Shown piece by piece: positions 1 to 64,000 of a stretch of 64,000 nucleotides of DNA. This DNA is from a virus. The notes below the pieces were generated by a model. That model was given only the letters and a program-made list of their open reading frames with translations. It was not told the origin of the DNA and did no database searches. The translations under genes were made by a program, and so were the position numbers. How positions within the stretch are numbered: position 1 is the stretch's first letter; every line of letters begins with the position of its first letter. The DNA is taken from IMG/VR virus record IMGVR_UViG_3300028584_001241. One strand, written 5' to 3'.

Positions 1-277
1 TGTATAATAATAAGTCATTACCTTGTTTATTAATGATAACCCCAGTTTTGTCTAAATCTTTTGTAAATTCAGCTTGTTGAGTTTCAAGATAAGCTCGTTT
101 CTCAATACTCATTTCAGCCGGTATTGCCGCTGGTGCTACTACGGGTGGAGTCACAACTTGATCATTACTGATAATTTCTGAATAACCACTTTGTTCTGTA
201 TAATAGTTGGTCGTCACTGCACACCCACTGACAGCAAGTGCCAGTGATGAACAGATAAATAAGGTTAACTTATTCAT
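1..277 (-). CDS. lipoprotein, 5' part (runs off window), probably a third OmpA-cluster gene
   Basis: Read manually: ATG at 277, MNKLTLFICSSLALAVSGCAVTT... with lipobox VSGC; frame open to window edge. Confidence 0.7.
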   Translation of the reverse strand, partial: MNKLTLFICSSLALAVSGCAVTTNYYTEQSGYSEIISNDQVVTPPVVAPAAIPAEMSIEKRAYLETQQAEFTKDLDKTGVIINKQGNDLLLY

Positions 278-283
278 ATTATA

Positions 284-940
284 TTACTGCTGTTGCTTGT
301 TGATGATTTGAATCTCAACACGGCGATTGGTTTGTCTACCTTCTTCGGTACCATTGTCAGCAATCGGTTGACGTGGGCCATAGCCAACAGCTTGTACGCG
401 ATCTTGTGTAATGCCTTCTGAGACAAAATAGTTAGCCACTGAATAAGCACGTTTTTCAGACAAGACTTGGTTCTTTTCAAAAGTGCCAGTATTGTCAGTA
501 TGACCAATTACCACAATGCTACTGGTGTTGTACTCTTTTAATGAAGTTGCAATGGATTTCAAGACTGGGTAGAAAGATGAAGCTATGTCTGATTGTGCTG
601 TATTGAATGTAATGTTACCCGGCATAATCAAATGGAGCGTATCGCCTTCACGTTGAAGTTGAACACCAGTTCCTCTTAGCTGGTCAGCTAGTTTCTTTTC
701 TTGTACATCAGTGTAATAACCATAACCTGCACCAGAAGCACCACCCACAGCGGCCCCAATCAATGCACCTTTCTTACCACCTACCAACGCACCTACGGCA
801 GCACCACCAAGGGCACCGAAACCACCATATTTAGCACTTTTAGCAGCTTGACTTTCACCAGTATATGGATTGCTTGTGCAACCAGCTAAACCACCCATTA
901 AAAGTGCTGCTGTTAAAACTGATATTGTAAATTTACGCAT
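284..940 (-). CDS. OmpA-family lipoprotein with glycine zipper (YiaD-like)
   Basis: Lipobox LAGC, Gly-zipper GALGGAAVGALVGG, OmpA C-domain motifs GHTDNTG, LSEKRA, NRRVEI. Confidence 0.92.
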   Translation of the reverse strand: MRKFTISVLTAALLMGGLAGCTSNPYTGESQAAKSAKYGGFGALGGAAVGALVGGKKGALIGAAVGGASGAGYGYYTDVQEKKLADQLRGTGVQLQREGDTLHLIMPGNITFNTAQSDIASSFYPVLKSIATSLKEYNTSSIVVIGHTDNTGTFEKNQVLSEKRAYSVANYFVSEGITQDRVQAVGYGPRQPIADNGTEEGRQTNRRVEIQIINKQQQ

Positions 941-978
941 AAGTTATTCTCCTGATTTATTTATTGTTTGTTCAATGA

Positions 979-1518
979 TTAGATATTGTTTATTTGTATT
1001 TCAATTCGTCTATTTTTAATTTTATCTTCACTATCCGGGTCTTTAATGATAGGGAATTCACTTCCTACACCATAAAAACTTATTCTTTTTTCTCTAATGT
1101 TTTTAGCTTGCATGTAATCTTTCAATTCTAAAGATTTTCGTGTTGTAATGACTAATCCAGCATAGAATTCAAGTTTATTATCAGTATGCGATACAATTTT
1201 CAACTGGCTATGTGGAGAAATAACAACCATATCAGCAATAATATCCAAATCTCTTATTATGGATGGCTTGATGGTTTCATTGTCACTTTCAAAAACATCT
1301 AAATCACTCGCCGTTAATACCAAACTCGTTGAGTTTTTGGCGATATCCCACTTATTACTTAATCGTTGTGTCAATTCTTTCTCTTGATAATCTGTTACAA
1401 CACTCATTGTCACATTATCTTCAAGTAGAAAAGCAGGTGGTGTGGTGGCTTGATTACTGGAACAAGCTCCTAGTAGTAAAGAACTACACAACACAGCACC
1501 TATTATCATTTTATTCAT
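979..1518 (-). CDS. OmpA-like domain lipoprotein (divergent)
   Basis: Lipobox LGAC; SHTDN and NRRIEI motifs. Confidence 0.75.
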   Translation of the reverse strand: MNKMIIGAVLCSSLLLGACSSNQATTPPAFLLEDNVTMSVVTDYQEKELTQRLSNKWDIAKNSTSLVLTASDLDVFESDNETIKPSIIRDLDIIADMVVISPHSQLKIVSHTDNKLEFYAGLVITTRKSLELKDYMQAKNIREKRISFYGVGSEFPIIKDPDSEDKIKNRRIEIQINNI

Positions 1519-1531
1519 TTTTTATTTACTC

Positions 1532-2125
1532 CTAACAAACTTTTCCACCATGTTTATGTGGGCGGCTCACATTATATTCATGTTTAATATCAAGAATTTC
1601 TGTCATATTCCAACCTTTCTTATGGAAGAAATAAGCTATTTTAACCACTGTTTCAGCTAAAAACAAGAACTCCTTCTCAGTTTTTTTCATGTGTGACTTT
1701 GCAGCATCACAAATAGAGATAGCCACAGATATATGAAATTCTAAATCACTGTGTAAATCTTGTAATTCTTCATAACAACGTATGTTATTCAACTGAGCAA
1801 CTTCTACAATTAAATCATTAATGGTGTTAATCGGATTGAATGATACAAAAAATTGAGTTTCTAAGAATTTAGAAAAATTGACGTTAGCATAACCTGAGTA
1901 GTCAAATATACGAATTAAGACATCAACTAGCTCAACTGACTGTCCTTCTGGTTTGCCATCTACGAGATAAAAATCCTCTTTTGATGAACGAACTTCCTCA
2001 GTAGCTTCTGAGATTTCAGATAACATTAATGCAAATCTTTCAATAGATGTTGTGGGTCTTTCATACCAACCCTTGTTAACGGAATTCTCGTAAGATTGTT
2101 TCAAATAGTCTTGTATTTTTTTCAT
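1532..2125 (-). CDS. MazG-like nucleotide pyrophosphohydrolase
   Basis: SEISEATEE...ELVDVLIRIFD acidic motif and C-terminal KHEYNVSRPHKHGGK. Confidence 0.8.
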   Translation of the reverse strand: MKKIQDYLKQSYENSVNKGWYERPTTSIERFALMLSEISEATEEVRSSKEDFYLVDGKPEGQSVELVDVLIRIFDYSGYANVNFSKFLETQFFVSFNPINTINDLIVEVAQLNNIRCYEELQDLHSDLEFHISVAISICDAAKSHMKKTEKEFLFLAETVVKIAYFFHKKGWNMTEILDIKHEYNVSRPHKHGGKVC

Positions 2126-2252
2126 GTAATATATACCATTATTAATGAAAATAATTTACTACAAATATAAAAAAAGTCAAACAAGAAAACCTATTAGTTT
2201 GACTTGCCTTCTACATTAATGTATAATAATGGACATTTAAGGAGTTTGCTTA

Positions 2253-2975
2253 ATGGATAGATTTAGTGTTAGAGAGGATAAATTTCCATACAGTAGCAGC
2301 GTAGGTGGCTTATACCTTAACCATGCGATTGATGATAAACAATCTGTTCAAATTGCAAGAAAGCTCTCTGAAAAATGGTTGCCTGATGGGAATTGTCTGC
2401 TTGAATTAGAAATGGATATACCCCAAGCCAAACAAATTAGAGAATTAGGTAAAAAATATGTTTCATTGGTTCAAGGTAAATATGAGAAGAATAAAAAGAT
2501 TAGAAAAGTTTATTTGAATAAACTCATTGAACTGGGTTGTATTGATATGAGTGAGATATCCAAAATGTATCACGCTGACAGTATTACAGAAGACGAATAT
2601 TTAGAAAAAACAGTAATGAGAGTGCCCTTTGACTTCAACGGCATTAAAAAGATATATACAAACCTGACACTGAATAAAATGTTTTATCATATTCAACTAG
2701 ATAGGATTATAGAGTTTGTGTGTGTTGAATTATTTGTTTATAACGCTAAAATGACATTTCTCAGTAGTGACTTTGAAGGCTTAGAGTTTTGCAAGCTGTT
2801 AAAAAGTGTAGAAGTTGCGTCACCAAAAGAAACTCAAGATGAGATGTTGCATGCATGCATTAACGAACGATTACATAAGAGAATTACTAAAAAAATTGGT
2901 ATGGATGTTGATATGAATGATTTTCAAAAGAACTTCGACAGCTATAAAGCCATTTATGACATGTGGAAGGTATAA
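2253..2975 (+). CDS. hypothetical protein, paralog of 2963..3709
   Basis: Shares LPDGxCLLEL, VPFDxNG, DMWxV with the next gene; SD AAGGAG. Confidence 0.8.
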   Translation: MDRFSVREDKFPYSSSVGGLYLNHAIDDKQSVQIARKLSEKWLPDGNCLLELEMDIPQAKQIRELGKKYVSLVQGKYEKNKKIRKVYLNKLIELGCIDMSEISKMYHADSITEDEYLEKTVMRVPFDFNGIKKIYTNLTLNKMFYHIQLDRIIEFVCVELFVYNAKMTFLSSDFEGLEFCKLLKSVEVASPKETQDEMLHACINERLHKRITKKIGMDVDMNDFQKNFDSYKAIYDMWKV

Positions 2976-3709
2976 TTATGACTAAGTTTATAGTAAAAGA
3001 ATACAGTTCACCTTATCTATCAACATCTGTTAAAAATTTGATGCTAACGATAAACAACAACAATTCAGACAGAATTGCTTATGTTCATACAAAAAAATAT
3101 TTACCTGATGGAAGTTGTCTATTAGAACTCGATAGTGAAGATTTCAAAAGAGAGAGTGCAGAAAAATGGGCACCCAATAATTTTTTACAAATTAAAGACT
3201 ATGCTAAAAAATGCAGAGAGATCCGTGAAATCTATGTCAATAAATTGGTAGAATTAGGTTGTTTTAATCTTGAAGATGTTAGAATGCTTAATACATCAAA
3301 ATTTAGGTTAAAAGAAACAGAAGATACCGCTTACTTAACACGAGTACAAATACAGGTTCCTTTTGACATTAATGGTAAAAGAACAATCTATAAGAATTTA
3401 ACAGAATCGCGTTTCTATTATCATCTTGAGACAGACAGATTGATAGAGTTTATGTACAGTGAACTGTATGTTTACAATTCAAAGATGTTTTTTTTAACAA
3501 GTGATATAGAAGGATTAGAATTGTTAAACCCATTAAAACAAATTGAAGTGGCTTCAACAGAAGAAAATAGGCATAAATTTATAGAAAACTGTATTTATAC
3601 AAGGTTGTACAAAAAAATGACTAAAAAAATAGGTATAGAGGTGAGTCTGGAAGACTTTCAGAATAACTTCGACAGATACAAAATGGTATACGACATGTGG
3701 AGAGTTTAA
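2963..3709 (+). CDS. hypothetical protein, paralog of 2253..2975
   Basis: Colinear similarity to the upstream gene; likely start ATG 2978. Confidence 0.8.
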   Translation: MEGIIMTKFIVKEYSSPYLSTSVKNLMLTINNNNSDRIAYVHTKKYLPDGSCLLELDSEDFKRESAEKWAPNNFLQIKDYAKKCREIREIYVNKLVELGCFNLEDVRMLNTSKFRLKETEDTAYLTRVQIQVPFDINGKRTIYKNLTESRFYYHLETDRLIEFMYSELYVYNSKMFFLTSDIEGLELLNPLKQIEVASTEENRHKFIENCIYTRLYKKMTKKIGIEVSLEDFQNNFDRYKMVYDMWRV

Positions 3710-3712
3710 ATT

Positions 3713-4744
3713 ATGTATTTTATTGAATTTGAAAAATTAAGCAAGCTAACACCCAGCGATTGGAAAAACTCACCTGTTGGGGTTAATGCATTAAGTATAT
3801 TTAAAAGCTTGTATGAAACAAGTAAAAATCGTGACTTTCTTATTCCAAAAGCCTCTCTTCAAATAACAGAAGATTTCTTATTTGTGACATCAGCTAATAA
3901 GAATATGGTTACATTTAATCCTACCGCTGAAGACGAAAAGAAAGAATATATGAGTCATTCTTTCATTGTTAATAAAAACCACAGTAAATTTCCAACGTCT
4001 AGAATTTATGGATTAAAAGAACAACTAGAATCAAGTCCTAATATTTTGTTAGCTAAGGACGTATTCAAGTCTACTTACCGTTCTGATTTAATTCCTGAAT
4101 ACAATTATAATATAACCCTCGATTATATGACCAAGTATAAACACAATAAAGCTAACGAACATAGAAAAATATTTGATGAACAAATAAAACCGATTGCGGA
4201 TCACTGTATTAAAGAAATCATTGATGTCTTTTCTCAATATGGTGAGGTGGAATTATCACCACCCAGAAAACAAAACAGTCGAACATTAAACTATTTTATT
4301 AAAAATTCTATAAATTTCATTGTTGAAATCGCACAGAAAGAAGAATTCAAAATTGGTTCCAATGGAGAGTTGATACCTAATTTAAAACTTGAAGTTCGTT
4401 TACAACAGTCTGACGTTTATGAAAAGAAGGTAAAAGAGAAAGATGGTACCATTGTTGTTAAAAAATTTAACGAGCGGTATATAAAACAATCAGGTTATAA
4501 ACATTTCACAATTGAAATCAGAAACTTTGAATTTTTAAAGAAGCCTGCTTACTATGCTATATCAATGACACCACATGGCTATCTTCGTTTGAAAAAATCT
4601 TACTCAAAAGAATTCTTCAAAAAGATTATTTTCCATTACCAGTTCAAAAAGTATTTCGAAAAATACGAAATTGAGCTGGAATTAGACGAATTAGAAGACA
4701 ATCCACAAGCGTTTTTTGATTTAGTAGCAATGTTGAATTTTTAA
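3713..4744 (+). CDS. hypothetical protein with C-terminal M-x-x-hydrophobic tail
   Basis: 343-aa ORF ending LVAMLNF. Confidence 0.75.
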   Translation: MYFIEFEKLSKLTPSDWKNSPVGVNALSIFKSLYETSKNRDFLIPKASLQITEDFLFVTSANKNMVTFNPTAEDEKKEYMSHSFIVNKNHSKFPTSRIYGLKEQLESSPNILLAKDVFKSTYRSDLIPEYNYNITLDYMTKYKHNKANEHRKIFDEQIKPIADHCIKEIIDVFSQYGEVELSPPRKQNSRTLNYFIKNSINFIVEIAQKEEFKIGSNGELIPNLKLEVRLQQSDVYEKKVKEKDGTIVVKKFNERYIKQSGYKHFTIEIRNFEFLKKPAYYAISMTPHGYLRLKKSYSKEFFKKIIFHYQFKKYFEKYEIELELDELEDNPQAFFDLVAMLNF

Positions 4745-4745
4745 C

Positions 4746-4941
4746 TTGATTTTTTGTTTAAATTGCTTTAAGATAGAAGAATATTCACACATTAATGGAG
4801 AAATCTCATGTAACTAATTATATCACGCTAATAAATGACGAATGCATAACTAAACATATAGCATAACTATAAATCCATTTTGATGGAAGTTATCTTATGT
4901 CCTTAAAAGTCGTTTATTGCTTAATAATTAGGAGATTTCAC
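4746..4941 (+). promoter_or_regulatory. promoter plus structured leader with ATG-TAA start-stop element
   Basis: TTGATT(4746)-17-TAAGAT(4769); GGAG-7nt-ATGTAA at 4808; nested inverted repeats 4800-4939 cover the SD of the next gene. Confidence 0.65.
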
Positions 4942-5700
4942 ATGGTCACATATAGTAATGCAGTAAGACACCTCAGTAATTCCAAATGCAAAGAATTTAA
5001 CAAAAAATTTACAAATAAGATAGCCCTTGAAATATGGGGTGACGATTCATGTTGTGATTCATTTTGTTGTTGTTATGATGATGACGACTATTTAAGTGAT
5101 GAGCAATATGAATGGTCGTATGAATATATGGAAAAAAGAAGTCATTTGTTTTACGAGAACATTTCAAGTTTGAAAACTGTATTCACAACAGATTTCTTGG
5201 ATGACGTAAAAGCAAGACAATCTGCAGAAATAGACGCATTAACAGTTTATCTTAAAGTTAAAGCAAAAGATTTGATAGAAGGTTATAATTCAGAATTTTT
5301 TGCAGAGTTTTTTGATGAAGGTAATAAATATAATTTAGAATTATATGCAATGGTCAATTATAAAGATTTCGATTTAACAAAAATTAGAAGTATAGATATA
5401 GCGGTTATGAATCCTTTCAATCGTGAGGAAGGTGATTCATATGGTATGGGGCGTAATTCAATGTACAAATTTAATGTATATTATGAGAAACATACGAACA
5501 TCATGTTCTCTACGATTTCATTTTTTTATAGAAATATGCAAAGAAGAGAAATTCCAGAGTGGTGTGAGACAATGGAAGAAACGATTATGTATATGTATCT
5601 AGATGCACCGCAATATAAAAAGTTAAAAGAAATTTTTGATATAAAAGAAGTTATAAAAGATATAAGCATGTTTGATGTGTTAAAAATGTATATGGTTTAA
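4942..5700 (+). CDS. hypothetical protein with Cys/Asp-rich patch
   Basis: AGGAG at 4930 favours ATG 4942 over 4897; DDSCCDSFCCCYDDDD; ends KMYMV. Confidence 0.75.
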   Translation: MVTYSNAVRHLSNSKCKEFNKKFTNKIALEIWGDDSCCDSFCCCYDDDDYLSDEQYEWSYEYMEKRSHLFYENISSLKTVFTTDFLDDVKARQSAEIDALTVYLKVKAKDLIEGYNSEFFAEFFDEGNKYNLELYAMVNYKDFDLTKIRSIDIAVMNPFNREEGDSYGMGRNSMYKFNVYYEKHTNIMFSTISFFYRNMQRREIPEWCETMEETIMYMYLDAPQYKKLKEIFDIKEVIKDISMFDVLKMYMV

Positions 5701-5701
5701 T

Positions 5702-5725
5702 ATAATCCCTCAGTAGAGGGATTAT
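5702..5725 (+). terminator. intrinsic terminator hairpin
   Basis: ATAATCCCTC-AGTA-GAGGGATTAT directly after the stop codon. Confidence 0.65.
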
Positions 5726-5880
5726 TCCTTTGTAGTCTTTCTATATTTTAAACAAGTACTTATATTTTACATTCTTAAAAGTTCAATGAAAATGTGTAAA
5801 TATCATTATTTAAATAGTATTTTAATATTTTGTTTTGATTTTTTTATAGTATAATAATACTATCAAACAAAGATTTTTTT

Positions 5881-6504
5881 ATGATTTACGAGCATTACAA
5901 GGTTAATAAAAAAAGTTTATTAGAAAATATAAGTACAGCAACAATTGTAAAGTTAGCCATACTGCTTGCACTCATATTAATATTAGCTTCTATATTAATT
6001 ACACGAGATGTTATTAACTACAAACAAAGTGTTAATCAGACCATATTAAAAGGCTATCTACAATCATTAGAATTAAAGACAGCCTATGGTTACAACCACC
6101 CAGAACAAAAAGTTGATATCGCATTAACTGAGTATGCATTGAACTATTTGGTCACTGAAAGTCAACTATGTAATAAAAAAACTCAATTAACACTAAAAGA
6201 AGACGATAAGAAAATATCCTTTATAGAGTGCCAAGAAATAACCAGAATAAGTCAAGATCCAATGGGTAAACATATAAGTGTTTTTATCCCTCAAAGGAAT
6301 AACAATGACCAATATGCTAATACACTAACAACCGTTTCTGAGTATAGATTTTTTATTGACTTTCGTGAAGGGGAACCCTCATTACTTAACTACAAATGGA
6401 ACTTGATTGATAGAAAAGGTAAGCTTAGGTCATTAGAATTCTGTGAAACACATCCTAACTTGTGTAAATACATCTATGTTGCAAAAGGAAAAAATAAGCC
6501 CTAG
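5881..6504 (+). CDS. membrane-anchored hypothetical protein
   Basis: N-terminal hydrophobic helix; ends at TAG within a hairpin. Confidence 0.7.
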   Translation: MIYEHYKVNKKSLLENISTATIVKLAILLALILILASILITRDVINYKQSVNQTILKGYLQSLELKTAYGYNHPEQKVDIALTEYALNYLVTESQLCNKKTQLTLKEDDKKISFIECQEITRISQDPMGKHISVFIPQRNNNDQYANTLTTVSEYRFFIDFREGEPSLLNYKWNLIDRKGKLRSLEFCETHPNLCKYIYVAKGKNKP

Positions 6505-6515
6505 AAAGGGCTTTT

Positions 6516-7094
6516 TTAATTTAAAATATTAATTATTTTACTATTTACAAACTTATATTCTTTATCAAGATAGCCATCGGCTAATTCTAGATCCAGTCCA
6601 TATGTTTTTGATTCTTCACTTCTCAATAAAATATCGTTGATATTTAATTGATGTTCAATCATATCAGCTATTTCTAAGAATTCTTTTTGATTATCAATCG
6701 TTTTTCTCAAACTAGACACTAATTTATTCGTTTTCTTTGCATTTATTTTAAACTTACGATTCGTTTTATAATATTTAAAAAGTTTAATTAACCATTTCAA
6801 AGAAAAGAATGCTCCAACCATTGTTAAAAAATACATTAATACCTTGCTTAAACTCTCAAAGTTATAATTGTTAATTTGTGGTGTCACTTCTTTGACAACG
6901 ACTTTAACAGGATCAGCCTTCACAACCGGCTCAGCAATAACTTTTTTGGGTAATGTTGTTGGTCTTTCAGTCTGCATTTCAATTGCTGAATTAGGTTGAT
7001 CAACTTGTTTACGACCTTCGTCTAGTGCATGGGGTGCTGAAGCAATTGCAACAACTACCATAATTGAAATGAACATTACAATAATAAGCAACAT
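6516..7094 (-). CDS. membrane protein, paralog array member 4 of 4
   Basis: Two TM segments; NNYNF motif shared across 6516-9446. Confidence 0.75.
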   Translation of the reverse strand: MLLIIVMFISIMVVVAIASAPHALDEGRKQVDQPNSAIEMQTERPTTLPKKVIAEPVVKADPVKVVVKEVTPQINNYNFESLSKVLMYFLTMVGAFFSLKWLIKLFKYYKTNRKFKINAKKTNKLVSSLRKTIDNQKEFLEIADMIEHQLNINDILLRSEESKTYGLDLELADGYLDKEYKFVNSKIINILN

Positions 7095-7095
7095 A

Positions 7096-8124
7096 TTATA
7101 CCTCCTTAAGATTGCTAATTAAATTGTTATTGATAAATTGACTGGTATCTTTCATTTTTTCGTTCACAGCCATCAGTTCTACAACATTATTGTTTTTGTT
7201 TAATCGCTCAATTAAAATATTATTAATAACAATTTGATCATTAATATGCTGGCTGATAGCGAGTTGGTTATCTTGATTACTGATAGATAAATTAAAACTA
7301 TCAATAAGTTGTTTACTTTTTTTAATTTCTCTTCTAAGTTTAAATGATTTACTAAAAGATGACAAACCTTTGAAAGAAACAAAAGCCGCGAAACAAGCCA
7401 ATAAAGAATAACCCAAGGTTGTTAACCCACTGTTCAATTTATCAAAATTATAGTTGTTCACCACTGATGGAACTGGTGTAGGCGGTTCTGCTTTAACTAT
7501 ATCTTGCTTAATAGAAATAGGCTGATTATTTTTATGAATTTTTTGTCTTAATTCTGCTATATTTTCTGGACTTATTGAGCGTTCATCTTTCTTTAATATT
7601 CCATTTTGTGAAATATAGACAGATGACTCAACACCCGTATTATAAAGGGATGAATAAACAACAAGGAGGAAAGAAGCAAAAAATATAAATCCTACCAATG
7701 TAGCGACTTTAAATTGTTTATCTTTTGTTATTTGTTTAGCTTCCATATTGGCTATGTAATAACTTTTCACATAATCAAATCCAGCAATTTCGTCGTCACT
7801 AAATGTTGATTCTGATTTAATCTTTGACTTCTTAGCTGTCTTTTTGTAAGTATCGAATAAACGTTCATACTGTTTATCATAGTGTTTACGCTGTTCATGC
7901 ATTTCATAGTCTGTAAGATATTCAAAATCCTCAGAGGTTACATCATCTTGATCACCTTCATAATGAAATGAAACTGAATCATCTGAAGGTGGATCTGAAC
8001 GTTCAAAGTCATAATCAAAATCGTGAGTGTCATGACTCGTTTTAAGCCCACTATCACCCTGTGAGCCGACATCACCCACCTTGTGGTTTTCTTCAATATA
8101 TTTATCAAATTCACTCATATTCAT
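7096..8124 (-). CDS. membrane protein, paralog array member 3 of 4, acidic N-terminal extension
   Basis: VNNYNFDKLNSG followed by TM and KKSK motif. Confidence 0.75.
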   Translation of the reverse strand: MNMSEFDKYIEENHKVGDVGSQGDSGLKTSHDTHDFDYDFERSDPPSDDSVSFHYEGDQDDVTSEDFEYLTDYEMHEQRKHYDKQYERLFDTYKKTAKKSKIKSESTFSDDEIAGFDYVKSYYIANMEAKQITKDKQFKVATLVGFIFFASFLLVVYSSLYNTGVESSVYISQNGILKKDERSISPENIAELRQKIHKNNQPISIKQDIVKAEPPTPVPSVVNNYNFDKLNSGLTTLGYSLLACFAAFVSFKGLSSFSKSFKLRREIKKSKQLIDSFNLSISNQDNQLAISQHINDQIVINNILIERLNKNNNVVELMAVNEKMKDTSQFINNNLISNLKEV

Positions 8125-8149
8125 TGTACACCTATTATTCTCATTGTTA

Positions 8150-8839
8150 TTAACTTAAATTATACACAAGGCTACGTTCTGCAAATGTAAGGCTAGCTTG
8201 TAATTTATCATTCACTACACTTAATTCTGGTATATGATAGCTATTTTTATTTTGGTCAATGACTGCATTGTTAAAACGTAACTGGTCTGTAATTATCTTG
8301 CTATAATCAAGATAGGTTGTTGAGTTATTAATATCAGTTTCAAAAGCTGTCAATATATGTTTACTTTTTTTGATTGCATTTTTAACCGATAGATTTTTAG
8401 CAACTTTACCAATACCTTTAAATGAACAGAAAAATACAAAAATAGCGAGTATAATACTGGCTAAATAAGTAATACCTGAATTCAAGTCTTCAAAATGATA
8501 ATGGTTTTCATTTTGTTCAATAATCGGTTGTGGAGCTTTAACGACAACAGGTTCAGGAGCTACTGGTTGAATAGGATCTTTTCTCATTTCTGGTATAGTC
8601 ACAGGTCTGAGTTTTAAAGATCCAGAAGCATTGCTGGACATCCCCTTATAGTCCTTTAACTCAGTCACCACTGGTTGCAATAGTTCATGTTTAACTTCAG
8701 CGACTTCTGGTGGCGTGATATCAGGTTCAGGTGATTTACTAAGGATTCCAAGAGCAATTGAAGTTGAAATAGTAAAGACCGACATAAGTACCATTAGATC
8801 GAGCAATGAAAAACCTGCTTGTTTAGTTTTTGAAATCAT
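8150..8839 (-). CDS. membrane protein with prepilin-like N-terminus, array member 2 of 4
   Basis: KQAG/FSLLDLMV resembles a type IV prepilin cleavage site; ENHYHFEDLNSG. Confidence 0.7.
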   Translation of the reverse strand: MISKTKQAGFSLLDLMVLMSVFTISTSIALGILSKSPEPDITPPEVAEVKHELLQPVVTELKDYKGMSSNASGSLKLRPVTIPEMRKDPIQPVAPEPVVVKAPQPIIEQNENHYHFEDLNSGITYLASIILAIFVFFCSFKGIGKVAKNLSVKNAIKKSKHILTAFETDINNSTTYLDYSKIITDQLRFNNAVIDQNKNSYHIPELSVVNDKLQASLTFAERSLVYNLS

Positions 8840-9446
8840 TTAATATTTTCCTTTCAATAAAAATGAGTTTATCTTTCATCATCTGGTTACTGACAATAAG
8901 AGGGCTAACTGATGGATTGTTTTTATTAATTTGAAGCAATAAATTATTAAAAGCCACTTGTTCAACGATTTTCTTATTATAATCAATAGAACGTTTAACA
9001 TCATCAACCACATTATCAAATTCAGCCAAAAGTTGATTACTTTTCTTTTTTGCTTTGGCTAAAACGAATGATGTTCTACCAAATCCAATAATTTTATAAA
9101 GAATAAAGAACATTAAGGCCGCACCACCTAAGCCAGCAAACGCCATCAATCCAGTATTCAATTCTTTAAAATGATAATGATTTTCAACGATCTCTTCTTT
9201 CATAACAACAGGAACATTCTCAGATTTTGGTTTAATTATTTCTAATGGTTTTTTATTAATAGCTACAATAGTTTTTTCATCAAACTCTTTACTAGTGTGG
9301 AGTTCTTTTTTATAGCATGAACTATCCACACACTTATAAGAAGCTTCTGGCTGAGATTCATGTTTATTTTGTACCATAGCTCCTGCTCCAATCATACAGC
9401 CGACTGTAATAGCAAGGATAATAAAAACTTCGAGAATACTGATCAT
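8823..9446 (-). CDS. membrane protein, array member 1 of 4
   Basis: Likely start MISILEVFII at 9446; ENHYHFKELNTG plus TM. Confidence 0.7.
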   Translation of the reverse strand: MISILEVFIILAITVGCMIGAGAMVQNKHESQPEASYKCVDSSCYKKELHTSKEFDEKTIVAINKKPLEIIKPKSENVPVVMKEEIVENHYHFKELNTGLMAFAGLGGAALMFFILYKIIGFGRTSFVLAKAKKKSNQLLAEFDNVVDDVKRSIDYNKKIVEQVAFNNLLLQINKNNPSVSPLIVSNQMMKDKLIFIERKILNDFKN

Positions 9447-9609
9447 TTTTTTTCTCCGAGATCCATCTGTCCCAGTTAAAAACAGATGAATGAAATAATA
9501 GCAGATTGTAATCACCTTTTCAATCCCTTATTGCCTTTTTTTAAAGATATTATCAATTTTTGTTGTAAATATTTTATTGAAATATTTTAATAATATGGTT
9601 AAAAAAGTG

Positions 9610-9638
9610 TTGACTTTGATAAAAATAAGGCGTAGAAT
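9610..9638 (+). promoter_or_regulatory. sigma70 promoter of the Pth2 operon
   Basis: TTGACT-17-TAGAAT. Confidence 0.75.
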
Positions 9639-9671
9639 TATAACTGTAAATCAAACAAAGGAGATTACATC

Positions 9672-10133
9672 ATGTTGTAGATTGATAATACTGAATTCGA
9701 CTTCATCACAAAAGAGGCTATTCTTAGCCAATACACTCAATTTGTTCCTTCGGACAAAGACTCACATTACTACATCTATTCAATCATTCGCGGCGATTTA
9801 AATATGCCAACAGGTAAGCTCGCAGCTCAAGCTGGTCACGCTTATACAGATGCATTGACAAACGCACAAGAATCACACCCAGATAACGTTAAACATTATA
9901 GAAATCGTCAATCAGGCGGCTCTAAGGTTACGTTAAAAGCCAAAAACGAAGATCATTTAATTAAAGCATACAACCAAGCTGTTGCTGCTGGATTGCCATG
10001 CTCAATTATTGTCGATCAAGGCCACGTTTTACCACCACACTTTGATGGTTCGCCAATCATTACCGCTCTCGGTATTGGGCCTTGCACCAAAGAACAAGTA
10101 AAACAAATCACCAAGAAATTTCAGTGTGTATAA
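9672..10133 (+). CDS. pth2: peptidyl-tRNA hydrolase Pth2 family, with in-frame TAG at codon 3
   Basis: YIYSIIRGDLNMPTGKLAAQAGHA, KVTLK, DQG, TALGIGP are Pth2 motifs; SD AAGGAG then ATG TTG TAG ATT; the conserved first strand lies upstream of the track's ATG 9804. Confidence 0.85.
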
Positions 10134-10142
10134 GGGGGACTT

Positions 10143-10910
10143 ATGAATAAAGAATTACTATTAACTATTATTCGTGAGCACAACATCACATTAACTGAAA
10201 CATCCATTCAACGATTAATAGAGTTGGCTGAAATTCAGGCCAACTGGGATGGTCGTGATGCAGAACCTATGGATGAGAATTCCTGCAGAGATCTCTGTCA
10301 TTTTTTAAGCACTGTAAAAGAAGCTATCCCAACTGACATTGGATTTTTCTTTAATCATGAAGGATCTATGAGCATTAACTGGATGTTAGGTGAAAGATTA
10401 GTGGACGTTTGCTTCGAACCAGAAGCTACTTATCTTTACATGACAGGTTATGACGATGGTATTGCACTCCCTAGGTCAGTGTTTAAACATTTCAAATACA
10501 CCGATCCAGAAAGCTGCTTTATCAGCTATAAAACAAAATTGGAGATGGTTTCTGGAATGTTATATAAATTGAGACAAGAGACAGCTAAAAATTTAGTTGA
10601 AGTGATTGCTTATGACTATGGTTGGGGCGAACATGGAGATGAATTAGAAATGAATACAGATGCCTTACATTCATTTGTTCATTTTATAGATAACTTAGAG
10701 GTGTTACCGGAAAAAATAATTATTTTTTTAACCCACGAAGGATTCTTAGAAGTCGTGTTGATGGATTATGATCCGCGTCACGAAATAGAATTTACACCAG
10801 AAGGGTTGCTTTTTTTCTTAGCCCCCGAATATGACATGACAGAAGTCAGCAAAAACAATTTTAACCAATATAAAGATATTAACGATTTTCTAACAGGAGA
10901 AACAAAATGA
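10143..10910 (+). CDS. hypothetical protein with internal domain duplication
   Basis: NWDG..EPMD..HF..P..I.FF.HEG repeated as GWGE..LEMN..HF..P..I.FLTHEG. Confidence 0.75.
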   Translation: MNKELLLTIIREHNITLTETSIQRLIELAEIQANWDGRDAEPMDENSCRDLCHFLSTVKEAIPTDIGFFFNHEGSMSINWMLGERLVDVCFEPEATYLYMTGYDDGIALPRSVFKHFKYTDPESCFISYKTKLEMVSGMLYKLRQETAKNLVEVIAYDYGWGEHGDELEMNTDALHSFVHFIDNLEVLPEKIIIFLTHEGFLEVVLMDYDPRHEIEFTPEGLLFFLAPEYDMTEVSKNNFNQYKDINDFLTGETK

Positions 10911-11269
10911 GCAGATTAGCAATGATAAACACCATGAAAATTTTTTTAAAAACAGAAAGACCGCATCGTGACGGTGATGGACACAAAGTTAAAGTATTAT
11001 TCTTAAAAGACTATGTGTTGTATGCATTATTAAGAGAGAAAAAAGACTTTACTAACTGTGCTACTGATAAATCGCAAGCTATTTCGATTGCTCTAGACTG
11101 GTTAAGTGCTGTCGAAAGATCCAGAAAACAACTAGAACTTAATAACTTAGAATCGTGGGATTTAAAAGCATTAAAATATAAAATAGGTGTTGACTTCACT
11201 GTTGAAGATTTGGTACAATTAGAACACGCAATAAAGAACCAAATAGATAAACTAAATGTTGAAAAGTAA
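10907..11269 (+). CDS. hypothetical protein (YVLYALLR motif)
   Basis: SD AGGAG, ATGA overlap with the previous gene; motif resembles FMLYAIIK of 11900. Confidence 0.75.
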   Translation: MSRLAMINTMKIFLKTERPHRDGDGHKVKVLFLKDYVLYALLREKKDFTNCATDKSQAISIALDWLSAVERSRKQLELNNLESWDLKALKYKIGVDFTVEDLVQLEHAIKNQIDKLNVEK

Positions 11270-11297
11270 TCAAAAACTAACCATTAGGAGAATGACC

Positions 11298-11897
11298 ATG
11301 ACTATGTAGATTGATAAAATTGAAAACCTTAGCTTCAACGATCTTGTTAAAGAGATGAAAGCTTGTGAACAAACACAAGGCATGAATGTTCTTCAACATG
11401 GATTGTCAGTCAATAAATACTTTCAGGATTTGAAAGATCACATTATTGATGGAAAACCATTAGCTCTCGAATGGAGACTTCCTGATTGGATTTACAATAA
11501 ATCTATCTGGAGTAACTTGGCAGATGACAAAGACATCAAAACCTATCAGATTTATCACGACTGTGGTAAGCCATTCTGTTTGACAATTGATGAAAATGGT
11601 AACCGTCACTTCCCTGACCATGCACAAGCATCTGGTCTAATCTGGCGTAAAATCGGTGGCACTGAACTTCAAGCTCAATTGATGGAGCATGATATGGATA
11701 TTCATTTGCTTAAAATGGATGACTTTGAAGATTTCTATGCACTTCCGTTCGCTGCAACCCTATTGATTACTGGTTTCTGTGAGATTCACAGCAATGCTGC
11801 TATGTTTGGTGGTATTGAATCAACAAGTTTTAAAATCAAGTGGAAAAAGATTAACAAAATCGGCAAAAAATTTAATGATAAACTATTAGGAGAATAA
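11298..11897 (+). CDS. HD-domain phosphohydrolase with in-frame TAG at codon 4
   Basis: QHG...YHDCGKP...HFPDHA...EHDMDIH; AGGAG-7nt-ATG ACT ATG TAG ATT GAT, open in frame into ATG 11355. Confidence 0.8.
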
Positions 11898-11899
11898 TC

Positions 11900-12328
11900 A
11901 TGAACGCTATTGAAAAAAATGAAACTATCGAAACAACTGAAATGAATAAAAGAGACTTAATTAAAAAAGCGGTTGTCACATTCCGTGAAGGCTATAAAGA
12001 GAATAAACATGTTTGCACCTTAGAAGTCTTTATGTTGTATGCAATCATCAAAGGAAAACATGTGGATGTAACCATTAAGGATAATCACTACAAAGAAGGC
12101 TGCAATCCATTTGATCACCACCCAGTATTCAAATATAACATTGAAAAGGTATCAAATATCAATGCGGGTATTTTGCTGGAGTATGGACAAGGTGCAATCA
12201 GAATTATTTCGAAGAGTAATTATATGGTTAACTCAGTCAATGAAAAAGTTAAATACTTCTTCGGGCTAACACCAGTGGAATTTGAGTTCTTGCTCAATCA
12301 ATATGTAGAAGAAAGAAAAGCCTCTTAA
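11900..12328 (+). CDS. hypothetical protein (FMLYAIIKG motif)
   Basis: SD AGGAG; last gene of the Pth2 operon. Confidence 0.75.
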   Translation: MNAIEKNETIETTEMNKRDLIKKAVVTFREGYKENKHVCTLEVFMLYAIIKGKHVDVTIKDNHYKEGCNPFDHHPVFKYNIEKVSNINAGILLEYGQGAIRIISKSNYMVNSVNEKVKYFFGLTPVEFEFLLNQYVEERKAS

Positions 12329-13059
12329 TGAGGCTTTCTTTTTGATACGTGAGGTAACTCATAATCTATGACAGAAACAATAGTATTTGGTAAGAACTCA
12401 AACGCATTTTCATCGTGTGCATAATGAAGATTAATAAAGTTAGCTTGTATGTATTCTTTGAATTCAGCAACATCATTGAAAACAATTCCATTTACTGGTT
12501 TCTTCTCCATAATGATTTGATTAACCGTTTTTTCATAATCGTGAGGATAAGATGCTGTTGGCTTATCAATCGGTATTAAGTCGCCCACTCTAAAACTGGT
12601 AAAGTTTGGATAACCATATTCAAATGGAATACCATAGGGTGCGGCTTGCCTCATCTCTTCCAAGGAGTATGACTTAGTATTACTGTTAATAAAGAAAAGA
12701 GAATGCCCAGATTGACCTTGCCATTCGCCATTTTTAGGAATGTTATGTGTGTCTAATTCAACAATATTTTGACTGATGTAGTCAACAATAAAGCGTACAT
12801 TTTTCCCCTTTTTGTCGTTCTTAGTAGCACTCATGGAAAACTTGTTAATGACATATCCTCTGACTTCTGAATTTCGATTAACATAGTCCACTAATCTTAT
12901 TAAGGTATCGGGTTTTTCGTAATCAAATTTTTTCATGAGATACACTATCTCTTCATCAAGCTCGGCCTGAGAGGTTATTCGTTGGTGTCTATTTTCTGTT
13001 TGTGCAAATGAAGTTGTAGTAATTAAAAATAAGCTAGTAAGTAATATGCGTTTTAACAT
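12325..13059 (-). CDS. secreted hypothetical protein
   Basis: Signal peptide ending SFA. Confidence 0.75.
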   Translation of the reverse strand: MLKRILLTSLFLITTTSFAQTENRHQRITSQAELDEEIVYLMKKFDYEKPDTLIRLVDYVNRNSEVRGYVINKFSMSATKNDKKGKNVRFIVDYISQNIVELDTHNIPKNGEWQGQSGHSLFFINSNTKSYSLEEMRQAAPYGIPFEYGYPNFTSFRVGDLIPIDKPTASYPHDYEKTVNQIIMEKKPVNGIVFNDVAEFKEYIQANFINLHYAHDENAFEFLPNTIVSVIDYELPHVSKRKPH

Positions 13060-13207
13060 TATTTTCTATGTGTGTTTATATAAAATATTACACTATAATA
13101 CTAAAAAGTCAAAATTAGATTTAATTATTTATTGTTATTTTTTTATAAAGTGTTAAGCTTGAAAATGAAAGGATCTCTAAATGATAATTTAAAAAAGGTG
13201 GTTAATT

Positions 13208-13870
13208 ATGATTTTTAAAACTCTTGCTGAAAATGAAGAACATTCCAATCTACTTGAAATAGCTCAGCATATTACAATAGATCAAACAAATATATTCCCA
13301 GAGAAGTTTTTGTTCTATGTGTTTTCAAAATATGATTTACACAGTCTTTCAATGGAGTTTAGAAACAAAAAAACAATTTCAATACGTTCTCTGGTTGACC
13401 ATAAGTTAACCGAAATTGCAATACTTGAATACATGAATAATGGTGATTCAATTATTTTGACAGATGAAATATTATTTGAACCGGGCGAAATAAAAAATAT
13501 AAGTGATCCATTAATAAGAGAGAATGGTTTTGCTAACTACAACAATTATAACAATGTTAAAAAATTCTTAACAGTTCCTTTCTTTGGTGATTTAGACTAT
13601 CGAGTGAGTGCTCAAGCTGCTTACCCTTATGGTGGAGACGCATCCTTACGTTTTGTTAGACATCATAAAATAAATAATTGGTCATCCACAATAAGTATAC
13701 TATTAGATTACATAGATAAAACACAAACAAAGTTAACAGACCAAAATCTAAACTCATTTAAAGTCATATTGTCTGATTTGTTACTTATTGATCTATCTGA
13801 TGAAAATCATGAATCGTTCATCAGAAATAGTAGTAATTATAATAAATTAATTGGAATGAAACAAATTTAA
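13208..13870 (+). CDS. hypothetical protein with C-terminal tail motif
   Basis: Ends LIGMKQI. Confidence 0.7.
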   Translation: MIFKTLAENEEHSNLLEIAQHITIDQTNIFPEKFLFYVFSKYDLHSLSMEFRNKKTISIRSLVDHKLTEIAILEYMNNGDSIILTDEILFEPGEIKNISDPLIRENGFANYNNYNNVKKFLTVPFFGDLDYRVSAQAAYPYGGDASLRFVRHHKINNWSSTISILLDYIDKTQTKLTDQNLNSFKVILSDLLLIDLSDENHESFIRNSSNYNKLIGMKQI

Positions 13871-13948
13871 AAAATAAATTGAATACCTTACAAATTGACA
13901 TTTATTCTAAATATTCTAGTATAATAGTAATAAACTTGGATTAGTAAA

Positions 13949-14458
13949 ATGATAAAAAATAATTGTTTGTTAGATATCAATAACAATCTTGAAGTTAAAT
14001 TATTATTGTTATCAGTTTATGATGATATTTCTGAAGAAATAAAGAGATTAGATACAATTGCCTATACTCATACTGAATTACCTGTCGATCCTGATCTTTT
14101 AATCAAAATCAGAAATATATTCTTTGTCATAGGGAATAGAGATAAATTTAAAGAATTAAACTCTGAAATTTATGGTTATCATGAGAGTGATACGCTACCT
14201 GAATATAGACACATTGCGGTGTATCAAGAACAATCAGAACACTCTTCGGTGCCGGATGGCCGTCATTCTTTATATCCTAAAGAAAACTATGTAAAAATTG
14301 AAGCCTATAACTGTCGTCTACCTGTCATAAAAATCTACGAAAAAGCAAAAGAAGAACATACTCGTAAAGAAATACAAAAAGAAATATACCAGAATGTCTT
14401 AAATAGTGCTCATGATTACCTTTGGTATATAATGGAAGAATGTTTTCAAGAAGAATAA
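13949..14458 (+). CDS. hypothetical protein
   Basis: TTGACA/TATAAT promoter upstream; terminator downstream. Confidence 0.7.
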   Translation: MIKNNCLLDINNNLEVKLLLLSVYDDISEEIKRLDTIAYTHTELPVDPDLLIKIRNIFFVIGNRDKFKELNSEIYGYHESDTLPEYRHIAVYQEQSEHSSVPDGRHSLYPKENYVKIEAYNCRLPVIKIYEKAKEEHTRKEIQKEIYQNVLNSAHDYLWYIMEECFQEE

Positions 14459-14570
14459 AAAAGAGTTCAATACTCTTTTTTTTTAAATCATATAGAAAAA
14501 ATGGAGTGTTATTGTTGAATTATGTTTTGCTTTGTGTTAAGCTTAAAGGACTTTTTTAGGGGCTATAATA

Positions 14571-15440
14571 ATGTTAGAATTACATATAGAAAATTACAAG
14601 GAATTTCTTGAGGCAAAAACAGAAATTATAAGTAATGAACAATACAAAATAGTCGAATATGAACAGCTTTTATTGGTAAAAAAAGCTGAGCAAGTCAAAC
14701 GTTCGTTTCTTAAAAAGTTTTTTGATAAAAATGAGCATACAAAAGTTAATGAAATTATTGAAGCCATTCAGTCTTCTACCCATACAATCGAAAAAACAAA
14801 AAAAGAAATTGAAGAACGAAAGGTTTTTCTTATTGAATATGGCAAGAACGCTATTATCGCCAGTAATGATGCGAATGGTGAAAAAAATAGAAGACTGATA
14901 GCTGAAAAAGAAGCTTGTTTTGAAATTAATAGAGTAACCAAAGAAATTGAAGATATTTGTATTATGGCAATAAAAGCTCTTGAAAATGGTATTCGATTAT
15001 TAAACGACCTCAACGTTGCTTATCATAAAGGCTTGTATGAACAAGACTATAATGTCTACATGGTTTCGATAAATAAGAATTTTGGTGAAGCTATTGCGAC
15101 GGTATCAAGGTTTAAGAAAGCCGTAAAATATAGTAAAGACCAAATGTTAAATTATGATCCTAAGATTGATACCAGTTTTTATGAGCCGTTAATTAATATC
15201 ATCAATGATGACAACTCAGAGAGTATTGTTCTTCAAGAAAATATGTCATCATCGAATAAATACATACCGATAGTCAATAATACATTGGCAGTTATTCATG
15301 CTAGTTATAAACTGGTTAAAAATCTAAATGAAAAACATACAAAAAGATACAAAGAAAAAGAAGCAGAAGTGAGCAATTATACTATGGACATCGAGTTAAT
15401 AACCAGAAAAATGTTAAAAGACAGTGGTATAAAATTATAA
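14571..15440 (+). CDS. coiled-coil protein, paralog of 60319..61206
   Basis: Similar N-terminus (SFLKKFF vs NFFKRLF) and C-terminus (LKDSGIKL vs LNDLGISI). Confidence 0.7.
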   Translation: MLELHIENYKEFLEAKTEIISNEQYKIVEYEQLLLVKKAEQVKRSFLKKFFDKNEHTKVNEIIEAIQSSTHTIEKTKKEIEERKVFLIEYGKNAIIASNDANGEKNRRLIAEKEACFEINRVTKEIEDICIMAIKALENGIRLLNDLNVAYHKGLYEQDYNVYMVSINKNFGEAIATVSRFKKAVKYSKDQMLNYDPKIDTSFYEPLINIINDDNSESIVLQENMSSSNKYIPIVNNTLAVIHASYKLVKNLNEKHTKRYKEKEAEVSNYTMDIELITRKMLKDSGIKL

Positions 15441-15448
15441 AGGAGCTA

Positions 15449-16258
15449 TCAAGCTCCTTTTTTCTCTTTAAATTTTTCAACCATTTCTGTTGCTTGCTCG
15501 ATAAGTGTAGGATATAAGGTATTCAACCCATTAATAGCTGTCTCTTTAACATGATTAAATTTGTGACGATACATGGTTTCAATATCGTTAGGGTCAACCA
15601 GATAAAACTCTCTCATTCCATTACCTTCGGCAACCAACGAAGCGGCTGGGTTTACTTGTAAGCTGCTGCCTATCACAATAAATAAATCAGATTCTCTAAT
15701 ATGTCTTCTTGATTCATAAAATATTTCTTCATCCAGATTTTCATTAAACAAAACAACATGAGGTCTTAATTGTGAATTGGTAGCTGGACATCTATCGCCT
15801 ACGTTGATGTCTTCTAATTGATCATAGAATATCTTTGTATTGGCAATCGGTCTTGATTTCATGATTTCACCATGAAGATGTAATACTTTAGTGCTTCCTG
15901 CTTTTTCATGCAAGTTGTCAACGTTTTGAGTGACAATAACCACATCAAAATATTCTTCAAGCTTTTTAAGTAATAGATGAGCTTCATTAGGTTCTGCTGA
16001 AATAACCTCACGGCGTCTCATGTTATAAAAATCATTAACTTTGGGGAAATTATTACGAATAGCACTGGCGGTGGCTATTTCGTCAATAGAATGGTTATTC
16101 CACAAACCATCGCTGTCCCTGAACGTTTCAAGGCCACTTTCACGAGAAATACCCGCACCTGTAAAGATGGTAATTTTTGGTTTGTAATTTTCAACGCTTA
16201 TATTTTCTTCTAAGGTTTGCTCGTATTTTTTCTTAATACCTAATATTTTACTGAACAT
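15449..16258 (-). CDS. cobB: Sir2/CobB-family NAD-dependent deacylase
   Basis: GAGISRESG, TQNVDNLHE, LHGE, RPHVV, IGSSLQV.PAA. Confidence 0.92.
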   Translation of the reverse strand: MFSKILGIKKKYEQTLEENISVENYKPKITIFTGAGISRESGLETFRDSDGLWNNHSIDEIATASAIRNNFPKVNDFYNMRRREVISAEPNEAHLLLKKLEEYFDVVIVTQNVDNLHEKAGSTKVLHLHGEIMKSRPIANTKIFYDQLEDINVGDRCPATNSQLRPHVVLFNENLDEEIFYESRRHIRESDLFIVIGSSLQVNPAASLVAEGNGMREFYLVDPNDIETMYRHKFNHVKETAINGLNTLYPTLIEQATEMVEKFKEKKGA

Positions 16259-16376
16259 AGCTCATCCTTTTTTATATTTTTGTATTATACATCTTTTAGA
16301 CATTAAAGTCAATTATGTTGAATTGACAACAAATATAAATTGTTATATAGTCTCAAGATTATTAGAGGTAAATACT

Positions 16377-16667
16377 ATGGCTTATTTTATGAAATTACAA
16401 TATGCAGCAACAGGAGAGGGTGCTCGAAATTACTATGTATTATCAACAGTGAACAGTAAAGAAGAACTTTATAACAAGTGTATAGAAGATGGCATTGACA
16501 GCTATTTCATGCAATGTGCTGAATTTATTCATGTTGATGACTTAACTGAAAATGATTTGAAATTCATTTTAGCAAACATACCTAAAATGCATATGGTTAT
16601 TCAGAATAAAATCTATAAAAAAGGTACGGTTTGGATACGGTATGATGATTATCTAAATTTCTCTTGA
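16377..16667 (+). CDS. hypothetical protein
   Basis: GAGG SD before ATG 16377. Confidence 0.7.
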   Translation: MAYFMKLQYAATGEGARNYYVLSTVNSKEELYNKCIEDGIDSYFMQCAEFIHVDDLTENDLKFILANIPKMHMVIQNKIYKKGTVWIRYDDYLNFS

Positions 16668-16750
16668 ATTATTTTTCAAAATAATCAAAGAACCAGATTG
16701 ATATAATTTCAGTTTATTGTATAATAACTGAAAACAATGAGAGTCGTAAA

Positions 16751-17353
16751 ATGAAAATAGTTAAAGGGTTTCTTAATCCCTTACTGGTCACCTTTGCACT
16801 TTTAACAATAACTGGGTGTTCCACTGCAAGTAAGACAACAACCTTTGACTTTACAAAGTTATCCTGCGGAACAAGTTTTGTTAAACATTTCAAATATGAT
16901 GAAGTAGAAATTTTAAAATTTAAAAGCCATCAAAACAAATCTGTCTTTTTGATGGGTAAGATAGACGGTATTGAAAAATGTGAAAAGTATCCCTGCACAA
17001 CTTGCAAACTTTTTATGTGTAAAGATCCACAATTCACTGATATTAAATACTACAACGAAGCTGAAAATAAAATATACAGCATGAATGGTAAGAAAACTAA
17101 TGACAGAAACAGTAATTACGTTGATAAATGGATACATAGAGATATCGTTAAAGGCAGTAATGCAGATTATGTATTTAATATTTCTCACAGAGAGGGTTAT
17201 GAATATGAGCAAGTCTTCAACATTAACAATGGCTACTTAGTCTATGAAATAGCAACCCCTATTAAAGTAGACAAAGAAATATATATAAGTCCCTGTGATG
17301 TGAAAGCACTCGACACCTATAACAGTTTTTACAGTTCATATCATTTACCATAA
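16751..17353 (+). CDS. lipoprotein
   Basis: Lipobox ITGC; Cys-rich segment. Confidence 0.7.
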   Translation: MKIVKGFLNPLLVTFALLTITGCSTASKTTTFDFTKLSCGTSFVKHFKYDEVEILKFKSHQNKSVFLMGKIDGIEKCEKYPCTTCKLFMCKDPQFTDIKYYNEAENKIYSMNGKKTNDRNSNYVDKWIHRDIVKGSNADYVFNISHREGYEYEQVFNINNGYLVYEIATPIKVDKEIYISPCDVKALDTYNSFYSSYHLP

Positions 17354-17373
17354 GAGCCTTCTGGCTCTTTTTT
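17352..17373 (+). terminator. intrinsic terminator
   Basis: AAGAGCC-TTCT-GGCTCTT followed by a T run. Confidence 0.75.
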
Positions 17374-17430
17374 GTTAACTTGACAAAAATCATATAAATA
17401 CTATTATTATAACTTTACAGGAGTTTTCTC

Positions 17431-18045
17431 ATGGCGTTAAACAAAAAAGACATTACAATCGGTTTTCTACTCATTTCGGTTGTTCTAATCGTTATCACAA
17501 TGTATTATGGTTTCATAAAATTAGCTGAATTAAAAGATTTAGAAACTAGAAATGAACCTATAGGTGGAATGTATGGCGTCAATCTTGGTGACAATGTTGA
17601 GACACTATTCAAAAATCCAAACCTATTTGCTATTGATAAAACAAGTGATAGCGAAACTAAATATGATTATATTACAACATCAGTCAGTGGAAGTGATGGA
17701 GAAAGTAATAAATTAATTATCTATGCAACAAAAGAAAGTGGTACGATTTATGAGATAATTTATAAAAAATACATTGAAAATGATTGTGAAATTGCTAATG
17801 TCGCTATCAAAAAATTAAGAAATCAATATGGTCTTGGTAATTACAATATAATGGATGCAATATTCAATATGAAATCAATTGATAAGGATAACCGATCAAT
17901 TTATGTTTCGTGTGGAACAGAGATTTTGGAAAGACAGAAGAAAATGAAAATTTATTATAACGACAAGATAATTGAAGACAAAATTAATGAAGAGTATGAG
18001 CAGTATAAAATAAAAAGACTAAACGTAGATTTAAAGATCAATTAA
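17431..18045 (+). CDS. membrane-anchored hypothetical protein
   Basis: N-terminal TM helix, SD AGGAG. Confidence 0.7.
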   Translation: MALNKKDITIGFLLISVVLIVITMYYGFIKLAELKDLETRNEPIGGMYGVNLGDNVETLFKNPNLFAIDKTSDSETKYDYITTSVSGSDGESNKLIIYATKESGTIYEIIYKKYIENDCEIANVAIKKLRNQYGLGNYNIMDAIFNMKSIDKDNRSIYVSCGTEILERQKKMKIYYNDKIIEDKINEEYEQYKIKRLNVDLKIN

Positions 18046-18128
18046 ATATATATGTTCAATATACTTGACAGTTTTTGGCAGTAATGGTAATATCGGTGGT
18101 AAATAGATAGCCAATTAGGAGCTTTAAA

Positions 18129-18278
18129 ATGAAACGCCAAGAAAAAGAAACAAACTATGTTTGTGACTTTATAAGTAAAATATTTGAATCATTCTTTCCT
18201 GCTGAGCCATATAATATTATGGAATCAAAAGAAAATAAACGTAAAAAAGAACGTTATTACAAAATGGAACAACGATAA
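18129..18278 (+). CDS. small protein, 49 aa (not in ORF track)
   Basis: AGGAG SD, MKRQEKETNYVCDFISKIFESFF..., hairpin after the stop. Confidence 0.6.
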   Translation: MKRQEKETNYVCDFISKIFESFFPAEPYNIMESKENKRKKERYYKMEQR

Positions 18279-18361
18279 GGCACTTAGGTGCTTTATTTTT
18301 TTTACAATTGATTATTTTTTTTAAAGGGGTAAAATTAGAGCATTCTAATAGGAACTGAACT

Positions 18362-18739
18362 ATGACACCAAAAGAAAAAATATTAAAAGAATTAAAACTC
18401 TACAACAGTGATGACGAATTGCTGTATGATTACATATTATCCAGAAAAAGAGATCTTAACATTTTACCAGAAGAAGATCGAAATCCAACAAACAAAATAT
18501 CGGGCTGTATGAGCATGGTTCATGTCTTAGTAACAAAGACAGATGAAGGCACTTTATTACAAGGTTTTTCAGATTCTGAAATTATTAGTGGCATATTAGG
18601 TATAATGTGTGCTATAATAAAGACAGATAAAGAGCCAAAATACAAAGAATATGAAGATATTCTGAGTGAGATTAAATTAGCTTTAAGTCAAAATAGACGT
18701 TTAGGTTTTGCAAGCATAATTAGTAAGATATTCCATTAA
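18362..18739 (+). CDS. SufE-family Fe-S/sulfur acceptor protein
   Basis: NKISGCMSMV, SDSEIISG, LSQNRRLGF match SufE GCxS, SD..IVxG and LS..R..G. Confidence 0.8.
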   Translation: MTPKEKILKELKLYNSDDELLYDYILSRKRDLNILPEEDRNPTNKISGCMSMVHVLVTKTDEGTLLQGFSDSEIISGILGIMCAIIKTDKEPKYKEYEDILSEIKLALSQNRRLGFASIISKIFH

Positions 18740-18834
18740 AAGGTATTGAATTAAATATCTAAGTAGTGTAATATAATATAAAAGGTGGCGAATCATTTCG
18801 TAGCCTTTTTAAAGGCTATAAATGAGGAAAACCT

Positions 18835-19005
18835 ATGAGCAAAATTGATGTGAAGGATATTGATCTTGACAAATTAGATGAACTTGCCGAAGATGATTAT
18901 TTCCACTCAAAAGAAAGAGTTGTAAAAGGGCAAAGGGCACTTGAAGAGTTAAAGGACAATGGGAGACACAAAAAACAAAGCCCAAGAAAAATTAAATCTC
19001 AATAA
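18835..19005 (+). CDS. small protein, 56 aa (not in ORF track)
   Basis: GAGG SD; MSKIDVKDIDLDKLDELAEDD... acidic N-terminus, basic C-terminus. Confidence 0.6.
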   Translation: MSKIDVKDIDLDKLDELAEDDYFHSKERVVKGQRALEELKDNGRHKKQSPRKIKSQ

Positions 19006-19079
19006 CCCCCGTTTTAATCAACAAATTAATGCACTCGTCAGAGAGCATTTTTTAATAACACAAATTGGAGATATATATC

Positions 19080-20213
19080 ATGACTACTGCTGTTTACGCA
19101 CTATCTGGCGACCCTATCACCTTCGGTCATATTGACATCATTAACCGTGCTGCTGCAGGCTTTGATAAGCTTATTGTTGGTCTTGGTGTAAACCCTAACA
19201 AAAAATATATGTTGACTCCTGATGAACGTTTAACGGTTGCCAAACAATCGCTCTCACACCTTACTAACGTTACCGTGATGTTCTTTGAAGGACTGTTGGT
19301 TGACTTCGCTTTTGAACAAGGTGCTAGCATTATTGTTCGTGGTATTCGAAATGCTTCTGATGCAGTAGATGAGCAAGCACTTGACCAGATCAACGGTTCT
19401 CAAATGGATATTGATACTTTCTTTATGTTTTCACGCTCTAAACTCGCTCATGTAAGTTCTAGCAACGTCAAAGCAATTCAAGCTGAGAATGGTCTAATTC
19501 ATGAGTATGTTCCACTTCCAGTTAAAAAACTACTTGAACGTAAAATTTCAAGTCAACTTGTCTATGGTATTACTGGTGTGATGGGTTCTGGTAAGTCGTA
19601 TGTTGCCGACCAATTGGCTTTGTTCTCTGAACAACAACATGCTGAGTCCGAAAGCAACCCACTGGTGTTTAACATTGAGCTGGATAAATTGGCACATCAG
19701 GTATACAGCTCAGATAAGCCACGTTACAAAGAGATTCGTGAACGCATTAGAAAACGTTTCGGTACCCTTGACCGTGCTAAAATTGGTCAAATAGCATTCG
19801 GCACAGAAGACAGTAAAGAACACGTTGATTTCTTGAATGAGATCTTCAAAGAACCCGTAATGGTTCTGCTTCGTAAAGAGCTTCGTGGTAAAAAAGGCAT
19901 TGTGCTGATTAACTCTGCGTTACTGGTGGAAAGTGATATGCTGAACTTATGCAACAACCATGTTATTTTGGTCGATGCTGAAGAGTCGGTTCGTCATGCT
20001 CGGTTGGTCGAATTTAGAAACATTGATCCAGTTGTCGCTGAAAACCGTATCAAGCACATGAAAAGCAATGGTGCCAAGAAAGCACAAATTAAATCGGCAA
20101 TCGCCAGTGTGCAATTTGGTAAAATTGTTAAGTTCAATAACACAGCAAGTGAATTGACTGATATTGCTAAATTATACGAACAACTTAAAGCTGACTACAA
20201 CGGCGAGCAATGA
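19080..20213 (+). CDS. coaD: bifunctional phosphopantetheine adenylyltransferase / dephospho-CoA kinase fusion
   Basis: DPITFGHIDII, IVRGIR, VSSSNVK (CoaD) followed by YGITGVMGSGKS, DKLAH, ALLVE (CoaE). Confidence 0.9.
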   Translation: MTTAVYALSGDPITFGHIDIINRAAAGFDKLIVGLGVNPNKKYMLTPDERLTVAKQSLSHLTNVTVMFFEGLLVDFAFEQGASIIVRGIRNASDAVDEQALDQINGSQMDIDTFFMFSRSKLAHVSSSNVKAIQAENGLIHEYVPLPVKKLLERKISSQLVYGITGVMGSGKSYVADQLALFSEQQHAESESNPLVFNIELDKLAHQVYSSDKPRYKEIRERIRKRFGTLDRAKIGQIAFGTEDSKEHVDFLNEIFKEPVMVLLRKELRGKKGIVLINSALLVESDMLNLCNNHVILVDAEESVRHARLVEFRNIDPVVAENRIKHMKSNGAKKAQIKSAIASVQFGKIVKFNNTASELTDIAKLYEQLKADYNGEQ

Positions 20214-20271
20214 AGATAAAAAACCCACTGAGAAGTGGGATTTTTTTTGTTTTTTTTAATGAATATCATTG

Positions 20272-21018
20272 TTAAAGATTAGTAATTAACATTTTATCAT
20301 TACCTGAATTAACCGGGACATCAGCAGCCAACGTTTGCATAATACTATTCATCGCGTTATCTTTAAATGATTTGTATTCTTCTCGTGTAATGAATCGATC
20401 ACTGTATATTTGATTAAAATCATCACGAACTGATTTATTAGAAATGTTTTGAACCGTTAACAATTTATTAAACATATCAGCTTCATCCAAACCTTTAATT
20501 TTATTCGGATTGTTGATAAATACTTTTAATGCTTCAAAGTTTTTTGTTTCCAATGCTAATTGAAACTCTTTTGCTGGAATAGAATTGGTAAATACTGTTT
20601 TATCTTCATATCTGTTAGCGATTTGATTATAAATTTCATTGCTTGCTTTCACTAATGCGGTTTCTTTTGTATTAAAGTTAACAACAAATACTGTAAATAC
20701 TAAAAATACAAATGAAATAGAAACTACCAATTTATTAAAATGTTTTTTGAAATCATCATAACAAATAAATCCTGACATGAAACAAAGAAATATTCCAATT
20801 AAAAGAGTTGCAAGACCAAAGAAGCCTATAAAAAAAGGATCAGCAACTGTGTTTGAATGAGCATTAAAATTAAAGCCATCTTGTTTAAGATTGTAACTAT
20901 TAAAAGCATCATAACTGATCGAAAATGCATAAGCAAGAATCACTGCTCCTAAAAGACCAAGACAAACGGTTATAATCATAGGCAGTAAATTAGAACTTTT
21001 CTTAGATGATTTTTCCAT
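20272..21018 (-). CDS. membrane protein
   Basis: Three hydrophobic segments followed by a soluble domain. Confidence 0.7.
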   Translation of the reverse strand: MEKSSKKSSNLLPMIITVCLGLLGAVILAYAFSISYDAFNSYNLKQDGFNFNAHSNTVADPFFIGFFGLATLLIGIFLCFMSGFICYDDFKKHFNKLVVSISFVFLVFTVFVVNFNTKETALVKASNEIYNQIANRYEDKTVFTNSIPAKEFQLALETKNFEALKVFINNPNKIKGLDEADMFNKLLTVQNISNKSVRDDFNQIYSDRFITREEYKSFKDNAMNSIMQTLAADVPVNSGNDKMLITNL

Positions 21019-21148
21019 ATAATTCTCCTTTTTTTAGTAAAAATATAAAAATCTCTTATATAATAATCGAGAACTGCCATTTGTCAAAAAAACATTAAAC
21101 AAAAAAAATCGCTTGATTTATTAAATGTTCACTGTTATAATTGCGGAC

Positions 21149-21742
21149 ATGAAAAATACTATAATAGAAATACCTCAAAAAACATTCATCATCACTGACA
21201 TCGAAGCCACTTGTGATGACCAATCAAATACGCAATCAACCTTTAGCAGAGACTTATCTGAACCGATAGAAATTGGTGCAGTTGCTGTTAATGAGCAATT
21301 TGAAATACTGGGTGAATTCCAAACCTTTATCAAACCACTTAACTACAATACAGTGTTAACACCTTTCTGTATGCAGCTTACTAAAATTAAGCAATCAAAT
21401 GTAGACAATGCTCCTTTGTACAAAGACGCTTATCAATCCTTCGAAGACTGGTTCTTAAAATATCCCAACCCAGAATTCTGCTCTTGGGGTCGATATGATT
21501 TTTATGAGTTGAAAAAGTTTTGTGAACGAAATGGACAAAAGTTTCACTTTGATGCAGGTGTTAACTTAAAAAACTTGTTTGCTAAGAAACAAAAGATTGG
21601 TCGAGAAATTGGATTAGGTCGAGCGTTGACTAAAAGTGGACTACAATTCATCGGCACACCACACCGTGGCATTGATGATGCGAAAAACATTGCCAGATTG
21701 TTACCATACACTTATTATGATAAAAAAATCGAAAATAAATAA
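21149..21742 (+). CDS. DEDDh 3'-5' exonuclease (ERI-1/KapD-like)
   Basis: DIEATC, IEIGAV, SWGRYD, HRGIDDA. Confidence 0.9.
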   Translation: MKNTIIEIPQKTFIITDIEATCDDQSNTQSTFSRDLSEPIEIGAVAVNEQFEILGEFQTFIKPLNYNTVLTPFCMQLTKIKQSNVDNAPLYKDAYQSFEDWFLKYPNPEFCSWGRYDFYELKKFCERNGQKFHFDAGVNLKNLFAKKQKIGREIGLGRALTKSGLQFIGTPHRGIDDAKNIARLLPYTYYDKKIENK

Positions 21743-21821
21743 TAATAAAGATCTATCGAAAATCCAATTTGATAAAATATAAACAAAGTGTTATAATTTA
21801 TAGATAACTAGGAGCTATCCA

Positions 21822-22703
21822 ATGAGCGATATTATTAGAAAACAAAGTCAAATAGACCAATCCTTAAACATCATCTATCCAGCATCTCAAATCGGCCAAT
21901 ACGAAGCTCGTTTCGTTCGTCGTGAAGATGATTACTTCATCATTTACGTGTCCTCTCAATCAGGTTGTGATCAAGCCTGCAGAATGTGTCACTTAACAGC
22001 CACAGGTCAAAACAAGCTTGAAAATGCTTCTTATGAAGAATTGGTTAAACAAGCTGCTCTTGTTTATGAACATTATGACATTCAAGAAAAGAAAGCAAAA
22101 CTTGTGCATTACAATTTCATGGCACGAGGTGAAGCATTAAATAACCCAGTTATTCTAAATGATAACGAACGTCTGCTTGGAACTTATGGTGAGATGGCCC
22201 GTATTCGTGGACTGGATGCAAAGTATCTTATTTCAACAATTATGCCGGATAGTATGGGTGATCGTACATTGGTTGATATCTTCCCTAATACCTTACCAGA
22301 GATCTACTACTCCATTTACAGCACTAATGAAAAATTTAGAAAGAAATGGTTAGCCAGAGCATTACCTTATCAAAAAAGTTTAGAGCTTCTGAAAGAATGG
22401 CAAGATTACAATGGTAAGACACCAAAAATCCACTTTGCTTTCATTAAAGGTGAAAATGATTCTGAACAAGATATGGTCAATATGGCCGAAGCTATTAATA
22501 AACTTGACCTAAAAGTCAACTTGAATATTGTAAGATACAACCCTTTTTCTGATAAATACGGTGTAGAGTCTGATGAAGCTGTAATTGACAGAAACGTAGC
22601 GATATTGGTCGATCTTTTAAAACCTGCTCAATATAGAGTAGTACCCAAAGTAGGCTTTGATGTAAAGGCTTCTTGTGGTATGTTTGTAGGAAAAAATAAA
22701 TAA
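21822..22703 (+). CDS. RlmN/Cfr-like radical SAM enzyme, short form
   Basis: SSQSGCDQACRMC, FMARGEA, C-terminal ASCG. Confidence 0.85.
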   Translation: MSDIIRKQSQIDQSLNIIYPASQIGQYEARFVRREDDYFIIYVSSQSGCDQACRMCHLTATGQNKLENASYEELVKQAALVYEHYDIQEKKAKLVHYNFMARGEALNNPVILNDNERLLGTYGEMARIRGLDAKYLISTIMPDSMGDRTLVDIFPNTLPEIYYSIYSTNEKFRKKWLARALPYQKSLELLKEWQDYNGKTPKIHFAFIKGENDSEQDMVNMAEAINKLDLKVNLNIVRYNPFSDKYGVESDEAVIDRNVAILVDLLKPAQYRVVPKVGFDVKASCGMFVGKNK

Positions 22704-22801
22704 TTAAGGATTACCGTGCGATGAACGGTATAGTTCATAATATTGACAATATCATTATTCTATGCTAATATTTAGACAATTAACAAATAGAGGTATATGT
22801 T

Positions 22802-23038
22802 ATGAATACAGAAATTAAAGACATCAAAGGTAAGGAATTATTAAAAGATGACCAAATCTTATATGCTACTACTCACGGCACGTTACAAATAGGCCGAGTG
22901 TTGGAGATAACCGAAGATGGTTCATTGAAAGTAATTGGTAAAGGCAACAAAAGAGAACTTACGATTAAAGAATCTGACAAACAAGTTTATCTTGTTTCAA
23001 AAGGTTACTACGCAAGAGTCAAAAAACGTGCTGCTTAA
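22802..23038 (+). CDS. small beta-rich hypothetical protein
   Basis: DIKGKELLKDDQILYA...IGRV; the domain recurs twice in the next gene. Confidence 0.75.
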   Translation: MNTEIKDIKGKELLKDDQILYATTHGTLQIGRVLEITEDGSLKVIGKGNKRELTIKESDKQVYLVSKGYYARVKKRAA

Positions 23039-23052
23039 CGTGTAATACAAAG

Positions 23053-23073
23053 ACCCGCCTATGCGGGTTTTTT
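23053..23073 (+). terminator. intrinsic terminator
   Basis: ACCCGC-CTAT-GCGGGT followed by a T run. Confidence 0.8.
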
Positions 23074-23143
23074 GTTAGGTGCCGATAATTTGACATTTGT
23101 GGCTTGTCAAGTTAAAATTTTACAAAATGAAATGGAGATATTT

Positions 23144-23656
23144 ATGAATGAAATAGTCGATATTGTTGGTAAAGTTATTGAAAAAGAAAAAGAAGCTATA
23201 TTTATAGGCGACAATGGTGTTGTTTATAAGGGTGTTGTTAAAGCATTCAATAAAATAGGCCAAGTGCAAATCGAAGAATCAATGACCGCCAAATACATTG
23301 TGGTGAAGACACCTTCAAAAAGTATTTATGTCATTCCTGACCCGATTGATTTGGAAGATGTCTTTGACATGAAGTTTGAAGTAAAAGAAAAGAAACCAAC
23401 AGAACGTGATTTCTTTCGTCAGTTGTCTGTAGCGAAATCAATTTTGGGTGATGGCGTGCTTGATGGTGACAAAGTATTATTTGCTGATGGTCAAGAATTG
23501 AAGTTAGGCAGAACGATCAGAGTTGTTAAAGACAGTTCTGTTGTGATAGTTAATGGCAATAAAGATAAAGCAGATGTGACAATTGAAACAAATGGTAAAA
23601 ATCTGTATTTACTTGTCAAAGATTATTACATCAAAGAAAAAGCAGCTTACATTTAA
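23144..23656 (+). CDS. hypothetical protein, two copies of the 22802 domain
   Basis: GGAG SD before ATG 23144; LYLLVKDYY vs VYLVSKGYY. Confidence 0.75.
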   Translation: MNEIVDIVGKVIEKEKEAIFIGDNGVVYKGVVKAFNKIGQVQIEESMTAKYIVVKTPSKSIYVIPDPIDLEDVFDMKFEVKEKKPTERDFFRQLSVAKSILGDGVLDGDKVLFADGQELKLGRTIRVVKDSSVVIVNGNKDKADVTIETNGKNLYLLVKDYYIKEKAAYI

Positions 23657-23814
23657 ATAAGCGTTCTAAACAACATGGCTTACTTTAATCAGTAGGCCAT
23701 TTTTTTCATATTTAACAATGATTTTTAATCATAATAATTAGCAATTATTTCGTCTAAAAAGATGTAATTATATTTCGTTGTGTTACAATGTAATAATAGA
23801 CAAATTGAGATCAA

Positions 23815-24477
23815 ATGACAATATTAGAAAAGTTTTATACAGGGATTGGTTCCCGAGAAACGCCTGCTGAATATTTAGCCATAATGACTGAACTGGCAAC
23901 CTATCTCAATAAAACAGGATGGACATTAAGAAGTGGCGGATCATGGGGAGCTGACGAAGCTTTTCAAAAAGGGGTATCTAACTATTCAAATATCTTTTTA
24001 CCTCGCTTAAACTGGCGAAAAGATGATGGTATTGTGGGAAGATTCATAGACGACACTGAATTAGTTAGGGATGCAATGTATATTGTTTCAAAATATGATT
24101 TACATGAAGACTGGGATAACTTATTGAATAGTCGTGGTGATGGCGGGCTAATGACAGTTAAACTTCATACCAGAAATGTTTTTCAAGTCTTAGGTGATAA
24201 TTTAAGAAATCCTTCAAAGTTTTTAGTTTGCTATACGAATGACGGAGCTATTGATTTGTCTGAGATGAGTAGAAGTACAGGTGGTACCCGAACCGCTATG
24301 AGATTAGCTTGCCATTTTCAAGTGCCTATATTCAACCTTAGAAGACCTGAACATAAATTAAGAATACTTAATTGGATTGAAGAAATGAAGGAAATAGAAT
24401 TAAAAAAAAATAATAAAATAATTACAAATCTCAGCGAAGATCCTTCGATGAAAAGAACAACTCGATTAAAAATTTAA
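23815..24477 (+). CDS. SLOG/DprA-like nucleotide-binding protein
   Basis: YTGIGSRETP, LRSGGSWGAD, RNVFQVLG, GGTRTA. Confidence 0.75.
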   Translation: MTILEKFYTGIGSRETPAEYLAIMTELATYLNKTGWTLRSGGSWGADEAFQKGVSNYSNIFLPRLNWRKDDGIVGRFIDDTELVRDAMYIVSKYDLHEDWDNLLNSRGDGGLMTVKLHTRNVFQVLGDNLRNPSKFLVCYTNDGAIDLSEMSRSTGGTRTAMRLACHFQVPIFNLRRPEHKLRILNWIEEMKEIELKKNNKIITNLSEDPSMKRTTRLKI

Positions 24478-24553
24478 CAAAATAGTTACAATATAACGTT
24501 GATTTATCACTTTTTTTAGTCTAACATGTAAAAACAAAACAATCGAGTAAGTA

Positions 24554-25258
24554 ATGTTAAGCCTCAAGTTAATATTACCAGCAGTAATAGCTGGTTTATT
24601 GTCAACAGTCGCAATGGCTGAAGACTCTATCATAGTAGAGGGTGGGGCTGCATCTAAATTAAGCAATGTGACAACACAAGGTTCCAGTAAACTAAACTAC
24701 AATACAATTGCTCAATCTTTTTACTTAGATCTCAAAACAGAAATGGGTGTTCCTAATTTCAAATTAGAATACACTAACAATGCTTATTCCACCAACTACG
24801 GTGAAGTCAATAAATCCTATATTAACAACCAAGCAAACTTTGTAGACGTTAACCTTCAATACGGTGACGTAGTAAGTTATTACACACTCTTTGCAAATGA
24901 CTATAACGTAGGCATGAACTTAGGTGGTGGATTAAGACAATACATGGGTGATATAGAATCATCACAAGCTGGTAAAGAATCACTAAATGCAACCATTCCA
25001 TTAAGTTATCTTGATATGTTCTACAGTCTTGACAAGAATGAATATGTAGGATTATATACAAAAGAATCACAACTAGCGACTGAGAAAGTTCAAGAATCCG
25101 GTCTTTACTATAAAAACAATATTACTAAGGTTGACAATTTAAGTTTCATTGCTACTTACGCTTTATCCAATTTATCGTTTGCAGATGATTACAGTGCTGT
25201 TAATGGTGCCGGACTAAAAACCAGTGGTCTTAACTTTCAGTTAAAATTAAGTTACTAA
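24554..25258 (+). CDS. outer-membrane beta-barrel protein
   Basis: Signal peptide, alternating aromatic strands, C-terminal FQLKLSY. Confidence 0.7.
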   Translation: MLSLKLILPAVIAGLLSTVAMAEDSIIVEGGAASKLSNVTTQGSSKLNYNTIAQSFYLDLKTEMGVPNFKLEYTNNAYSTNYGEVNKSYINNQANFVDVNLQYGDVVSYYTLFANDYNVGMNLGGGLRQYMGDIESSQAGKESLNATIPLSYLDMFYSLDKNEYVGLYTKESQLATEKVQESGLYYKNNITKVDNLSFIATYALSNLSFADDYSAVNGAGLKTSGLNFQLKLSY

Positions 25259-25314
25259 AAAATAAAGACAAAAAAAATAAGCCATCAGGCTTATTTTTAA
25301 TATTGACACTCAAC

Positions 25315-26388
25315 TTATTTCTTTAAATCATTTTCTAAATCGTCATACAAACTGTTTTCGGCTTTGATAGCATTTAATTTTTCAGCTTCTTTTGCAGCGG
25401 CTGCAGCTTTAATCTTATCTTTTTCTGCTTTAATGGCTGCTTCTTTGGCTGCTATCTCATCGGCAGCTATCTTCTTAAAGTCAACGGCAATCACTGGCTT
25501 AACATAAGGTAATACACGGCCCATTACAATTTCTAAGTAATGCTTATCATCAACTTTGATAGATTGTTTTGAATCTGTTTCCAATTTTATCCAGAATACG
25601 TTTGAGGTAACAGATGATTTAATCGCTGGAATCTTAACCTTAGTAAGAACACCTTCTGTTGTTATGACTTCTGTTTCTTCATATGAAGAAATTGCTTTAT
25701 TTGTATAGTCCAATCTAACAGAAACTCTATTATTCTTTTTGTCATACTCTTTTATTTGAATAATATAACCATAACCATACACCAAAGTGCCTAATTCTTC
25801 TTTAACTGTTGCTTTACCTGTCACTTTATCAATGTTTGTTTTTGTGCCGATATAAACATTAGGTTCTTCAACGTAGTTTGAAAAACTAACAATTTTATTT
25901 TTATTGGCTTCATCAGCAAAGGCAACAACTTCTTTATCTGCTTTGTGATCATCAGCAACGCCCGTCATAATACCCATTGCAATTTCATCTTTGCTTAATG
26001 TCTTAGTAATGATGCTTTTGTTAAGTCTTTTAACATTCAGTACAAAGTTAGTGCCAGAAACTGGAACAACAAGCGTAGGCATAGTTTTTGATTTCTCAAC
26101 GACTGGACCAACAACAGCCTTGTCTACATCAATAGGAGTAACAGTCGCTTCTGGTTTTGAAACTTTGGTTTCTTTAACAGGTGTGGAAGCTTTCTTTTCT
26201 ACTTTAACGGTTTCTGTTTTTTTTGTTTCAACGGGTTTCATTTTCTCTTTTTCTGGTGTTTTTGCTGGTGCTGTTGGTGTGTCATTAAGAATATCCGAGA
26301 TATCCATTAAATCATCACCAGACAATTGTGCATTCGCCTGAAAAGAGATACCACTCAATATTGCGAGTGCCAAAATTGTTTTTCTCAT
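25315..26388 (-). CDS. secreted protein with K/E/T-rich linker
   Basis: Signal peptide ending ANA; Ala/Lys-rich helical C-terminus. Confidence 0.75.
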   Translation of the reverse strand: MRKTILALAILSGISFQANAQLSGDDLMDISDILNDTPTAPAKTPEKEKMKPVETKKTETVKVEKKASTPVKETKVSKPEATVTPIDVDKAVVGPVVEKSKTMPTLVVPVSGTNFVLNVKRLNKSIITKTLSKDEIAMGIMTGVADDHKADKEVVAFADEANKNKIVSFSNYVEEPNVYIGTKTNIDKVTGKATVKEELGTLVYGYGYIIQIKEYDKKNNRVSVRLDYTNKAISSYEETEVITTEGVLTKVKIPAIKSSVTSNVFWIKLETDSKQSIKVDDKHYLEIVMGRVLPYVKPVIAVDFKKIAADEIAAKEAAIKAEKDKIKAAAAAKEAEKLNAIKAENSLYDDLENDLKK

Positions 26389-26438
26389 AAAATTCTCCTG
26401 AAATATATTTTATTAGTGTAATTTATAAAGAATAAAAG

Positions 26439-26648
26439 TCAATTTATACTGTATAGTTTTTTCACCAACTCTTCTGCTAATGCTCGATGTTCCAGAGAGA
26501 AGTTGATTTCAAAGATAACTGAAAGGTCAGTAGACTGTTCACAAGAATAAACAAGTTTTAATTCAGGATGATTTTGATTGACGGAAGTTAAGAACTTTTC
26601 ACAAATGTTTTGTTGTTGGAGATTTTTTTCTATATAGAGTGTGTGCAT
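26439..26648 (-). CDS. small hypothetical protein
   Basis: 69-aa ORF filling the gap, co-oriented with 25315. Confidence 0.5.
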   Translation of the reverse strand: MHTLYIEKNLQQQNICEKFLTSVNQNHPELKLVYSCEQSTDLSVIFEINFSLEHRALAEELVKKLYSIN

Positions 26649-26850
26649 ATTTTCTTAAATATAGTTGGCTTTATTTTCAGAATAGCATACGGAACATAAA
26701 AAGAAAGCTAATTATTTTTAAACTCATTTATACTTGAATTCATCTAAAAATACAATATCAAACCTTAACCATAACTTAAATTTCAATTCAAAAACTTGAT
26801 TTTTTCATTTTTTCATGTATTATAAGTAAGAAATAACCGGAGGATATCTT

Positions 26851-27144
26851 ATGAAAAAGATCGTATTAGCATTAGCAGCAATTATGGCTTCAGGTGTAGC
26901 ATTTGCAGATGTCAGTGATTCGGAAGCTATTAAATTAAGAGAAAGCGGAACGATTAAAGATGTTAAAGTCTTAAATGATATTGCTATCAAACAATATCCC
27001 GGCACAACAGTAGAATCAACAGAACTTGATCTTGATAATGGAATTTATGTCTATGATGTGGATCTAGTAGACGCTAATAAAGCAGACTTCAACGTCAAAC
27101 TAAATGCGGCAACTGGTGAAGTAATCAAGAAAGAAGTCGATTAA
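26851..27144 (+). CDS. PepSY-domain secreted protein
   Basis: Signal peptide; ELDLDNGIYVYDV...LNAATGEVI. Confidence 0.85.
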   Translation: MKKIVLALAAIMASGVAFADVSDSEAIKLRESGTIKDVKVLNDIAIKQYPGTTVESTELDLDNGIYVYDVDLVDANKADFNVKLNAATGEVIKKEVD

Positions 27145-27255
27145 AAATAATAAAATGTAAATAAAAGCCTATTAGTAGGCTTTTTTTATTGTTGACTTAT
27201 GGATTGCTAAAGTTACTATATTAGTCAAGTAAGACTACTATAGGAATGATGGATA

Positions 27256-27972
27256 ATGACAAAAGAAACGAGATCTTTATATTTTAAAAATTGGTATGTG
27301 TATGACGTTTTCATTAATTTGGCTTTTTTGATACTAGCGATTGCTTTCTTACAAGTCAACGTTTCACCTGTATTCAACTCAATTTTGATAGTCTTGTATG
27401 GAACTATCTTCATCGCCTCATTACACAATGCATACATCTCAATAAAACATCGAATAATGCCAGACGTGTATTCAGCACTATTTACCAGAACGTTTAAAAC
27501 TGTCATCAAACTCATAGAATTAACCGTCTATTTGAAAGTCGCTTATTACATGTATAAGGTAGATGGAGTATTATTCTTTATCAGTATGGTTATATTAGTA
27601 TTTGCCATGATAAGAATACTATTAACATTAGCTTATATTGGTATGAAATTAAGAGATGAAGGACATCTTTATATTGAAAGCCTAAGAATACCTGTCGAAT
27701 TGAAAAATTATTTAACACTAAACAGATTAATAATTGAAGATTTTGTAAGTGATTTCGATAACGATCCGAGAAACATTATTGATGGCGATCTAAAATTTTC
27801 TAAAATAACAGATCCTGCTCCCGTCAGTTATCATAAATTTAAACCTGAAATATTTATTCTAGATTATAGAAATAATCAGTACAATGTGTTACTTATGAAT
27901 GAATATATTGAAAGGAATAATAAATCATTTAAAGATTTAACAATCAATGAATTAGAAAATTTCAAAATTTAA
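27256..27972 (+). CDS. multi-TM membrane protein, family of 35699-37422
   Basis: SLYFKNW vs SFYFKNY; C-terminal YIE....FKDLT. Confidence 0.7.
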   Translation: MTKETRSLYFKNWYVYDVFINLAFLILAIAFLQVNVSPVFNSILIVLYGTIFIASLHNAYISIKHRIMPDVYSALFTRTFKTVIKLIELTVYLKVAYYMYKVDGVLFFISMVILVFAMIRILLTLAYIGMKLRDEGHLYIESLRIPVELKNYLTLNRLIIEDFVSDFDNDPRNIIDGDLKFSKITDPAPVSYHKFKPEIFILDYRNNQYNVLLMNEYIERNNKSFKDLTINELENFKI

Positions 27973-28017
27973 AATAAAAAAAAGAGGCCGAAGCCTCTTT
28001 AAAATTTTTAGAAGTAA

Positions 28018-28392
28018 TTATTCATCAAACATTCCCATCCGTGAGAAATGACGGCCAGCATTACGATCAAAGTTGCAATCAAGTTCTTTAACTTCACCAT
28101 CATCGTCATCATCTTTTTTACGAACGCTCACATATTCAGATGAAGAAATTTTGTTGCCAAATCTAACGTTTTCAATGTATTTTGTGATACGCTTCATCAG
28201 TTTTTTATCAATATCACTGAGTTCTAAATCTTCTACACCATCTACGTCAACTTTTAATACATCAGAGTAGTCTTCTTCAATTTTAGCAAGTTGTTTACGG
28301 GTTGGACCACGATCATCTTTAAGGCCAGTTTCAAATTCAGCCATTGCTTCTTCTAGTTCTTCGATGTCGATGTTGTTATTTTCTGTGATCAT
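28018..28392 (-). CDS. acidic hypothetical protein
   Basis: AGGAG SD; D/E-rich. Confidence 0.7.
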   Translation of the reverse strand: MITENNNIDIEELEEAMAEFETGLKDDRGPTRKQLAKIEEDYSDVLKVDVDGVEDLELSDIDKKLMKRITKYIENVRFGNKISSSEYVSVRKKDDDDDGEVKELDCNFDRNAGRHFSRMGMFDE

Positions 28393-28641
28393 ACTAATTA
28401 CTCCTGATTTCTAATTTAGTGAGGCTATTCTATCATAACAGTTATACTAAGACAATACTTTAATGCTTATTTTTTAAAAATATTTTATAAATAGGAAAAA
28501 GAAGAGTGTATGTCTAGCACCTGATTTTTTTCTTCTATATATAGCATGGAACTATATTAAAATGAATTGAAAAAAAAGATTGACATATGTGATTTTTCCA
28601 TCATATAATAGCGGAAAGAATTGAAAACAAAAGGAGATTCT

Positions 28642-30921
28642 ATGAGCAATGCTAATATGTCTGAAAGCCTAATTAAAATTTTTGCAGCAATCCGTGGTCA
28701 AGTATTCGATGAGAATAACGGTCTACTTTCTCCTGAATATCTCTTACTGAAAATGGTTGACTTCAGTGATGAGTTCCGAAACATCCTTAATGTTAACAAA
28801 ATTAACGTACATGAACTTCAAAACAATTTGAAAACAACTGTTGAGGTTAACAAACCTCGCACACTAAGTAAAGATCTAAAACATTCCGCAACAATGGAAA
28901 AAATCATGCAACGTACCATTATGAAAATTTTGAGTATTGGTCGCACCGAGCTTGATGAAATCGACTTGTTGATTACTATCCTCGAAACATCACACTTGCC
29001 AGCACAAGAAGCTTTGACTAAGAGCAATGTAAGAATTGAACAACTTGTAGAATACGATAACCAACGCAACAAAGCTGTAATGGAAGAAGAACGTCATGGC
29101 AACAACACTAACGTAAGTCAGTTGGTTCGTTCATTCGTGACGGACCTTACTGAACAAGCAGCACAAGGTAAACTTGAACCAATGATCGGTCGTGTTGAAG
29201 AAGTTGATCGTATTGAGGAAATCCTTTCTCGCCGTAAGAAAAACAACCCAATCATCGTTGGTGATGCTGGTGTTGGTAAAACTGCTGTGGTTGAAGGTTT
29301 GGCTCAAAAAATCGCTTCTGGTAACGTCCATGAATCATTGAAAGGTTTTAAAGTTCTTTCTCTTGATGTTAACGGCATGGTAGCGGGTACTAAGTTCCGT
29401 GGTGATTTGGAAGATCGTGTTAAAAAGATTATTGATGCAGTGTCAAACAACAACACTATTCTTTTCATTGACGAAATCCATAGCATTATCAGTTCTGGTA
29501 AATCCGAAGGTGGCATGGACATTGGTAACACATTGAAGCCTTACTTGTCTTCTGGTAAAATCCGTTGCATCGGTGCTACAACTACTGAGGAATATCGTCA
29601 GGTTTTCGAAAAGAACTCTGCACTTTCTCGCCGTTTCAACAAGGTTGACTTGGATGAACTTTCACCAGAAGCTACTTTGCATGTATTGAAGCAAATCAAA
29701 AGTCAATACGAAAAAGGTCATGGTGTAACGTATGAAGATGCAGCTATCGCTAGTATTGTTAACCTTTCAGCTCGTTTCTTGCACAACAAGAAGTTCCCTG
29801 ATAAGGCCATCGACGTTCTCGATGAAACCGGTGCTTACGCTAAACTTCGTATGACTGAAAAAGTGGTTACTGTTGCTCTTGTAGAAGAAGTTATTTCTAA
29901 AATGGCTAAACAACCTGTTAAAGAAGTTGAAGGTGTTATCAGCGAACAATTGAAAAACCTTGACGCAAATATCAAGAAACAAATTTTCGGTCAAGATGGT
30001 GCTGTTGAAAAGATTGTTGACGCAATCGTGTTGAACAAAAGTGGTTTCGGCTCTGCTGAAAAGCCTATCGGTTCTTACTTGTTCATCGGTCCTACTGGTG
30101 TTGGTAAAACTGAATTGGCTAAACAACTTGCCAAAGAAATGAACATGAGCTTGCTACGTTTTGACATGTCAGAATACATGGAATCTCATACTGTTTCTAA
30201 GTTGATCGGTGCTCCGGCTGGTTATGTGGGTCATGGTAAAGGTGGTTTGCTTACTGAGCAAGTCAACAAGAACCCTTACTCTGTTATCCTCTTGGACGAA
30301 TTTGAGAAGGCTAACCCTGATGTATTTAACGCTTTCTTGCAAGTGCTTGATTATGGTTTCATGACGGACTCAGAAGGTCGTAAAATCGACTTCCGTAACA
30401 CTGTTATCATCATGACATCAAACGCGGGTATCAAGTTGTCTGCACAAGAGAAAAACGGTATCGGTTTTGTTAAGAATGAACAAATAGTAAGCAGTTTGGT
30501 AAACTGGGATCAAGTGAATAAAATCTTTGCTCCTGAATTCCGTAACCGTCTTGATGGCATGGTAGAGTTTAAAGCGATTGATAAAGAGATGATCTTGAAC
30601 ATCGTGAACAAAAACCTTGCTCCAATCTATGCAGAAGCGGCTAAAAAAGGCTTTACACTTGAAGTTGAAAAAGCAGTGTTGGATGAGTTGTCAGCGAAGG
30701 GTTATGAGCCAGCAATGGGTGCCCGTCCAGTAGCTCGTGTTGTGAGAGAGCTTATTGCTCTACCACTTGCCAAGCTTGTAACCTTCACACAGTTGCCAGA
30801 GAAATCTGTCATTCAAGCTGTAATGAAAGATGGTAAAGTTGAATTTGTGATTGGTTGCGATGTTGAGGTCAAAAAACCTGCAACTCGCCGTTCAAAAGCA
30901 AAAGTAGCGACTACTGAGTAA
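28642..30921 (+). CDS. clpA: ClpA-like Hsp100 AAA+ unfoldase
   Basis: Clp N-domain, Walker A GDAGVGKT and [23 protein letters not shown], ClpP-docking IGF loop (NGIGF), no ClpB middle domain. Confidence 0.92.
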
Positions 30922-30942
30922 TCAATAGTAAAGCAACACAAG

Positions 30943-30968
30943 AAAGAGCCAGCGATGGCTCTTTTTTT
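30943..30968 (+). terminator. intrinsic terminator
   Basis: AAAGAGCCA-GCGA-TGGCTCTTT followed by a T run. Confidence 0.8.
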
Positions 30969-31064
30969 ATTGGTATAAATTAACGTATAGAATTTCGTAT
31001 ACGATATTTATTTTAATTGACATGGGCCTAAAAAATGTTTAAATAATGTAAAATAGGTTAAAAA

Positions 31065-31913
31065 ATGATAGATAAAAAAGATGAATGGTTAAAAGAAGCA
31101 ACTTATAAATTAGCATTATTAACAGAGTTTGAGGGGCATTTTCTAGTTCCTGATGGAAAGACACTTAACGCATTTTTAAAACGACCTACCTTAATATTAA
31201 AAATGATGAATAAAGGATATCCAGATATATGTCAAGAAGCCTTGGACCAATATGAGAATTTTGAAAAAAATAAAAGTTCTATAACACTAGATAAAGATGA
31301 TCTGAAAGAATTAGAGCAATCTTATGAAAAAGGATTATCACCAAGTGAAGCTGCCATTAATATCATTAAGTTTTGTGACACACCAGCAGAAGCGGGTAGA
31401 TACATAGCAAGTTATAATCCAGATATGTTTTCTACATTATTCATAATAGGTATATTCATCGGTATATTAGGCACTGCTTTTTATTTGTATGGAGCGGTAA
31501 AGGAAAAGGTTGCTGTCAGAGATGCATCAGAACATATGTTAACTGTTTACAAGAATGCTGAAGAGTTTAATGAAAAACAGAATGACAATTTAAATAATGA
31601 AAAAGCCATTAAATCTGGGATAGTTCCAAAAGAAATGAAAGTTGAAGAGAATAAAATAACCAATGCATGGGAAGGTGCTGTTGTAATTGAAAGCACTCCA
31701 AGCTTTTTTAAATTAACTTATGCTCATGTGCCCACTCATGATAGCTGTGTAGAATTTTTAGAAAAACAAAAAAATACAGGATGGAATTCGGTTGTTGTAG
31801 GAACTCAAAAATTTGAAAATTACAGTGAGATAACTAAATTAGAACTTTTAAAAGCCTGTGATTTAGAAGATGATCATGTTGATATGATTTTCGAAAAAAA
31901 TAAAACGATGTAA
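31065..31913 (+). CDS. membrane protein with PilS-like type IVb pilin C-terminal domain
   Basis: TM helix then ITNAWEGAVVI, FKLTYAHVP..SC, ACD. Confidence 0.65.
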   Translation: MIDKKDEWLKEATYKLALLTEFEGHFLVPDGKTLNAFLKRPTLILKMMNKGYPDICQEALDQYENFEKNKSSITLDKDDLKELEQSYEKGLSPSEAAINIIKFCDTPAEAGRYIASYNPDMFSTLFIIGIFIGILGTAFYLYGAVKEKVAVRDASEHMLTVYKNAEEFNEKQNDNLNNEKAIKSGIVPKEMKVEENKITNAWEGAVVIESTPSFFKLTYAHVPTHDSCVEFLEKQKNTGWNSVVVGTQKFENYSEITKLELLKACDLEDDHVDMIFEKNKTM

Positions 31914-31935
31914 ATTAGAACAAAAAAAGAACTTG

Positions 31936-32382
31936 TTAACCAAGTTCTTTTTCAACAAGCCCTTTTAATTTACTCATGTCTGTTTTACCATTCAATTGAC
32001 TTTTAATTAATTTCATTACATCACCAAAAGCAATAACAGGTTTTTCAGTTCGAGCTTCTACAATACTAGCACGAATAATAGTTAACACATCTTCATCACT
32101 TAATTGTGTTGGCATGTATTTAGATAACAGTTCGATTTCAGCAGAATCCTTTTCAACCAATTCCTTAATGTCTTTGTATTTTTCATTTTCAATAGTGTCT
32201 TTTCTCTGACGTATAAGCGTTTTCAAAATAGCAATTACATCAGCATCAGTAACTTCTTTCTTGGTGTCTACTTCTTGTTGTTTAATAGCAGAAAGAATAT
32301 AGCCTACTACTGTCTTAGTAAGGTTATCTTTTTCTCTCAATGCTTTGATTCGTGCTTGTGCTATTTCATCTTTTAATGTCAT
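31936..32382 (-). CDS. GatB/YqeY domain protein
   Basis: ILSAIKQQEVD, RQRKDTI, EIELLSKYMPTQLS, GKTDM. Confidence 0.88.
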   Translation of the reverse strand: MTLKDEIAQARIKALREKDNLTKTVVGYILSAIKQQEVDTKKEVTDADVIAILKTLIRQRKDTIENEKYKDIKELVEKDSAEIELLSKYMPTQLSDEDVLTIIRASIVEARTEKPVIAFGDVMKLIKSQLNGKTDMSKLKGLVEKELG

Positions 32383-32488
32383 GATATCCTCCTTATTTGA
32401 ATTAATTTCTTACAATACAGTATTAGAGGTCGTTTGTAAAGATATTTATATCCAGTATAATAGTATTAAAACCATAATGGGGCTTGCA

Positions 32489-32923
32489 ATGGATAAATTA
32501 TATTTAGGCATGGGCTGTTTTTGGAGTTCACAATACTTATTTAAGAAACACTACCCAGACGTAGAAACAAATGTAGGGTATACAGAAAACGGTGTTGAAT
32601 TACTTGAAATATCATATTCAAGTTTAGAACAGTTAGATAAATACTTGGGAACGTTTTTTGAAAATCACTCATTCACATTAACTGATATTCCAGAAAAATA
32701 TCAAAGTTATATCTTTTACACTAATGAAGGTCACTATCCCAACATTTTGTATGCATTTAACCACTTCAATCAAAAAATAAAGCTTTCTGGTAGAGTAGGT
32801 GCGTCAAAGACCAAGATACACAGAATGGGCAGGTATATTCCAGCATCTGAACATAATCAAGACTATTTGGATAAAAATCCCAATGTTAAATGTGTGTTAG
32901 GTTTTAATGGTGTCTATTATTAA
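32489..32923 (+). CDS. msrA: peptide methionine sulfoxide reductase MsrA-like
   Basis: GMGCFW, VGY, ASEHNQDYLDKNP; start moved to ATG 32489. Confidence 0.75.
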   Translation: MDKLYLGMGCFWSSQYLFKKHYPDVETNVGYTENGVELLEISYSSLEQLDKYLGTFFENHSFTLTDIPEKYQSYIFYTNEGHYPNILYAFNHFNQKIKLSGRVGASKTKIHRMGRYIPASEHNQDYLDKNPNVKCVLGFNGVYY

Positions 32924-32976
32924 CATCTGACATTAAAGAGAAAAGTTATAAAATAAAGCTTTTAAAGAAGCTTTAT

Positions 32977-33366
32977 ATGAAATCATTATTTGCTAGTATA
33001 TTTGCAATGATATTGTTGTTTGTTTTGATGGCTCTATTCATACTTAACATAGATAAATTAGGGAATTCAATGAATAACAAAGATAAATCAACTATTGATG
33101 AGTACAAACAAGTTGAAAATGTTTTAAATTTTAAAATGACCGGCTATAAAAATGAGTATCAATTAGTATTTAAAAAATCGCCAAACATTGAACCAAATTC
33201 CAGCTTAAAAATGAGCTATATCTCTGATCCCGGTTATGTTGAATTGTATATTAATGATCAATTAGCTTATGGAAAAGATGATGATGTTGTTTTTAAAGAA
33301 ATATACCGAAATAATAAAGACGGCAGCATTTCAAAAGAAACTGTTATTTCAAATAAGAAAATTTAA
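32977..33366 (+). CDS. membrane-anchored hypothetical protein
   Basis: N-terminal TM helix. Confidence 0.65.
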   Translation: MKSLFASIFAMILLFVLMALFILNIDKLGNSMNNKDKSTIDEYKQVENVLNFKMTGYKNEYQLVFKKSPNIEPNSSLKMSYISDPGYVELYINDQLAYGKDDDVVFKEIYRNNKDGSISKETVISNKKI

Positions 33367-33398
33367 ACCAATAAAAAAGAACCCGAAGGTTCTTTTTT

Positions 33399-35267
33399 TT
33401 ATTTCTCAATCAACTCTTTTACTTTTTCATACAACACGTTTCTGTTGGCATTCTCTGCGGGGATAGGCTCACCTATTTCAATCGTAATCCTTCTTAAAAA
33501 CTTACGTGGCATTCTCAATTTGTATTTTCGGCTAAACATACTGCCATAGATACCTTTAATTGCTACTGGAATAACTGGGACAGGTGTTGATTCAATGATT
33601 TTCTCAATACCACTCTTAAACATCTTGAGTTCACCATCATGAGTAATCGCACCTTCTGGGAATATGCACACTAATTCACCGTTTTCTAAGGCTTCTTTTA
33701 TCTTGGCATAACATTGTTCCAAGATTTTAGGATCTTCCTTAATACCAGCAATAGGGATACCTCCCATTTGTCTAAACAACCAGTTCAATACAGGAATGTT
33801 AAAGATTTTGTAATACATGATAAATCTCATCGGTCTTTTTATTTCACTGGTGATAATCAATGCGTCCACAAAACTAACATGGTTAACGGCAATAACAGCC
33901 GCTCCTTCACTTGGAATGTTTGAAAGATTATGTGTCTTTATTCTATACATGAATGTCAAGACAAACCATGTCATAAAACGTAAGTAAAACTCAGGAATGG
34001 TTTTGTAAATGTAATACGCCACAACCCAGTTAAACAAAGATAATGCTAAGAACAATTGACTTATGCTTAGGAATTTAAGAAAGATAATTGCAACAATAGC
34101 CGAAGCAACCATAAAGATAGAGTTCAATATGTTGTTAGCCGCAATAATACGTGACATGTGTTCTTTGATGGTTCGTGTTTGAATCATTGCATACAAAGGA
34201 ACTGTATAAAATCCACCAAATAAACCAATACAGAATAAATAAGTGCAAAGGTAAATACTTCTTGGGTCTTCTTTAAATTGATCAAAGGTTAGTAATGTGT
34301 TGTTGACTACCAATGATAATGAATCAAAACTTTTAACTTCAAAAAACATTAGGATACCAAACAAGGTGATACCAAATGAACCAAAGGCAACTAATCCTAC
34401 TTCAATGTAGTCTTTTGAGATACGTTCACATAACATGGACCCTAAACCAATACCAATAGAGAACACAACAAGAAATAGTGTCACAACGGATTCAGAATAA
34501 CCCAGTTCACTTTTTACAAACTGTGGAAGCTGCGTAAGATAAACAGCACCTAAGAACCAAAACCATGACACAGCAAATATTGACATGACAACTGACTTCT
34601 TTTGTTGCTTCATAATTTTAAATACATCAGAGGTGGCCGTAAATATATTAAAATTGATTTTGGTAGTGGTATTTAGTGATTGAGCCTTTGGTATGAACAA
34701 ACTGGTAACAAAACCCATGACTGAAATCGCTAAAATGACCACTGAAACTAACGCTTCACCATTTTGTTGTGAAATTAAAGCGACACCTAACATGGTACCG
34801 AGTAAGATGGCTAAGAAGGTGCCCATCTCAATAAAACCGTTGGCTGCCATGATTTCTTTTTCACGTAAGTGTTGTGGTAAGATACTGTATTTTAATGGCC
34901 CAAAGAAGGCTGATTGCGTGCCCATTAGAAATAATACAGCAATCAAACCATTAATTGTATTCATGTAAAAAAACAGTGCAGCTAACACCATAATGAGAAT
35001 TTCTGATAATTTATTCATCTTGATTACAAAAGATTTTTCATACTTATCAGCGATTTGACCGGCAAGGGCTGAAAATAAGAAAAAAGGTGCAATAAACAAC
35101 ATTGCAGATAAATTAACATAAAAATTGGTATCTGTTTGTAATTTAAAGACTATCATCATGATTAACGCATTTTTAAAAACGTTGTCATTAAAAGCCCCAA
35201 AGAATTGGGTTAAAAATAAAGGTAGAAATTTCTTATTTTTCAAAAGTGATGCCGTGTGGCCTTCCAT
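33399..35267 (-). CDS. MFS transporter - acyltransferase fusion (LplT/PlsC-like)
   Basis: TQFFGAFNDNVFK, about 12 TM helices, NHVSFVD and FPEG acyltransferase motifs. Confidence 0.92.
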   Translation of the reverse strand: MEGHTASLLKNKKFLPLFLTQFFGAFNDNVFKNALIMMIVFKLQTDTNFYVNLSAMLFIAPFFLFSALAGQIADKYEKSFVIKMNKLSEILIMVLAALFFYMNTINGLIAVLFLMGTQSAFFGPLKYSILPQHLREKEIMAANGFIEMGTFLAILLGTMLGVALISQQNGEALVSVVILAISVMGFVTSLFIPKAQSLNTTTKINFNIFTATSDVFKIMKQQKKSVVMSIFAVSWFWFLGAVYLTQLPQFVKSELGYSESVVTLFLVVFSIGIGLGSMLCERISKDYIEVGLVAFGSFGITLFGILMFFEVKSFDSLSLVVNNTLLTFDQFKEDPRSIYLCTYLFCIGLFGGFYTVPLYAMIQTRTIKEHMSRIIAANNILNSIFMVASAIVAIIFLKFLSISQLFLALSLFNWVVAYYIYKTIPEFYLRFMTWFVLTFMYRIKTHNLSNIPSEGAAVIAVNHVSFVDALIITSEIKRPMRFIMYYKIFNIPVLNWLFRQMGGIPIAGIKEDPKILEQCYAKIKEALENGELVCIFPEGAITHDGELKMFKSGIEKIIESTPVPVIPVAIKGIYGSMFSRKYKLRMPRKFLRRITIEIGEPIPAENANRNVLYEKVKELIEK

Positions 35268-35467
35268 TCAACAATCTCCTATTGTTTTATATTTACAATT
35301 TACCATTGCTTTATGATCCTTTCAAACATTTTAAAATATAATAACATTTATATTTATAAAAAGTGCTACTGCGAAATCAATATTACTATAATGTTTTATT
35401 GAGATATTGCCATTTATTGTCTTTCGTAGTATAATTAAGGCTACTTTTGATGATAGAGGATAAATTA

Positions 35468-35752
35468 ATGGAACTTAATAAAGAAGAGACTATAAAAGCA
35501 TACAAATCATTAACGCCCGAGGCTCGTTGGGATAAAATGTATGAAGCTGCTGAAGGTTTCATTAATAAGGAAGGTAAACTTCCGCCTACTGATCATCAAG
35601 TGAATGGCGTTACACTGATTAATTGGATTCGCTCCCATTCGTCAACCAACCAGAAAAATGAAGAAAAACGCAATAAAGTAAAAAAGATATTAGCTGAATC
35701 AGGTGTCTTTTCGTGTCTCGTTAATACTTGTATAAGTTTTAGTTATGAATGA
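35468..35752 (+). CDS. small protein with helicase-associated (HA)-like domain
   Basis: WDKMYE...F...EGKLP...LINWIR; 3' end runs into the antisense of 35699. Confidence 0.55.
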   Translation: MELNKEETIKAYKSLTPEARWDKMYEAAEGFINKEGKLPPTDHQVNGVTLINWIRSHSSTNQKNEEKRNKVKKILAESGVFSCLVNTCISFSYE

Positions 35753-35947
35753 TTTAATTAGAAGCAATATGTTGGTAACAACAATTATTATCAGTGAATA
35801 ATTAATAAACATATCAATATAGGGAACTGACTCAAAATAGTTATCACCCACTATAAACCTGATCGCAATCAGAAGTAAACACCCTACAATATTCAGAGAG
35901 TGATAATTATACAGGTAGAAACTGGGTATGCTAATTTTTGACATCAT
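35699..35947 (-). pseudogene. truncated paralog of 36667..37422
   Basis: PSFYLYNYHS...KSFITKTYTSI matches only the N-terminal third of its paralog. Confidence 0.6.
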
Positions 35948-35968
35948 TTAATAACTCCAACTCATATG

Positions 35969-36664
35969 TTAGGTGCTTAATATTTCAATCAATACAAAAT
36001 CATCATCGGTCATGTCATTAAATTTTATTGATTTTTGCTCAATATACTGTCTAAAAATTGTAAGATTATAGTGTTTACATTTAAATGTAAACGTATTTTT
36101 TTTGTCGCATAAAATGAATTTTTTATTTTTTATTATATATTCATTAAAAAAACCATCTTCTGTTACATTAACATTCATCAGTTCATCTTCACTTAAATAA
36201 TCAAAAAACCAATGCTGTATGTTTTTATCACCAATGAGTACGATATCAATTATTGATAAAAAAAACATTATTAGATGAAAACCTGATTGAAAAATTATTA
36301 ATATTATACAACCTCCTATGTAATTATGATTAACTACATTCTCTAAAACAGGCGTTGTCAATTTCATGCCTACTAAGATCATAATAGTAAATGCCAACAA
36401 TAAACAAAATACTACTTTTGAAAAATAGCTTTTTGAATAAGCCACTGAAGTTACATGACCTTTCATTTTACTAAAAATGACATTAAATAAATTCATAACA
36501 AAGATAGTTAACGCAAAACAATTGAGAGCAAAAAAAGAACTATAAGTCATATCGCTTAAAGTCCCGAAATTAAAATTCATAAACATTAGATTAAGCCCAA
36601 TAATAATAAAGTAAGCGATCAATGCAAAAGAGTTAAATTCCAGTTTCCAAATTTTATTTAACAT
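35969..36664 (-). CDS. multi-TM membrane protein
   Basis: Paralog of 36667; HWFFDYL; ends DDFVLIEILST. Confidence 0.75.
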   Translation of the reverse strand: MLNKIWKLEFNSFALIAYFIIIGLNLMFMNFNFGTLSDMTYSSFFALNCFALTIFVMNLFNVIFSKMKGHVTSVAYSKSYFSKVVFCLLLAFTIMILVGMKLTTPVLENVVNHNYIGGCIILIIFQSGFHLIMFFLSIIDIVLIGDKNIQHWFFDYLSEDELMNVNVTEDGFFNEYIIKNKKFILCDKKNTFTFKCKHYNLTIFRQYIEQKSIKFNDMTDDDFVLIEILST

Positions 36665-36666
36665 TT

Positions 36667-37422
36667 TTATATCCCTAACATTTCGATAACAGTTAGTTCT
36701 TCGTCACTTAAATCATCAACTTTAAAATTATTAATAGTGATATATTCTCGAAAGGCATTCAGTTTAAGTTTATGTTTTCTAATGACCACACTGTTATCCG
36801 TTTCATCAAGAAGAAAGCCTTTGAAATAAACAGATACGACTTGTCCGTTAGCTGAAACATTCTTAACTCTTCGCAACTGTTTAGTATTCAAGAAATCCAT
36901 AATCCAGTGACTGTTGATTACAGGTGAGGTATATCGAATGTAAGTCCCTTTAATAGAAAGAAAGACAAAATGACCGACTGCCACAATGTACATAAAATAA
37001 AATAAACACATAGTGCCTAACATCCAGTCTTGTGATGGAAACTTGATCACATTAGTTTCATTAACATAAGAAGAAATGCACAAGGCATGAAACATTGATT
37101 TTAAGAGGACAACTCCATACACTGAATAAACCGCCAAAGAGTCCGACATAGTATGTTGTATTGAAGAATAAGACTTCGAAATAAAACTTTTTGAATACAA
37201 ACATAAGTTCACAATAATAAGTGCGGCAAGCATGAACATAATGGGAAATTCTAAGAAATGTCGCATACCATTGAGTGACCAGTCATCTTTCTGAGGGAAC
37301 GGCAGTGCCATAATAAGAAAAAGAGTAGAATTGAACAATACAAAAGAATGGTAATTCTTAAAGTAAAAAGAGGGTAACAGGGATTTCACATTCATTTGTA
37401 TTCGCTCCATTTCAGCAAGCAA
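36667..37422 (-). CDS. multi-TM membrane protein
   Basis: HWIMDFL; ends DEELTVIEMLGI. Confidence 0.75.
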   Translation of the reverse strand: MLAEMERIQMNVKSLLPSFYFKNYHSFVLFNSTLFLIMALPFPQKDDWSLNGMRHFLEFPIMFMLAALIIVNLCLYSKSFISKSYSSIQHTMSDSLAVYSVYGVVLLKSMFHALCISSYVNETNVIKFPSQDWMLGTMCLFYFMYIVAVGHFVFLSIKGTYIRYTSPVINSHWIMDFLNTKQLRRVKNVSANGQVVSVYFKGFLLDETDNSVVIRKHKLKLNAFREYITINNFKVDDLSDEELTVIEMLGI

Positions 37423-37538
37423 AGTATAAGTGATTGGTCAAATTTAGGCAAGATATTTTTTAATATATTTTATCAAAAAAGTCTTTATTTTACTCAAATA
37501 CTATGATATTATAGGGAAATAACTAGGAGAGTAGCGAA

Positions 37539-37736
37539 ATGAAAAAGCAAAAGAATCAAAAGCCACAAGAATCAAGAAATTTCGTTGCTAAATATATGCA
37601 TGAAATGGGTAACTGTGGTCTTCGTGTTGTAGAAGATAAAAAAGCCAAGTCTAAACGTGGCGAAGGTAAAAATTCATTCAATAAGGCTTCTTTGAGAAAA
37701 GATTCTTCGGAAGCCTCACGATCTGTTACTCTATAA
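37539..37736 (+). CDS. small basic protein, possibly ArfA-like
   Basis: AGGAG SD; RNFVAKYMH...RVVEDKKAK; hairpin 37684-37716 inside the 3' coding region. Confidence 0.55.
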   Translation: MKKQKNQKPQESRNFVAKYMHEMGNCGLRVVEDKKAKSKRGEGKNSFNKASLRKDSSEASRSVTL

Positions 37737-37755
37737 ATCCCCACCTTTTTAATAA

Positions 37756-38295
37756 TCAGAATTGCTTTTCTTTCTCAATATCCAACAACCTCTTCTTTCT
37801 AAACACATTCCATCTGTATCCAGTATTCTTATCACTTTTGCTGACTACTCTATGACAAGGCACTAACACCGCTATTTTATTCTTGCTACAGGCTGTCGCC
37901 ACAGCTCTCACTGATTGTGGTTTACCAATAGCTTCGGCTATATCAGTGTAACTCGCTGTTTTACCAGTAGGGATGTTCATAATAGCTTTCCATACGTTCA
38001 TTTGGAAGTCTGAACCATCCATATGTATTTGAACTGAATGCGGAACAACTGGATTTTTAACATGGTTAAAGATCTCTCTGATATTGTCATTAAGAATACC
38101 TTCTTCTATTTTAAAATTAGGATACTCTTTTTTTAGATTATAAATGTTGTCTTCTTTTGTATTATCAAGACTCACAAAAACAACTTGATTGTCTGAATTG
38201 ATGGCGATAAGGATGTTATCCAAGTTTAAGCTGTCTTCCAAAAAATAAGTGAGCGTTTTCATAATTTTTCTCGATGGTTTAGTTGATGTTATCAT
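37756..38295 (-). CDS. ogt: methylated-DNA--protein-cysteine methyltransferase
   Basis: FQMNVWKAI..IPTG, RAVATAC, PCHRV active site. Confidence 0.92.
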   Translation of the reverse strand: MITSTKPSRKIMKTLTYFLEDSLNLDNILIAINSDNQVVFVSLDNTKEDNIYNLKKEYPNFKIEEGILNDNIREIFNHVKNPVVPHSVQIHMDGSDFQMNVWKAIMNIPTGKTASYTDIAEAIGKPQSVRAVATACSKNKIAVLVPCHRVVSKSDKNTGYRWNVFRKKRLLDIEKEKQF

Positions 38296-38381
38296 ATCAC
38301 CAAAGCAAAAAAAAACAACCCGAAGGTTGTCTTAGCTGTATAGTTGGTTTATCTATTACAAAGTGTCTTGGAATAACTCAA

Positions 38382-39383
38382 TTAACTATGCAAATAAAGC
38401 TTATAATTTTCCGGTTTATATTCTTGTATAACGCCATCAATAGATGTCCAAAACCGTGCCATTAAACATTTTGGTGGCCTTTCGTCAGTTTCATAATAAT
38501 ACTCAATGACAATGGAATCATTTTTCTTTATCTGATCCAACGCAATATCTTTTGAATCCTCATCAAAGCCGGGATAACTATCACTACGCATAATGCAATA
38601 ATCACCCGATGGATGAAGTTTTTGAACTATTGCTTTAAACCCCTTATCAGTCACTACCATATAACGTTTAGAATAAATTTTACCATCAATTTTTCTTTGG
38701 TGACTAAATAATTTATTTTTAAAGTACACAATATCCTTATGTTTAGACGTTCCCATCATTAGTTTTCTTACATTTGAGCCAAATAACAAACCCGCGTATT
38801 TTTCGACAGGGTTATACTCATTGAATAGTTTCACTAACTTTTCTGATGTCTCAACAGGGATTCCAATTGTCTTAAAATGATCTAATTTCTCAATTATTTC
38901 GCTGCCAAAATAAATCGAATGGCCTTCTTCTGCATTGTGCCCCATAATGTCAATAATCATATTGCCATAATCAACATAAATTGATGATTTATAAATAGCG
39001 GGTTCATTATCTATGATTTCTTTGTATTTTTGAATAAAGACAGCCTCTCTGGAATTTTGAATAGTTTCCAATGGCGTGTATGGAATTAAATTGCCATCGA
39101 GTGTTCGATAGAGAACAGTTCCGTCTGCCCAATCATGTGGTGGTCGTGTTAAGGGCAACATCTTGTCAGCAACTAACAACGGCTCATTCAATGAACTGAT
39201 TGGCAATGTCGATTCTTTTTCAAGGATTGTTTGCATTTCAAAATAGTTAGCAGCACCCAATGTTTCAGAAAACAGTTCCTGAGCTTGTGATAATGTTATT
39301 TTTAGACCATATTTTTCTGCATTCTTTTGTAGTCTTTTGGTGTAGCGATTAAAATTTTTCGAATTGATGCTAATGTTTGACAT
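38382..39383 (-). CDS. protein with Glyoxalase_8-like N-terminal helical domain
   Basis: KRLQK...GLKITLSQAQELFSETLG..NY. Confidence 0.6.
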   Translation of the reverse strand: MSNISINSKNFNRYTKRLQKNAEKYGLKITLSQAQELFSETLGAANYFEMQTILEKESTLPISSLNEPLLVADKMLPLTRPPHDWADGTVLYRTLDGNLIPYTPLETIQNSREAVFIQKYKEIIDNEPAIYKSSIYVDYGNMIIDIMGHNAEEGHSIYFGSEIIEKLDHFKTIGIPVETSEKLVKLFNEYNPVEKYAGLLFGSNVRKLMMGTSKHKDIVYFKNKLFSHQRKIDGKIYSKRYMVVTDKGFKAIVQKLHPSGDYCIMRSDSYPGFDEDSKDIALDQIKKNDSIVIEYYYETDERPPKCLMARFWTSIDGVIQEYKPENYKLYLHS

Positions 39384-39639
39384 AATTATTCTCCATTAAA
39401 ATAGTTTTATAATTCGACAAATAGGAATCAACTTATTTTAAGGATCAATTAAGTTGGGTGTTTGATTAATTAAAATTTAATCATTGATACCAGTTCGGTT
39501 TCGCCATCTAGCCTATTTAGCACGCTCTCAATAAAGCATTGAACCAATTATAGCTAAAATATAAAAAAAGTCAACAAAAACTTGATAAAAATAGTCGGTT
39601 CATGTATAATCCATAACAATTATATAGAGGTATCTGACG

Positions 39640-40215
39640 ATGACACTTGAAGAAAAAATTTTAGACATTCTTAACAAAGATAAAAAAGACGTGAGAATAC
39701 CTGAACCATCAAACAAAACGGACTCAGAAATTTGGCTTTATACTCATAAAGATAAAGATAACTCCTTCCAGATTTTTTTTGCCAACATAACTAATGGAAA
39801 TATGGCTCATATCAGAAGAGATGAGGATTCAGAAAATTATGATAAAGTTTTTGAAGCGTCCGATAAGGAAATATACAATAAAATTATTGAAGTCTATGAA
39901 GAAAATATGGCTTTTTTTAATCGTTATAAGTCTATTATAAAAAATGATAGAAACGTGCGTATTTATCTAGAAGATCCTTATTTTTACTACAACAAGCGTT
40001 CTAAAAAATTGTATGCTATTCCGACAATAAAAGTCCAAACTATTGCGGCGTCGTTCTCATTTTATCTCTATCCAAGTCAACTAAAAAAAATAAATATTGC
40101 TGTTGATAAAATTTACGAAGACTTTTATCAGCATCTTTTTCAATTCTTTTTAGAGAAACCATTGAATAAGTATTCAGAAGAAGAATTGACATTGTTCCAC
40201 ATGATTAAAATTTAA
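39640..40215 (+). CDS. hypothetical protein with C-terminal tail motif
   Basis: Ends SEEELTLFHMIKI. Confidence 0.7.
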   Translation: MTLEEKILDILNKDKKDVRIPEPSNKTDSEIWLYTHKDKDNSFQIFFANITNGNMAHIRRDEDSENYDKVFEASDKEIYNKIIEVYEENMAFFNRYKSIIKNDRNVRIYLEDPYFYYNKRSKKLYAIPTIKVQTIAASFSFYLYPSQLKKINIAVDKIYEDFYQHLFQFFLEKPLNKYSEEELTLFHMIKI

Positions 40216-40227
40216 GGAATAACTATA

Positions 40228-41016
40228 ATGAAAGAACAAGAAATCAAACACATTGAAGCTTTCAGTGATTTTTTTGGAAAGTCTATTAGACCTGAATACA
40301 CCACTTTAAGAAATGAACGTGGTGATTACCATGTCACGAACAATTCGCCTTTTGATAATAAAATACTTCGTTGTCATTTTAAAAAGTGTGCATTTCCTGT
40401 CACTATCGCAGAAACCATCTATAATCATGATTGTAGCTTTCATTTAACTAATATGAGTGTGAGCGATGTCGCCTACCTTTTTAGAGACAACGATTATAAT
40501 TATGATGTAGTTGAACAAATCATCAATGAGCTATTTAAATTCGGTCAAGTTTTTAGCTTCTATACTGAAATGTCACCTATTCAAAATATTAAGTTGGAAA
40601 ATAACTTCAATAAGAATGGCATTCAAAAGGCTGTATTTGTTCCTACAGTGACAAAGTTAGCACTTTCAACAGTATTAGCTGACAAAAATGCAAGTGGTAA
40701 GCCAACAAAGAAAACTGCCATCGTTCATTTAGCTTTTATGATATCGGATGACAACGAAATTCACCCTGTATTAAACTTAGCAATCCCCTATTCAGTCTCA
40801 AAATTTACTCGGTTTTCCATTCATCTTCATCCATCTAAAAGAGATGAACAAATTAAGCATATTCCTATCATTTTAAAAGAATTTGAAAATTTGCTGATTG
40901 GACACTTAGATTTTGTGCTGACAAAATTTTTAAAAATTAAGAAAAATGAATTATCTAAGATGACGCTAGAAGAAAAAAAGAATTATCTTCCGGTTATCGA
41001 GATGGCTAGAATTTAA
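40228..41016 (+). CDS. paralog array member 1 of 7
   Basis: NYNYD..INELF..G, NEIHP, LHPS; ends VIEMARI. Confidence 0.8.
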   Translation: MKEQEIKHIEAFSDFFGKSIRPEYTTLRNERGDYHVTNNSPFDNKILRCHFKKCAFPVTIAETIYNHDCSFHLTNMSVSDVAYLFRDNDYNYDVVEQIINELFKFGQVFSFYTEMSPIQNIKLENNFNKNGIQKAVFVPTVTKLALSTVLADKNASGKPTKKTAIVHLAFMISDDNEIHPVLNLAIPYSVSKFTRFSIHLHPSKRDEQIKHIPIILKEFENLLIGHLDFVLTKFLKIKKNELSKMTLEEKKNYLPVIEMARI

Positions 41017-41045
41017 ATTTAACGACATTAAAGAGGAGTCAAAAA

Positions 41046-41819
41046 ATGAATGATCAAAATTACAAAACAGCTTTCAATAAATTATTTAATGGATATACAA
41101 CCGAAAATGAATTTTGGAGAAGACCTGATGCAAACTGGTGCGAAATCACAGGCATACTGAATATGAGTGGAAGAAAGTTCAAAGATAGTTATATTAAAGC
41201 TTATTTTTATCATAACCCAGAGACGTACATTTACACTCATTCTGCGATCACGTTTGAAAAAATACCAAAAAGAATGCTAAAAGAAATTTTTAATAATCAA
41301 AATTACAATTATGACTTAGTTGACACAATAATTAATGAACTATATACAATAGGTGAATCATTTAGTTTTTATAAAGATATGTCACCTATTCAAAATATTA
41401 ATATAGAAAACACACTAAATCTTGACCAATTTGGACAATCAACACCAAAAAATGTCACAAAAATAATATTAGCTTCTTTTTTAAAAGATAAAAGAGCAGG
41501 TTCACAACCTATAAAAAGAATGGCTAGACAATCCATAAAATTCAAATTGGTTGATGATAATATATGTCCAATAATGGAATTAATCATTCCTTATTCGAAC
41601 ACTGATTACTTCCATTCAATGATTCATTTACACCCATCAATGAAAGATAAACAAATAAACAAAATAGAAGAATTGAAAGCTGATTTTACAGTACAACTAG
41701 AAGAACAACTTGAAATTGTGTTAAATAAAAAACTTAAAATTTCTAAAAATGATATAAAGAATATGACTTTGCAAGAAAAGCGAAATTATATACCAGTTCT
41801 AGAAATGCTGACTGTTTAA
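41046..41819 (+). CDS. paralog array member 2 of 7
   Basis: Same motifs; ends VLEMLTV. Confidence 0.8.
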   Translation: MNDQNYKTAFNKLFNGYTTENEFWRRPDANWCEITGILNMSGRKFKDSYIKAYFYHNPETYIYTHSAITFEKIPKRMLKEIFNNQNYNYDLVDTIINELYTIGESFSFYKDMSPIQNINIENTLNLDQFGQSTPKNVTKIILASFLKDKRAGSQPIKRMARQSIKFKLVDDNICPIMELIIPYSNTDYFHSMIHLHPSMKDKQINKIEELKADFTVQLEEQLEIVLNKKLKISKNDIKNMTLQEKRNYIPVLEMLTV

Positions 41820-41846
41820 TGATAGCTAATTGTAACGGAAATTAAA

Positions 41847-42623
41847 ATGAATGATAAAGAACCAAATTATGTAGAAGTATTTAATATTTTCTTTGGAAAA
41901 AAACCTTTTTCTACTGAAGGTCATATTGATAAAACAGAAACAAAAACCACTTACGGTTACGATATAATGAGCATCTTTGTATCTTGTAGATTTCATAAAG
42001 TCAATGTTAATATTATGTCAAAGCCTTATAGTTATACTTGTAATATTTCTTTTAAAAACTTATCTAAACAACCTGTTAAAGAATTGTTTGACGCTAAAAA
42101 CTATAATTACGACCTAATTGATGAAACTATCAATGAACTCTTTAAAATAGGGCAATCATATAATTTTTATAAAGGCATGACACCTATTAAAAATAATAGA
42201 TTAGAAGACTCTTTTATGAGAGGCGGATATCCTAGCGGAAACAGCTCTAAAAACTTGACAAAATTAACACTGTCAGGATTTTTAACAGATAAATATACAG
42301 ATGATAATCCTTTGAAAAAAATATCGAAACAACATGTAAATTTTTATTGGTCTGAAAATAATGAAATCTATCCAATCATTACATTGTTTTTTCCTTATTC
42401 TTCAACTGCAGATTTTATTTGTTTTATTAACTTGCATCCATCACAGCGAGAGTTACAAATAAAAAATTTAATTCAAATAAAGAAAGATTTTACTGCTGAA
42501 TTAGAAGAACAGCTTAATACTGTTTTAAAAAGAAAACTTAAATTTAAAAAAGAAGATTTATTAACATTGACAACACAAGAAAAATTAAATTATATTCCGG
42601 TTGTAGAGATGGCAAGAATATAG
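41847..42623 (+). CDS. paralog array member 3 of 7
   Basis: Same motifs; ends VVEMARI at a TAG stop. Confidence 0.8.
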   Translation: MNDKEPNYVEVFNIFFGKKPFSTEGHIDKTETKTTYGYDIMSIFVSCRFHKVNVNIMSKPYSYTCNISFKNLSKQPVKELFDAKNYNYDLIDETINELFKIGQSYNFYKGMTPIKNNRLEDSFMRGGYPSGNSSKNLTKLTLSGFLTDKYTDDNPLKKISKQHVNFYWSENNEIYPIITLFFPYSSTADFICFINLHPSQRELQIKNLIQIKKDFTAELEEQLNTVLKRKLKFKKEDLLTLTTQEKLNYIPVVEMARI

Positions 42624-42658
42624 AATAGTCAAAAATATAATATTAAAATACATAAAAG

Positions 42659-43465
42659 GTGAAATATATGAGTAGTAAAGCTGATAAATATTTAATGGTT
42701 TTTAATAACTTTTTAAAAGATAAAGTAATTGATACTAGGCTTGTGCAGAAACACAATGAATCACTTTCTCAAATTATTGGTATCTACAATGATCCAAACC
42801 AAACGTTATCTAACTACTATACAACTTTAACATTTTCTCCAAATGCTTCAAAAGTCAATAATATAGAATATACTGACATATGTGATATTAGGGTCACCAA
42901 TATGCCAGATAGATATTTCGATGAAATGATGGATTCTCAAAATTATAACCACCTATTGGTTGCTGATATTATTAAAGAAGTTTTTAATATTGGCAAACGG
43001 TTTGAATTCTATCAAGAGATATCACCAATCAAGAACATAAAAATCAGTGAAGCTTTTACTAATAACGGTGATGAACGTTATGTAAGTCTAAAAAATATAG
43101 CAAAGTTAAAACTATCAACATTTTTAAAAGAAAAAGGATCAAGCATTAAAACATTAAACAAATTCATCTATTACAATATTCAATTTCTTATAAATAACGA
43201 TAATGAAATTCATCCAATAATGTATTTATTTGTTCCATATTGTTCATCTTATAATTTCATGACAACTATAAATCTACATCATTCTCAAAAAGAAAATCAA
43301 TTAAAAAGGATCGAAGAATTAAAAAATGAAGTCACTATGAAATTTGAACAACACTTAGATGGCTTATTAAATAGAAGTCTTAAGATTAAAAAAGATGAAA
43401 TCGCTAACATGTCCTTAAACGATAAGCTAAGTTATATTCCTGTACTTGAAATGAACAAAATTTAG
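42659..43465 (+). CDS. paralog array member 4 of 7
   Basis: Same motifs; ends VLEMNKI at a TAG stop. Confidence 0.8.
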   Translation: MKYMSSKADKYLMVFNNFLKDKVIDTRLVQKHNESLSQIIGIYNDPNQTLSNYYTTLTFSPNASKVNNIEYTDICDIRVTNMPDRYFDEMMDSQNYNHLLVADIIKEVFNIGKRFEFYQEISPIKNIKISEAFTNNGDERYVSLKNIAKLKLSTFLKEKGSSIKTLNKFIYYNIQFLINNDNEIHPIMYLFVPYCSSYNFMTTINLHHSQKENQLKRIEELKNEVTMKFEQHLDGLLNRSLKIKKDEIANMSLNDKLSYIPVLEMNKI

Positions 43466-43519
43466 TTGATGAGAATTGAAAAAAATGATATAATAACACT
43501 CTTCAAAGAGGTCATTTAA

Positions 43520-44344
43520 ATGGAAAAAAATAACGAACAATCAATGCTTATTAACATTTTACAAGCAACATTTAAAGAAAAGTATTTTGACGAAATAACT
43601 GTATCTGAGGGCGATAGTTATTCTGGAACTGTTGTCAAATTAAATTTGAAAGATAGTGATGGTTTCATAAGTTGTAAATTTAGAGGGCGAGGGCATATTA
43701 ATTTTTCCATGAATTATGAATCTGAATGTGTCATTGGTTTTAAAAACATAGAAATACCTATGATCGCCACATTACTTAATGAGAATAACTACAATTATGA
43801 AATCGTTAAGCAATCAATCAATGAATTTTTTAAGCTGGGTGAGAAATGTAAATTATTTAAGTCATTGAAAAAAGTTAAAAGCTTAAAAATAGAAGATAAC
43901 TTATCAATGGGACATAGGTGGGATAACGGTGATTATGAGACTCTATTTTCATATACTCAAAATATTTCAAATATACAGTTTTCAAATTTCTACAAAACTG
44001 AGAATCATAAAAAAGCGATTAGACCTAAAAAATTGAAGGGTAAAAATATGACGTTGTATTATAAATTTACACTTAAAAATGGCAAACTACAGCCTTTTGC
44101 TCATATTGATTATCCAGTAGCTCCTAACGTTAGTATTCCATTTGTTTACAATATTCATGCTGATTTCATTGAAGAATCTAATGATAAATTTAAGAAATAC
44201 TACAATGAATTGGAAGAAAGACTTAATAAAAGAGTTAATCAAATTTTGAAAAAAGATTTAAATTTGACTGATAAAACTCTATCAGAACTGTCAATAGATG
44301 ATAAATTAAACTATTTGATAATTGCTGAAATGTCAGAAATATAA
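43520..44344 (+). CDS. paralog array member 5 of 7
   Basis: NYNYE..INEFF..G; ends IAEMSEI. Confidence 0.8.
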   Translation: MEKNNEQSMLINILQATFKEKYFDEITVSEGDSYSGTVVKLNLKDSDGFISCKFRGRGHINFSMNYESECVIGFKNIEIPMIATLLNENNYNYEIVKQSINEFFKLGEKCKLFKSLKKVKSLKIEDNLSMGHRWDNGDYETLFSYTQNISNIQFSNFYKTENHKKAIRPKKLKGKNMTLYYKFTLKNGKLQPFAHIDYPVAPNVSIPFVYNIHADFIEESNDKFKKYYNELEERLNKRVNQILKKDLNLTDKTLSELSIDDKLNYLIIAEMSEI

Positions 44345-44362
44345 TAGCATCATCTTAAACCT

Positions 44363-45220
44363 ATGGAGACAATAATGAATCAAGATCAAATCACTTGTTT
44401 AGAAGCCTACTTGAAAATATTCAATGGAACGCTTTTTGATCAACCATCCTTCTATGATGCAAGTGGACAGACTAGTATTGGTTCTATTATCGCCATAAAT
44501 AAAATCCAAAATGCTGACATATCAATACAAGATGAAAACATTAAACAATCAATCCAGATAGGTTTTGGAAAAAACAATAATTATATGTATAAAGATCATG
44601 ACTATGATTTCAATTGTTTATTCCAATTTACCAATATTAATAAAAAAATGGTCGCTTCTTTTTTCCAGAATATAAAATACAATTATGATGTTATTCATGA
44701 TGCAATCCATGCTTTTTATAAGATAGGTCATGATTATGGACTATTTGACTCAATGGACACAATAGCTGATTTAAGACTGCAAAATTTCTTTAAAGCTCCT
44801 TATAAAGCCAATGGAAAATCAAATAAGTTAACTTCTACTGGAATAAAAGTATCCGAGATAAACTTTACTGACTTCTTTAAAACAAAGAAGAACGCTCATA
44901 AGGGCAAGCTGAAAAGTAGAAGGCTTTCTGTCTATTATAAATTTATAGTGAAAGATGGTGAAATACATCCATTGGTTTTGGTATCAATTCCAGTATCTAT
45001 TAATCATACACAAAGCATTACATTAGACATTCATCCGTCTGCAAAAGAATTTAATGAAAAGAAGCTAATAGAAGGTTTGGAAAAACTTGATGAAACATTA
45101 AAAGAGCGAATTGATATGATCCTTCGTAAAGAATTAAAATTAAAAAATAAATTTTTAGAGACACTGACCTTTGAAGATAAATTGAATTATTTAAAAGTCG
45201 CTGAGATGGCAATGATTTAA
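44363..45220 (+). CDS. paralog array member 6 of 7
   Basis: GEIHP, DIHPS; ends VAEMAMI. Confidence 0.8.
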   Translation: METIMNQDQITCLEAYLKIFNGTLFDQPSFYDASGQTSIGSIIAINKIQNADISIQDENIKQSIQIGFGKNNNYMYKDHDYDFNCLFQFTNINKKMVASFFQNIKYNYDVIHDAIHAFYKIGHDYGLFDSMDTIADLRLQNFFKAPYKANGKSNKLTSTGIKVSEINFTDFFKTKKNAHKGKLKSRRLSVYYKFIVKDGEIHPLVLVSIPVSINHTQSITLDIHPSAKEFNEKKLIEGLEKLDETLKERIDMILRKELKLKNKFLETLTFEDKLNYLKVAEMAMI

Positions 45221-45236
45221 GCTAAGAGGTGGCCTA

Positions 45237-46031
45237 ATGTTAAATAGAGATATATTGTTATCAGCGTACAAAAAAATGTTTGATAACACACCATTTGAAA
45301 AGTATCTACATCCTAAAGACACGTATTATGAATACCGTATTGTAGGCATTGATGAAAGTGTTCAAAGAAATACCAGTTCGGTGGCATGTGTATTTACAAA
45401 AGCAAACCCAGATAAAATGATACCGAATATAAAGTATGAATACATATGCACAATGGCTTTTAATTATGTAACAAATGCAGTCATTGATGAATTCTTTCGA
45501 TCAAAAAATTATGACTATGAACTTGTTAATAGAGCGTTAAAAGAAGTGACTGATTTAGGTATTGAATATGGTTTTATTAAAGAGTTTACAATAGGGGACT
45601 TTTCAGTAGAAGAACAATTTAAAAGCACACTAATTAACAAAACAAGTTCGTTTAGACCAGCCGGTGTGATTACTTTTTCAAATGCTTTAGTTGAATTTGA
45701 TAATGATTTTGGGAAAATGATTTATAAAAGAACACTGAATGTCGAGGTTGTTTTCATCGTCAAGAATAATGAAATACATCCAGTATTGATGATAGCGTTT
45801 CCATTCACTGCTAAAAAGAAATATTACATGTATCTCGATATACATAAAGATCACAAACATAATCATGAGTATGAGTTGTTAAATATACAACAAAGTTGTA
45901 TTAAAAAGATGAACGAACACGTTGATATTTTATTAATGGAAAACTTTAAGATGAATAATTCAGATCTGAATAAAATGAATTTAGAGGCCAAGCTCGATTA
46001 TCTTAAAGTTCTTGAGATGGGAATGATTTAA
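45237..46031 (+). CDS. paralog array member 7 of 7
   Basis: NYDYE, NEIHP; ends VLEMGMI. Confidence 0.8.
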   Translation: MLNRDILLSAYKKMFDNTPFEKYLHPKDTYYEYRIVGIDESVQRNTSSVACVFTKANPDKMIPNIKYEYICTMAFNYVTNAVIDEFFRSKNYDYELVNRALKEVTDLGIEYGFIKEFTIGDFSVEEQFKSTLINKTSSFRPAGVITFSNALVEFDNDFGKMIYKRTLNVEVVFIVKNNEIHPVLMIAFPFTAKKKYYMYLDIHKDHKHNHEYELLNIQQSCIKKMNEHVDILLMENFKMNNSDLNKMNLEAKLDYLKVLEMGMI

Positions 46032-46046
46032 AAATAGCTTAATTTT

Positions 46047-46862
46047 TTATTGAAATAATAACATCGAAATAAGCGATATTTCATTTTCACTCAAATGAAA
46101 GATATCGTCTTTTGATTTATATTCAAGATTAAACTTTAATTTGTAGTAATCAAAAGAATAATAAAATCTAAGTAAAATGAGTTCATTACTAGACAGTAAT
46201 TCATTATCAAACATTATCTTATGTTCACTTAAATTAAATGAAGCTTTCTTTTTTGTAATCTTGGATATTAAGTCAATATGATCTTTATAGGTGGCGACAA
46301 TGAATGTCGTATTCTTACGATGAATTGAAAAATAAGAATTTTCTTCATCCAATTCACCAAATTCATTATAAGTAATAAACTTAGGTGTCGTATGACATGA
46401 TGCATTATAATAATTTAAGTCAGACTGATTAGGATCAACATCAAGGTAAGTCAATGATTTGATTGTGCCTAATTCATCATAGATACTTCTAACAGGTTTG
46501 TTTACATTATCTTTGTACATACCATAAATACCTTTAGGTATGAATTTTACACTCATTAACTGAAAGTAAGGGTCAAACCCAATAACCAGAGGTTTTACTG
46601 AGCTATCAATAGTTTTTAAAAGTGTTGTCAAATCGTTGTCAAAGATATTGAATCTGAATAGTTTTGTTTCATTGTCAATCAACAAGTAAATATTTAATCC
46701 AACAACTTTTGTTTCTTCAAAGTCATCATCAATAAGAATAACGACTTTTTCAATATCTTCATAAACGTAGGGGAATGGAGTATTGTCAAAAGTAATACCA
46801 GAAACACTTAATATCTCTTTGCCTGCTGCAGTGAATGACATGTCTACATGTTTTAGATCCAT
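46047..46862 (-). CDS. hypothetical protein
   Basis: AGGAG SD; ends SENEISLISMLLFQ. Confidence 0.75.
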   Translation of the reverse strand: MDLKHVDMSFTAAGKEILSVSGITFDNTPFPYVYEDIEKVVILIDDDFEETKVVGLNIYLLIDNETKLFRFNIFDNDLTTLLKTIDSSVKPLVIGFDPYFQLMSVKFIPKGIYGMYKDNVNKPVRSIYDELGTIKSLTYLDVDPNQSDLNYYNASCHTTPKFITYNEFGELDEENSYFSIHRKNTTFIVATYKDHIDLISKITKKKASFNLSEHKIMFDNELLSSNELILLRFYYSFDYYKLKFNLEYKSKDDIFHLSENEISLISMLLFQ

Positions 46863-46976
46863 AAAAAACTCCTATGTTAACATGTTAATTTCTTATGATT
46901 ATAATGTCAAATTTTAAAGCGTCAGCATATGTAGCGAATATCTAATATAGAGTAAAGATAAGTATTAATTTATAAT

Positions 46977-47300
46977 CTATTTTGTAGGAAGCTGAATGAC
47001 TGGAGTAGGGCTGTAATAATTCATTTTGTGGTAATTAGTAGAATACTTCATTGATAACAATATAACCAATACAATGATAGCAGATACTCTAAAAATATTA
47101 GCAGCCGCGACTGTTTTACTTTTCATAGCTAATAAAATAAGGATAGCAAAAACACACAGGAATAATAATGATGTAATGAGGGTGGCCTTTAACACATCAG
47201 GGTTGATGTAATCACCTTGTTCGATGGTTCTATTGACTGCAGCCATAACGGATGAAGATGACATAAATAGTGAGAGTGATATAATCGCTTTATTAAACAT
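46977..47300 (-). CDS. small membrane protein
   Basis: Signal peptide plus two TM helices. Confidence 0.7.
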   Translation of the reverse strand: MFNKAIISLSLFMSSSSVMAAVNRTIEQGDYINPDVLKATLITSLLFLCVFAILILLAMKSKTVAAANIFRVSAIIVLVILLSMKYSTNYHKMNYYSPTPVIQLPTK

Positions 47301-47452
47301 AATAATTCTCTTTTAGTCCTTACCTATATTTTAGATCGTTTAAAGTAGATTACAATATATAAACAAATATTTATTTTTAAGCAGTAAAAGAGTAAAAATA
47401 AGCAATAAAAAAGACGATCTGAAATCGTCTTTTTTTATCTAGTATTTAAAGA

Positions 47453-48199
47453 TTAAATATCGTAGAGGTCAGGCTCAAACCAGTTTACACACTTCAAAAA
47501 CTTATGTGCTCTGTAAACTTTACCGCCAACCGTTTGCTCAGAAGATGAATAAACAACTTGGAATGGCTTACCATTTGATTGTATCAATGGTGAATCTTTG
47601 GAGTAAACATCGACACCTTTATCACGATAAAATTTCAATGTAGCGGCAGTGTCAACATCATTTTCACACAATTTGCTCATGTTACTGTCAGTGACTTTCT
47701 GAACAAGTCTGGTTACATCTACATTGTAGAATGCAGCAAGAGACATCAGGTAGGTGTCTAAACTAATGATTTCTTCCATCATTTCATTCGCTGTTGCTTT
47801 CTCTTGAATACTTTCAATAACAGCATCTATTAGGTTCTTTATGTCGTCATAAACAGTAGTGTACAATTCAGGTGTTGGTATTTCACTCAAAAATTCTACA
47901 ATGTGTTGATTAGCTTTTGCTTCAACATAGTTGACATTCAAGAAATGTGGTAGCCCATAAAGGAATACAAGCAAGTCAGCAACAGCGTCAACCATTTCTT
48001 TACGACCATCTTTATCTTGTGGGTCTTTGATTAAAAGTGCGAAACCATCATCACGCAACTCATCTAACTCATCATAAAGATTTTTAGCTTGGTTATAAAG
48101 CTTTTCATAGTTTGTTACCGTTGTTCCAGTAACGCTAGAACCAAAGAGATTCCCGAAAGCAGTGTTAGTGTCAGATATATTTTTATACGGTTTGTTCAT
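47453..48199 (-). CDS. MazG-like all-alpha NTP pyrophosphatase (DR2231/dUTPase-like)
   Basis: DELDEL...EMVDAVADLLVFLYG...VTDSNMSK. Confidence 0.8.
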   Translation of the reverse strand: MNKPYKNISDTNTAFGNLFGSSVTGTTVTNYEKLYNQAKNLYDELDELRDDGFALLIKDPQDKDGRKEMVDAVADLLVFLYGLPHFLNVNYVEAKANQHIVEFLSEIPTPELYTTVYDDIKNLIDAVIESIQEKATANEMMEEIISLDTYLMSLAAFYNVDVTRLVQKVTDSNMSKLCENDVDTAATLKFYRDKGVDVYSKDSPLIQSNGKPFQVVYSSSEQTVGGKVYRAHKFLKCVNWFEPDLYDI

Positions 48200-48350
48200 T
48201 TATACTTCCTCTTGAATAATAGGAAATAAGTTAACATTAAAAAAACAAAAGTCAAAAAAAAAAGATAATAAAAAAAGACCATAACTATTGATTTATCAAT
48301 AATTAATGATACTGTTTTGGTGTTAAAGATTATAAAAAGAGGATTTTTCA

Positions 48351-48995
48351 ATGTCAAAATATGGCGATTTTAACCAGTTATTAGATAAAGACGAAATAGA
48401 AGCTGAAATACAAAAATTAGGTAAACATCACGATATAAAGTTTATTAAGACTTACATGGCAATGGCATTCCAAGCCAGTCATTTGTCCTATTGTGCTAGA
48501 TTGAAAGTGGGATCATTAATTGTGACACCTAACAATGAAATGTTAATGGGCTATAATGGAACACCATCTGGTTATGATAATGTTTGTGAGTTGCCGGGAC
48601 AAGATGTAACTAATCCTATCACCTTACATGGTGAAGCAAATGGTATGTCAAAAGCAGAACAAAGCACACTGAGTATTAAAAACGCTTCGTTATTTGTGAC
48701 CCATATTCCTTGTATAGAATGTTCAAAAAGAATTATTCAGAGCGGAATGAAACGAGTATTCTATGTGAATGATTATAGATTGACTGATGGATTAGAGTTG
48801 TTGACCGATTTCCGTTCTAAAATTCAAGTCATTAAGCTTTCGGCTGACACTTACGAGATAGAGCGAATACACGGTTATTACGTGCCGAATCTTAATGTTG
48901 AAAGTGAATACGTTTACAATATACTGCTTAAACAGATAGAAGATTTAAGAAATGAAATAAAGTTATCAAAATGTAATTGTTTAAAATGTAATTAA
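48351..48995 (+). CDS. dCMP deaminase (ComEB-like)
   Basis: KVGSLIV, GYNGTPSG, HGEAN, PCIEC. Confidence 0.92.
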   Translation: MSKYGDFNQLLDKDEIEAEIQKLGKHHDIKFIKTYMAMAFQASHLSYCARLKVGSLIVTPNNEMLMGYNGTPSGYDNVCELPGQDVTNPITLHGEANGMSKAEQSTLSIKNASLFVTHIPCIECSKRIIQSGMKRVFYVNDYRLTDGLELLTDFRSKIQVIKLSADTYEIERIHGYYVPNLNVESEYVYNILLKQIEDLRNEIKLSKCNCLKCN

Positions 48996-49033
48996 ACTGT
49001 AAGGCAAGATTTAGATCTTGTCTTTTTTCGGAG

Positions 49034-49327
49034 GTGTCTATGATAGATATACATTTGGGTTTAACAGGTGTGTCATTGTTCATATCCGTAATTGTCTGTT
49101 ACAAATATTTCAGATACAACTACTTAGTTATCACTGGGACTGTATATGATATTGAAATGGCTGTCATCATTTTATTAAGTTTATTGAATGCATTCCTTTG
49201 TATTATCATTTTAAAAGAACAGATTGATTCAGTTTTCTTGTTGGGTGGTGTGCTCAATTATATTGGTATATTTACACTCGGATCAAAAGTAACAACGGCT
49301 CGGTTAAATCAAATGGATATAGAATAA
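49034..49327 (+). CDS. small membrane protein
   Basis: Three hydrophobic segments, GGAGG SD. Confidence 0.6.
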   Translation: MSMIDIHLGLTGVSLFISVIVCYKYFRYNYLVITGTVYDIEMAVIILLSLLNAFLCIIILKEQIDSVFLLGGVLNYIGIFTLGSKVTTARLNQMDIE

Positions 49328-49373
49328 GAAAAGGTCACTTAGGTGACCTTTTTTTACATCTATCAATTCTAAA

Positions 49374-49946
49374 TTAAGCAACCTTATGCTCTTTGATAAG
49401 CTTTTTAGGCATTCTAGGTTTTTTAATTTCTTTACACACTGTCTTAAATTGAATAGACACTGGCGTTTTGCTTGACTCCATAACGGTAACTTCAAAAACA
49501 TAACCAATCTTGGTAAAATATTCAATCAATGAATCGACTGAAAACTTATCAATCTTTTTATTAACCAAGTCACTCACTCGTGGTTGTTTAATATTAAGAA
49601 TTTCTTGGACTTGACGTTGTTTAAATTTATTAGTAACAATAATTTCACCGATGTAAGTCACCAAACGTGTTTTAATTGTGTCGATATAATTAACATCATC
49701 AGCATGGTAACCCTCAATTACATAGCCAATTTTGTTTAGATACTCTAACAAAGAATCTATTGAAAATTTTTCAACTTTACCATTTACTAAATCGCTGACA
49801 CGCGGCTGTTTGATATTTAAAAGCTGTTCAACTTCTCTTTGCTTTAGTTTCTTATGAGCAATAAGTCTTGCAATGGTTTTCGCTAATTTTTGTTTAACGC
49901 CATCCAAGTCTACTACGCTATTGCAAATAGCAACTTCTTGTTTCAT
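49374..49946 (-). CDS. transcriptional regulator with two tandem XRE-type HTH domains
   Basis: LNIKQPRVSDLVN.K..KFS.DSL.EY..KIGY occurs twice. Confidence 0.88.
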   Translation of the reverse strand: MKQEVAICNSVVDLDGVKQKLAKTIARLIAHKKLKQREVEQLLNIKQPRVSDLVNGKVEKFSIDSLLEYLNKIGYVIEGYHADDVNYIDTIKTRLVTYIGEIIVTNKFKQRQVQEILNIKQPRVSDLVNKKIDKFSVDSLIEYFTKIGYVFEVTVMESSKTPVSIQFKTVCKEIKKPRMPKKLIKEHKVA

Positions 49947-50136
49947 TTTTATCTCCTTAATGAATAATACTTGTTATTATATATTTACATTATCATTTTG
50001 TCAATTTTTAAAGGTCATTTTTTAAAAAAAATGTATATAAAATCATAACCTTAGATAAATAGAGGATTCCAGAGGTGTTGGTTAGTACTGGACCATATGG
50101 TCAAGAAAGTTCATTAAAAAATATATTTAAATAAGC

Positions 50137-50165
50137 TTGACCTTTATGTACCATTTAGCTATAAT
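50137..50165 (+). promoter_or_regulatory. sigma70 promoter with no downstream CDS
   Basis: TTGACC-17-TATAAT. Confidence 0.75.
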
Positions 50166-50170
50166 GAGCG

Positions 50171-50254
50171 TCCCCCAAATAATAATAATAATATTATATA
50201 CCCACTGTACTGGCTCATAAGTTATCCCCCAATCCGACTTATGAGCTTTTTTTT
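50171..50254 (+). ncRNA. candidate ~85-nt small RNA
   Basis: Lies between the promoter and terminator GCTCATAAGT/ACTTATGAGC+T8; contains (AAT)5 and two TCCCCCAA. Confidence 0.6.
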
Positions 50255-50303
50255 GTCCAAAAAAAAATACTCCCGCAGGAGTATTTAATTTATTTGTAAC
50301 AAT

Positions 50304-52655
50304 TTAAGTCGGTGAGCTTTTGTTTTTTCTTGGTTTTAATACAACTGAAAGATCAGGTCTTGTTGCTAGGAACTTTTCTCTCAATGTGATCAAATCAAGT
50401 TCTCTTTCTTCTTTGGACATTTTTTTAACACCATCCAAAAATTCAATAGCAAATGTTTTATCATCAGCTTTAATATTCAACCCACTCACCAAAGCATTCA
50501 GATCAGTTTTAACACCTTTTAAAGCATCCACGTTAATCTGGCTTACTGAATCACTCATCGCCTTCCAAAATTGATAATAAGGCAGTTTAACCATAAACAT
50601 ACCTGTACCTTCAACCACAAAGCCTTCCATGTGTCTTTTTGTCTTGAATGCACTCTCATTACTTAATGCATTGCAAAATTTCTCAAAATCTTCAAACGAT
50701 CTAAAGCTAACAAATTTCTTTTTAGCCTCAATCTTTTCAAAATTAGCAGCAAAGGCTTCCAAGTTTTCATATGTCAATTGTGAGAATACAACATCACGCT
50801 TCACAACAGATAATAAAACAATTGAAGATTCATCAGCTTTAATAATCTTTGAATCATTAACTGGATCAATGACTTCAAAAATGTAGTTGACATTGTGTTT
50901 ATTCGCAAACACTTTCATAAACTCTAGTTCACTGGTTTTTAGTTTACTGAATACCATTTTTCTGAAGGCTTCTGTTTCTGCTGTATCAATACCATTCTTT
51001 GATGTAAAGACCAAAGCGGTATGTTCAACATCATAACCAATCATTCCCAAACGCCCATCTTCTTGTTCAAAAACATTTAATGAACCCGTTGTTTTCGATT
51101 TAAGAGATTCTAATGTATTAGATGCAACTCCTTTTTCATTAAGCTCATAAAATTTATCAAAACCACGAGCAACAATATCTCCTGTTTTATTATTAACAAC
51201 AAGGCCACGAATCTTTACAGACGATTCTTCAAGTGGCTGACCCACAACATCATCTTTAAAATTAAAAGTAGACAAGTGAGGTTTTGAGATAGAAACAGTT
51301 TCTACCAACAACTTATTACTTCTAAGATCCTGAAGCAATGCAACACCTGTTTTATGACCATCTACTTTACGGTTTAAGAAATTAGCCACTGTACTTTCTG
51401 GTTCAGTAACGCCAAACATACCAGACTCTTTTTCAATCCTAAGTACTTCTTCTTTATTAAATACTTTATTCGTAATATAGATACCATTAAAACCTTCACG
51501 GCTGACTCTCAATACTGGCAAGCTACCACCATATTCTACATCAGCTTCCAAGGCAAAGCTTTTAGCATAACTATTAAAGTCTAATTTATGTTGGTTTCTA
51601 TGACCATGAACCTGATGCCATTCGTTATCTTTATTCTGTTCATTAAACTTACCATCGACATCATAGCTATATGGGCCATAGCCACGCATGTATTCATCAG
51701 ATGTTAAAAGACGTGGAAACTCAGGAACTGCAGTCAATCCAGCATGTGTAGTCATAATCTTTTTGCCATTGTATTGAACAAAACTAAACAAGTGCATTTT
51801 TCTATACAACTCTTTCATATCATCTTTTGTAAACCCAGCTTTTTCAAGTTGTGGCAAAGTATTCTTCATAAACTCATCAGGTGGTGTGTAGATATCATGG
51901 CTATAGTTATACATATGTTTCTCATGATTACCCGCAAGGATCAAGACATTTGGATATTCCATATATTTTCTTACAAAGTGAAGGCACTTATCATTTTCAA
52001 TACCACGATCAAGATAATCACCAACAAAAATGTAGAATTCATCTTTTTTGAAACCACCTTCTAGTTCAAAGTATCTTTTCAATGGATAGAAAGATCCTTG
52101 AAGATCACCAATATAATGTATCTTCTTGTAAGCACTCAAATCAACTATCAAATCTTCCGGTGAAGCTTTTACAAACTTAATAGCCTCTTCTGGAGTAATG
52201 ATTTTCGTTCTATCATCAAATGAAGCATTGGTGAATAGTACATAGTTTCTATCAATAGCCTCTTTTGGCAATCTTTTATAAGGTTCACGTTGTTCATTAC
52301 GAGCGTAATAGAATTCTACTGGTTGCAATGGAAATTGAACCACACGATAATCATAATCAAACTTAGTCAAAAGTTCCATGTAGGAATCAATCGCTTTTTG
52401 ATCTTGGTTAAGGTTATCAATAAAGAGAACCCCACCCATTTGAAGTCTCAATTCAAGAGCTTCCATAAATTTACCGAAGACTAAATCCTCTCTGTTGTTA
52501 GAGAGTACAAGACGGCCATCCATATCAGTAGCCGAACCAGCATAAATATGTCTGATAGCATCAAGTGATAAGCTGTGGGCATCTAAACCATGCTCTCTAA
52601 TAAAAGTAGACTTACCTGTTCCCGGCATGGCTGATAAGAAGTAAACAATTCTCAT
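50304..52655 (-). CDS. polynucleotide kinase - metallophosphoesterase - RNA ligase-like fusion
   Basis: AMPGTGKST P-loop; GDLQG, GDYLDRG, GNHE, HGH; ARGFDKF, EQEDG, EGFVV ligase motifs. Confidence 0.88.
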   Translation of the reverse strand: MRIVYFLSAMPGTGKSTFIREHGLDAHSLSLDAIRHIYAGSATDMDGRLVLSNNREDLVFGKFMEALELRLQMGGVLFIDNLNQDQKAIDSYMELLTKFDYDYRVVQFPLQPVEFYYARNEQREPYKRLPKEAIDRNYVLFTNASFDDRTKIITPEEAIKFVKASPEDLIVDLSAYKKIHYIGDLQGSFYPLKRYFELEGGFKKDEFYIFVGDYLDRGIENDKCLHFVRKYMEYPNVLILAGNHEKHMYNYSHDIYTPPDEFMKNTLPQLEKAGFTKDDMKELYRKMHLFSFVQYNGKKIMTTHAGLTAVPEFPRLLTSDEYMRGYGPYSYDVDGKFNEQNKDNEWHQVHGHRNQHKLDFNSYAKSFALEADVEYGGSLPVLRVSREGFNGIYITNKVFNKEEVLRIEKESGMFGVTEPESTVANFLNRKVDGHKTGVALLQDLRSNKLLVETVSISKPHLSTFNFKDDVVGQPLEESSVKIRGLVVNNKTGDIVARGFDKFYELNEKGVASNTLESLKSKTTGSLNVFEQEDGRLGMIGYDVEHTALVFTSKNGIDTAETEAFRKMVFSKLKTSELEFMKVFANKHNVNYIFEVIDPVNDSKIIKADESSIVLLSVVKRDVVFSQLTYENLEAFAANFEKIEAKKKFVSFRSFEDFEKFCNALSNESAFKTKRHMEGFVVEGTGMFMVKLPYYQFWKAMSDSVSQINVDALKGVKTDLNALVSGLNIKADDKTFAIEFLDGVKKMSKEERELDLITLREKFLATRPDLSVVLKPRKNKSSPT

Positions 52656-52777
52656 TATAATAAAATTCCTATATATACGTTAATATGGTTATTATAGCAC
52701 AGCAATCCACTTTTAAAAAGTTTTTTTTGTTGACTTTGTTTTGTTTATTTTATATAATTAGCTAAAAAGGAGAGTGT

Positions 52778-53443
52778 ATGACTCAAGTCGCATTGAATGA
52801 TTATGTATCAGACTTACATCGAATGGAAGAAGCGTTTAAAGATACGTTTTCTGATAATATTGAGATGTTTGCCGCGAATATTCTTAACCAGAGAATGTTT
52901 ATCTATAATATTGAAAGAAAGATGATGCATAGACTCAATAGCACATCCAACCCAGACAGTCATATGTCTACATTATATAACTATCTAAATGATTACATCG
53001 AAAATAAGACTTCTCCGTACAGGAACCTTGTTTTATTCGAGATTGATCAATTGGTTAACACCAAAAATTGCATAGCAGAAGACGTTGAGAAATATTTTAT
53101 TTTAGAAAACTGTTCAATGACTGTTAACCTGTTCATGCATATGTATTACAAAGAAACAGGAATTGAAATCAACCCGTATGATTTAAAAGTGACAGAGGTT
53201 GAGGACATCTTAATAAGCTTGGGCCTGAATAGAAAAACATCCCTCAAATTTTGTGTAGCTGCGATTGCTGAATGTTTTGAAAGAGGTGATCAAGAACCTA
53301 TTAAAGCCATCGTAGGTGATAAGATTGATAAGTTTTACAAATTTTATGACATGAGTGTTGCTAATCATAACACCCATGACGGTGAAGGTTTTATGTTATT
53401 GCTATTTCTAGCAACCTTCACTTACATTTGTGAATCTTTTTAG
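52778..53443 (+). CDS. hypothetical protein
   Basis: Promoter TTGACT/TATAAT and AAGGAG SD. Confidence 0.7.
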   Translation: MTQVALNDYVSDLHRMEEAFKDTFSDNIEMFAANILNQRMFIYNIERKMMHRLNSTSNPDSHMSTLYNYLNDYIENKTSPYRNLVLFEIDQLVNTKNCIAEDVEKYFILENCSMTVNLFMHMYYKETGIEINPYDLKVTEVEDILISLGLNRKTSLKFCVAAIAECFERGDQEPIKAIVGDKIDKFYKFYDMSVANHNTHDGEGFMLLLFLATFTYICESF

Positions 53444-54050
53444 GGCACACTTGTTTAAATTCTGATGATATTGAATTATGCATTGGTTTATACTTTTCGT
53501 GAAGTTTAGACCAATCGTTTTTCATCAGCAGATAATCTTTAATGACTTGATCATATAATTCATTGCAACTTTCTGGATTAATTTTATTATTCTTTGCTAT
53601 CTGCATACCAAAATCTAAGATGCGAAGTGAATGCCATAAGGACTTATAAGACACACTTAAATTAAAATCCGCCTCAACCGTCAGTTTCTTTTTAGCTTTA
53701 ACATAGCTGTTAGAGCTTTTCTGAGAACAGCTTTCTCTTAGCTTTTCTTTATCTAAAGTAAATCCTTCAATCTCATGGCTAAGTGATGAGGCGAGGTATT
53801 TTTCTTTATGTGGAATATACAAACATTCTAAAACAGAAATTTCATGTTCCTGTAAACGAGCCAAGAATTCATCTTTACTGTAATTGCTGATTTCATATTT
53901 AATATTATTTTGTTCAAACTGTTCTTGAAAGTAAGGCTTATCACTGACAATGATAAAGTCTAAATCTTCTGGGGTTTTATTTTTATAGACGTTAGATCCA
54001 TAAGGGAATACAGCGATGGCGTTATATTTTTCTTTTAATTCGTTAATCAT
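53418..54050 (-). CDS. Pol-beta superfamily nucleotidyltransferase
   Basis: PYGSNVY...EDLDFII followed by a helical domain (KSLWHSLRIL). Confidence 0.75.
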   Translation of the reverse strand: MINELKEKYNAIAVFPYGSNVYKNKTPEDLDFIIVSDKPYFQEQFEQNNIKYEISNYSKDEFLARLQEHEISVLECLYIPHKEKYLASSLSHEIEGFTLDKEKLRESCSQKSSNSYVKAKKKLTVEADFNLSVSYKSLWHSLRILDFGMQIAKNNKINPESCNELYDQVIKDYLLMKNDWSKLHEKYKPMHNSISSEFKQVCPKKIHKCK

Positions 54051-54091
54051 GACAATCTCGTTTTCTTTTCAGTATACCACAAAAAATGAAT

Positions 54092-54120
54092 AAAAAAAAA
54101 GAGAGTCTTTCGACTCTCTT
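54092..54120 (-). terminator. intrinsic terminator of the GGA-rich RNA
   Basis: Minus strand GAGAGTC-GAAA-GACTCTC followed by a run of about 9 T. Confidence 0.85.
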
Positions 54121-54380
54121 ATCATTCCTTTGGTTTCTTACATCCATTAAAACAAATTAACGCTCCGTGTACATAAACTAGAACATATTCCATCTATCAT
54201 TCTAATTTTTCTTCCTTTTCCTTGTAACAGTCCTTTATAGAGTGAGTCCTTAACTTATCATCCTGATAATTGCTGCATCCTTAAATCACTATTCCTTTTT
54301 TTATTGTCGTCCATTACACTTGCCAGCCCACACTCAAAATCATTTCTTATGCAGTTATTCTTATTGTTTCCTTGCTGACA
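54092..54380 (-). ncRNA. CsrB/RsmZ-like GGA-repeat small RNA (candidate)
   Basis: 13 GGA motifs on the minus strand (12 ANGGA, 1 CAGGAUG), no ORF in the track, own promoter and terminator. Confidence 0.8.
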
Positions 54381-54385
54381 ATTAC

Positions 54386-54413
54386 ATACTAACAGGAAAT
54401 TTTTTACTGTCAA
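54386..54413 (-). promoter_or_regulatory. promoter of the GGA-rich RNA
   Basis: TTGACA-16-TAGTAT with TGn extended -10. Confidence 0.7.
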
Positions 54414-54664
54414 CTAAATTTTATAGCATTTTGCAAGATTTTTTCTTGACGCCATTAAAAAAACGCTATTTTTGATGCTTTTTACAAAAGCATATTTAAA
54501 TACTATACTTAATAAAAAGTTGTTTTATATAGTGTTTTTTATGTATGTTATTTATTTATGGTTAAACGATAAATAAATCAAGTTTTTTGCAATGTCTAAA
54601 TGCTCATTTAGGGTGTTTTGCAAGATGGCATATTATCATCATAGGCGTAAATCGCCACATCCTG

Positions 54665-54682
54665 CATAAGACAAAGCTTACA
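54665..54682. promoter_or_regulatory. GacA/UvrY-box-like palindrome
   Basis: Minus strand TGTAAG-CTTTGT-CTTATG, 10/12 match to TGTAAG-N6-CTTACA. Confidence 0.45.
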
Positions 54683-54917
54683 AAGAAATATTTTTAAAAA
54701 TCAAAAATCATGCCAAACTATTATAAAATAAAGAAAAAAGTCAAAAAACAAAGGTTTTTAAGCATTATAATATTACATATCAAGTGAATAATATTATTGG
54801 CGTCAATGACTATAACAAAAATTAGTAAGATTAAAGGTCAGTCATGCTTTCTTTTTTTATAAATTATGTTATTAAATTATGAGAGACACCATTAAAAAAT
54901 AATAGGAGACGCAAAAC

Positions 54918-55199
54918 ATGACTTTTTTAGAAAAAGTAAACGACTTATCAATAAAGCTTCTTGCAATAAAAGAAAAGTTTGATTCATTGGACAGAGATGC
55001 ACTATTGAAGTCAGATTTAGAAGAACTTTTGAAATTAGAGGAACTTTTAAATTTTTACATCAACACTGTTGTAGAATTAGTTATTGAAGAAAACGCTGAG
55101 TTCGTTAAAAACAATAAAGACCTCGTGAAAAACATTTTTATGAATGTGGACGAATTTGTTAAGAAAGTAAATGCAAATATGAATGCAGAATACTTCTGA
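54918..55199 (+). CDS. hypothetical protein
   Basis: AGGAG SD; helical 93 aa. Confidence 0.7.
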   Translation: MTFLEKVNDLSIKLLAIKEKFDSLDRDALLKSDLEELLKLEELLNFYINTVVELVIEENAEFVKNNKDLVKNIFMNVDEFVKKVNANMNAEYF

Positions 55200-55256
55200 T
55201 CGGCACTTTATTAATATAATTTTTATTGTATAATATTAGTATAACAAGGTGATAAC

Positions 55257-55715
55257 ATGTCTAAACTAATTGAAAACCCATACAATGTATTGATAACACT
55301 CAGTGCTAAGATCATTTACGACTTAAAAATAAAAGAAGATAACTGGTTAAAGGTTATTGAATTTGTCAAAGGTCACGTAAATGCTAATGTCAAAAACGAA
55401 GGTTATGCAATAAAACTTATAAAAGAACAAATCAGTGAAGTAGATGCTAACTGTTTTAAATTATGTGTCAATGAATTCAATACTTCACCTGATGTAAAGA
55501 AATGTTATTTCAAACTCATTGACTGGATACTTCAAATTAATTTAAAAAGACAAAGATTATCTAAATCAGTCAATAAGAAGACAGTGGCTAAGCATATCAT
55601 TAAAGAAGAGTTGTTTGAAGCTAATAAACATTTTACCGACAAAAAACTAGTCGCTTCCATTAATGTTGACAAGATTATTGATGTCAGTATCAATTCATAT
55701 ATTAAAACAGCTTAA
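55257..55715 (+). CDS. hypothetical protein
   Basis: AAGGTG SD; terminator downstream. Confidence 0.7.
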   Translation: MSKLIENPYNVLITLSAKIIYDLKIKEDNWLKVIEFVKGHVNANVKNEGYAIKLIKEQISEVDANCFKLCVNEFNTSPDVKKCYFKLIDWILQINLKRQRLSKSVNKKTVAKHIIKEELFEANKHFTDKKLVASINVDKIIDVSINSYIKTA

Positions 55716-55821
55716 AATACATTAAAAGATAAAAGCCCTCACCAGAGGGTTTTTTTATTTGTACATATTCACAATATTCAAAAACATGCTAAAATTATTA
55801 TAATAATTAAAATATATTACT

Positions 55822-56346
55822 ATGACACTATTTAAAATTAGTATTGCAGAACAACTGTCTGCTGAACTTCATGGATTAGTAGACGATTACGCAGAAAACC
55901 TAAGTAACTACATATCCATCAGTGAAAAAGTTGAAGATCGTGAAGAAATAGCAGAAGGCTTGTTAAGTGGAGCTGCTATGTCAGTCATTGCCGCCTTACC
56001 TGTTGGTATGTGGATAGGCTCATCATATTTAGACAGTATGGTGGGTGGTGCCACCATAGGAGCTATATTACCTACGGGGCTTGGTTTGGGAGCAGGCTTG
56101 ATTTCATACTTAAACCATAGAGACTCACACAAACTTTATCTTGATAGTGATTTGGACAAACCTATGCAGTCTCAACATAATGCAGTAGCCGGAAAAGATT
56201 TTCTCGATAAATTAAGTGAACTCAATATTGGTGAGGCTTTTAATGATGTGAAAGCTGTTGTAGATGAAAGTATCAAAAACCCACCAAAATATCAAGAAGA
56301 TGTAGGAGCACAAGTTCGAACTGCACTGTCAAAACATAAATTGTAA
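55822..56346 (+). CDS. Gly-zipper membrane protein, paralog of 56430
   Basis: GGATIGAILPTGLGLGAGLISYLN; colinear with the next gene. Confidence 0.75.
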   Translation: MTLFKISIAEQLSAELHGLVDDYAENLSNYISISEKVEDREEIAEGLLSGAAMSVIAALPVGMWIGSSYLDSMVGGATIGAILPTGLGLGAGLISYLNHRDSHKLYLDSDLDKPMQSQHNAVAGKDFLDKLSELNIGEAFNDVKAVVDESIKNPPKYQEDVGAQVRTALSKHKL

Positions 56347-56429
56347 GAACATTTCTTAACTCTTACAAAGATGTCTTACATTATTTTTTTTATATGCTAA
56401 TATATGATTAATAACTACTCCATACTAAC

Positions 56430-56951
56430 ATGACATTATTCACAAACAAAACAGCCGATGATATCTCTAAAAAACTCAACGATCTTGTTGATGACTTTTC
56501 AACGAAAATGAAGACTTATAAATCAATTGATGCAAAAATTGATAATCGTGAAGAGCTTTCTAATAATCTTTTAATGACTACATTTTTGACAGGTATGGCT
56601 ACAATACCTACTGGTATGATGCTAGGAAAGCTTTATCTCGAAAATATAGGAGCAGGTGGAGCACTAGGAGCAATATTACCAGTAGGATTAGCGGCTGGAG
56701 CTGGTTTACTGACATATCTTAATTACAAATCAAAAGAAAGCCTTGAAAATGATAAAAATATTGAAAACACGCTTAAATCAAAACACAATGAAAAACATGG
56801 CAACGCATTCTTAAAAAAATTAGAAGATCTCGATATAGGAGATACGTTTGATAAAATAAAAAGTATAGTAGATGAGAGCATCAAACACCCACCAGCTCAT
56901 CAATCTAATGTATTGAAAGAAGTTAAAAAAACTTTAAAAAATGATATTTAA
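56430..56951 (+). CDS. Gly-zipper membrane protein, paralog of 55822
   Basis: GGALGAILPVGLAAGAGLLTYLN. Confidence 0.75.
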   Translation: MTLFTNKTADDISKKLNDLVDDFSTKMKTYKSIDAKIDNREELSNNLLMTTFLTGMATIPTGMMLGKLYLENIGAGGALGAILPVGLAAGAGLLTYLNYKSKESLENDKNIENTLKSKHNEKHGNAFLKKLEDLDIGDTFDKIKSIVDESIKHPPAHQSNVLKEVKKTLKNDI

Positions 56952-57004
56952 GATAATAAATTGATAAAATAAAAGAACACATGGTGTTCTTTTTTAATAA
57001 AAAA

Positions 57005-57121
57005 TTATTGTTTTTTTTCAACACATAATTCAAATCTTGGATATTGTCCATCAAAATGTTTAATTCCTTTTGAATAAGTAATACCATTAATTAATTTTGG
57101 GTTTCTAACTGTACCACTTTG
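57005..57121 (-). pseudogene. 3' fragment of the IS-interrupted secreted protein gene
   Basis: QSGTVRNPKLINGITYSKGIKHFDGQYPRFELCVEKKQ*, in frame with 59843..60166 once the IS is removed. Confidence 0.7.
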
Positions 57122-57206
57122 AATTAACAAAATCTACTCATTTCGCTTTTATTGTATTCTTTTTCATTGTAATCTTTCCTTAACTAACTTTTTTCTTGAT
57201 TACTTT

Positions 57207-57803
57207 ATGATTGAATACTCTTCACAATCCCTTTCCATTGGTCATTCTGCTTCTTTACTTGGTGTTTCTGTTTCAACTCTTCGTCGTTGGAATAAACTTG
57301 GTAAATTATCTTCTTTTCGCACTTTTGGTAATCATCGTCGCTTTCATCTCAATGATATACTCAACATCATCAACCCATCGCTTAATCAACTTCATGTGGC
57401 TTACGCTCGTGTTTCTTCTCACGACCAAAAGAAAGACCTTGAAACTCAATCTAAACGTCTAGAACTTATTATTGATCAATATGAGCATAAAATGCTCATA
57501 TCTGATCTTGGCAGTGGTTTAAATTATAACAAAAATGGATTAAAAAAGCTCATTAATCTTATCATTAATTCAAAAATACATACGCTATACTTAACTCATA
57601 AAGATAGATTATTACGATTTGGAAGTGAATTAATATTTTCTTTATGCAAAAAATTTGGCACAAAAGTTATTATTGTCGATGCAGTTCAATCCATTAGCTT
57701 TGAGCAAGAGCTTGCTCAAGATGTGATTGAGCTAATGACGGTCTTTTCGGCTAAACTTTATGGCAAACGATCTCATAAGAATAAAAAATCAATAACTTCT
57801 TGA
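57207..57803 (+). CDS. tnpA: IS607 TnpA serine recombinase
   Basis: MerR-like HTH (LGVSVSTLRRW), YARVSSHDQKKDL, DLGSGLN, HKDRLLRFG. Confidence 0.95.
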   Translation: MIEYSSQSLSIGHSASLLGVSVSTLRRWNKLGKLSSFRTFGNHRRFHLNDILNIINPSLNQLHVAYARVSSHDQKKDLETQSKRLELIIDQYEHKMLISDLGSGLNYNKNGLKKLINLIINSKIHTLYLTHKDRLLRFGSELIFSLCKKFGTKVIIVDAVQSISFEQELAQDVIELMTVFSAKLYGKRSHKNKKSITS

Positions 57804-57828
57804 CTTTTAATAGTTTTTTAGTTACTAT
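57800..57828 (+). promoter_or_regulatory. internal promoter for tnpB
   Basis: TTGACT-17-TACTAT overlapping the tnpA stop, upstream of ATG 57857. Confidence 0.6.
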
Positions 57829-57856
57829 TATGGCATTATTGAGTATTTATTTATCC

Positions 57857-59785
57857 ATGAAAAAGAAACCCAACATCAAAGAGTTATTTGGCCCTACATT
57901 AGATGATGATGTGGCAATGAATAACACCATCACTGTTCAGGCAAAGTTCGAACTTTGTCCTGAACAGGATGTGATCTTGAATAAAATCATGGAACATCTT
58001 ACTCATGCTAAATTTATGTATTTCAACTATCTTGTTTATTCAACTAAAATGAATAAATTCATGAAAGACCATGCTCTTTCTGTTACTAATACTGTCGAAG
58101 TTGAAGATAAAGAAACAGGTTTAAAGTCATTAAATAGTATTACAGCCCTTGAAACGTTTAAAGTTGTTTTTTGTCGTATCTATGGTCTATCATCACGTCA
58201 ATTTAATTCTATTGATTTTGTTATTAAAGGTCTTATTAAGGCTAATAAGACTTTAATGCAAGATAGATTAATCAACTTTAACGATCAACTTATTAAAAAA
58301 ATAGCCAAACAACAAAAAATCATGGGCGAGCTTCATCTTTTGTCCATAAGTGATGCTTTTAAAACTAAGAAAGAGAGCGTTCTTTCGTCTTACAAGAAAA
58401 AGAAAACGCTTTTAATCAAAATAAACGAAGATATTGAAAGAAAAAAATCGGCTATTGTTAGGTTAGATCATAAAATTAAAACCAACAAAATCTCTGTTTG
58501 CTTTGGTGATCGCAAAATATTGAATAGGCTTTCTTCTTTATTCAATGATAGCAATTATGATCATGGTAAATATAAACATCTTAGCAACGACGCTCGAAAA
58601 AGCTATCATGTTGCATACAGAAAGCTCTGGAATGATTCACGTTTTAATCAATTTTTCTTATTGGGTTCAAAAGATGAAAACAATGGAAATGCTTCTTGTG
58701 TGTTTTCAAAACAAAGTGAAAGCCTTTATTCTGTTAAGATTTCAATACCACAAGGTGTTAAAGATGAGCTATCTTTAACTCAAAAGTATTTAGTCATTAA
58801 CAACATTAACTTTAAACATAACGAAAAAGAAATCTTAAATAGTCTTGCTTTAAATGAGCAAAGAAAACAAAAAGAAAGTGAGTACACTCAAAAACGAAAA
58901 GACAAAGATCCATCGTTGTTCGATGATAAAAATAAGATGATAAGTAAAGCAAATTACTTAGAAGATGAAGGTATTGCTATTTCATTTAGATTTGTAAAAG
59001 ATACTTTTGCCGATCCTAAAAGAGTTTCTAACTCTTGGAGAATTCTAACGTCAATGGATGAAACCAAACATCAGAAAGCTATTGTATCAAAAGCAACAGG
59101 CGTTATTGCTATTGATACCAATGTTGACCATTTTGCTGTTTCTGAATTAAATAGTCAAAGAGAATTGAAGAAAGCTTTCAACGTTTATTTTGGTTTCACT
59201 GACAGTGAACAAAATTCCAATAAAACGCTTCGTAAAGAAGCGATATTGAAATCAGCCAAAGAGATTATTAAATATGCAATAGAAACTCAAAAACCAATTG
59301 TAATCGAACGTTTAGATTTCAAAGCTAAACGAGCGGTATTAAAAGAAGAAAATACTTTGTTTGGTGATACTGCCAAAAGAAGAAACCGTATACTTTCATC
59401 ATTTGCATACTCATTGATGATTGAGACGTTAAAAACGCTAGCGTATCGTAACGGCATAGCCGTATACGAAGTCAATCCAGCGTTTACGTCTCAAATAGGT
59501 TGGTTAAAGTATGCAAAAAAATATGGTATATCAAGACACATGGCAGCAGCGTATGTGATCGGAAGAAGAACGTATGCCATAGAAGAGTTGTTTGACCGAA
59601 ATGAGCAAGTTATTGTAAAGAGCAAAATAGGAACAATCCCGATACTAGTAGATAGAGGCGATTGTAAAACTTATTTTGAGTATTGCAGTAAAAACTTGCG
59701 AAATTTCCTAAAAAGACAGGTTCATGAAAACCGAGGAAAGCAAGATAGTACTCAGGTAAGTAGTGGATCTGTAATAACTATTTAG
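57857..59785 (+). CDS. tnpB: large TnpB-related RuvC protein
   Basis: IAIDTN (RuvC-I), IVIERLDF (RuvC-II), VNPAFTSQIG, SRHMAAAYVIGRR; likely start ATG 57857. Confidence 0.85.
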   Translation: MKKKPNIKELFGPTLDDDVAMNNTITVQAKFELCPEQDVILNKIMEHLTHAKFMYFNYLVYSTKMNKFMKDHALSVTNTVEVEDKETGLKSLNSITALETFKVVFCRIYGLSSRQFNSIDFVIKGLIKANKTLMQDRLINFNDQLIKKIAKQQKIMGELHLLSISDAFKTKKESVLSSYKKKKTLLIKINEDIERKKSAIVRLDHKIKTNKISVCFGDRKILNRLSSLFNDSNYDHGKYKHLSNDARKSYHVAYRKLWNDSRFNQFFLLGSKDENNGNASCVFSKQSESLYSVKISIPQGVKDELSLTQKYLVINNINFKHNEKEILNSLALNEQRKQKESEYTQKRKDKDPSLFDDKNKMISKANYLEDEGIAISFRFVKDTFADPKRVSNSWRILTSMDETKHQKAIVSKATGVIAIDTNVDHFAVSELNSQRELKKAFNVYFGFTDSEQNSNKTLRKEAILKSAKEIIKYAIETQKPIVIERLDFKAKRAVLKEENTLFGDTAKRRNRILSSFAYSLMIETLKTLAYRNGIAVYEVNPAFTSQIGWLKYAKKYGISRHMAAAYVIGRRTYAIEELFDRNEQVIVKSKIGTIPILVDRGDCKTYFEYCSKNLRNFLKRQVHENRGKQDSTQVSSGSVITI

Positions 59786-59842
59786 CCGTTGAATAGTTAG
59801 TGATCAGATTTGATCATTTCTCAAAAAGCGGCTGTCAACGTT

Positions 59843-60175
59843 AATACTACCAGTTGTAGATTCCATTATAATTTTTCCTTCATTATAAATAACGAATACT
59901 TTATAATAACTATTAGCACCATTAACCCACATCGTTTTGTCAGCAGCATCTTCACTGTACTTACAGATAGGGCCAGTAGGCGGAATAACAGGTGGTTCAA
60001 TAGGAGGCTCTACTGGCGGATTTTCTACTTCAGGTGGCATTTTATTAACCATTGATATTGATCCTTTTTCAAGAGCCGATCCGGCTCCTTCAAGGTTATA
60101 TTTTACAGAATAGTTATCGGCATAAGCGACTGTTGTCATCATAATCAAAGATGAAGCCATAAGCAATTATATCAT
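59843..60175 (-). pseudogene. 5' fragment of IS-interrupted secreted Pro-rich protein
   Basis: Signal peptide ..VAYA, PPVEPPIEPP linker; also ATG ATA TAA at its 5' end (60175-60167). Confidence 0.7.
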
Positions 60176-60318
60176 AATTTTTCTTATTGTTTTTTATCAT
60201 ACTAGCAAAAATTTTCTTTTTTAAAAGCATTAAAATATAAAATAAAAAAAAATATTATTTTAAAATTGATTTTTTCATGTAAAAAAGATATAATCTATTA
60301 TCATTTAGGAGCCATCGC

Positions 60319-61206
60319 ATGTTGTCAAATTTAGTTCAAGAATTCAAAATATTTGAAGCCAATAAACAAGAAGAAATCAATAAAACAAATGCAACTATTG
60401 CAGAATACGAAGTCATTCTAATAGATTTTACAACTGAATATAAGGCTATTAATTTTTTCAAAAGATTATTTGCATTCGCAAAAAGAAAACAACTACGAGA
60501 ACTCAAAGCTTTTATTGCAGAAAAAGAAGCCCTATTTAGACAATATAACAAAGAGATTGTCAGTAAAAAACAATCATTGAATGACAACTATGTAAATCAA
60601 TTGATTATGTCTAATCAAGAAAACAATGCGAAATATGAAGAAATCAATAAACGAGTACAGCTAGCTACTGACTTATACAATGTTATTCATAAGACAAAGA
60701 AGGCTGGCGATTATGCATTGAAAGAAATTAGTGAAGCAAGATCGGCTATTAGCTCAGCAAAATCTATGGAAACTGTAGACATGTTTACGAAAGATAAAAC
60801 CATTTCTATGTTATCCAGTATGAGCACAAATACCGCTCGTTCTGAAGTTAATGATGTGGGTCCAGCTATCAATAAATTTAAAAAAGAACTGGAATACACT
60901 CGTTTAAAAGTAAATGAAGTTCAACTAGATTCTCTCTGGACTACATTAGACTTTGTTTTTGACATGTCTGACAACGGTTTCATGGATACTTTTTCAAGTT
61001 TCATGGTAATGAACAGTCTGGATAACACTGATGGTCAACTCTATAATGTAGCAGTTACAATTGAACAAATCATGACAACTATCAATAAAGATCATGCTGA
61101 GATTAAAAGCCAGCTCGATACTGAACAATGTGTTAAAAATACCTATGTAGAAAATTTCAGGATTAAAGCTAAACTGGAATTAAATGATCTCGGAATTTCA
61201 ATTTAA
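60319..61206 (+). CDS. coiled-coil protein, paralog of 14571
   Basis: AGGAG SD; similar termini. Confidence 0.75.
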   Translation: MLSNLVQEFKIFEANKQEEINKTNATIAEYEVILIDFTTEYKAINFFKRLFAFAKRKQLRELKAFIAEKEALFRQYNKEIVSKKQSLNDNYVNQLIMSNQENNAKYEEINKRVQLATDLYNVIHKTKKAGDYALKEISEARSAISSAKSMETVDMFTKDKTISMLSSMSTNTARSEVNDVGPAINKFKKELEYTRLKVNEVQLDSLWTTLDFVFDMSDNGFMDTFSSFMVMNSLDNTDGQLYNVAVTIEQIMTTINKDHAEIKSQLDTEQCVKNTYVENFRIKAKLELNDLGISI

Positions 61207-61381
61207 GTCTTGATTTTTTATCAAAAGGAGGTTACTATTATTGCAGCCTCCTTTACCACAGTATGTGTCTATGGCTAGCCGCTTCCAACTTGGCGAACTA
61301 AGGAATTTTCAACTTAACTAACGACTAATTGCCGATGAAGCAATGGAAGCACTTTTTGGACATCAATTAGGAGTCTCAAAA

Positions 61382-61861
61382 ATGAAATACGAAACCACCA
61401 AGCAAAACATTAAAAATTCCGCTAAAAATCTTTCCAACTACCTTCTAGAACAAGGTGTCTCTTTGCCTAATAACAAAATACTGGAAGCTATTGCAAAAGT
61501 ATTCTTCATGAAAAACTGGAATACACTGGAAGGTACCATTACCAATCCAGAAAGAACTAAGAATATAGAAACAAAAAAGACATATCTTATCGAGACAGAT
61601 GTAGACTGCAGTAAAGAAACGCTCTTGAAACTGTTCAGAGAAGCTTTTCATGAAGGCAAATGTGTCTTTAATCTGGTAGACCATCAAGAACGTGGAAGTA
61701 TTCACTTGATTGAACTCGATTTAACAAAGAATAACAACAATATCATCACGGCTTTGTTTGTTCTCGGAGAAAAGTTCAAGAAATCAAAATACACCGTTAA
61801 AAGGATGGATCTAGTGCGTATGTTTACAGAAAAAGAAAGCTTAACAGCATTGTTTAAATAA
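61382..61861 (+). CDS. protein with Glyoxalase_8-like N-terminal helical domain
   Basis: KNSAKNL..YL..QGVSL....LEAIAK....KNWNTL; AGGAG before ATG 61382. Confidence 0.65.
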   Translation: MKYETTKQNIKNSAKNLSNYLLEQGVSLPNNKILEAIAKVFFMKNWNTLEGTITNPERTKNIETKKTYLIETDVDCSKETLLKLFREAFHEGKCVFNLVDHQERGSIHLIELDLTKNNNNIITALFVLGEKFKKSKYTVKRMDLVRMFTEKESLTALFK

Positions 61862-61914
61862 GAAAAAAGGAGCTTAGGCTCCTTTCTTGTTAACTAACAT
61901 ATTTAAATGAAGCC

Positions 61915-62715
61915 TCATATCAGCAACATTGCCAGTAAGGTTTGTTCTTCTGTTGTATAACGCTCCCAGAAAAGATGAAAGTTTTCAATGGTGACATCGC
62001 TTACATCAAATACATCTTTATGATCTAATAACGATATCCGTTTACCACTTTTTGTACTCAGTATTTTAACATCAGTCAACTCTTGTCCAATAAAGCCAAT
62101 GGCATCCGCAAGAATGCAATCTGGATTATGACTGTAATCATCATAACAAATCTGAATTTGTTTCTTATGCTTTTCATAAAGAGACGCAATCACAAACCGA
62201 TTTTTTAAATATTTAAAACCAACATCTGTTCGGATTAAAGTGGGATCTCCATAATTTTCCCTTACCATGAAATTTTCATAAAAAGGTGTTTCAATCCCTT
62301 CTGGATAAAGTGTGTGATTTCTTTTCTCATCATTATGGAAAGATTCAAAAGATTTGTCATATCCTTTTGTTTCTTTGATGTATGAAAAATTATCGTCCGT
62401 GTAATGAACAAAATACTTTTCTTTAATATGACGTGAGTCCAATTTGATAATTAAGATAAATTCATCAACCCTTTTAAAATAAAAAAGCTTGAAATGCTCA
62501 ATTTGTTCAAATCCAGAAGCTTTTAAAAATCTAGCCAAGTCATGTGATGTAAAATTATTAAAGAATACAGTAGTTGCTGGTTTTTTTATATACGTGTTGA
62601 ACGAATCAATGTCCCATGCGACAGAATCTATAATCTCTAATTTCATACTAATTGTATTTAAATTCATCATAAAAGTGGGAACCTCATTAAAGTAATCTAT
62701 CCTATCAAAAAACAT
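61915..62715 (-). CDS. paralog trio member
   Basis: LYPE..E.PF, FKY..NRFVIASL, ENFHLFWE; ends LLAMLLI. Confidence 0.8.
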   Translation of the reverse strand: MFFDRIDYFNEVPTFMMNLNTISMKLEIIDSVAWDIDSFNTYIKKPATTVFFNNFTSHDLARFLKASGFEQIEHFKLFYFKRVDEFILIIKLDSRHIKEKYFVHYTDDNFSYIKETKGYDKSFESFHNDEKRNHTLYPEGIETPFYENFMVRENYGDPTLIRTDVGFKYLKNRFVIASLYEKHKKQIQICYDDYSHNPDCILADAIGFIGQELTDVKILSTKSGKRISLLDHKDVFDVSDVTIENFHLFWERYTTEEQTLLAMLLI

Positions 62716-62736
62716 TGTAGCTGTCTATGTTTTCAT

Positions 62737-63516
62737 TTAAACCATCAACATTTCAATCAACGTTAGTTGTTCATGGGTATAGTGTTCCCAGAAAAGATGA
62801 TAGTTGTCTAGTGTAATGCTATGAGGATTAAATTCATCTATATCAAGCATTGACATCTTTTTTTGATTGCGTGGATTGACAATCTCTAAACTTATTAACG
62901 TTTCGTCACGAAATTCAATAAAATCTGCATAAATATAATTACAATTTTTCTTGTATGTATCATAAGCTATCTGTATATGTTTATCATTTCTATCAAAAAG
63001 AGAAGCGATCATAAATTTATCATTACCATATTTAAACGCTAAATCTGCACGAAGAAGCTTGGGTTGAGCGTAAGCAGACCTAACCAAATAATCAACATGA
63101 AAAGGAATATCTAATGATTCTGGATATAAGCTATAGCAAAATACATCACTATCACTATGAAAATCTTTAAATGATCCATCATTAAAAGTCATATGAGTAA
63201 ATGATTTTACAGCCCACAAATTTTTTTCAGAATTCATAAGAGTATATCTTTCACGAATCACAAAGTTTGATAGGTTTAACTCTATATTAATAATAAAAAT
63301 AAAGGAACCCATAATTTTTAAATAATGGAAATTTTCTGCTGAGTCCATTTTCGTGAAACCAGCATTAATAAATAAATTGTCTAACATGAAATGATCAAAA
63401 TTTATAAAAGCTATACAAACTTCTGATTGATAAATGCGTGTGTGAAATTCATCAACATTAAAATCCTCTGAGTTTAAGGTGACTAGTTTTATCTCTATGT
63501 CTTTTAAATTAATCAT
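62737..63516 (-). CDS. paralog trio member
   Basis: DNYHLFWE; ends LIEMLMV. Confidence 0.8.
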   Translation of the reverse strand: MINLKDIEIKLVTLNSEDFNVDEFHTRIYQSEVCIAFINFDHFMLDNLFINAGFTKMDSAENFHYLKIMGSFIFIINIELNLSNFVIRERYTLMNSEKNLWAVKSFTHMTFNDGSFKDFHSDSDVFCYSLYPESLDIPFHVDYLVRSAYAQPKLLRADLAFKYGNDKFMIASLFDRNDKHIQIAYDTYKKNCNYIYADFIEFRDETLISLEIVNPRNQKKMSMLDIDEFNPHSITLDNYHLFWEHYTHEQLTLIEMLMV

Positions 63517-63527
63517 TACAGTTCCCT

Positions 63528-64000
63528 TTATATCCCTGACATTTCAACAAGTATTCTTTGTTCTGGTGTAAACTCATTCCAAAATAAATGAAAGTTATCT
63601 AATGTAATACTAGGAACATCAATAATCTCAGAATCTGATGTAATATCTAGCTGTATGTTTCTTTTTAGATTTAGTAATCGAGCGACCTTTATGTTACCTT
63701 CAATAAACTCAATAAAATCAGAAAATAAATAATCCTCTCTCTCTTCTGGATGTAGGTAATTTATATGGACAAAGCTTCCTTTTCGATGAAAAATTTTGGC
63801 TATCATCACTTTATTTTCTTCGTATTGAAATGACAGCCCTATATTGTTAATTTTAATTGTAGGAGTCTTTCTAATAAAGAAGCGTTCATTAAATGGAGTT
63901 TCAAGACTAATGTTATAGAATGAAGTCCATTGATTATTAACAAAATATAAAGACTCCAATAACTTATCTTCTGATTTTTCACAATTCTCAATGTATTCAA
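63528..64000 (-). CDS. paralog trio member, 5' end beyond window
   Basis: Frame open to window edge; DNFHLFWN; ends LVEMSGI. Confidence 0.75.
   Translation of the reverse strand, partial: EYIENCEKSEDKLLESLYFVNNQWTSFYNISLETPFNERFFIRKTPTIKINNIGLSFQYEENKVMIAKIFHRKGSFVHINYLHPEEREDYLFSDFIEFIEGNIKVARLLNLKRNIQLDITSDSEIIDVPSITLDNFHLFWNEFTPEQRILVEMSGI

Follow-up and report, generated by a model that had tools for sequence, protein, structure and literature searches.

Fast-evolving orphan proteins of an accessory element of at least 180 kb from an uncultured low-GC bacterium (31% GC) have no detectable mutual similarity and share what sequence comparison and structure prediction indicate to be one C-terminal helix. 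This tail, in which methionine stands at position -4 from the stop, has the look of a previously undescribed tag for addressing or docking, and it is found on ~22%, about one fifth, of the genes of the element.

Methionine at position -4

In the window, by which we mean the whole 64,000-nucleotide stretch analysed here, 17 ORFs end in Met at -4 with Ile, Val or Phe at -1, and two more are near variants (Table 1). All 17 C-termini quoted in a preliminary description of this DNA are present in window ORFs, as are both of its near variants, EILST and SMLLFQ; the coordinates used there correspond to gene edges, namely the start for plus-strand genes and the stop end for minus-strand genes. Only one of the remaining 61 window ORFs, at 28018-28392 (..RMGMFDE), has Met at -4.

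Overall, Met(-4) occurs in 18 of 80 window ORFs against a general Met frequency of 2.4% (P = 6e-13). The preliminary description had named loss of this enrichment on collapsing paralogs as a ground for abandoning the idea, and the enrichment persists: with BLAST groups collapsed, 8 of ~64 in the window carry Met(-4) (P = 1.5e-4), and the same holds for 33 of 167 paralog-collapsed clusters (P = 1.3e-20) in G001, a 181-kb IMG/VR record that is a relative of the element in the window and is classed as a 'provirus' by IMG/VR. Before collapsing, Met stands at -4 in 45 of the 198 G001 ORFs, and at the other positions from -1 to -10 in 1-6. For a 31% GC genome, in which ends rich in Ile, Lys and Asn are common, these endings might be suspected of arising by chance, from the composition of AT-rich C-termini or from ORF calling, but this is refuted by the position-specific, paralog-collapsed excess and by the specificity for Met at -4; the pattern is also retained in orthologs from independent metagenomes, and stop positions are independent of start choice. 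Such an artefact has a negligible probability, and a chance origin of the Met(-4) excess is excluded.

Met at -4 is specifically required, and its position at the stop is strict. Of the 45 ORFs with hydrophobic residues at -7, -6 and -1, 37 have Met at -4 and 3 have Ile. Copies of the motif are invariably terminal, with no internal copies in a six-frame search, and fast-diverging orthologs retain the tail at precisely the same distance from the stop. A one-residue C-terminal extension is tolerated in one gene (46047..46862), where the stop is shifted by one codon, reading CAA TAA against TAA in a relative. A conserved ATG acting at the nucleotide level was rejected, since third codon positions are free and the downstream DNA is not conserved.

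Table 1 Tagged genes and near variants in the window.
Product	Group	Position	Strand	C-terminal end	Remarks
Tagged ORF	A	2253..2975	+	..KAIYDMWKV	G001 ortholog ends YDMWRF
Tagged ORF	A	2963..3709	+	..KMVYDMWRV	Paralog, 42% identity
Tagged ORF	Singleton	3713..4744	+	..FDLVAMLNF	G001 ortholog has the same tail
Tagged ORF	Singleton	4897..5700	+	..FDVLKMYMV
Tagged ORF	Singleton	13208..13870	+	..NKLIGMKQI	G001 ortholog ends LIEMINI
4-TM protein	E	35969..36664	-	..VLIEILST	Degenerate tail, Ile at -4 after register shift
TM protein	E	36667..37422	-	..LSDEELTVIEMLGI (EMLGI)
Tagged ORF	G	39640..40215	+	..YSEEELTLFHMIKI (HMIKI)
Seven tandem paralogs	F	40228..46031	+	..NY[LI]xVxEMxx[IV] in every one	One AlphaFold model
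Gene 1	F	40228-41016	+	EMARI
Gene 2	F	41046-41819	+	EMLTV
Gene 3	F	41847-42623	+	EMARI
Gene 4	F	42659-43465	+	EMNKI
Gene 5	F	43520-44344	+	EMSEI
Gene 6	F	44363-45220	+	EMAMI
Gene 7	F	45237-46031	+	EMGMI
ORF	I	46047..46862	-	..LISMLLF plus extra Q
Tagged ORF	H	61915..62715	-	..TLLAMLLI
Tagged ORF	H	62737..63516	-	..TLIEMLMV	AlphaFold model
Tagged ORF	H	63528..63998	-	..ILVEMSGI	5' end beyond window edge

The window holds nine sequence-unrelated tagged groups, and 29 BLAST clusters result once G001 is added. Their tails have a consistent core, with hydrophobic residues at -9, -7 and -6, a mostly charged residue at -5, Met at -4 and Ile, Val or Phe at -1. In columns outside the selection, 27 of the 29 clusters have Leu, Val or Ile at -7, and 24 are hydrophobic at -9; Glu or Asp occupies -5 in 13 clusters, and -3 is hydrophobic in 19. 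The acidic residues are most frequent at -11, -12 and -15. The preliminary description had proposed a preceding [ST]x[ED][ED] element, of which the acidic component is partly general (-11 and -15 are each acidic in 15 of 29 clusters), while Thr at -13 is present in just 8. Runs of acidic residues between -18 and -8 are seen in 11 of the 29 tagged clusters versus 10 of 153 untagged ORFs, and are thus enriched but not general. At the very end, a widely kept H subfamily terminates in IEMLIE, that is, in the non-hydrophobic Glu, so the last residue need not be hydrophobic.

Bodies and predicted structures of the tagged proteins

The earlier proposal that the tail is carried by different families agrees with the absence of detectable body similarity among the 29 clusters, either by BLAST or by profile-profile comparison: with tails removed, 406 hhalign body pairs gave 2 at P<0.01 where 4 were expected, a chance-like result. 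As also described earlier, soluble and 4-TM proteins occur alike among the tagged groups and recognisable enzymes are without the tail, the Pfam cut-off being reached by 0 of 51 tagged proteins versus 23 of 60 untagged ones. Tagged proteins have a median length of 258 aa (range 124-492 aa), and few have a signal peptide. Searches of them against Pfam, NCBIfam and PHROGs returned nothing except phrog_21276 in one protein, which consists of this domain and a tag-terminated extension; the domain also occurs in jumbo phages as a stand-alone, untagged protein of 169 aa, with 56% identity to the domain of the tagged protein. Ten large unknown ORFs searched against the same three collections gave a single match, of one ORF to phrog_1106, a family of unknown function (E 3.5e-15).

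Between the two genomes, orthologs of tagged proteins are 26-64% identical and those of their untagged neighbours 66-96%; in 9 of 11 ortholog pairs, conservation is higher over the last 16 residues than over the body. The ortholog of the degenerate 4-TM protein (35969..36664) in L001 retains IIEMLGI at 26% identity.

In AlphaFold models of two families (F and the H member at 62737..63516), the tail is predicted to form ordered helices that run on from the body (pLDDT 78-92), and neither model has a low-confidence linker before it. The two models differ from each other, one being alpha/beta with a 34-residue helix and the other mostly a beta meander, and their nearest PDB neighbours are different and all weak (Z <=6.5). 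Fold searches with the F model (PDB Foldseek, VIA wide and BFVD) and the H model (VIA wide) gave nothing above noise, and the ESM Atlas no usable match. The suggestion that the tail is portable is supported in part, by its presence on sequence-unrelated bodies; the models, in which it is ordered, continuous with the body and linker-free, and the H subfamily ending in Glu speak against a freely portable tag.

A 35-position tail profile searched against 1.84 billion representatives gave 10 matches, of which 9 are family members matched at the C-terminus and the tenth (38 bits) lies internally in a protein of 819 aa that ends without the tag. A 42-residue profile, run against 5.8 billion proteins, recovered no sequences other than orthologs of the same lineage; the motif is too short for profiles to reach other lineages, where their silence is not proof of absence. 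No relatives were found with F-family patterns in GTDB genome contigs, with an H profile in 133 genomes of one order, or by megablast of window positions 28000-52000 against phage and plasmid collections. Two weak IMG/VR matches (L083 and L084) were set aside as ordinary small phage modules that are untagged.

Relation to known C-terminal signals and rival explanations

The 181-kb G001 yielded no T4 coupling protein (PF02534), T2SSE/VirB11-type ATPase (PF00437), ABC transporter (ABC_tran), terminase (Terminase_6N), BMC shell protein (PF00936) or encapsulin (PF04454), and none was found among the window ORFs scanned. Both genomes retain the full-length, canonical ClpA of the element, which has its N-domain and the ClpP-docking IGF loop; genes for ClpS or ClpP were not seen adjoining clpA. 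An atypical IleRS adjoining the array is 42% identical to that of Achromobacter, and the best match of LplT-Aas (52% identity) lies in a proteobacterial genome; IglC and IcmL are absent from five genomes of the order holding this match.

Dot/Icm signals lie within the last 20-35 residues, with an acidic stretch at ~-10 to -17 and hydrophobic residues at -3/-4, and are found on hundreds of unrelated, fast-evolving, often orphan proteins, transmembrane ones included (PMC7251119; PMC11602083). The tail is like those of the Legionella/Coxiella system (RalF-type, with an E-block read by DotM) in being terminal, with Met at -4 and acidic peaks at -11, -12 and -15. However, Dot/Icm signals are degenerate and regarded as flexible, whereas the helix here is sharply conserved, its Met is invariant and its distance to the stop is fixed; the E-block (~-10 to -17) has a counterpart in just the 11 clusters with an acidic run, and no type IV component was found in G001 or the scanned window ORFs.

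Type I substrates such as AprA and TliA (EGVLIS) have acidic then hydrophobic residues at their extreme end and require a free carboxyl (PMC2642768), and endings such as E-M-L-G-I and D-M-W-K-V, acidic then hydrophobic at a free C-terminus, resemble this motif of the protease/lipase group. RTX-type substrates have GGxGxD repeats, whereas a single GGxGx[DN] occurs in 1 of 60 tagged proteins; a type I system also has a linked ABC exporter, absent from G001, and few substrates, in contrast to the at least 40 here with their invariant Met. XVIPCD is a C-terminal consensus on Xanthomonadales type IV effectors with unrelated N-terminal bodies and is read by a coupling protein (PMC8262851, PMC11253643). 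The tail, too, is a conserved C-terminal consensus on unrelated bodies, but unlike in XVIPCD systems, VirD4 was not found in the 181-kb G001. XVIPCD spans ~120 residues of different sequence, and its effectors adjoin immunity genes.

The tagged proteins might instead form one old, fast-evolving, lineage-specific superfamily, in which the tail would be a structural last helix capping a beta-sheet body and would not be portable. The ordered, confident, linker-free helices in both modelled families are consistent with this, as is a loose plan of a beta-meander followed by C-terminal helices that both models share with the soluble domain of the TM family; members are of similar size around the median, all are orphans in tandem arrays, and the divergence between close genomes is fast enough to erase homology. 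The 406 profile comparisons without body similarity argue against it, as do the differing architectures and weak, differing PDB neighbours of the two models, the spread of lengths from 124 to 492 aa with 4 TM helices in some members, and the one member built on a domain that phages carry alone and untagged. An invariant Met, and not Leu or Ile, with a fixed three residues to the stop would also be odd for a purely structural helix, and we consider a single superfamily unlikely, though far from negligible.

Two further explanations appear improbable to us. The tail could be a candidate degron or adaptor signal for the ClpA of the element acting with host ClpP, giving timed turnover of accessory proteins. 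Known ClpXP and ClpAP degrons (the ssrA tag, MuA) are likewise short C-terminal tags with hydrophobic last residues, and the conserved ClpA with its docking loop would fit such a role; these degrons, however, are exposed and are added to or kept on few proteins, whereas structure prediction gives an ordered tail, and purifying selection for a degron on about a fifth of the genes is hard to explain, besides the lack of ClpS or ClpP next to clpA. An equally small chance attaches to a packaging or compartment signal, directing proteins to a virion, a phage-nucleus-like compartment or a protein shell. Cargo peptides of encapsulins and microcompartments are, like the tail, short terminal amphipathic helices carried by unrelated proteins; G001 is classed as a provirus, and ClpA, the phrog_21276 domain, Pnkp-Rnl and RtcB are common to the element and jumbo phages. 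Known cargo sets are nevertheless small and of different sequence, so that at least 40 cargo species would be unprecedented; G001 has none of the terminase and shell genes sought, the ten large ORFs gave no structural PHROG, and the contig, at 1.85 Mb, is chromosome-sized.

A proposed role for the tail

We put at slightly below even the chance that the tail serves for recognition by, or docking to, one common partner, most likely in export or transfer. It would be a lineage-specific C-terminal recognition module of ~15-30 residues, probably folded as a short helix-turn-helix, with the last helix (hydrophobic at -9, any residue, hydrophobic at -7 and -6, Glu, Asp or Lys at -5, Met at -4, two of any kind, and Ile, Val or Phe at -1) followed by the free carboxyl end. 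In this way, the tail may mark a large, fast-evolving set of orphan proteins for a putative single receptor. Such a receptor could, as a guess, belong to an export or cell-to-cell transfer route, with the tail as an effector-type translocation signal and the machine presumably encoded outside the DNA examined. The ordered tail helices of the AlphaFold models speak against export, being unlike known disordered translocation signals. Doubtful, but worth entertaining, is the more specific idea of a new, sharply defined cargo code, in which a hydrophobic-hydrophobic-[E/D]-Met-x-x-Ile-COOH helix would direct at least 40 rapidly diversifying effector-like proteins to an export, transfer or injection machine of the bacterium or its giant phage-like element.

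Terminal tags common to unrelated proteins serve cells and mobile elements in directing cargo to secretion systems, proteases, capsids and shells. Most such address codes are fuzzy, which makes effector repertoires hard to predict. The code described here is short, nearly invariant and present on about a fifth of the genes of an element rich in orphans. It thereby singles out a functional set of proteins for which annotation otherwise fails, and it gives a direct handle on the partner through tail-peptide pull-downs and reporter fusions. Should the partner prove to be a transfer or export machine, its entire cargo could be read off from the tag. The cargo code, if true, would make this the first signal for secretion or transfer that is legible from sequence with near-perfect specificity. 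If the tail is instead the relic of one exploded family, it would mean that element-borne families can diverge fast while keeping a single interface.

A C-terminal tail shared by proteins of dissimilar sequence

Translation of the open reading frames (ORFs) of the window, which has a GC content of 31% and is contained in a 1.85-Mb metagenome contig, recovered every C-terminus quoted in the preliminary description. Seventeen ORFs finish in Ile, Val or Phe and have Met at position -4, counted from the C-terminus; among the 61 ORFs that remain beside these and the two near variants, Met occupies -4 only in 28018-28392 (..RMGMFDE). The tagged ORFs form nine BLASTP groups. With the last 22 residues removed, hhalign detected no related pair among these groups (all P > 0.04), and with the tails kept, alignment was confined to the tails. 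A 35-position profile built from 26 tails located every genuine copy exactly at a stop codon, and no internal copies were detected with it in six-frame translations.

A census of 198 non-overlapping ORFs of at least 70 aa was made in G001 (IMGVR_UViG_3300031088_000737), a 181,270-bp IMG/VR 'provirus' from a relative, the DNA of which also occurs in a 1.86-Mb JGI contig (syntenic stretch, L001). Met is found at -4 in 45 of the 198 ORFs, compared with one to six ORFs at each other position from -1 to -10 (overall Met frequency 2.4%; binomial P = 3e-30). As the address tag proposed in the preliminary description demands, the enrichment survives collapse of paralogs by BLAST on their bodies (33 of 167 clusters, P = 1.3e-20). 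Window and G001 together yield 29 tagged clusters, whose 406 profile-profile body comparisons are indistinguishable from chance, with two at P < 0.01 versus four expected and a best alignment of 19 columns at P = 2.9e-4. This confirms the initial observation of one tail on sequence-unrelated bodies and extends it to ~22% of all genes in an element that measures 181 kb or more, in 29 sequence-independent clusters. IMG/VR lists G001 as a provirus (CheckV 58%). Tagged genes reach the very end of the record, so that record and element probably do not share borders; nor is there a simple coordinate correspondence between the record and the 1.859-Mb JGI contig with which it shares an identical 20.8 kb.

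Residue counts along the tail
Position	Residues (one representative per cluster, n = 29)
-15	acidic 15/29
-12	acidic 10/29
-11	acidic 15/29
-9	hydrophobic 24/29
-7	Leu/Val/Ile 27/29
-6	hydrophobic or Ala 28/29
-5	Glu/Asp 13/29, Lys/Arg 7/29
-4	Met (selection criterion)
-3	hydrophobic 19/29
-1	Ile 21/29

An acidic run within -18 to -8 is present in 11 of the 29 tagged clusters versus 10 of 153 untagged ORFs. When 45 ORFs were picked only by hydrophobic residues at -7, -6 and -1, residue -4 was Met in 37 and Ile in three, and Leu and Ile are far more frequent than Met generally; by these sequences, Met at -4 is specifically required. Ile replaces it in rare paralogs (LDILLI, VDIVLF and, in the window, IEILST). 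Neither third codon positions nor the DNA 3' of the stop are conserved, and selection therefore acts at the protein level. A widely conserved subfamily of group H, the tagged family of 61915, 62737 and 63528, ends in IEMLIE, so a hydrophobic last residue is not obligatory. In the 46047 gene the stop is shifted by one codon (window 46047-46052 (-), ..TTT CAA TAA), adding Gln after the tag; the counterpart in the relative, otherwise 85% identical, stops at ..TTC TAA (L001 12782-12784).

Carriers of the tail and their predicted structures

Tagged proteins range from 124 to 492 aa (median 258) and are mostly soluble, without a signal peptide. In group E, the pair at 35969 and 36667, as many as four TM segments are predicted (the hydropathy scan gives three or four), and a soluble domain of ~90 aa and the tail follow in turn, so that soluble and multi-TM carriers coexist as originally described. 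The remark that recognisable enzymes lack the tail also holds, as no tagged protein (0/51) reached a Pfam cut-off, versus 23 of 60 untagged ORFs scanned, a set skewed toward large ORFs (Fisher 9e-8). An informative partial exception to this orphan status is a 492-aa tagged protein (G001 165353-166831; L093:5353-6828), residues 105-256 of which match phrog_21276 (E 3e-58). The jumbo phages RAS14 and CM1 have a stand-alone 169-aa protein to which this domain is 56% identical, and it is 54% identical to a protein of the jumbo phage XacN1; the RAS14 homolog examined ends ..YFELKR with no tag, and the tagged protein continues for 235 residues beyond the domain to ..KLINMLTI.

Tagged orthologs of the window and the relative share 26-64% identity (one pair 85%), compared with 66-96% for untagged neighbours, and in 9 of 11 tagged pairs conservation of the last 16 residues exceeds that of the body. 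A search of 5.8 billion proteins yields just 23 clusters for family F, the seven tandem genes; every one is metagenomic and ends in EMxx[I/V]. Within the group E locus, the 82-aa ORF 35699-35947 (-) resembles the N-terminus of the TM protein 36667-37422 (E 1.7e-7) and is probably a truncated duplicate of it without the tail; in the neighbouring 35969-36664 the tail has decayed, and identity to the ortholog is only 26%.

The AlphaFold2 model of family F (30 sequences; pLDDT 84.8, pTM 0.83) shows an alpha/beta body leading through a 34-residue helix into three short helices (235-239, 243-247 and 250-256) that constitute the tail. That of family H (24 sequences; pLDDT 83.2, pTM 0.81) shows a small alpha/beta N-terminal part, a long beta meander and two helices (239-245 and 248-258). 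The closest PDB neighbours of the two models are unlike and all within noise (Z 6.5, PI31/Fbxo7 FP domain; Z 6.0, TCP10 and barrel fragments), and a BFVD fold search with the F model gave no match. In both models the tail is predicted with confidence (pLDDT 78-92) and no low-confidence linker separates it from the body, which argues against a floppy, freely portable peptide. Of the portable tag first proposed, the sharing of one tail by sequence-unrelated bodies stands, but its free portability is not what the models suggest.

Gene content of the element and candidate roles of the tail

Features of the window and of the relative (window coordinates unless stated)
Feature	Coordinates	Strand	Remark
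Tagged group	2253 + 2963		
Tagged group	3713		single ORF
Tagged group	4897		single ORF
Tagged group	13208		single ORF
Tagged group (E)	35969 + 36667		
Tagged group	39640		single ORF
Tagged group (F)	40228-46031		seven tandem genes
Tagged group	46047		single ORF
Tagged group (H)	61915 + 62737 + 63528		
Near variant	35969-36664		end ..LIEILST
Near variant	46047-46862		end ..ISMLLFQ
Pilin-like genes	6516-9515; 31065-31913	-; +	four paralogs, two with prepilin-like N-termini, and a PilS-like (type IVb pilin) gene
ClpA homolog	28621-30921	+	full-length; E 3e-173 to E. coli ClpA
MsrA	32345-32923	+	peptide methionine sulfoxide reductase, PMSR domain
tRNA-repair-type protein	50304-52655	-	P-loop kinase, metallophosphatase, T4-type RNA ligase 1; 84% identical in relative
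Apparent IS607-like unit	57207-59785	+	MerR-type serine recombinase (198 aa) overlapping a 661-aa ORF
Isoleucyl-tRNA synthetase, atypical copy	L001 20-2341 (G001 113758-116283)		adjoins tagged array

Genes of the element include those for a Pnkp-RNA ligase, RtcB ligase (present in the relative), class II and atypical class I aminoacyl-tRNA synthetases, AsnB, a CoaD-CoaE fusion, SufE, Sir2, an MGMT domain, dCMP deaminase, a Ser/Thr and a HipA-like kinase, ART-PolyVal, a KAP NTPase, a 2309-aa protein with a lipase-like domain, and putative OmpA-type lipoproteins, recognised in translations by a lipobox and NRR[VI]EIQI C-termini. The isoleucyl-tRNA synthetase, with a best match of only 42% among GTDB genomes (Achromobacter, Kerstersia), looks like an auxiliary, horizontally acquired enzyme. 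The 661-aa ORF of the IS607-like unit has no Pfam match. MsrA is encoded in an element whose tagged proteins hinge on one invariant Met, possibly by coincidence.

The confident, linker-free tails of the F and H models would suit a packed last helix, kept for its structural role in a single superfamily that has diverged explosively, an explanation that we consider rather unlikely. A ClpA degron is improbable, even though the element's own ClpA can be aligned end-to-end with that of E. coli, with its N-domain and the ClpP-docking IGF loop (residues 622-624), making such a role mechanistically possible. This ClpA is ~41% identical to jumbo-phage ClpA-like genes (Sinorhizobium Phosso, Salmonella Munch and others), and neither ClpS nor ClpP lies beside it. 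We give equally little credence to a packaging or compartment signal; Terminase_6N, BMC shell and encapsulin genes were not found in the 181 kb of G001. Nor did these 181 kb yield a type IV coupling protein, a T2SSE/VirB11-type ATPase, a pilus assembly ATPase or an ABC transporter, and ten large unknown ORFs gave no NCBIfam match, no structural PHROG and a single PHROG match, phrog_1106 (unknown function). This casts doubt on the 'provirus' label, and the genes for whatever reads the tag probably lie elsewhere.

Three families of C-terminal signals resemble the tail in part. Among Dot/Icm signals, RalF has a hydrophobic residue at its extreme C-terminus and an E-block is read by DotM (PMC7251119), similar to the tail's succession of an acidic stretch (in 11 of 29 clusters), a hydrophobic helix and the free end; TM effectors take this route as well (PMC11602083). 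Type I substrates carry an extreme C-terminal acidic residue followed by hydrophobic residues, as the tail does at its very end, and need a free carboxyl end, one extra residue impairing secretion (PMC2642768); their RTX repeats, however, are absent from the tagged proteins. In Xanthomonadales type IV effectors, one C-terminal consensus is conserved across otherwise unrelated bodies (PMC8262851), an arrangement that the tagged proteins recall. The tail is assignable to none of these families: none of their machines turned up in the 181 kb, RTX repeats are lacking, and the signals themselves are degenerate or far longer. We tentatively favour a module that one common partner would recognise or dock onto, this partner most likely belonging to an export or transfer route.

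Follow-up and report, generated by a model that had tools for sequence, protein, structure and literature searches.

The orphan gene at 4942–5700 (plus strand) of the 64,000-nt stretch of DNA analysed here, hereafter the window, is preceded by a 5′ leader of ~160 nt that is probably a real element for sequestering a Shine-Dalgarno (SD) sequence. An imperfect 140-nt hairpin (4800–4939) holds AGGAG (4930–4934), the SD of the gene beginning at ATG 4942, and a start codon followed at once by a stop codon lies in a bulge of the hairpin's 5′ arm. That a ribosome on this start-stop is the opener of the hairpin is plausible but unproven.

A promoter-like site on the plus strand (4746–4774) comprises the −35 hexamer TTGATT (4746–4751), a 17-nt spacer and the −10 hexamer TAAGAT (4769–4774), and transcription is predicted to start near 4781. 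An earlier sequence-only reading of the DNA had called a promoter here. Both hexamers are present, and both are retained, with a variable spacer, in the related leaders L002/L005 and L004 described below, but only 8 of 12 consensus positions are matched, so the site falls below the 9/12 threshold of the promoter scan and is absent from its list. The same scan gave no internal plus-strand promoter of at least 9/12 within 4800–4940.

Downstream of this site, the upstream SD, GGAG (4797–4800), is followed by a 7-nt spacer, AAATCTC, and by the start-stop (ATG 4808–4810, TAA 4811–4813), a 6-nt bulge separating stem 1 from stem 2. The spacer of the start-stop is itself the 5′ arm of stem 1 (GAAATCTC, 4800–4807), which pairs with GAGATTTC (4932–4939) at 8/8 positions. 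Stem 2 joins CTAATTAT (4814–4821) to ATAATTAG (4924–4931), again 8/8. The 5′ arm of stem 3, GC plus AATAAATGAC (4827–4839), pairs with 4909–4920; its core, AATAAATGAC (4830–4839) with GTCGTTTATT (4909–4918), has 9/10 matches plus one U·G pair. The apical hairpin (4854–4900) is built in the minimum free energy (MFE) helix list from ACATA/TATGT, AG/CT, ATAACT (4863–4868)/AGTTAT (4888–4893) and TCCAT (4874–4878)/ATGGA (4883–4887). Inverted repeats and the MFE fold together define the 3′ arm of stems 3, 2 and 1 (4909–4939), in which the true SD is fully paired and the G4931/G4932 junction faces the bulge. All these features lie on the plus strand. The sequence-only reading had given the same positions for ATG TAA, AGGAG and ATG 4942 and the same 7-nt spacing after GGAG, all correctly, and every stem it named was recovered by the inverted-repeat search or in the MFE helix list.

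No sense codon follows the AUG of the start-stop, and in the next frames a stop is reached in no more than 5 codons. The start-stop is out of frame with ATG 4942, 134 nt away, and there is no coding sequence behind it. The stem is followed by ACAUGGUCAC, without the U-tract of a terminator, and the leader is absent from the terminator listing. The best Rfam match on the stretch had an E value of 0.41 and 24 bits against a threshold of 72 bits, and over the whole window no match reached its gathering score.

Folding of 4781–4960 returned the proposed nested hairpin as both MFE and centroid structure (−34.0 kcal/mol). As had been claimed, AUGUAA lies in a bulge, of exactly 6 nt and with an unpaired probability of 0.99–1.00, and the outer stems bury the true SD (0.00–0.01). 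Two bases of the upstream SD, G4798 and A4799, are largely exposed (0.82–0.87). Among 41 leaders of at least 90 nt in the window, this one ranks first for burial of its SD (0.00, the next being 0.13) and eighth for the z-score of its fold. The z-score on the plus strand is −2.08, with 7 of 200 shuffles folding equally well; considered alone, the fold in the window is only marginal.

The leader of prfA, an RNA thermometer, has a similar general look. A thermometer of this type, a long AU-rich hairpin with bulges and loops that holds an SD, would melt at higher temperature and expose it. In silico, however, the true SD had an unpaired probability that rose only from 0.001 (15 °C) through 0.004 (37 °C) to 0.016 (50 °C), with stems 1 and 2 closed throughout, and opening the ribosome-binding site (RBS) at 37 °C would cost ~11 kcal/mol. 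A thermometer was rejected on this ground and is scarcely credible here. This predicted stability of the SD helix over 15–50 °C calls for an active opener.

Two distinct related leaders, L002 and L004, precede genes encoding proteins 79% and 65% identical, respectively, to that of the window, so that three distinct leaders in total enter the comparison. A search of viral contigs gave one contig (L001, L002, L006) and L003, which alignment exposed as an unrelated chance match and which was dropped from later alignments. L004 was retrieved with a gapped pattern requiring ATGTAA and AGGAGATTTC, which also gave L005; its start-stop is thus conserved by construction, since the pattern demanded ATGTAA. 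No DNA of further relatives was found in genome contigs (by protein, alignment or 19-mer) or in an alignment search of metagenome contigs, and contig searches gave none for the distant family members P0007 and P0008. Phage and plasmid collections held no blastn match to the leader stretch.

The MFE folds of L002 and L004 have the same architecture and the same AUGUAA bulge, and the true SD is paired in both. Their plus-strand z-scores are −2.80 (2/200 shuffles) and −3.97 (0/200 shuffles). GGAG is retained in L002 and reads AGGAG in L004, where the sole change near the upstream SD, UGGAG to AGGAG, costs one base pair. The last pair of stem 2 in L004 carries a compensatory change from U-A to A-U, and stem 3 has one imperfection per homologue, U·G in the window and A·C at differing positions in L002 and L004. 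Covariation among homologs had been proposed as a check and is not significant: over the 31 basal pairs of the three leaders, 25 never vary, one is compensatory and three cells are broken, and 179 of 500 shuffles reach as high a score.

Identity among relatives is 87–100% in the 5′ arm, matching the best-conserved coding parts, and 40–60% in the apical tip, although each of the three tips folds alone (z −1.99, −2.02 and −2.57). The 3′ arm is more variable than the 5′ arm across relatives and strains. Four other runs contributed contigs, all of them DNA; no RNA run was listed as containing the stretch. A 52-nt unitig (4791–4842) was free of differences in the two mixed-strain runs among these in which it appears (X4, X5), and none of the four had a listed difference in this block, with many on both flanks; the block is nearly invariant across strains. 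Selection on the start-stop is inseparable from selection on the arm, because the start-stop is invariant only within a wholly invariant block.

These comparisons bear on whether the leader has any function. A functionless AT-rich spacer, folding by chance and kept by a short divergence time, would account for the marginal fold of the window, its eighth rank by z-score and the non-significant covariation. It would not account for basal arms that remain 87–100% identical while the proteins are 65–79% and the tips 40–60% identical, for three tips that all still fold, or for the first rank in SD burial. We regard such a spacer as very unlikely.

A functional unit on the DNA or the minus strand (an operator immediately downstream of the promoter, an antisense transcript or an antisense promoter), with the RNA hairpin as a by-product of the dyad, appears quite unlikely. 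The minus strands of the three leaders fold about as well as the plus strands (−34.4, −36.0 and −36.1 kcal/mol; z −1.67, −2.39 and −3.56), and two of the three stem 3 imperfections, A·C on the plus strand, would be G·U on the minus strand. The minus strand also reads TGATATAAT, an extended −10 shape, at 4825–4817, and the invariant block spans roughly +10 to +62 relative to the putative promoter. Against these points, the plus-strand z-score is the better one in all three leaders, the pairing targets exactly the SD of the next gene, and the two flanking genes share the plus orientation with the promoter-like site. Across 4320–5357 no minus-strand promoter is listed, TGnTATAAT decays to TGTATTAAT in L004, and the leader contains no minus-strand ORF of at least 30 aa.

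The element is specific to the orphan gene. It is single-copy in the 64-kb window and occurs once in a related record of 181 kb. A dispersed repeat (REP/REPIN-like) was rejected, as a 17-mer with up to 3 mismatches matched only itself and one chance site; other blastn-short matches of the 200 nt to the window were all 15 nt or shorter. Apart from the orthologue, no other start-stop in a sense leader was found in the window and the 181-kb record. The combination of SD, ATG and stop shows no enrichment, with 7 cases in the window against 7.7 ± 2.5 expected, and in a scan of many windows a start-stop will coincide with a hairpin somewhere. We place the present feature above chance because it is conserved in relatives and holds the most sequestered SD of the 41 leaders. 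The RBS of the start-stop is typical of the genome: AGGAG or GGAG stands 5–10 nt before 20 of 74 crude gene calls, and one real gene uses AATGGAGAA-7-ATG.

The protein encoded downstream has 252 aa, with a Cys-rich acidic N-terminal part and the C-terminus KMYMV. The gene belongs to an uncultured AT-rich bacterium and its product is possibly secreted. The called start aligns with M1 (ATG 4942) in five of six homologous clusters, the sixth having an N-terminal extension; an alternative in-frame start at ATG 4897 is unconserved and was rejected. The family comprises eleven representative clusters in 1.84 billion proteins. Pfam has no family for the protein, the Atlas gave no usable match, and an AlphaFold2 model was unusable because its pLDDT was 44.

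In the proposed mechanism, a 30S subunit would dock on the half-exposed upstream SD and capture the bulged AUG when stem 1 opens transiently or while the 3′ arm is still to be transcribed. An initiating or terminating 70S ribosome at the start-stop would then cover ~4794–4823 and strip the anti-SD arm from the true RBS, so that a second ribosome could start at 4942. Through this unmasking, occupancy of the start-stop would license expression of the gene. The logic would be that of leader-ORF unmasking (ermC, mgtQ-mgtB, tap-repA) minus elongation. Candidate inputs to occupancy are free ribosomes or initiation capacity, the speed of release or recycling, and a factor blocking the upstream SD.

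In silico, with a ribosome-sized footprint forced on the start-stop, the true SD went from an unpaired probability of 0.003–0.007 to one of 0.42–0.44 in all three homologous leaders, an opening of ~100-fold. Exposure of the upstream SD costs 3.5–4.7 kcal/mol versus 8.3–9.8 kcal/mol for the true SD. For a full ribosome footprint the start-stop (12.5–12.9 kcal/mol) is as costly as the true RBS (10.7–11.5 kcal/mol), because the identical two helices lock both sites. A thermodynamic advantage of the upstream site is therefore not supported; only its SD opens more easily. In nascent RNA the upstream SD is unpaired with a probability of just 0.18–0.29, which counts against the start-stop reading. 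The regulatory role first suggested from the sequence is supported in part, by the conserved geometry, the genome-typical RBS and the footprint opening in silico, but loses the parallel drawn with amber cassettes elsewhere in the window (9672, ATG TTG TAG; 11298, ATG ACT ATG TAG). Each of those cassettes continues in frame into the ORF that follows it, and TAG ATT GAT AA is common to them, whereas the ATG TAA at 4808 is out of frame. That the start-stop could serve as a reporter of termination or recycling speed is pure inference.

The hairpin may alternatively be a real translational cis-repressor with an opener other than a start-stop ribosome, a reading we entertain only tentatively. RNase III cleaves long duplexes in the lambda N and T7 early leaders, and ymdA-type activation is CsrA-dependent. 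Candidate openers here would be RNase III acting on the long imperfect duplex, or a protein or small RNA on the conserved 5′ arm, for instance CsrA on AAUGGAG, destabilising or guarding the helix. Conservation is stricter in the 5′ arm than in the strand it pairs with, which points to a sequence-specific reader that need not be a ribosome. The lack of a full-footprint advantage at the upstream site and of start-stop enrichment in the window is consistent with such an opener, as is the thermal stability of the duplex in silico, which calls for an enzyme or factor. For CsrA in particular, AAUGGAG and UUAGGAG are present in the leader, and a GGA-rich region at ~54100–54380 has eleven minus-strand occurrences of A[A/U]GGA (by-eye count); CsrA, however, prefers a looped GGA, and the second GGA is fully paired. 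With a non-ribosome opener the ATG-TAA would be coincidental, or else a spurious start that its immediate stop renders harmless, an idea raised in bioRxiv 10.1101/520783. This leaves unexplained the exact AUG-UAA bulge 7 nt behind a genome-typical SD, and a change in L004 that improves the SD while losing a pair.

Opening by a start-stop ribosome can be set beside several known systems. The ermC and cat leader peptides, and tap-repA and repY-repZ of the IncFII and IncI plasmids, are leader-ORF unmasking systems. In Salmonella mgtQ-mgtB, translation of an 8-codon ORF frees the ribosome-binding sequence of mgtB from a stem-loop that inhibits it (PMC8092293). As in systems of the mgtQ-mgtB type, the true SD is sequestered here, the masking strand contains a small upstream frame that has an SD of its own, and a ribosome on that frame would, in our proposal, free the downstream site. 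Unlike them, the start-stop frame has no sense codons after its start, so a peptide, codon choice or elongation arrest is impossible as the signal. At 140 nt the present hairpin is also much longer.

In T4 genes e, soc, 49 and I-TevI, an RBS-sequestering hairpin has a promoter between its arms, and a short transcript thereby escapes. The present leader likewise has a conserved hairpin in which the following gene's SD is paired to an upstream arm. It differs from the nested arrangement in that both arms come after its only conserved promoter-like site; TATAAAT (4868–4874), inside the hairpin, is absent from the relatives.

In E. coli, 14 internal start codons lie out of frame and have a stop codon immediately after them, for example in yecJ and hslR (bioRxiv 10.1101/520783). 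These Start-Stops bind ribosomes, that of yecJ lowers expression of its host gene by ~16%, and since they cannot yield a product a regulatory function has been suggested for them (10.1101/520783). The present element shares with those described an SD-like sequence, a start codon and an immediate stop. The E. coli elements are intragenic and mild brakes where tested, whereas the present one sits in the anti-SD arm of a leader and would activate. The leader of Arabidopsis NIP5;1, a case cited in 10.1101/520783, carries AUGUAA, the same six letters as here. Eukaryotic 5′-UTR start-stop elements (PMC13338717; bioRxiv 10.1101/2021.07.26.453809) are likewise elongation-free AUG-stops in a leader, but they are scanning-dependent repressive gates, with no SD and no unmasking of a hidden RBS, unlike the present leader. 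The limited full-text literature collection searched gave no example of a bacterial leader start-stop opening an SD hairpin.

In the ribosome shunt of plant pararetroviruses, a short ORF terminates just ahead of a long hairpin, beyond which the ribosome lands. We know of no bacterial ribosome shunt. The present leader resembles the shunt, the subject of PMC5902531, in having a very short ORF at one base of a long leader hairpin and the main start just past the other; the shunt, however, is a eukaryotic scanning mechanism. Taken to its full extent, the start-stop reading would make the leader an 'elongation-free key', a zero-length ORF in a bulge for which the ribosome is the unlocking ligand. 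Its output would track initiation capacity or the dwell of a ribosome that need only start, release and recycle, and would be sensitive to RF/RRF activity or to inhibitors that trap ribosomes on start codons. With the two feet of the hairpin side by side, a terminating subunit could even be handed over directly across the helix onto the true start. This extended form we consider doubtful.

Start-stops in E. coli were found by ribosome profiling inside genes, and their purpose is still open (10.1101/520783). The leader described here is a conserved example, and from its anatomy one would expect an effect that is clear, strong and simple to test, namely that unmasking activates the gene. If true, this would be a minimal form of translation attenuation, in which a ribosome regulates a gene without any peptide bond being made; it would also provide a compact part for synthetic control and possibly a natural reporter of initiation or termination capacity. 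The 'elongation-free key' with hand-over would, if true, be a prokaryotic counterpart of the pararetroviral shunt. Should the start-stop reading fail, the leader remains a conserved, unusually tight translational lock on the orphan gene.

The 197-nt spacer between the plus-strand ORFs 3713–4744 and 4942–5700 carries a promoter-like site (TTGATT at 4746, 17 nt, TAAGAT at 4769–4774), an upstream SD (GGAG, 4797–4800), a 7-nt spacer (AAATCTC) and a start-stop element, ATG (4808–4810) followed directly by TAA (4811–4813). The true SD (AGGAG, 4930–4934) precedes ATG 4942 of the downstream orphan gene. These motifs were all read where the sequence-only reading had placed them. It had also claimed that outer arm pairs sequester the true SD and leave ATGTAA in a bulge. 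Three such pairs were recovered on the plus strand by an inverted-repeat finder: stem 1 (4800–4807 with 4932–4939, 8/8), stem 2 (4814–4821 with 4924–4931, 8/8) and the core of stem 3 (4830–4839 with 4909–4918, 9/10), which spans 4827–4839 with 4909–4920 in the fold. The MFE helix list added an apical hairpin (4854–4900, plus strand). Folding of 4781–4960 gave a single nested hairpin as both MFE and centroid, with AUGUAA as an exact 6-nt bulge (unpaired probability 0.99–1.00) and the true SD closed (0.00–0.01), bearing out both claims. Within the upstream SD, G4798 and A4799 were largely free in the ensemble (0.82–0.87). At −34.0 kcal/mol (z −2.08, with 7 of 200 shuffles equally good), the window's fold by itself is marginal. 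The leader contains no U-tract and was not among the listed terminators in a terminator scan, a promoter scan listed no internal promoter, contrary to the T4-type design with a promoter nested in the hairpin, and no Rfam family matched it.

Two further distinct related leaders were found. The first is identical in the relatives' records L001, L002 and L005 (protein 79% identical), and is carried by a 181-kb IMG/VR record as well as by a 1.86-Mb metagenome contig; having been retrieved via the protein, it is unbiased as to the start-stop. The second, L004, encodes a protein (65% identical) of the type of P0005, one homologous cluster of the family. Its start-stop is conserved by construction, since the search pattern demanded ATGTAA and AGGAGATTTC. 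A third candidate, L003, was a chance match and was excluded. Folded alone, both leaders adopted the same architecture with the AUGUAA bulge (L002, z −2.80, 2/200 shuffles; L004, z −3.97, 0/200). Sliding identity was 87–100% over the promoter-like hexamers and 5' arm, on par with the best-conserved coding parts, intermediate over the 3' arm and 40–60% at the hairpin tip, a pattern that speaks against a leader without function, which we disfavour. The diverged tips beat shuffles in all three leaders (z −1.99, −2.02 and −2.57). The first sequence is filed as a 181-kb IMG/VR 'provirus' (CheckV completeness 58); as it also lies within the 1.86-Mb contig, this viral label may be doubtful.

Strain variation was assessed over 4650–5050 using contigs from four other DNA runs. 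Among the differences listed, many fell at 4687–4790 and 4843–4913 and none at 4791–4842, with 20 further differences beyond those listed. In the mixed-strain runs X4 and X5, a 52-nt unitig corresponded exactly to 4791–4842, with zero differences at summed depth. The low-depth record 16 of run X6 held 15 differences at unplaced positions within the compared interval. Covariation among homologs, a check named in the sequence-only reading, proved weak: 25 of 31 basal pairs were invariant, two changed on one side and one was compensatory (the last of stem 2, U-A to A-U in L004), three cells were broken, and 179 of 500 shuffles matched or exceeded the score. The structure therefore rests on conservation, three independent homologue folds and the diverged but folded tip, and not on covariation statistics. 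We consider it probable that a conserved, gene-specific SD-sequestering leader is real.

Predicted exposure of the true SD was 0.001 at 15 °C, 0.004 at 37 °C and only 0.016 at 50 °C. A lock predicted to stay closed across this range makes a plain RNA thermometer unlikely, and we disfavour it; an active opener is needed. A modelled ribosome footprint was examined, with about −14 to +13 around A4808 forced single-stranded. This raised true SD exposure from 0.004 to 0.44 in the window, from 0.007 to 0.42 in L002 and from 0.003 to 0.43 in L004, while stem 3 and the tip remained folded. A ribosome on the start-stop would thus be predicted to unmask the true site. The weak point is that one pair of helices keeps both sites closed. 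Exposing the SD alone cost 3.5–4.7 kcal/mol upstream versus 8.3–9.8 kcal/mol at the true site, whereas the full footprint cost 12.5–12.9 kcal/mol at the start-stop versus 10.7–11.5 kcal/mol at the true site. Being no cheaper for the full footprint, the start-stop can help only kinetically. A ribosome might dock in standby on the half-free upstream SD and then capture the bulged AUG; alternatively, it might load while the 3' arm is still untranscribed. Nascent-RNA folds left the upstream site moderately open (unpaired: SD 0.18–0.29, spacer ~0.6–0.8, AUGUAA 0.26–0.69). In these folds, the CUC that will end up opposite the true SD is also a possible partner for the upstream SD (GAG), as is UUAUAU for AUGUAA; these alternatives, at 4798–4807 and 4808–4823, are predicted to be weak and local, and synthesis of the 3' arm would displace them. 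The start-stop as key to the hairpin is our best single reading, held tentatively and unproven. Putative sensing of termination or recycling speed, as first suggested, appears improbable.

Conservation is stricter in the 5' arm than in the strand it pairs with: each homologue has a different 3' arm in stem 3, and some variants in runs X11 and X6 are altered at the foot of the stem 1 3' arm. Pairing alone cannot explain this asymmetry; something therefore reads the 5' arm as sequence. A ribosome would account for 4797–4813 but not obviously for 4822–4842. In L004, U4796 to A is the sole substitution next to the upstream SD; at the price of one predicted pair it turns the SD into the better AGGAG, a single observation that favours SD function. 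Possibly something else opens the same lock, either RNase III acting on the long duplex or some candidate factor at the 5' arm, a reading we take seriously without adopting it. CsrA is one candidate: the leader contains AAUGGAG and UUAGGAG, and a GGA-rich, gene-free gap at ~54100–54380 (minus strand) holds A[A/U]GGA 11 times, counted by eye. Neither this gap nor any other part of the window matched an Rfam family at gathering score. A DNA-level or minus-strand element is unlikely. In its favour, folding of the minus strand is almost as good as that of the plus, two of the three imperfections in stem 3 would there become G.U, and at 4825–4817 this strand reads TGATATAAT, of extended −10 shape, within the invariant 5' arm; yet each of the three leaders had a better z-score on the plus strand, and the pairing falls exactly on the SD of the following gene. 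The TGATATAAT site would point leftwards, into antisense of the upstream gene's end, and its L004 counterpart reads TGTATTAAT.

The window (G+C ~30%) encodes OmpA-family, ClpB-like, CoaE and RNA-ligase genes plus many orphans, and no tRNA genes were found in it. SD-like motifs lie 4–10 nt before the longest-ORF start in 36 of 74 crude gene calls, 18 of them AGGAG; by this sequence evidence canonical SDs are in use. The real gene 38382–39383 uses AATGGAGAA-7-ATG, and almost the same sequence precedes the start-stop. SD+ATG+stop occurred seven times in the window versus 7.7 ± 2.5 expected, and the motif as such is therefore not enriched. Only that at 4808 lies within a sense leader, and in the related 181-kb record only the orthologue has a start-stop leader. 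The leader element was single-copy in both sequences, so it is not the tail of a palindromic repeat. The start-stop leader is thus particular to this gene rather than common practice in the genome. Of the window's 41 leaders of at least 90 nt, it ranked eighth by folding z-score and first by SD-region burial (mean unpaired 0.00, next 0.13).

Gene 4942–5700 matched no Pfam family and has no paralogue in the window. A search of 1.84 billion proteins gave 11 representative clusters of its family. Six clusters are close (62–99% identity); the called start aligns with M1 (ATG 4942) in five, and the sixth has an N-terminal extension. The structure model was unusable (pLDDT 44). The N-terminal part (4942–5100, residues 30–60) holds a Cys cluster (CC..CCC) and then an acidic run (DDDD), both retained across the family with varying length. 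Clean terminator-like hairpins lie directly 3' of the gene (5702–5725) and between the convergent genes 5881–6504 and 6516–7094 (6496–6513, readable on both strands). With a promoter-like site, a leader and a terminator all its own, the gene therefore appears to form a single-gene unit. The proteins encoded on either side of the leader have the C-terminal ends VAMLNF and KMYMV, in each of which the fourth residue from the end is Met. Further upstream, tandem paralogues 2253–2975 (240 aa) and 2963–3709 (248 aa) share a 13-nt overlap, and their products terminate in YDMWKV and YDMWRV. L001 has one ORF of that size (1035–1757) and then a 347-aa ORF (1745–2788), where the window has three (240, 248 and 343 aa).

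The start-stop had been likened to the amber cassettes, and this parallel did not hold: their TAGs are in frame with the ORF behind, and they are no leader hairpin devices (9640–9825 folds with z −0.53). One cassette reads AGGAG-8-ATG TTG TAG at 9672 (region 9655–9810; ORF 9804–10133) and the other AGGAG-7-ATG ACT ATG TAG at 11298 (region 11285–11360; ORF 11355–11897). In each, TAG is followed by ATT GAT AA, and open stretches of 41 and 15 codons with similar beginnings (I-D-x-x-E) separate it from the ORF. TAG is the stop of 7 of the 74 crude gene calls. The cassettes look like N-termini of paralogues that contain a TAG in frame, or else like start-TAG units handing over to the next codon.

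Other systems for comparison are ermC, cat, tap-repA, the lambda N RNase III site, prfA, ymdA and NIP5;1. In E. coli, 14 start-stops inside genes are reported to bind ribosomes, and that of yecJ reduces host-gene expression by ~16% (bioRxiv 10.1101/520783). Further sources list Campylobacter start-stops as putative sites (PMC11955535) and describe partial restoration of ptrB expression by an engineered AUGxxxUGA (PMC4965119), opening of the mgtB ribosome-binding sequence by the 8-codon ORF mgtQ (PMC8092293), and, in Sinorhizobium, coupling to or occlusion of the main RBS by upstream RBSs (PMC13285730). A limited literature search found no case in bacteria of a leader hairpin over an SD being opened by a start-stop. 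The start-stop leader would be a new form of leader-ORF unmasking.

Follow-up and report, generated by a model that had tools for sequence, protein, structure and literature searches.

The RF2 gene prfB is expressed by a +1 frameshift at an early UGA, the Streptomyces bldA tRNA reads a rare UUA sense codon, and the SelC and PylT tRNAs add selenocysteine and pyrrolysine via their own enzymes. Borges et al. (bioRxiv 10.1101/2021.08.26.457843) proposed that phages with recoded stop codons (codes 15 and 4) rely on suppressors for expression, and the authors describing phage XacN1 reported that the target gene of its CUA tRNAs was not identifiable (PMC5852040). Iyer et al. (PMC7824862), in whose work stop codons and suppressors go unmentioned, noted jumbo-phage Pth2 and considered it likely to act in ribosome rescue, and Pth is able to reverse toxin acetylation of aminoacyl-tRNA (PMC9241777). 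The locus described here, located in the whole 64-kb stretch of DNA that was analyzed (the window), carries one early in-frame TAG in each of two genes, pth2 and a gene for an HD-fold protein. It is a real and conserved case, apparently unpublished, and probably a variant of tRNA-gated expression; no description of such a gate was found in the literature covered, which left out most subscription journals.

Early in-frame TAG codons in pth2 and the HD gene

The window has a GC content of 31% and consists predominantly of orphan genes; its genes include those for a ClpA-like ATPase, a Pnkp-like kinase-phosphatase-ligase, a Sir2 protein, and a type IV pilin-like protein. Proteins nearly identical to its Pth2 are encoded on contigs of 1.84–1.92 Mb, and the cultured relatives are megaplasmids of 0.7–1.3 Mb and jumbo phages; we infer that the window is part of a giant plasmid-like element of ~1.8 Mb. 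The Pnkp-like gene (50304–52655, minus strand) encodes a kinase-phosphoesterase-RNA ligase fusion and is a further RNA-repair gene, ungated. A 65-amino acid basic protein (37539–37736, plus strand) weakly matches DUF7230 in Pfam (E 3.5e-4) and no NCBIfam model, its ArfA-like label being unconfirmed, and eight co-directional ORFs of similar size (190–285 amino acids) lie in a run at 39640–46031 (plus strand).

The gated unit is on the plus strand and is preceded by a sigma70-type promoter-like site (9610–9638; 10/12 match, 17-nt spacer), called from its consensus match alone. The Shine-Dalgarno sequence (SD) of pth2 (9658–9663), which is kept in relatives, is followed after 8 nt by gate 1 (9672–9688), comprising ATG 9672, one codon (TTG), an in-frame TAG (9678–80), and a 13-nt context shared with the second gate (9676–9688). 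Another 150 open codons follow, giving a Pth2-family peptidyl-tRNA hydrolase of 153 amino acids with TAG readthrough (9672–10133; profile and model evidence). The earliest in-frame ATG, GTG, or TTG past the TAG is codon 42 (9804), which lacks an SD, and the conventional call from this ATG is a protein of 109 amino acids without strand 1 of the Pth2 fold. This strand (residues 30–37 in the structure model) is encoded upstream of ATG 9804, and the full Pth2 domain in Pfam (PF01981; 89.4 bits versus a cut-off of 23, residues 32–148) also needs the upstream region. A gene starting 10 nt past the pth2 stop encodes a 255-amino acid protein (10143–10910) for which no family was found and which is present in close relatives, and its stop is overlapped by the start of a gene for a 120-amino acid protein (10907–11269; called from its reading frame, no function assigned). 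These two genes are inserted between pth2 and the HD gene, which has its own promoter-like site (11190–11219; 10/12 match with an extended -10, again a consensus match alone). Gate 2 (11286–11317) consists of an SD (11286–90), 7 nt, ATG 11298, two codons, an in-frame TAG (11307–09), and the shared context (11305–11317), with 195 open codons after the TAG and the earliest later start, also without an SD, at codon 16; both gates are supported by the sequence and by relatives. With readthrough, the product is an HD-fold protein of 199 amino acids (PHROG 14850; 11298–11897; profile and model evidence), some of which may be translated from ATG 11355. The unit ends with a gene for a 142-amino acid protein (11900–12328; called from its reading frame, no function assigned) and a bidirectional intrinsic-terminator-like hairpin (12317–12337).

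The shared 13-mer occurs exactly twice in the 64 kb, at 9676 and 11305, where 0.011 exact copies are expected by chance (with one mismatch allowed, the shuffle mean is 0.40), and, once a TAG is present at both sites, its 10 flanking bases would match by chance with a probability of 5e-6. The layout of an SD, an ATG, a short leader, a TAG, and a long open frame was found in only two of the 82 long frames of the window, pth2 and the HD gene, and in the same two genes (2/214 frames) of a 181-kb IMG/VR relative (G001), in which both TAGs are present. A third layout match, at 13181, has a TAA with an ordinary ATG six codons on and was rejected as such a gate, and a third near-copy of the gate motif in G001 is intergenic. 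Another 13 assemblies, which come from different samples, and a Logan contig (L280) also contain the pth2 TAG; judged from this recurrence and from the two TAGs of G001, an assembly error is ruled out. TAG terminates 9/82 long frames, which indicates that the standard code is used in the window; genome-wide recoding of TAG (code 15) does not apply, as TAG serves as a stop and only two window genes are gated. Folding revealed no RNA structure 3' of either TAG (z -0.2 and +0.5), and selenocysteine or pyrrolysine insertion does not fit, as no downstream RNA element was found and the position is not conserved. The arrangement also differs from that of prfB, since the stop and its preceding codon vary among relatives and the window gate is in frame.

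Silencing or decay of the genes, with nonsense mutations copied between pth2 and the HD gene, would agree with the databases containing only calls of 109 and 180 amino acids or calls with TAG=Q. This explanation is almost certainly wrong, as the frames are intact, the nucleotide changes among relatives between the TAG and ATG 9804 are mostly at third codon positions, and the block is kept down to 45% protein identity. Judged from sequence, the two TAGs are best described as a programmed, conserved translational gate and not as random nonsense. The earlier note on this DNA had reported the in-frame TAG of each gene, the absence of a pth2 start before 9804, and the strand 1 sequence encoded ahead of it, had argued from the identical 13-mer against random nonsense, and had regarded TAG as a real stop elsewhere, all of which was borne out; the search that it proposed for other genes with this layout returned only pth2 and the HD gene in both the window and G001.

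Gates and matching tRNAs in relatives

Approximately 145 loci with Pth2 relatives were retrieved and 87 distinct ones, at 43–98% identity, were counted. An SD was required for counting a gate, and an earlier lenient count without this requirement (95/95) was dropped for the stricter one. Conservation of the early block, which the earlier note had proposed to check, extends to 86 of the 87 genes, in which an in-frame stop or a +1 shift interrupts translation close to the start, and one gene is intact; as the relatives share ancestry, such gate counts are non-independent tests. The in-frame class (33/87) has an SD-ATG, 1–9 codons, and a stop, mostly TAG (TGA in 3 and TAA in 2), and the base after the in-frame stop is a purine in 32/34 cases. 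In the +1 class (43/87, with L198 placed there by eye), a short leader precedes a gene body shifted to the +1 frame, and a conserved sequence usually comes next; the latter matched no Rfam family and is called a motif only, since the one case folded gave no significantly stable hairpin (z +0.9). Ten of the 87 are blocked with a weak SD or a longer leader, as judged by eye. Cellular control Pth2 genes have a normal start in 24/24 cases. Gate types are scattered across the Pth2 tree, a quick version with many unresolved forks that was used only for this scatter and for the seven-row clade of the window; inside that clade, both gates of one relative (L168) have switched to TAA. Within one element, pth2 and the HD gene have the same gate type. 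The HD gene is gated in 29/29 loci where it is separated from pth2 and in 2/21 where the two are adjacent (two false regex matches having been taken out), which fits HD expression having to be conditional, through either coupling or a lock of its own. Annotations of the Pth2 and HD genes of megaplasmids and jumbo phages are systematically wrong in showing these genes as truncated.

The sole ungated Pth2 gene of the set, from a Variovorax megaplasmid (L249/L420), has a start that overlaps the upstream gene, and hence it may be coupled. Another locus (L179:615–1200) has a +2 gate, a stop followed by CG, and a nearby tRNA loop complementary to five bases, and may represent a five-base codon or a sequencing error.

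Termination followed by reinitiation, or a non-AUG start, at the ATT after the stop would yield both proteins at a constant low level. The codon after the stop is ATT in both window genes and in 15/34 in-frame relatives, and the HD gene of L504 has an ATG after its stop; against this, about a dozen different codons were seen after the stop, many of them not start-like (GAC, AAG, GAT, AAC, AAA), the SD is 17–19 nt from the ATT, and the body of the +1 class is in another frame with no start. Reinitiation would also leave the matching tRNAs, described below, unexplained. The earlier note had raised this possibility, which is weakened to the point of being distinctly improbable, and the TGA-TAA pair that it had pointed out in another frame is not conserved in L169, L172, or L182.

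In 9 Pth2 loci with a TAG gate, a CUA tRNA lies no more than ~3 kb away, and in phages Arash and ME3 one stands next to a TAG-gated Pth2-like gene; in L135 (68% identity, with a TAG-ATT-GAT start as well) and L187, the CUA tRNA is adjacent. TGA gates go with UCA tRNAs, and +1 gates go with tRNAs that have an anticodon loop of 9 nt (once 8 nt) complementary to the four bases at the shift site, which can be TAGC, TAAC, TGAC, or TAGA or the non-stop TTGC, CACC, or CATT; 16 such pairs of +1 gate and tRNA, with 6 different four-base codons, were called by script. A matching suppressor is present in 7/8 complete records with an in-frame gate, and the gate-to-tRNA distance reaches 232 kb in Atu_ph07, >200 kb in G007, and 111 kb in XacN1. 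A scan of viral contigs with an anticodon-arm pattern resulted in 26 CUA-tRNA loci, none of them from the lineage of the window; 11 of the 26 hold a Pth2, Pth2-like, or HD gene, and three show clear TAG gates, one of them (L504) on both genes. In a Vibrio megaplasmid, two tRNA copies upstream of pth2 were missed by both ARAGORN and Rfam. At the level of sequence comparison, the co-variation of gate and tRNA speaks for a dedicated tRNA as the gatekeeper rather than for sensing of RF1 or for reinitiation. Two other candidates were rejected, stop-hopping to a matching codon on account of an inconsistent take-off/landing pair, and A-to-I editing on account of explaining neither the +1 gates nor the tRNA co-variation.

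Among cultured megaplasmids, +1 gates are located beside 9-nt-loop tRNAs in L412:2269–2480 (pMPPla107), L414 (pBASL58), L415, L416, L417, and L421; ARAGORN calls these tRNAs Ser, Asp, or Ile, and they are candidates for natural four-base decoding. An odd tRNA loop in Rhizobium pRlX5 (L566:356–433), 58 kb from pth2, may read the TAGC gate of this plasmid with one G-U pair. In two cultured phages that carry CUA tRNAs, XacN1 (L283:2490–2500) and RsoM2USA (L282), the HD homolog begins with an early TAG and its annotated start lies further downstream.

No CUA tRNA was found in the window by ARAGORN, Rfam, or a loose scan (no Rfam family matched the window at all), or in G001, where the 27 tRNA matches are Leu, Ala, Arg, and Met arrays and degenerate copies. 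The nearest clade has none within 3 kb, and none was found in the 20 kb around L288 or L409; the TAA-gated relatives likewise showed no UUA tRNA in the DNA covered. The phage record G008 (543 kb, rated complete) is TAG-gated, and none of its tRNAs that were examined has a CUA anticodon; a related MAG (G004) has CUA tRNAs on other contigs of a bin that may mix elements. The UAG-reading key of the window's lock is predicted, and it was not seen in the ~10% of the 1.8-Mb element covered by the window and G001. The element-encoded amber suppressor, the second option of the earlier note, is supported by the CUA tRNAs beside the TAG gates of relatives and has no counterpart in the window or G001. 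The tRNA arrays of G001 are large, with only Leu in L129 (G001 77600–79500) and only Ala, Arg, and Met in L130. Inside the Ala/Arg array of L130 are two tRNA-like genes (G001 156509–156583 and 156693–156766) with intact acceptor and T arms and CCA and a 4-nt loop replacing the anticodon, which may serve as decoys; a relative has a gene of this kind as well (L409:2097–2171).

Release-factor sensing, the main reading of the earlier note in its RF1-specific form, would require no dedicated tRNA, as inhibition or sequestration of RF1 would let near-cognate tRNAs of the host leak through the gate, in the manner of prfB autoregulation. The lack of a suppressor tRNA in the element DNA covered and in G008 agrees with this, a backup peptidyl-tRNA hydrolase would be sensible when termination fails, and RF1 stays a competitor under tRNA gating and could modulate output. 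This reading is considered unlikely, since both L168 genes have switched to TAA, which is also read by RF2, inside the window's own clade, gates of TGA, of a stop plus C in the +1 class, and of four sense bases occur, and the anticodons track the gate. Alternatively, the lineage could have lost its own tRNA, with the gate opening only with the tRNA of a co-infecting amber-reading phage. No local tRNA was found across the whole nearest clade, and sensing of co-infecting phages by suppressor tRNAs has been proposed for recoded phages (bioRxiv 10.1101/2021.08.26.457843); given that nearly all complete relatives hold their own matching tRNA, often at a distance, and that the scanned DNA is only about a tenth of the element, we regard a sensor of foreign suppressors as very improbable.

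Proposed mechanism and predicted enzymes

The preferred explanation, with a probability of roughly two in three, is a lock formed by both TAGs, the key to which is a dedicated amber tRNA that is encoded elsewhere on the giant element and competes with RF1; translation of the two genes probably depends on readthrough of the stop by this tRNA. As the sequence shows, a ribosome starting at either SD-led ATG meets the UAG after 2–3 codons; by default RF1 would free a peptide of 2–3 residues. A charged CUA tRNA would outcompete RF1, helped by the purine after the stop, so that Pth2 and the HD protein are made at full length, and translational coupling would carry expression on into the two genes after pth2. 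The HD gene would need its own copy of the lock because the inserted genes uncoupled it from pth2. In many relatives the tRNA is encoded 100–400 nt upstream of pth2 on the same strand, suggesting that the switch probably acts on charging or competitiveness and not on transcription.

The first gated protein is a Pth2-family hydrolase predicted to act on peptidyl- or N-acyl-aminoacyl-tRNA. It has the same fold as Pth2 (PF01981; PDB 2zv3) and most of its catalytic positions, with Lys46, Asp112, and Thr128 invariant; in the archaeal D-x-G-x-T motif, Val takes the place of the Thr that should follow D-x-G-H, and the scores are below the archaeal Pth2 equivalog cut-offs (72 versus 82 bits for TIGR00283 and 83 versus 126 bits for NF003314). 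The HD protein has no Pfam match at E 0.01. Its residues H30, H83-D84, H104, D128, and H132 are invariant (His...His-Asp...Asp), and the best folds for its model (pLDDT 96) are HD proteins, with a TM of ~0.6 and an E of only 3e-3. HD domains of tRNA nucleotidyltransferases strip phosphate groups from tRNA 3' ends. By both profile and structure, the nearest solved relative is the HD domain of an A-adding tRNA nucleotidyltransferase, with weak E values of 3e-3 to 6e-3; the fold and most catalytic positions are common to that domain (PDB 3wfo) and the HD protein of the window, which differs in standing alone, is 16–20% identical, and has a predicted activity only.

Both enzymes may unblock tRNA 3' ends. 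If the rest of the explanation holds, there is somewhat less than an even chance that Pth2 strips peptidyl or N-acyl groups and the HD protein a phosphate-type block, with the odd tRNA acting as a probe that succeeds when the normal pool is attacked or depleted, so that the kit is made on demand. The opening signal is the least certain step, our best guess being that normal tRNAs are attacked or depleted. More tentatively still, these loci might constitute a private, evolving lock-and-key code of giant plasmids and jumbo phages, in which one tRNA reads the stop or natural four-base codon at the beginning of tRNA-repair genes and serves as a readout of the tRNA pool. The counter-defense kit would be made only during attack on tRNAs, and the lock would be a portable cassette that is copied onto genes losing their coupling and works in trans over hundreds of kilobases.

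Comparison with known systems

If the proposed gating is correct, the orphan suppressor tRNAs of standard-code phages gain a concrete target, which the XacN1 authors looked for and did not find (PMC5852040), and translation-rescue enzymes are regulated in a new way. The relatives imply natural four-base decoding by 9-nt-loop tRNAs, which is relevant to genetic-code expansion. Cultured systems with related loci include Pseudomonas sp. Leaf58 (pBASL58), Bosea plasmids, and phages Atu_ph07, Phosso, ME3, and Arash.

As in the recoded phages (Borges et al., bioRxiv 10.1101/2021.08.26.457843), the proposal is that, in a host with the standard code, a suppressor tRNA of the element activates genes interrupted by in-frame stops. 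Recoding there affects numerous late or lysis genes, whereas here the code is standard, one stop per gene lies at codon 3–4 of only two tRNA-metabolism genes, and relatives swap to four-base codons. Jumbo phage XacN1, with its orphan CUA tRNAs, is likewise a standard-code phage, and its HD homolog has an SD, an ATG, one codon, and a TAG; the target was left unfound in that paper, and the gate described here is a candidate for it. An early stop as a conditional gate on a translation factor is shared with prfB, which differs in that the gate here has no slippery P-site codon or internal SD, is in frame, and is linked to a tRNA instead of a release factor. With bldA and SelC/PylT, the locus has in common that a special tRNA licenses a chosen gene set, but in the present case the bodies of the tRNAs are diverse, the stop falls in an unconserved N-terminal tail, and no RNA structure lies 3' of the stop. 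To these systems the locus adds a megaplasmid-like case, two locked genes that have no matching tRNA nearby, the coupling rule for the HD gene, and evidence of distant tRNA action.

Follow-up and report, generated by a model that had tools for sequence, protein, structure and literature searches.

A predicted Csr/Rsm-type sponge RNA gene on a ~1.9-Mb replicon that is probably a giant extrachromosomal element

The 64,000-nt stretch of DNA that we analysed (the window) carries on its minus strand a predicted small RNA gene of about 288 nt (54092-54379), with orthologues in 11 further loci. As judged by comparison of these sequences, it is a conserved, selected RNA gene bearing CsrA-type motifs, and the RNA is very probably a Csr/Rsm-type sponge. 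A CsrB/RsmZ-like sponge had been proposed from a sequence-only reading of this DNA, and the proposal gains support from the 11 orthologues, from covariation, from a GacA box upstream of the RNA in five orthologues and from avoidance of GGAG. Based on these observations, we suggest that the locus is a stand-alone sponge gene on a replicon of ~1.85-1.9 Mb, which is more likely a giant element than a chromosome. The fuller reading, in which a ~1.9-Mb gammaproteobacterial extrachromosomal element family carries a sponge RNA wired to host GacA via a conserved box, is given a probability of roughly 0.55, and we rate the combination of sponge RNA, extrachromosomal element and host CsrA as target at the same, slightly favourable level. 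The mechanism would be a known one, the RNA family a new one and the setting possibly new.

The RNA gene and its orthologues

The RNA gene lies in the interval 54051-54917, which is the longest one in the window without an ORF of at least 60 aa and had been described earlier as the biggest gene-free gap. The minus-strand elements noticed at the same time are also present, namely a sigma-70 promoter, TTGACA-16-TAGTAT with the TG of an extended -10 (54386-54413), and an intrinsic terminator (54092-54120) with a 9-bp stem, a GAAA loop and a U tract. The RNA start (54379) was placed ~7 nt past the -10 hexamer. Matches to the promoter pattern alone occur at chance level (21 found versus 18.9 expected), and the promoter call is supported by conservation rather than by the match itself: all 12 sequences keep TTGACA and TG-n-TAnnAT at a spacing of 16 nt, with a spacer that differs in sequence. 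All orthologues end in a terminator, with the stem kept and the loops differing. Thus, the locus has its own promoter and an intrinsic terminator, and no ORF keeps its length or frame across the orthologues, as expected of a stand-alone non-coding gene. A conserved small peptide was considered and rejected, since the longest ORFs vary in frame and length among the orthologues.

The orthologues were found using the downstream nucleotidyltransferase as anchor, and the anchor proteins of the 11 further loci are 60-91% identical. Conservation of the GGA motifs in related genomes, on which the earlier proposal depended, was observed: the 11 orthologues carry 10-22 GGA, each above its dinucleotide shuffles, with counts that are not independent of each other because the orthologues are mutually related. 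The covarying helices are kept as well. When the window RNA was compared with those of L001, L011 and L025, the identity was 91-94%, whereas the gene next to the RNA is 32-68% identical at its four-fold degenerate sites. Among these three, the GGA number varies by duplication of GGA modules; an extra CAGGACG hairpin is inserted in L001, and an internal duplication lifts the count to 21-22 GGA in L011 and L025. Such insertions and duplications are changes that a sponge RNA would tolerate.

The Rfam scan gave nothing at gathering score in the window or in 10 orthologous loci, and the CsrB, CsrC, RsmY, PrrB_RsmZ and RsmX models gave nothing in the window even when E was allowed to reach 10, so that the likeness to CsrB/CsrC/RsmY/PrrB_RsmZ is not borne out by a covariance-model match. 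DNA searches of phage and plasmid collections returned short chance matches only, and a scan of viral contigs for the promoter pattern returned the 181-kb IMG/VR relative G001 plus one unrelated site and nothing else.

In several RNA runs, 7-13% of a 1.9-kb stretch is represented, and in two freshwater metatranscriptomes from different studies identical contigs cover only 54133-54350 and 54180-54360. These contigs confined to the RNA body are a weak hint of expression, because they show neither strand nor ends and the runs had been picked for containing the stretch; the lack of contigs over the remaining parts carries no information. Two further runs were not counted as support, one (X19) in which a single contig spans the promoter, the RNA and the enzyme gene (DNA or read-through), and one (X15) whose library type is a guess.

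GGA motifs and RNA structure

The minus strand of the RNA gene contains 13 GGA, comprising 12 ANGGA and one CAGGAUG, and the plus strand of 54092-54380 contains none, which confirms the earlier counts. In the motif scan, the first G of each minus-strand GGA is at 54371, 54312, 54295, 54280, 54263, 54249, 54233, 54221, 54215, 54191, 54166, 54145 and 54128. The chance expectation of about two GGA given earlier agrees with the window average of ~1.8 per 270 nt, but the purine-rich composition of the RNA itself predicts ~7, and at least 13 were reached in 5 of 5000 dinucleotide shuffles. The 12 ANGGA were reached in none of 5000 dinucleotide shuffles (mean 2.8), and the RNA gene is the densest ANGGA cluster of the window, every other 270-nt stretch having at most 5.

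Across the RNA family, A occupies position -2 in 139 of 178 motifs, and GG is followed by A in 178 of 221 cases. Only 5 of the 178 motifs continue with G, against 72 of the 111 GGA in the ribosome-binding regions of G001. Since G so rarely follows GGA in the RNAs, unlike in those regions, the motifs do not appear to be Shine-Dalgarno copies, and Shine-Dalgarno mimicry was rejected on this ground. An array of DNA iterons was likewise rejected, on account of the irregular spacing, the G-U covariation and the bounding promoter and terminator.

The perfect hairpin UUAUCA-GGA-UGAUAA that had been read from the sequence is real and present in the fold, and it holds the sole GGA (1 of 13) of the window copy that lies in a thermodynamically stable isolated hairpin. 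Most stems of the window copy are weak, and its overall fold is no more stable than shuffles (z -1.25). Comparison of the family revealed three structured parts, all on the minus strand. The 5' domain (54321-54380) forms three nested helices with 94% of cells paired, versus 37-42% in slid controls, and 7 of its 15 pairs changed on both sides; this test covered six sequences that are related to each other, whose own folds supplied the structure, and the L006 row was misregistered in the middle helix. The central CAGGANG hairpin (54255-54269), in which a C-G pair closes an AGGAN loop, is present in 9 of 9 tabulated sequences, and its four inner pairs stay standard throughout while changing between A-U and G-U and between U-A and U-G. 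The third part is a conserved helix with a GGA in the loop region (54175-54208), recovered as an RNAalifold consensus helix at columns 243-279. On the automatic alignment RNAalifold found just three helices, because the GGA hairpins shift register. When we averaged the predicted unpaired probability over the family, the Gs of GGA reached 0.65 versus 0.33 for other Gs, and stable local hairpin loops hold 40 of 178 GGAs versus 18 ± 4 in controls. That the GGAs are unpaired, many of them in hairpin loops, is thus predicted at the family level, and the window copy contributes its single stable hairpin.

Upstream control and known Csr/Rsm RNAs

The consensus of the GacA/UvrY box is TGTAAG-N6-CTTACA (PMC8523701, PMC4682653). 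In the window, a box-like palindrome, TGTAAG-N6-CTTATG, with 2 mismatches to this consensus lies on the minus strand at 54665-54682, 303 nt upstream of the RNA start. Five orthologues (L001, L011, L025, L028 and L053), which belong to two lineages ~67% identical in the anchor protein, have a perfect box at -301 to -304. The perfect box is unique in the 181-kb relative G001, and all perfect sites across 73 loci are the box upstream of this RNA; in six orthologues the box is absent. The box at -303 could serve the divergent gene at 54918 instead of the RNA. Between box and promoter there is a weak candidate IHF site with 1 mismatch (54513-54525, minus strand). A similar site is found at -146/-147 in four sequences, the window, L001, L011 and L025 (perfect in L025), and not in L028 or L053. 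In E. coli, csrB needs IHF (PMC4682653). Other motifs in this region are GCGTCA/TGACGC, found at about -72 from the RNA start (54452-54447, minus strand) and once more close to the divergent gene (54807-54800, minus strand), and TTGCAAAA, which recurs at -244, -213 and -57; both kinds are conserved in orthologues and are possible sites for a further regulator.

It has been known that GacA/UvrY induces Csr/Rsm RNAs, which capture several CsrA dimers and thereby free mRNAs under CsrA repression, and that these RNAs function across gammaproteobacterial genera (PMC7366521). In line with this established biology, phosphorylated GacA/UvrY would bind the upstream box and activate the promoter, probably with bending by IHF, and the unpaired ANGGA sites would capture several CsrA/RsmA dimers, so that CsrA-repressed mRNAs would be freed. 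Since both CsrA and GacA are taken to be the host's, the element would add sponge capacity on the host's own signal; host translation would shift, and element mRNAs could be freed as well. ANGGA occurs within 22 nt of the start in about one quarter of the element ORFs versus 4% at control positions, which makes self-protection of element mRNAs plausible, and this is also the outcome expected from AT-rich Shine-Dalgarno sequences. The RNA may serve either of the purposes put forward earlier, rewiring of the host or protection of the element's own ribosome-binding sites.

When we compared the locus with E. coli CsrB/CsrC and with the Csr RNAs of Pseudoalteromonas and Marinomonas (PMC4682653, PMC11882849, PMC8523701), we found the same organization, a gene standing alone between its promoter and an intrinsic terminator. 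The number of GGA is also similar, with 13 here and 10-22 in the orthologues against 22 in CsrB, 14 in CsrC and 9-25 in Pseudoalteromonas. The CAGGANG hairpin is shared with CsrB-class RNAs, and so is, in its perfect form in five orthologues and with two mismatches in the window, the upstream 18-bp UvrY/GacA palindrome, possibly with an IHF site. Unlike CsrB and CsrC, the RNA matches no Rfam model and has AU-rich weak stems and a distinct covarying 5' domain, and its box at -303 is more distant than that of E. coli csrB at -183. The examples of the CsrB/CsrC class found in the literature are all chromosomal. By its sequence, the RNA has the features from which new Csr RNAs have been predicted (PMC11882849, PMC8523701). 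Several orthologues contain ANGGA hexaloop hairpins like those of Pseudomonas RsmX/RsmY/RsmZ (PMC4353343, PMC7366521), and the box here begins with TGTAAG, as do the activating sequences of rsmY and rsmZ. Sequence or Rfam similarity to these RNAs is lacking, and the RNA has about twice their length and motif number.

The locus also resembles the CsrA/RsmA proteins of plasmids and phages, such as RsmQ of pQBR103 (PMC9928087; survey in PMC7366521), in that a mobile element would act on the host Gac/Rsm network, but elements of the RsmQ type encode the protein, whereas the locus here encodes an antagonist RNA. No plasmid- or phage-encoded Csr/Rsm sponge RNA was found in titles and abstracts, for which literature coverage is incomplete. 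The Legionella RsmX/lpr0035 gene overlaps the junction of the element pLP45. If our reading is true, the gene would be the first one for a CsrA-antagonist RNA on a mobile element in the literature searched, and an antagonist RNA under host GacA would be the mirror image of the known elements that carry the CsrA protein. A giant element could in this way amplify the host Gac/Rsm switch. Hundreds of mRNAs are under CsrA/RsmA control, with roles in motility, biofilm, secretion and defence. The RNA with its box would further indicate the class of the host, namely a gammaproteobacterium that has Gac/Rsm. Should the replicon prove to be a chromosome, what is left is a Csr RNA family that is new and missed by Rfam.

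The replicon and alternative explanations

Relatives of the whole window are Ga0308158_10000001 (L024, L070), Ga0247725_1000001 (L028) and Ga0310127_000002 (L058). Close homologues lie on single contigs of 1,843,594, 1,851,360, 1,858,324, 1,859,102 and 1,917,244 bp, and the contigs with more distant homologues reach 1.54 and 1.04 Mb. The family is orphan-rich, has ~30% GC and was repeatedly assembled as single contigs of 1.84-1.92 Mb, and the ~1.9-Mb replicon is widespread in food, groundwater and freshwater samples. The GTDB species genomes contain no close relative of it, and no paper on a matching replicon or on these samples was found in the literature searched. The DNA inspected, in which RNA repair genes occur, amounts to ~200 kb, or ~10% of the replicon, including G001. 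The latter encodes 25 tRNAs, 12 of them for Leu, together with three aminoacyl-tRNA synthetases, RtcB, Pnkp, Sir2, UvdE, Fpg and GAPDH, and about three quarters of its ORFs are without a Pfam match. No ribosomal protein, RNA polymerase, response regulator or CsrA was found in the 181 kb of G001, and no csrA is among the annotated neighbours of any orthologue. An rRNA operon and universal marker genes were not found in the ~200 kb. Neither the window nor G001 yielded a gene for terminase, capsid or portal, where the terminase model is one that also missed two large IMG/VR virus records. Orphan-rich DNA runs on past both 'provirus' ends.

The ClpA clade of the replicon is 63-99% identical inside and meets named bacteria at ~43%, TrxB is 69% identical to that of Acinetobacter, and the MFS-acyltransferase is 50-53% identical to those of Pseudomonas and other Gammaproteobacteria. 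The nearest named relatives of the housekeeping genes are Gammaproteobacteria, and these sequences point to that class. The replicon is not an ordinary phage. The earlier notion of a phage- or plasmid-like element is supported in part, by the abundance of orphans and by the lack of ribosomal proteins in the DNA inspected, but 'phage-encoded' falls short, because the close relatives assemble as single contigs of 1.84-1.92 Mb, and ~200 kb show no virion gene. Based on these observations, we suggest that the replicon is probably a giant extrachromosomal element, and that an unbinned, small, odd bacterial chromosome is somewhat unlikely. As only ~10% was inspected, genes for ribosomal proteins, CsrA and GacA may lie elsewhere on the replicon. 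The question of element versus chromosome for replicons of this size may outweigh the RNA in importance.

Here, we need to consider that the RNA gene could be an ordinary one of csrB/rsmY type on the chromosome of an uncultured gammaproteobacterium that has low GC, a small genome and its own CsrA and GacA. The size of 1.84-1.92 Mb, the synteny conserved across relatives, and genes such as those for GAPDH, TrxB, CoaD-CoaE, Fpg, OmpA and flagellin (the last in the relative L008) would suit a chromosome, as would the gammaproteobacterial neighbours of the housekeeping genes and a GacA box typical of chromosomal Csr genes. What makes this reading unlikely in our judgement is that 181 kb passed without a detected ribosomal protein, RNA polymerase or response regulator, that Pfam matches cover only about a quarter of the ORFs, and that the tRNAs form redundant arrays grouped by amino acid. 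The window moreover lacks, at the syntenic position, an IleRS-like gene that G001 has, and the replicon is not in GTDB although several near-complete single contigs exist. Alternatively, the sponge could be real and on an element but mainly control an element-encoded CsrA paralogue, like the plasmid protein RsmQ, in a self-contained module. Genes for csrA are often on plasmids and phages (PMC7366521, PMC9928087), the ~90% of the replicon outside the inspected DNA leaves room for one, and six orthologues keep the RNA without a GacA box. This arrangement is improbable given the missing csrA in G001 and beside the orthologues, and even next to a CsrA paralogue the RNA could still bind host CsrA, since Csr/Rsm RNAs are interchangeable (PMC7366521).

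Two other explanations concern the RNA itself and leave its Csr role aside. The GGA repeats might merely resemble CsrA sites in a structured RNA that serves another protein or acts as a ribosome decoy. The missing Rfam match, the placement of many GGAs in weak stems and the few GGAs of the covarying 5' domain, which may have another role, would allow this; the ANGGA context, the CAGGANG hairpin and the GacA box together are those of the Csr class, GGAG avoidance speaks against a ribosome decoy, and we hold this explanation to be quite improbable. More improbable still is an RNA antitoxin of type III toxin-antitoxin kind, or an attenuated leader, for the downstream Pol-beta-like nucleotidyltransferase gene (53418-54050, minus strand; weak NTP_transf_2 match), which has a Pnkp-type kinase/phosphatase/RNA ligase gene nearby (50304-52655). 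Type III systems consist of a promoter, repeated RNA motifs, a terminator and an enzyme gene in this order, and the same order is found here; within the clade the RNA is always upstream of the nucleotidyltransferase gene, and the X19 contig covers both. A search of the RNA for the tandem direct repeats of type III antitoxins, however, found none, and PADLOC gave no convincing match. The RNA is absent beside homologues of the enzyme at 52-57% identity (L010, L030) and more distant ones, and L054 has no room for it. Just past the terminator, the nucleotidyltransferase gene has an extended -10 promoter of its own (54071-54079, minus strand), and TG-n-TAnnnT is found 18-27 nt before its ATG in 12 of 12 sequences. 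Because of this conserved promoter, the RNA looks like a separate gene and not like a leader.

Several further features of the replicon family were observed. The tRNA arrays grouped by amino acid are at 77614-79500 and 156104-158247 of G001 (L017, L021); they include the 12 tRNA-Leu, two of which have the anticodon AAG, and an Ala/Arg/Met array. The tRNA-Leu anticodon AAG is rare in bacteria. The IleRS-like class I tRNA synthetase gene lies at 113758-116283 of G001 (minus strand; L019:13758-16283) and is missing in the window near 35700, so that even close relatives differ by gain or loss of synthetases. In the distant relative L008, a short flagellin gene (1930-2754, 274 aa) lies beside a tRNA array; CsrA controls flagellin in many bacteria. 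An IS607-family insertion in the window (57207-59785, plus strand), absent at the same place in G001, encodes a serine-recombinase TnpA of 198 aa and a TnpB-like protein, which at 661 aa is unusually long, is divergent and falls below the NCBIfam TnpB cut-off. Several proteins encoded at 6516-9515 (minus strand) and 31065-31913 (plus strand) of the window have pilin-like N-termini, one with a PilS domain, and a type IV pilus or conjugation function is possible for them. Finally, a tandem run of ~7 paralogous orphan proteins of 257-285 aa, with no PHROG match, is encoded at 40228-46031 (plus strand) of the window.
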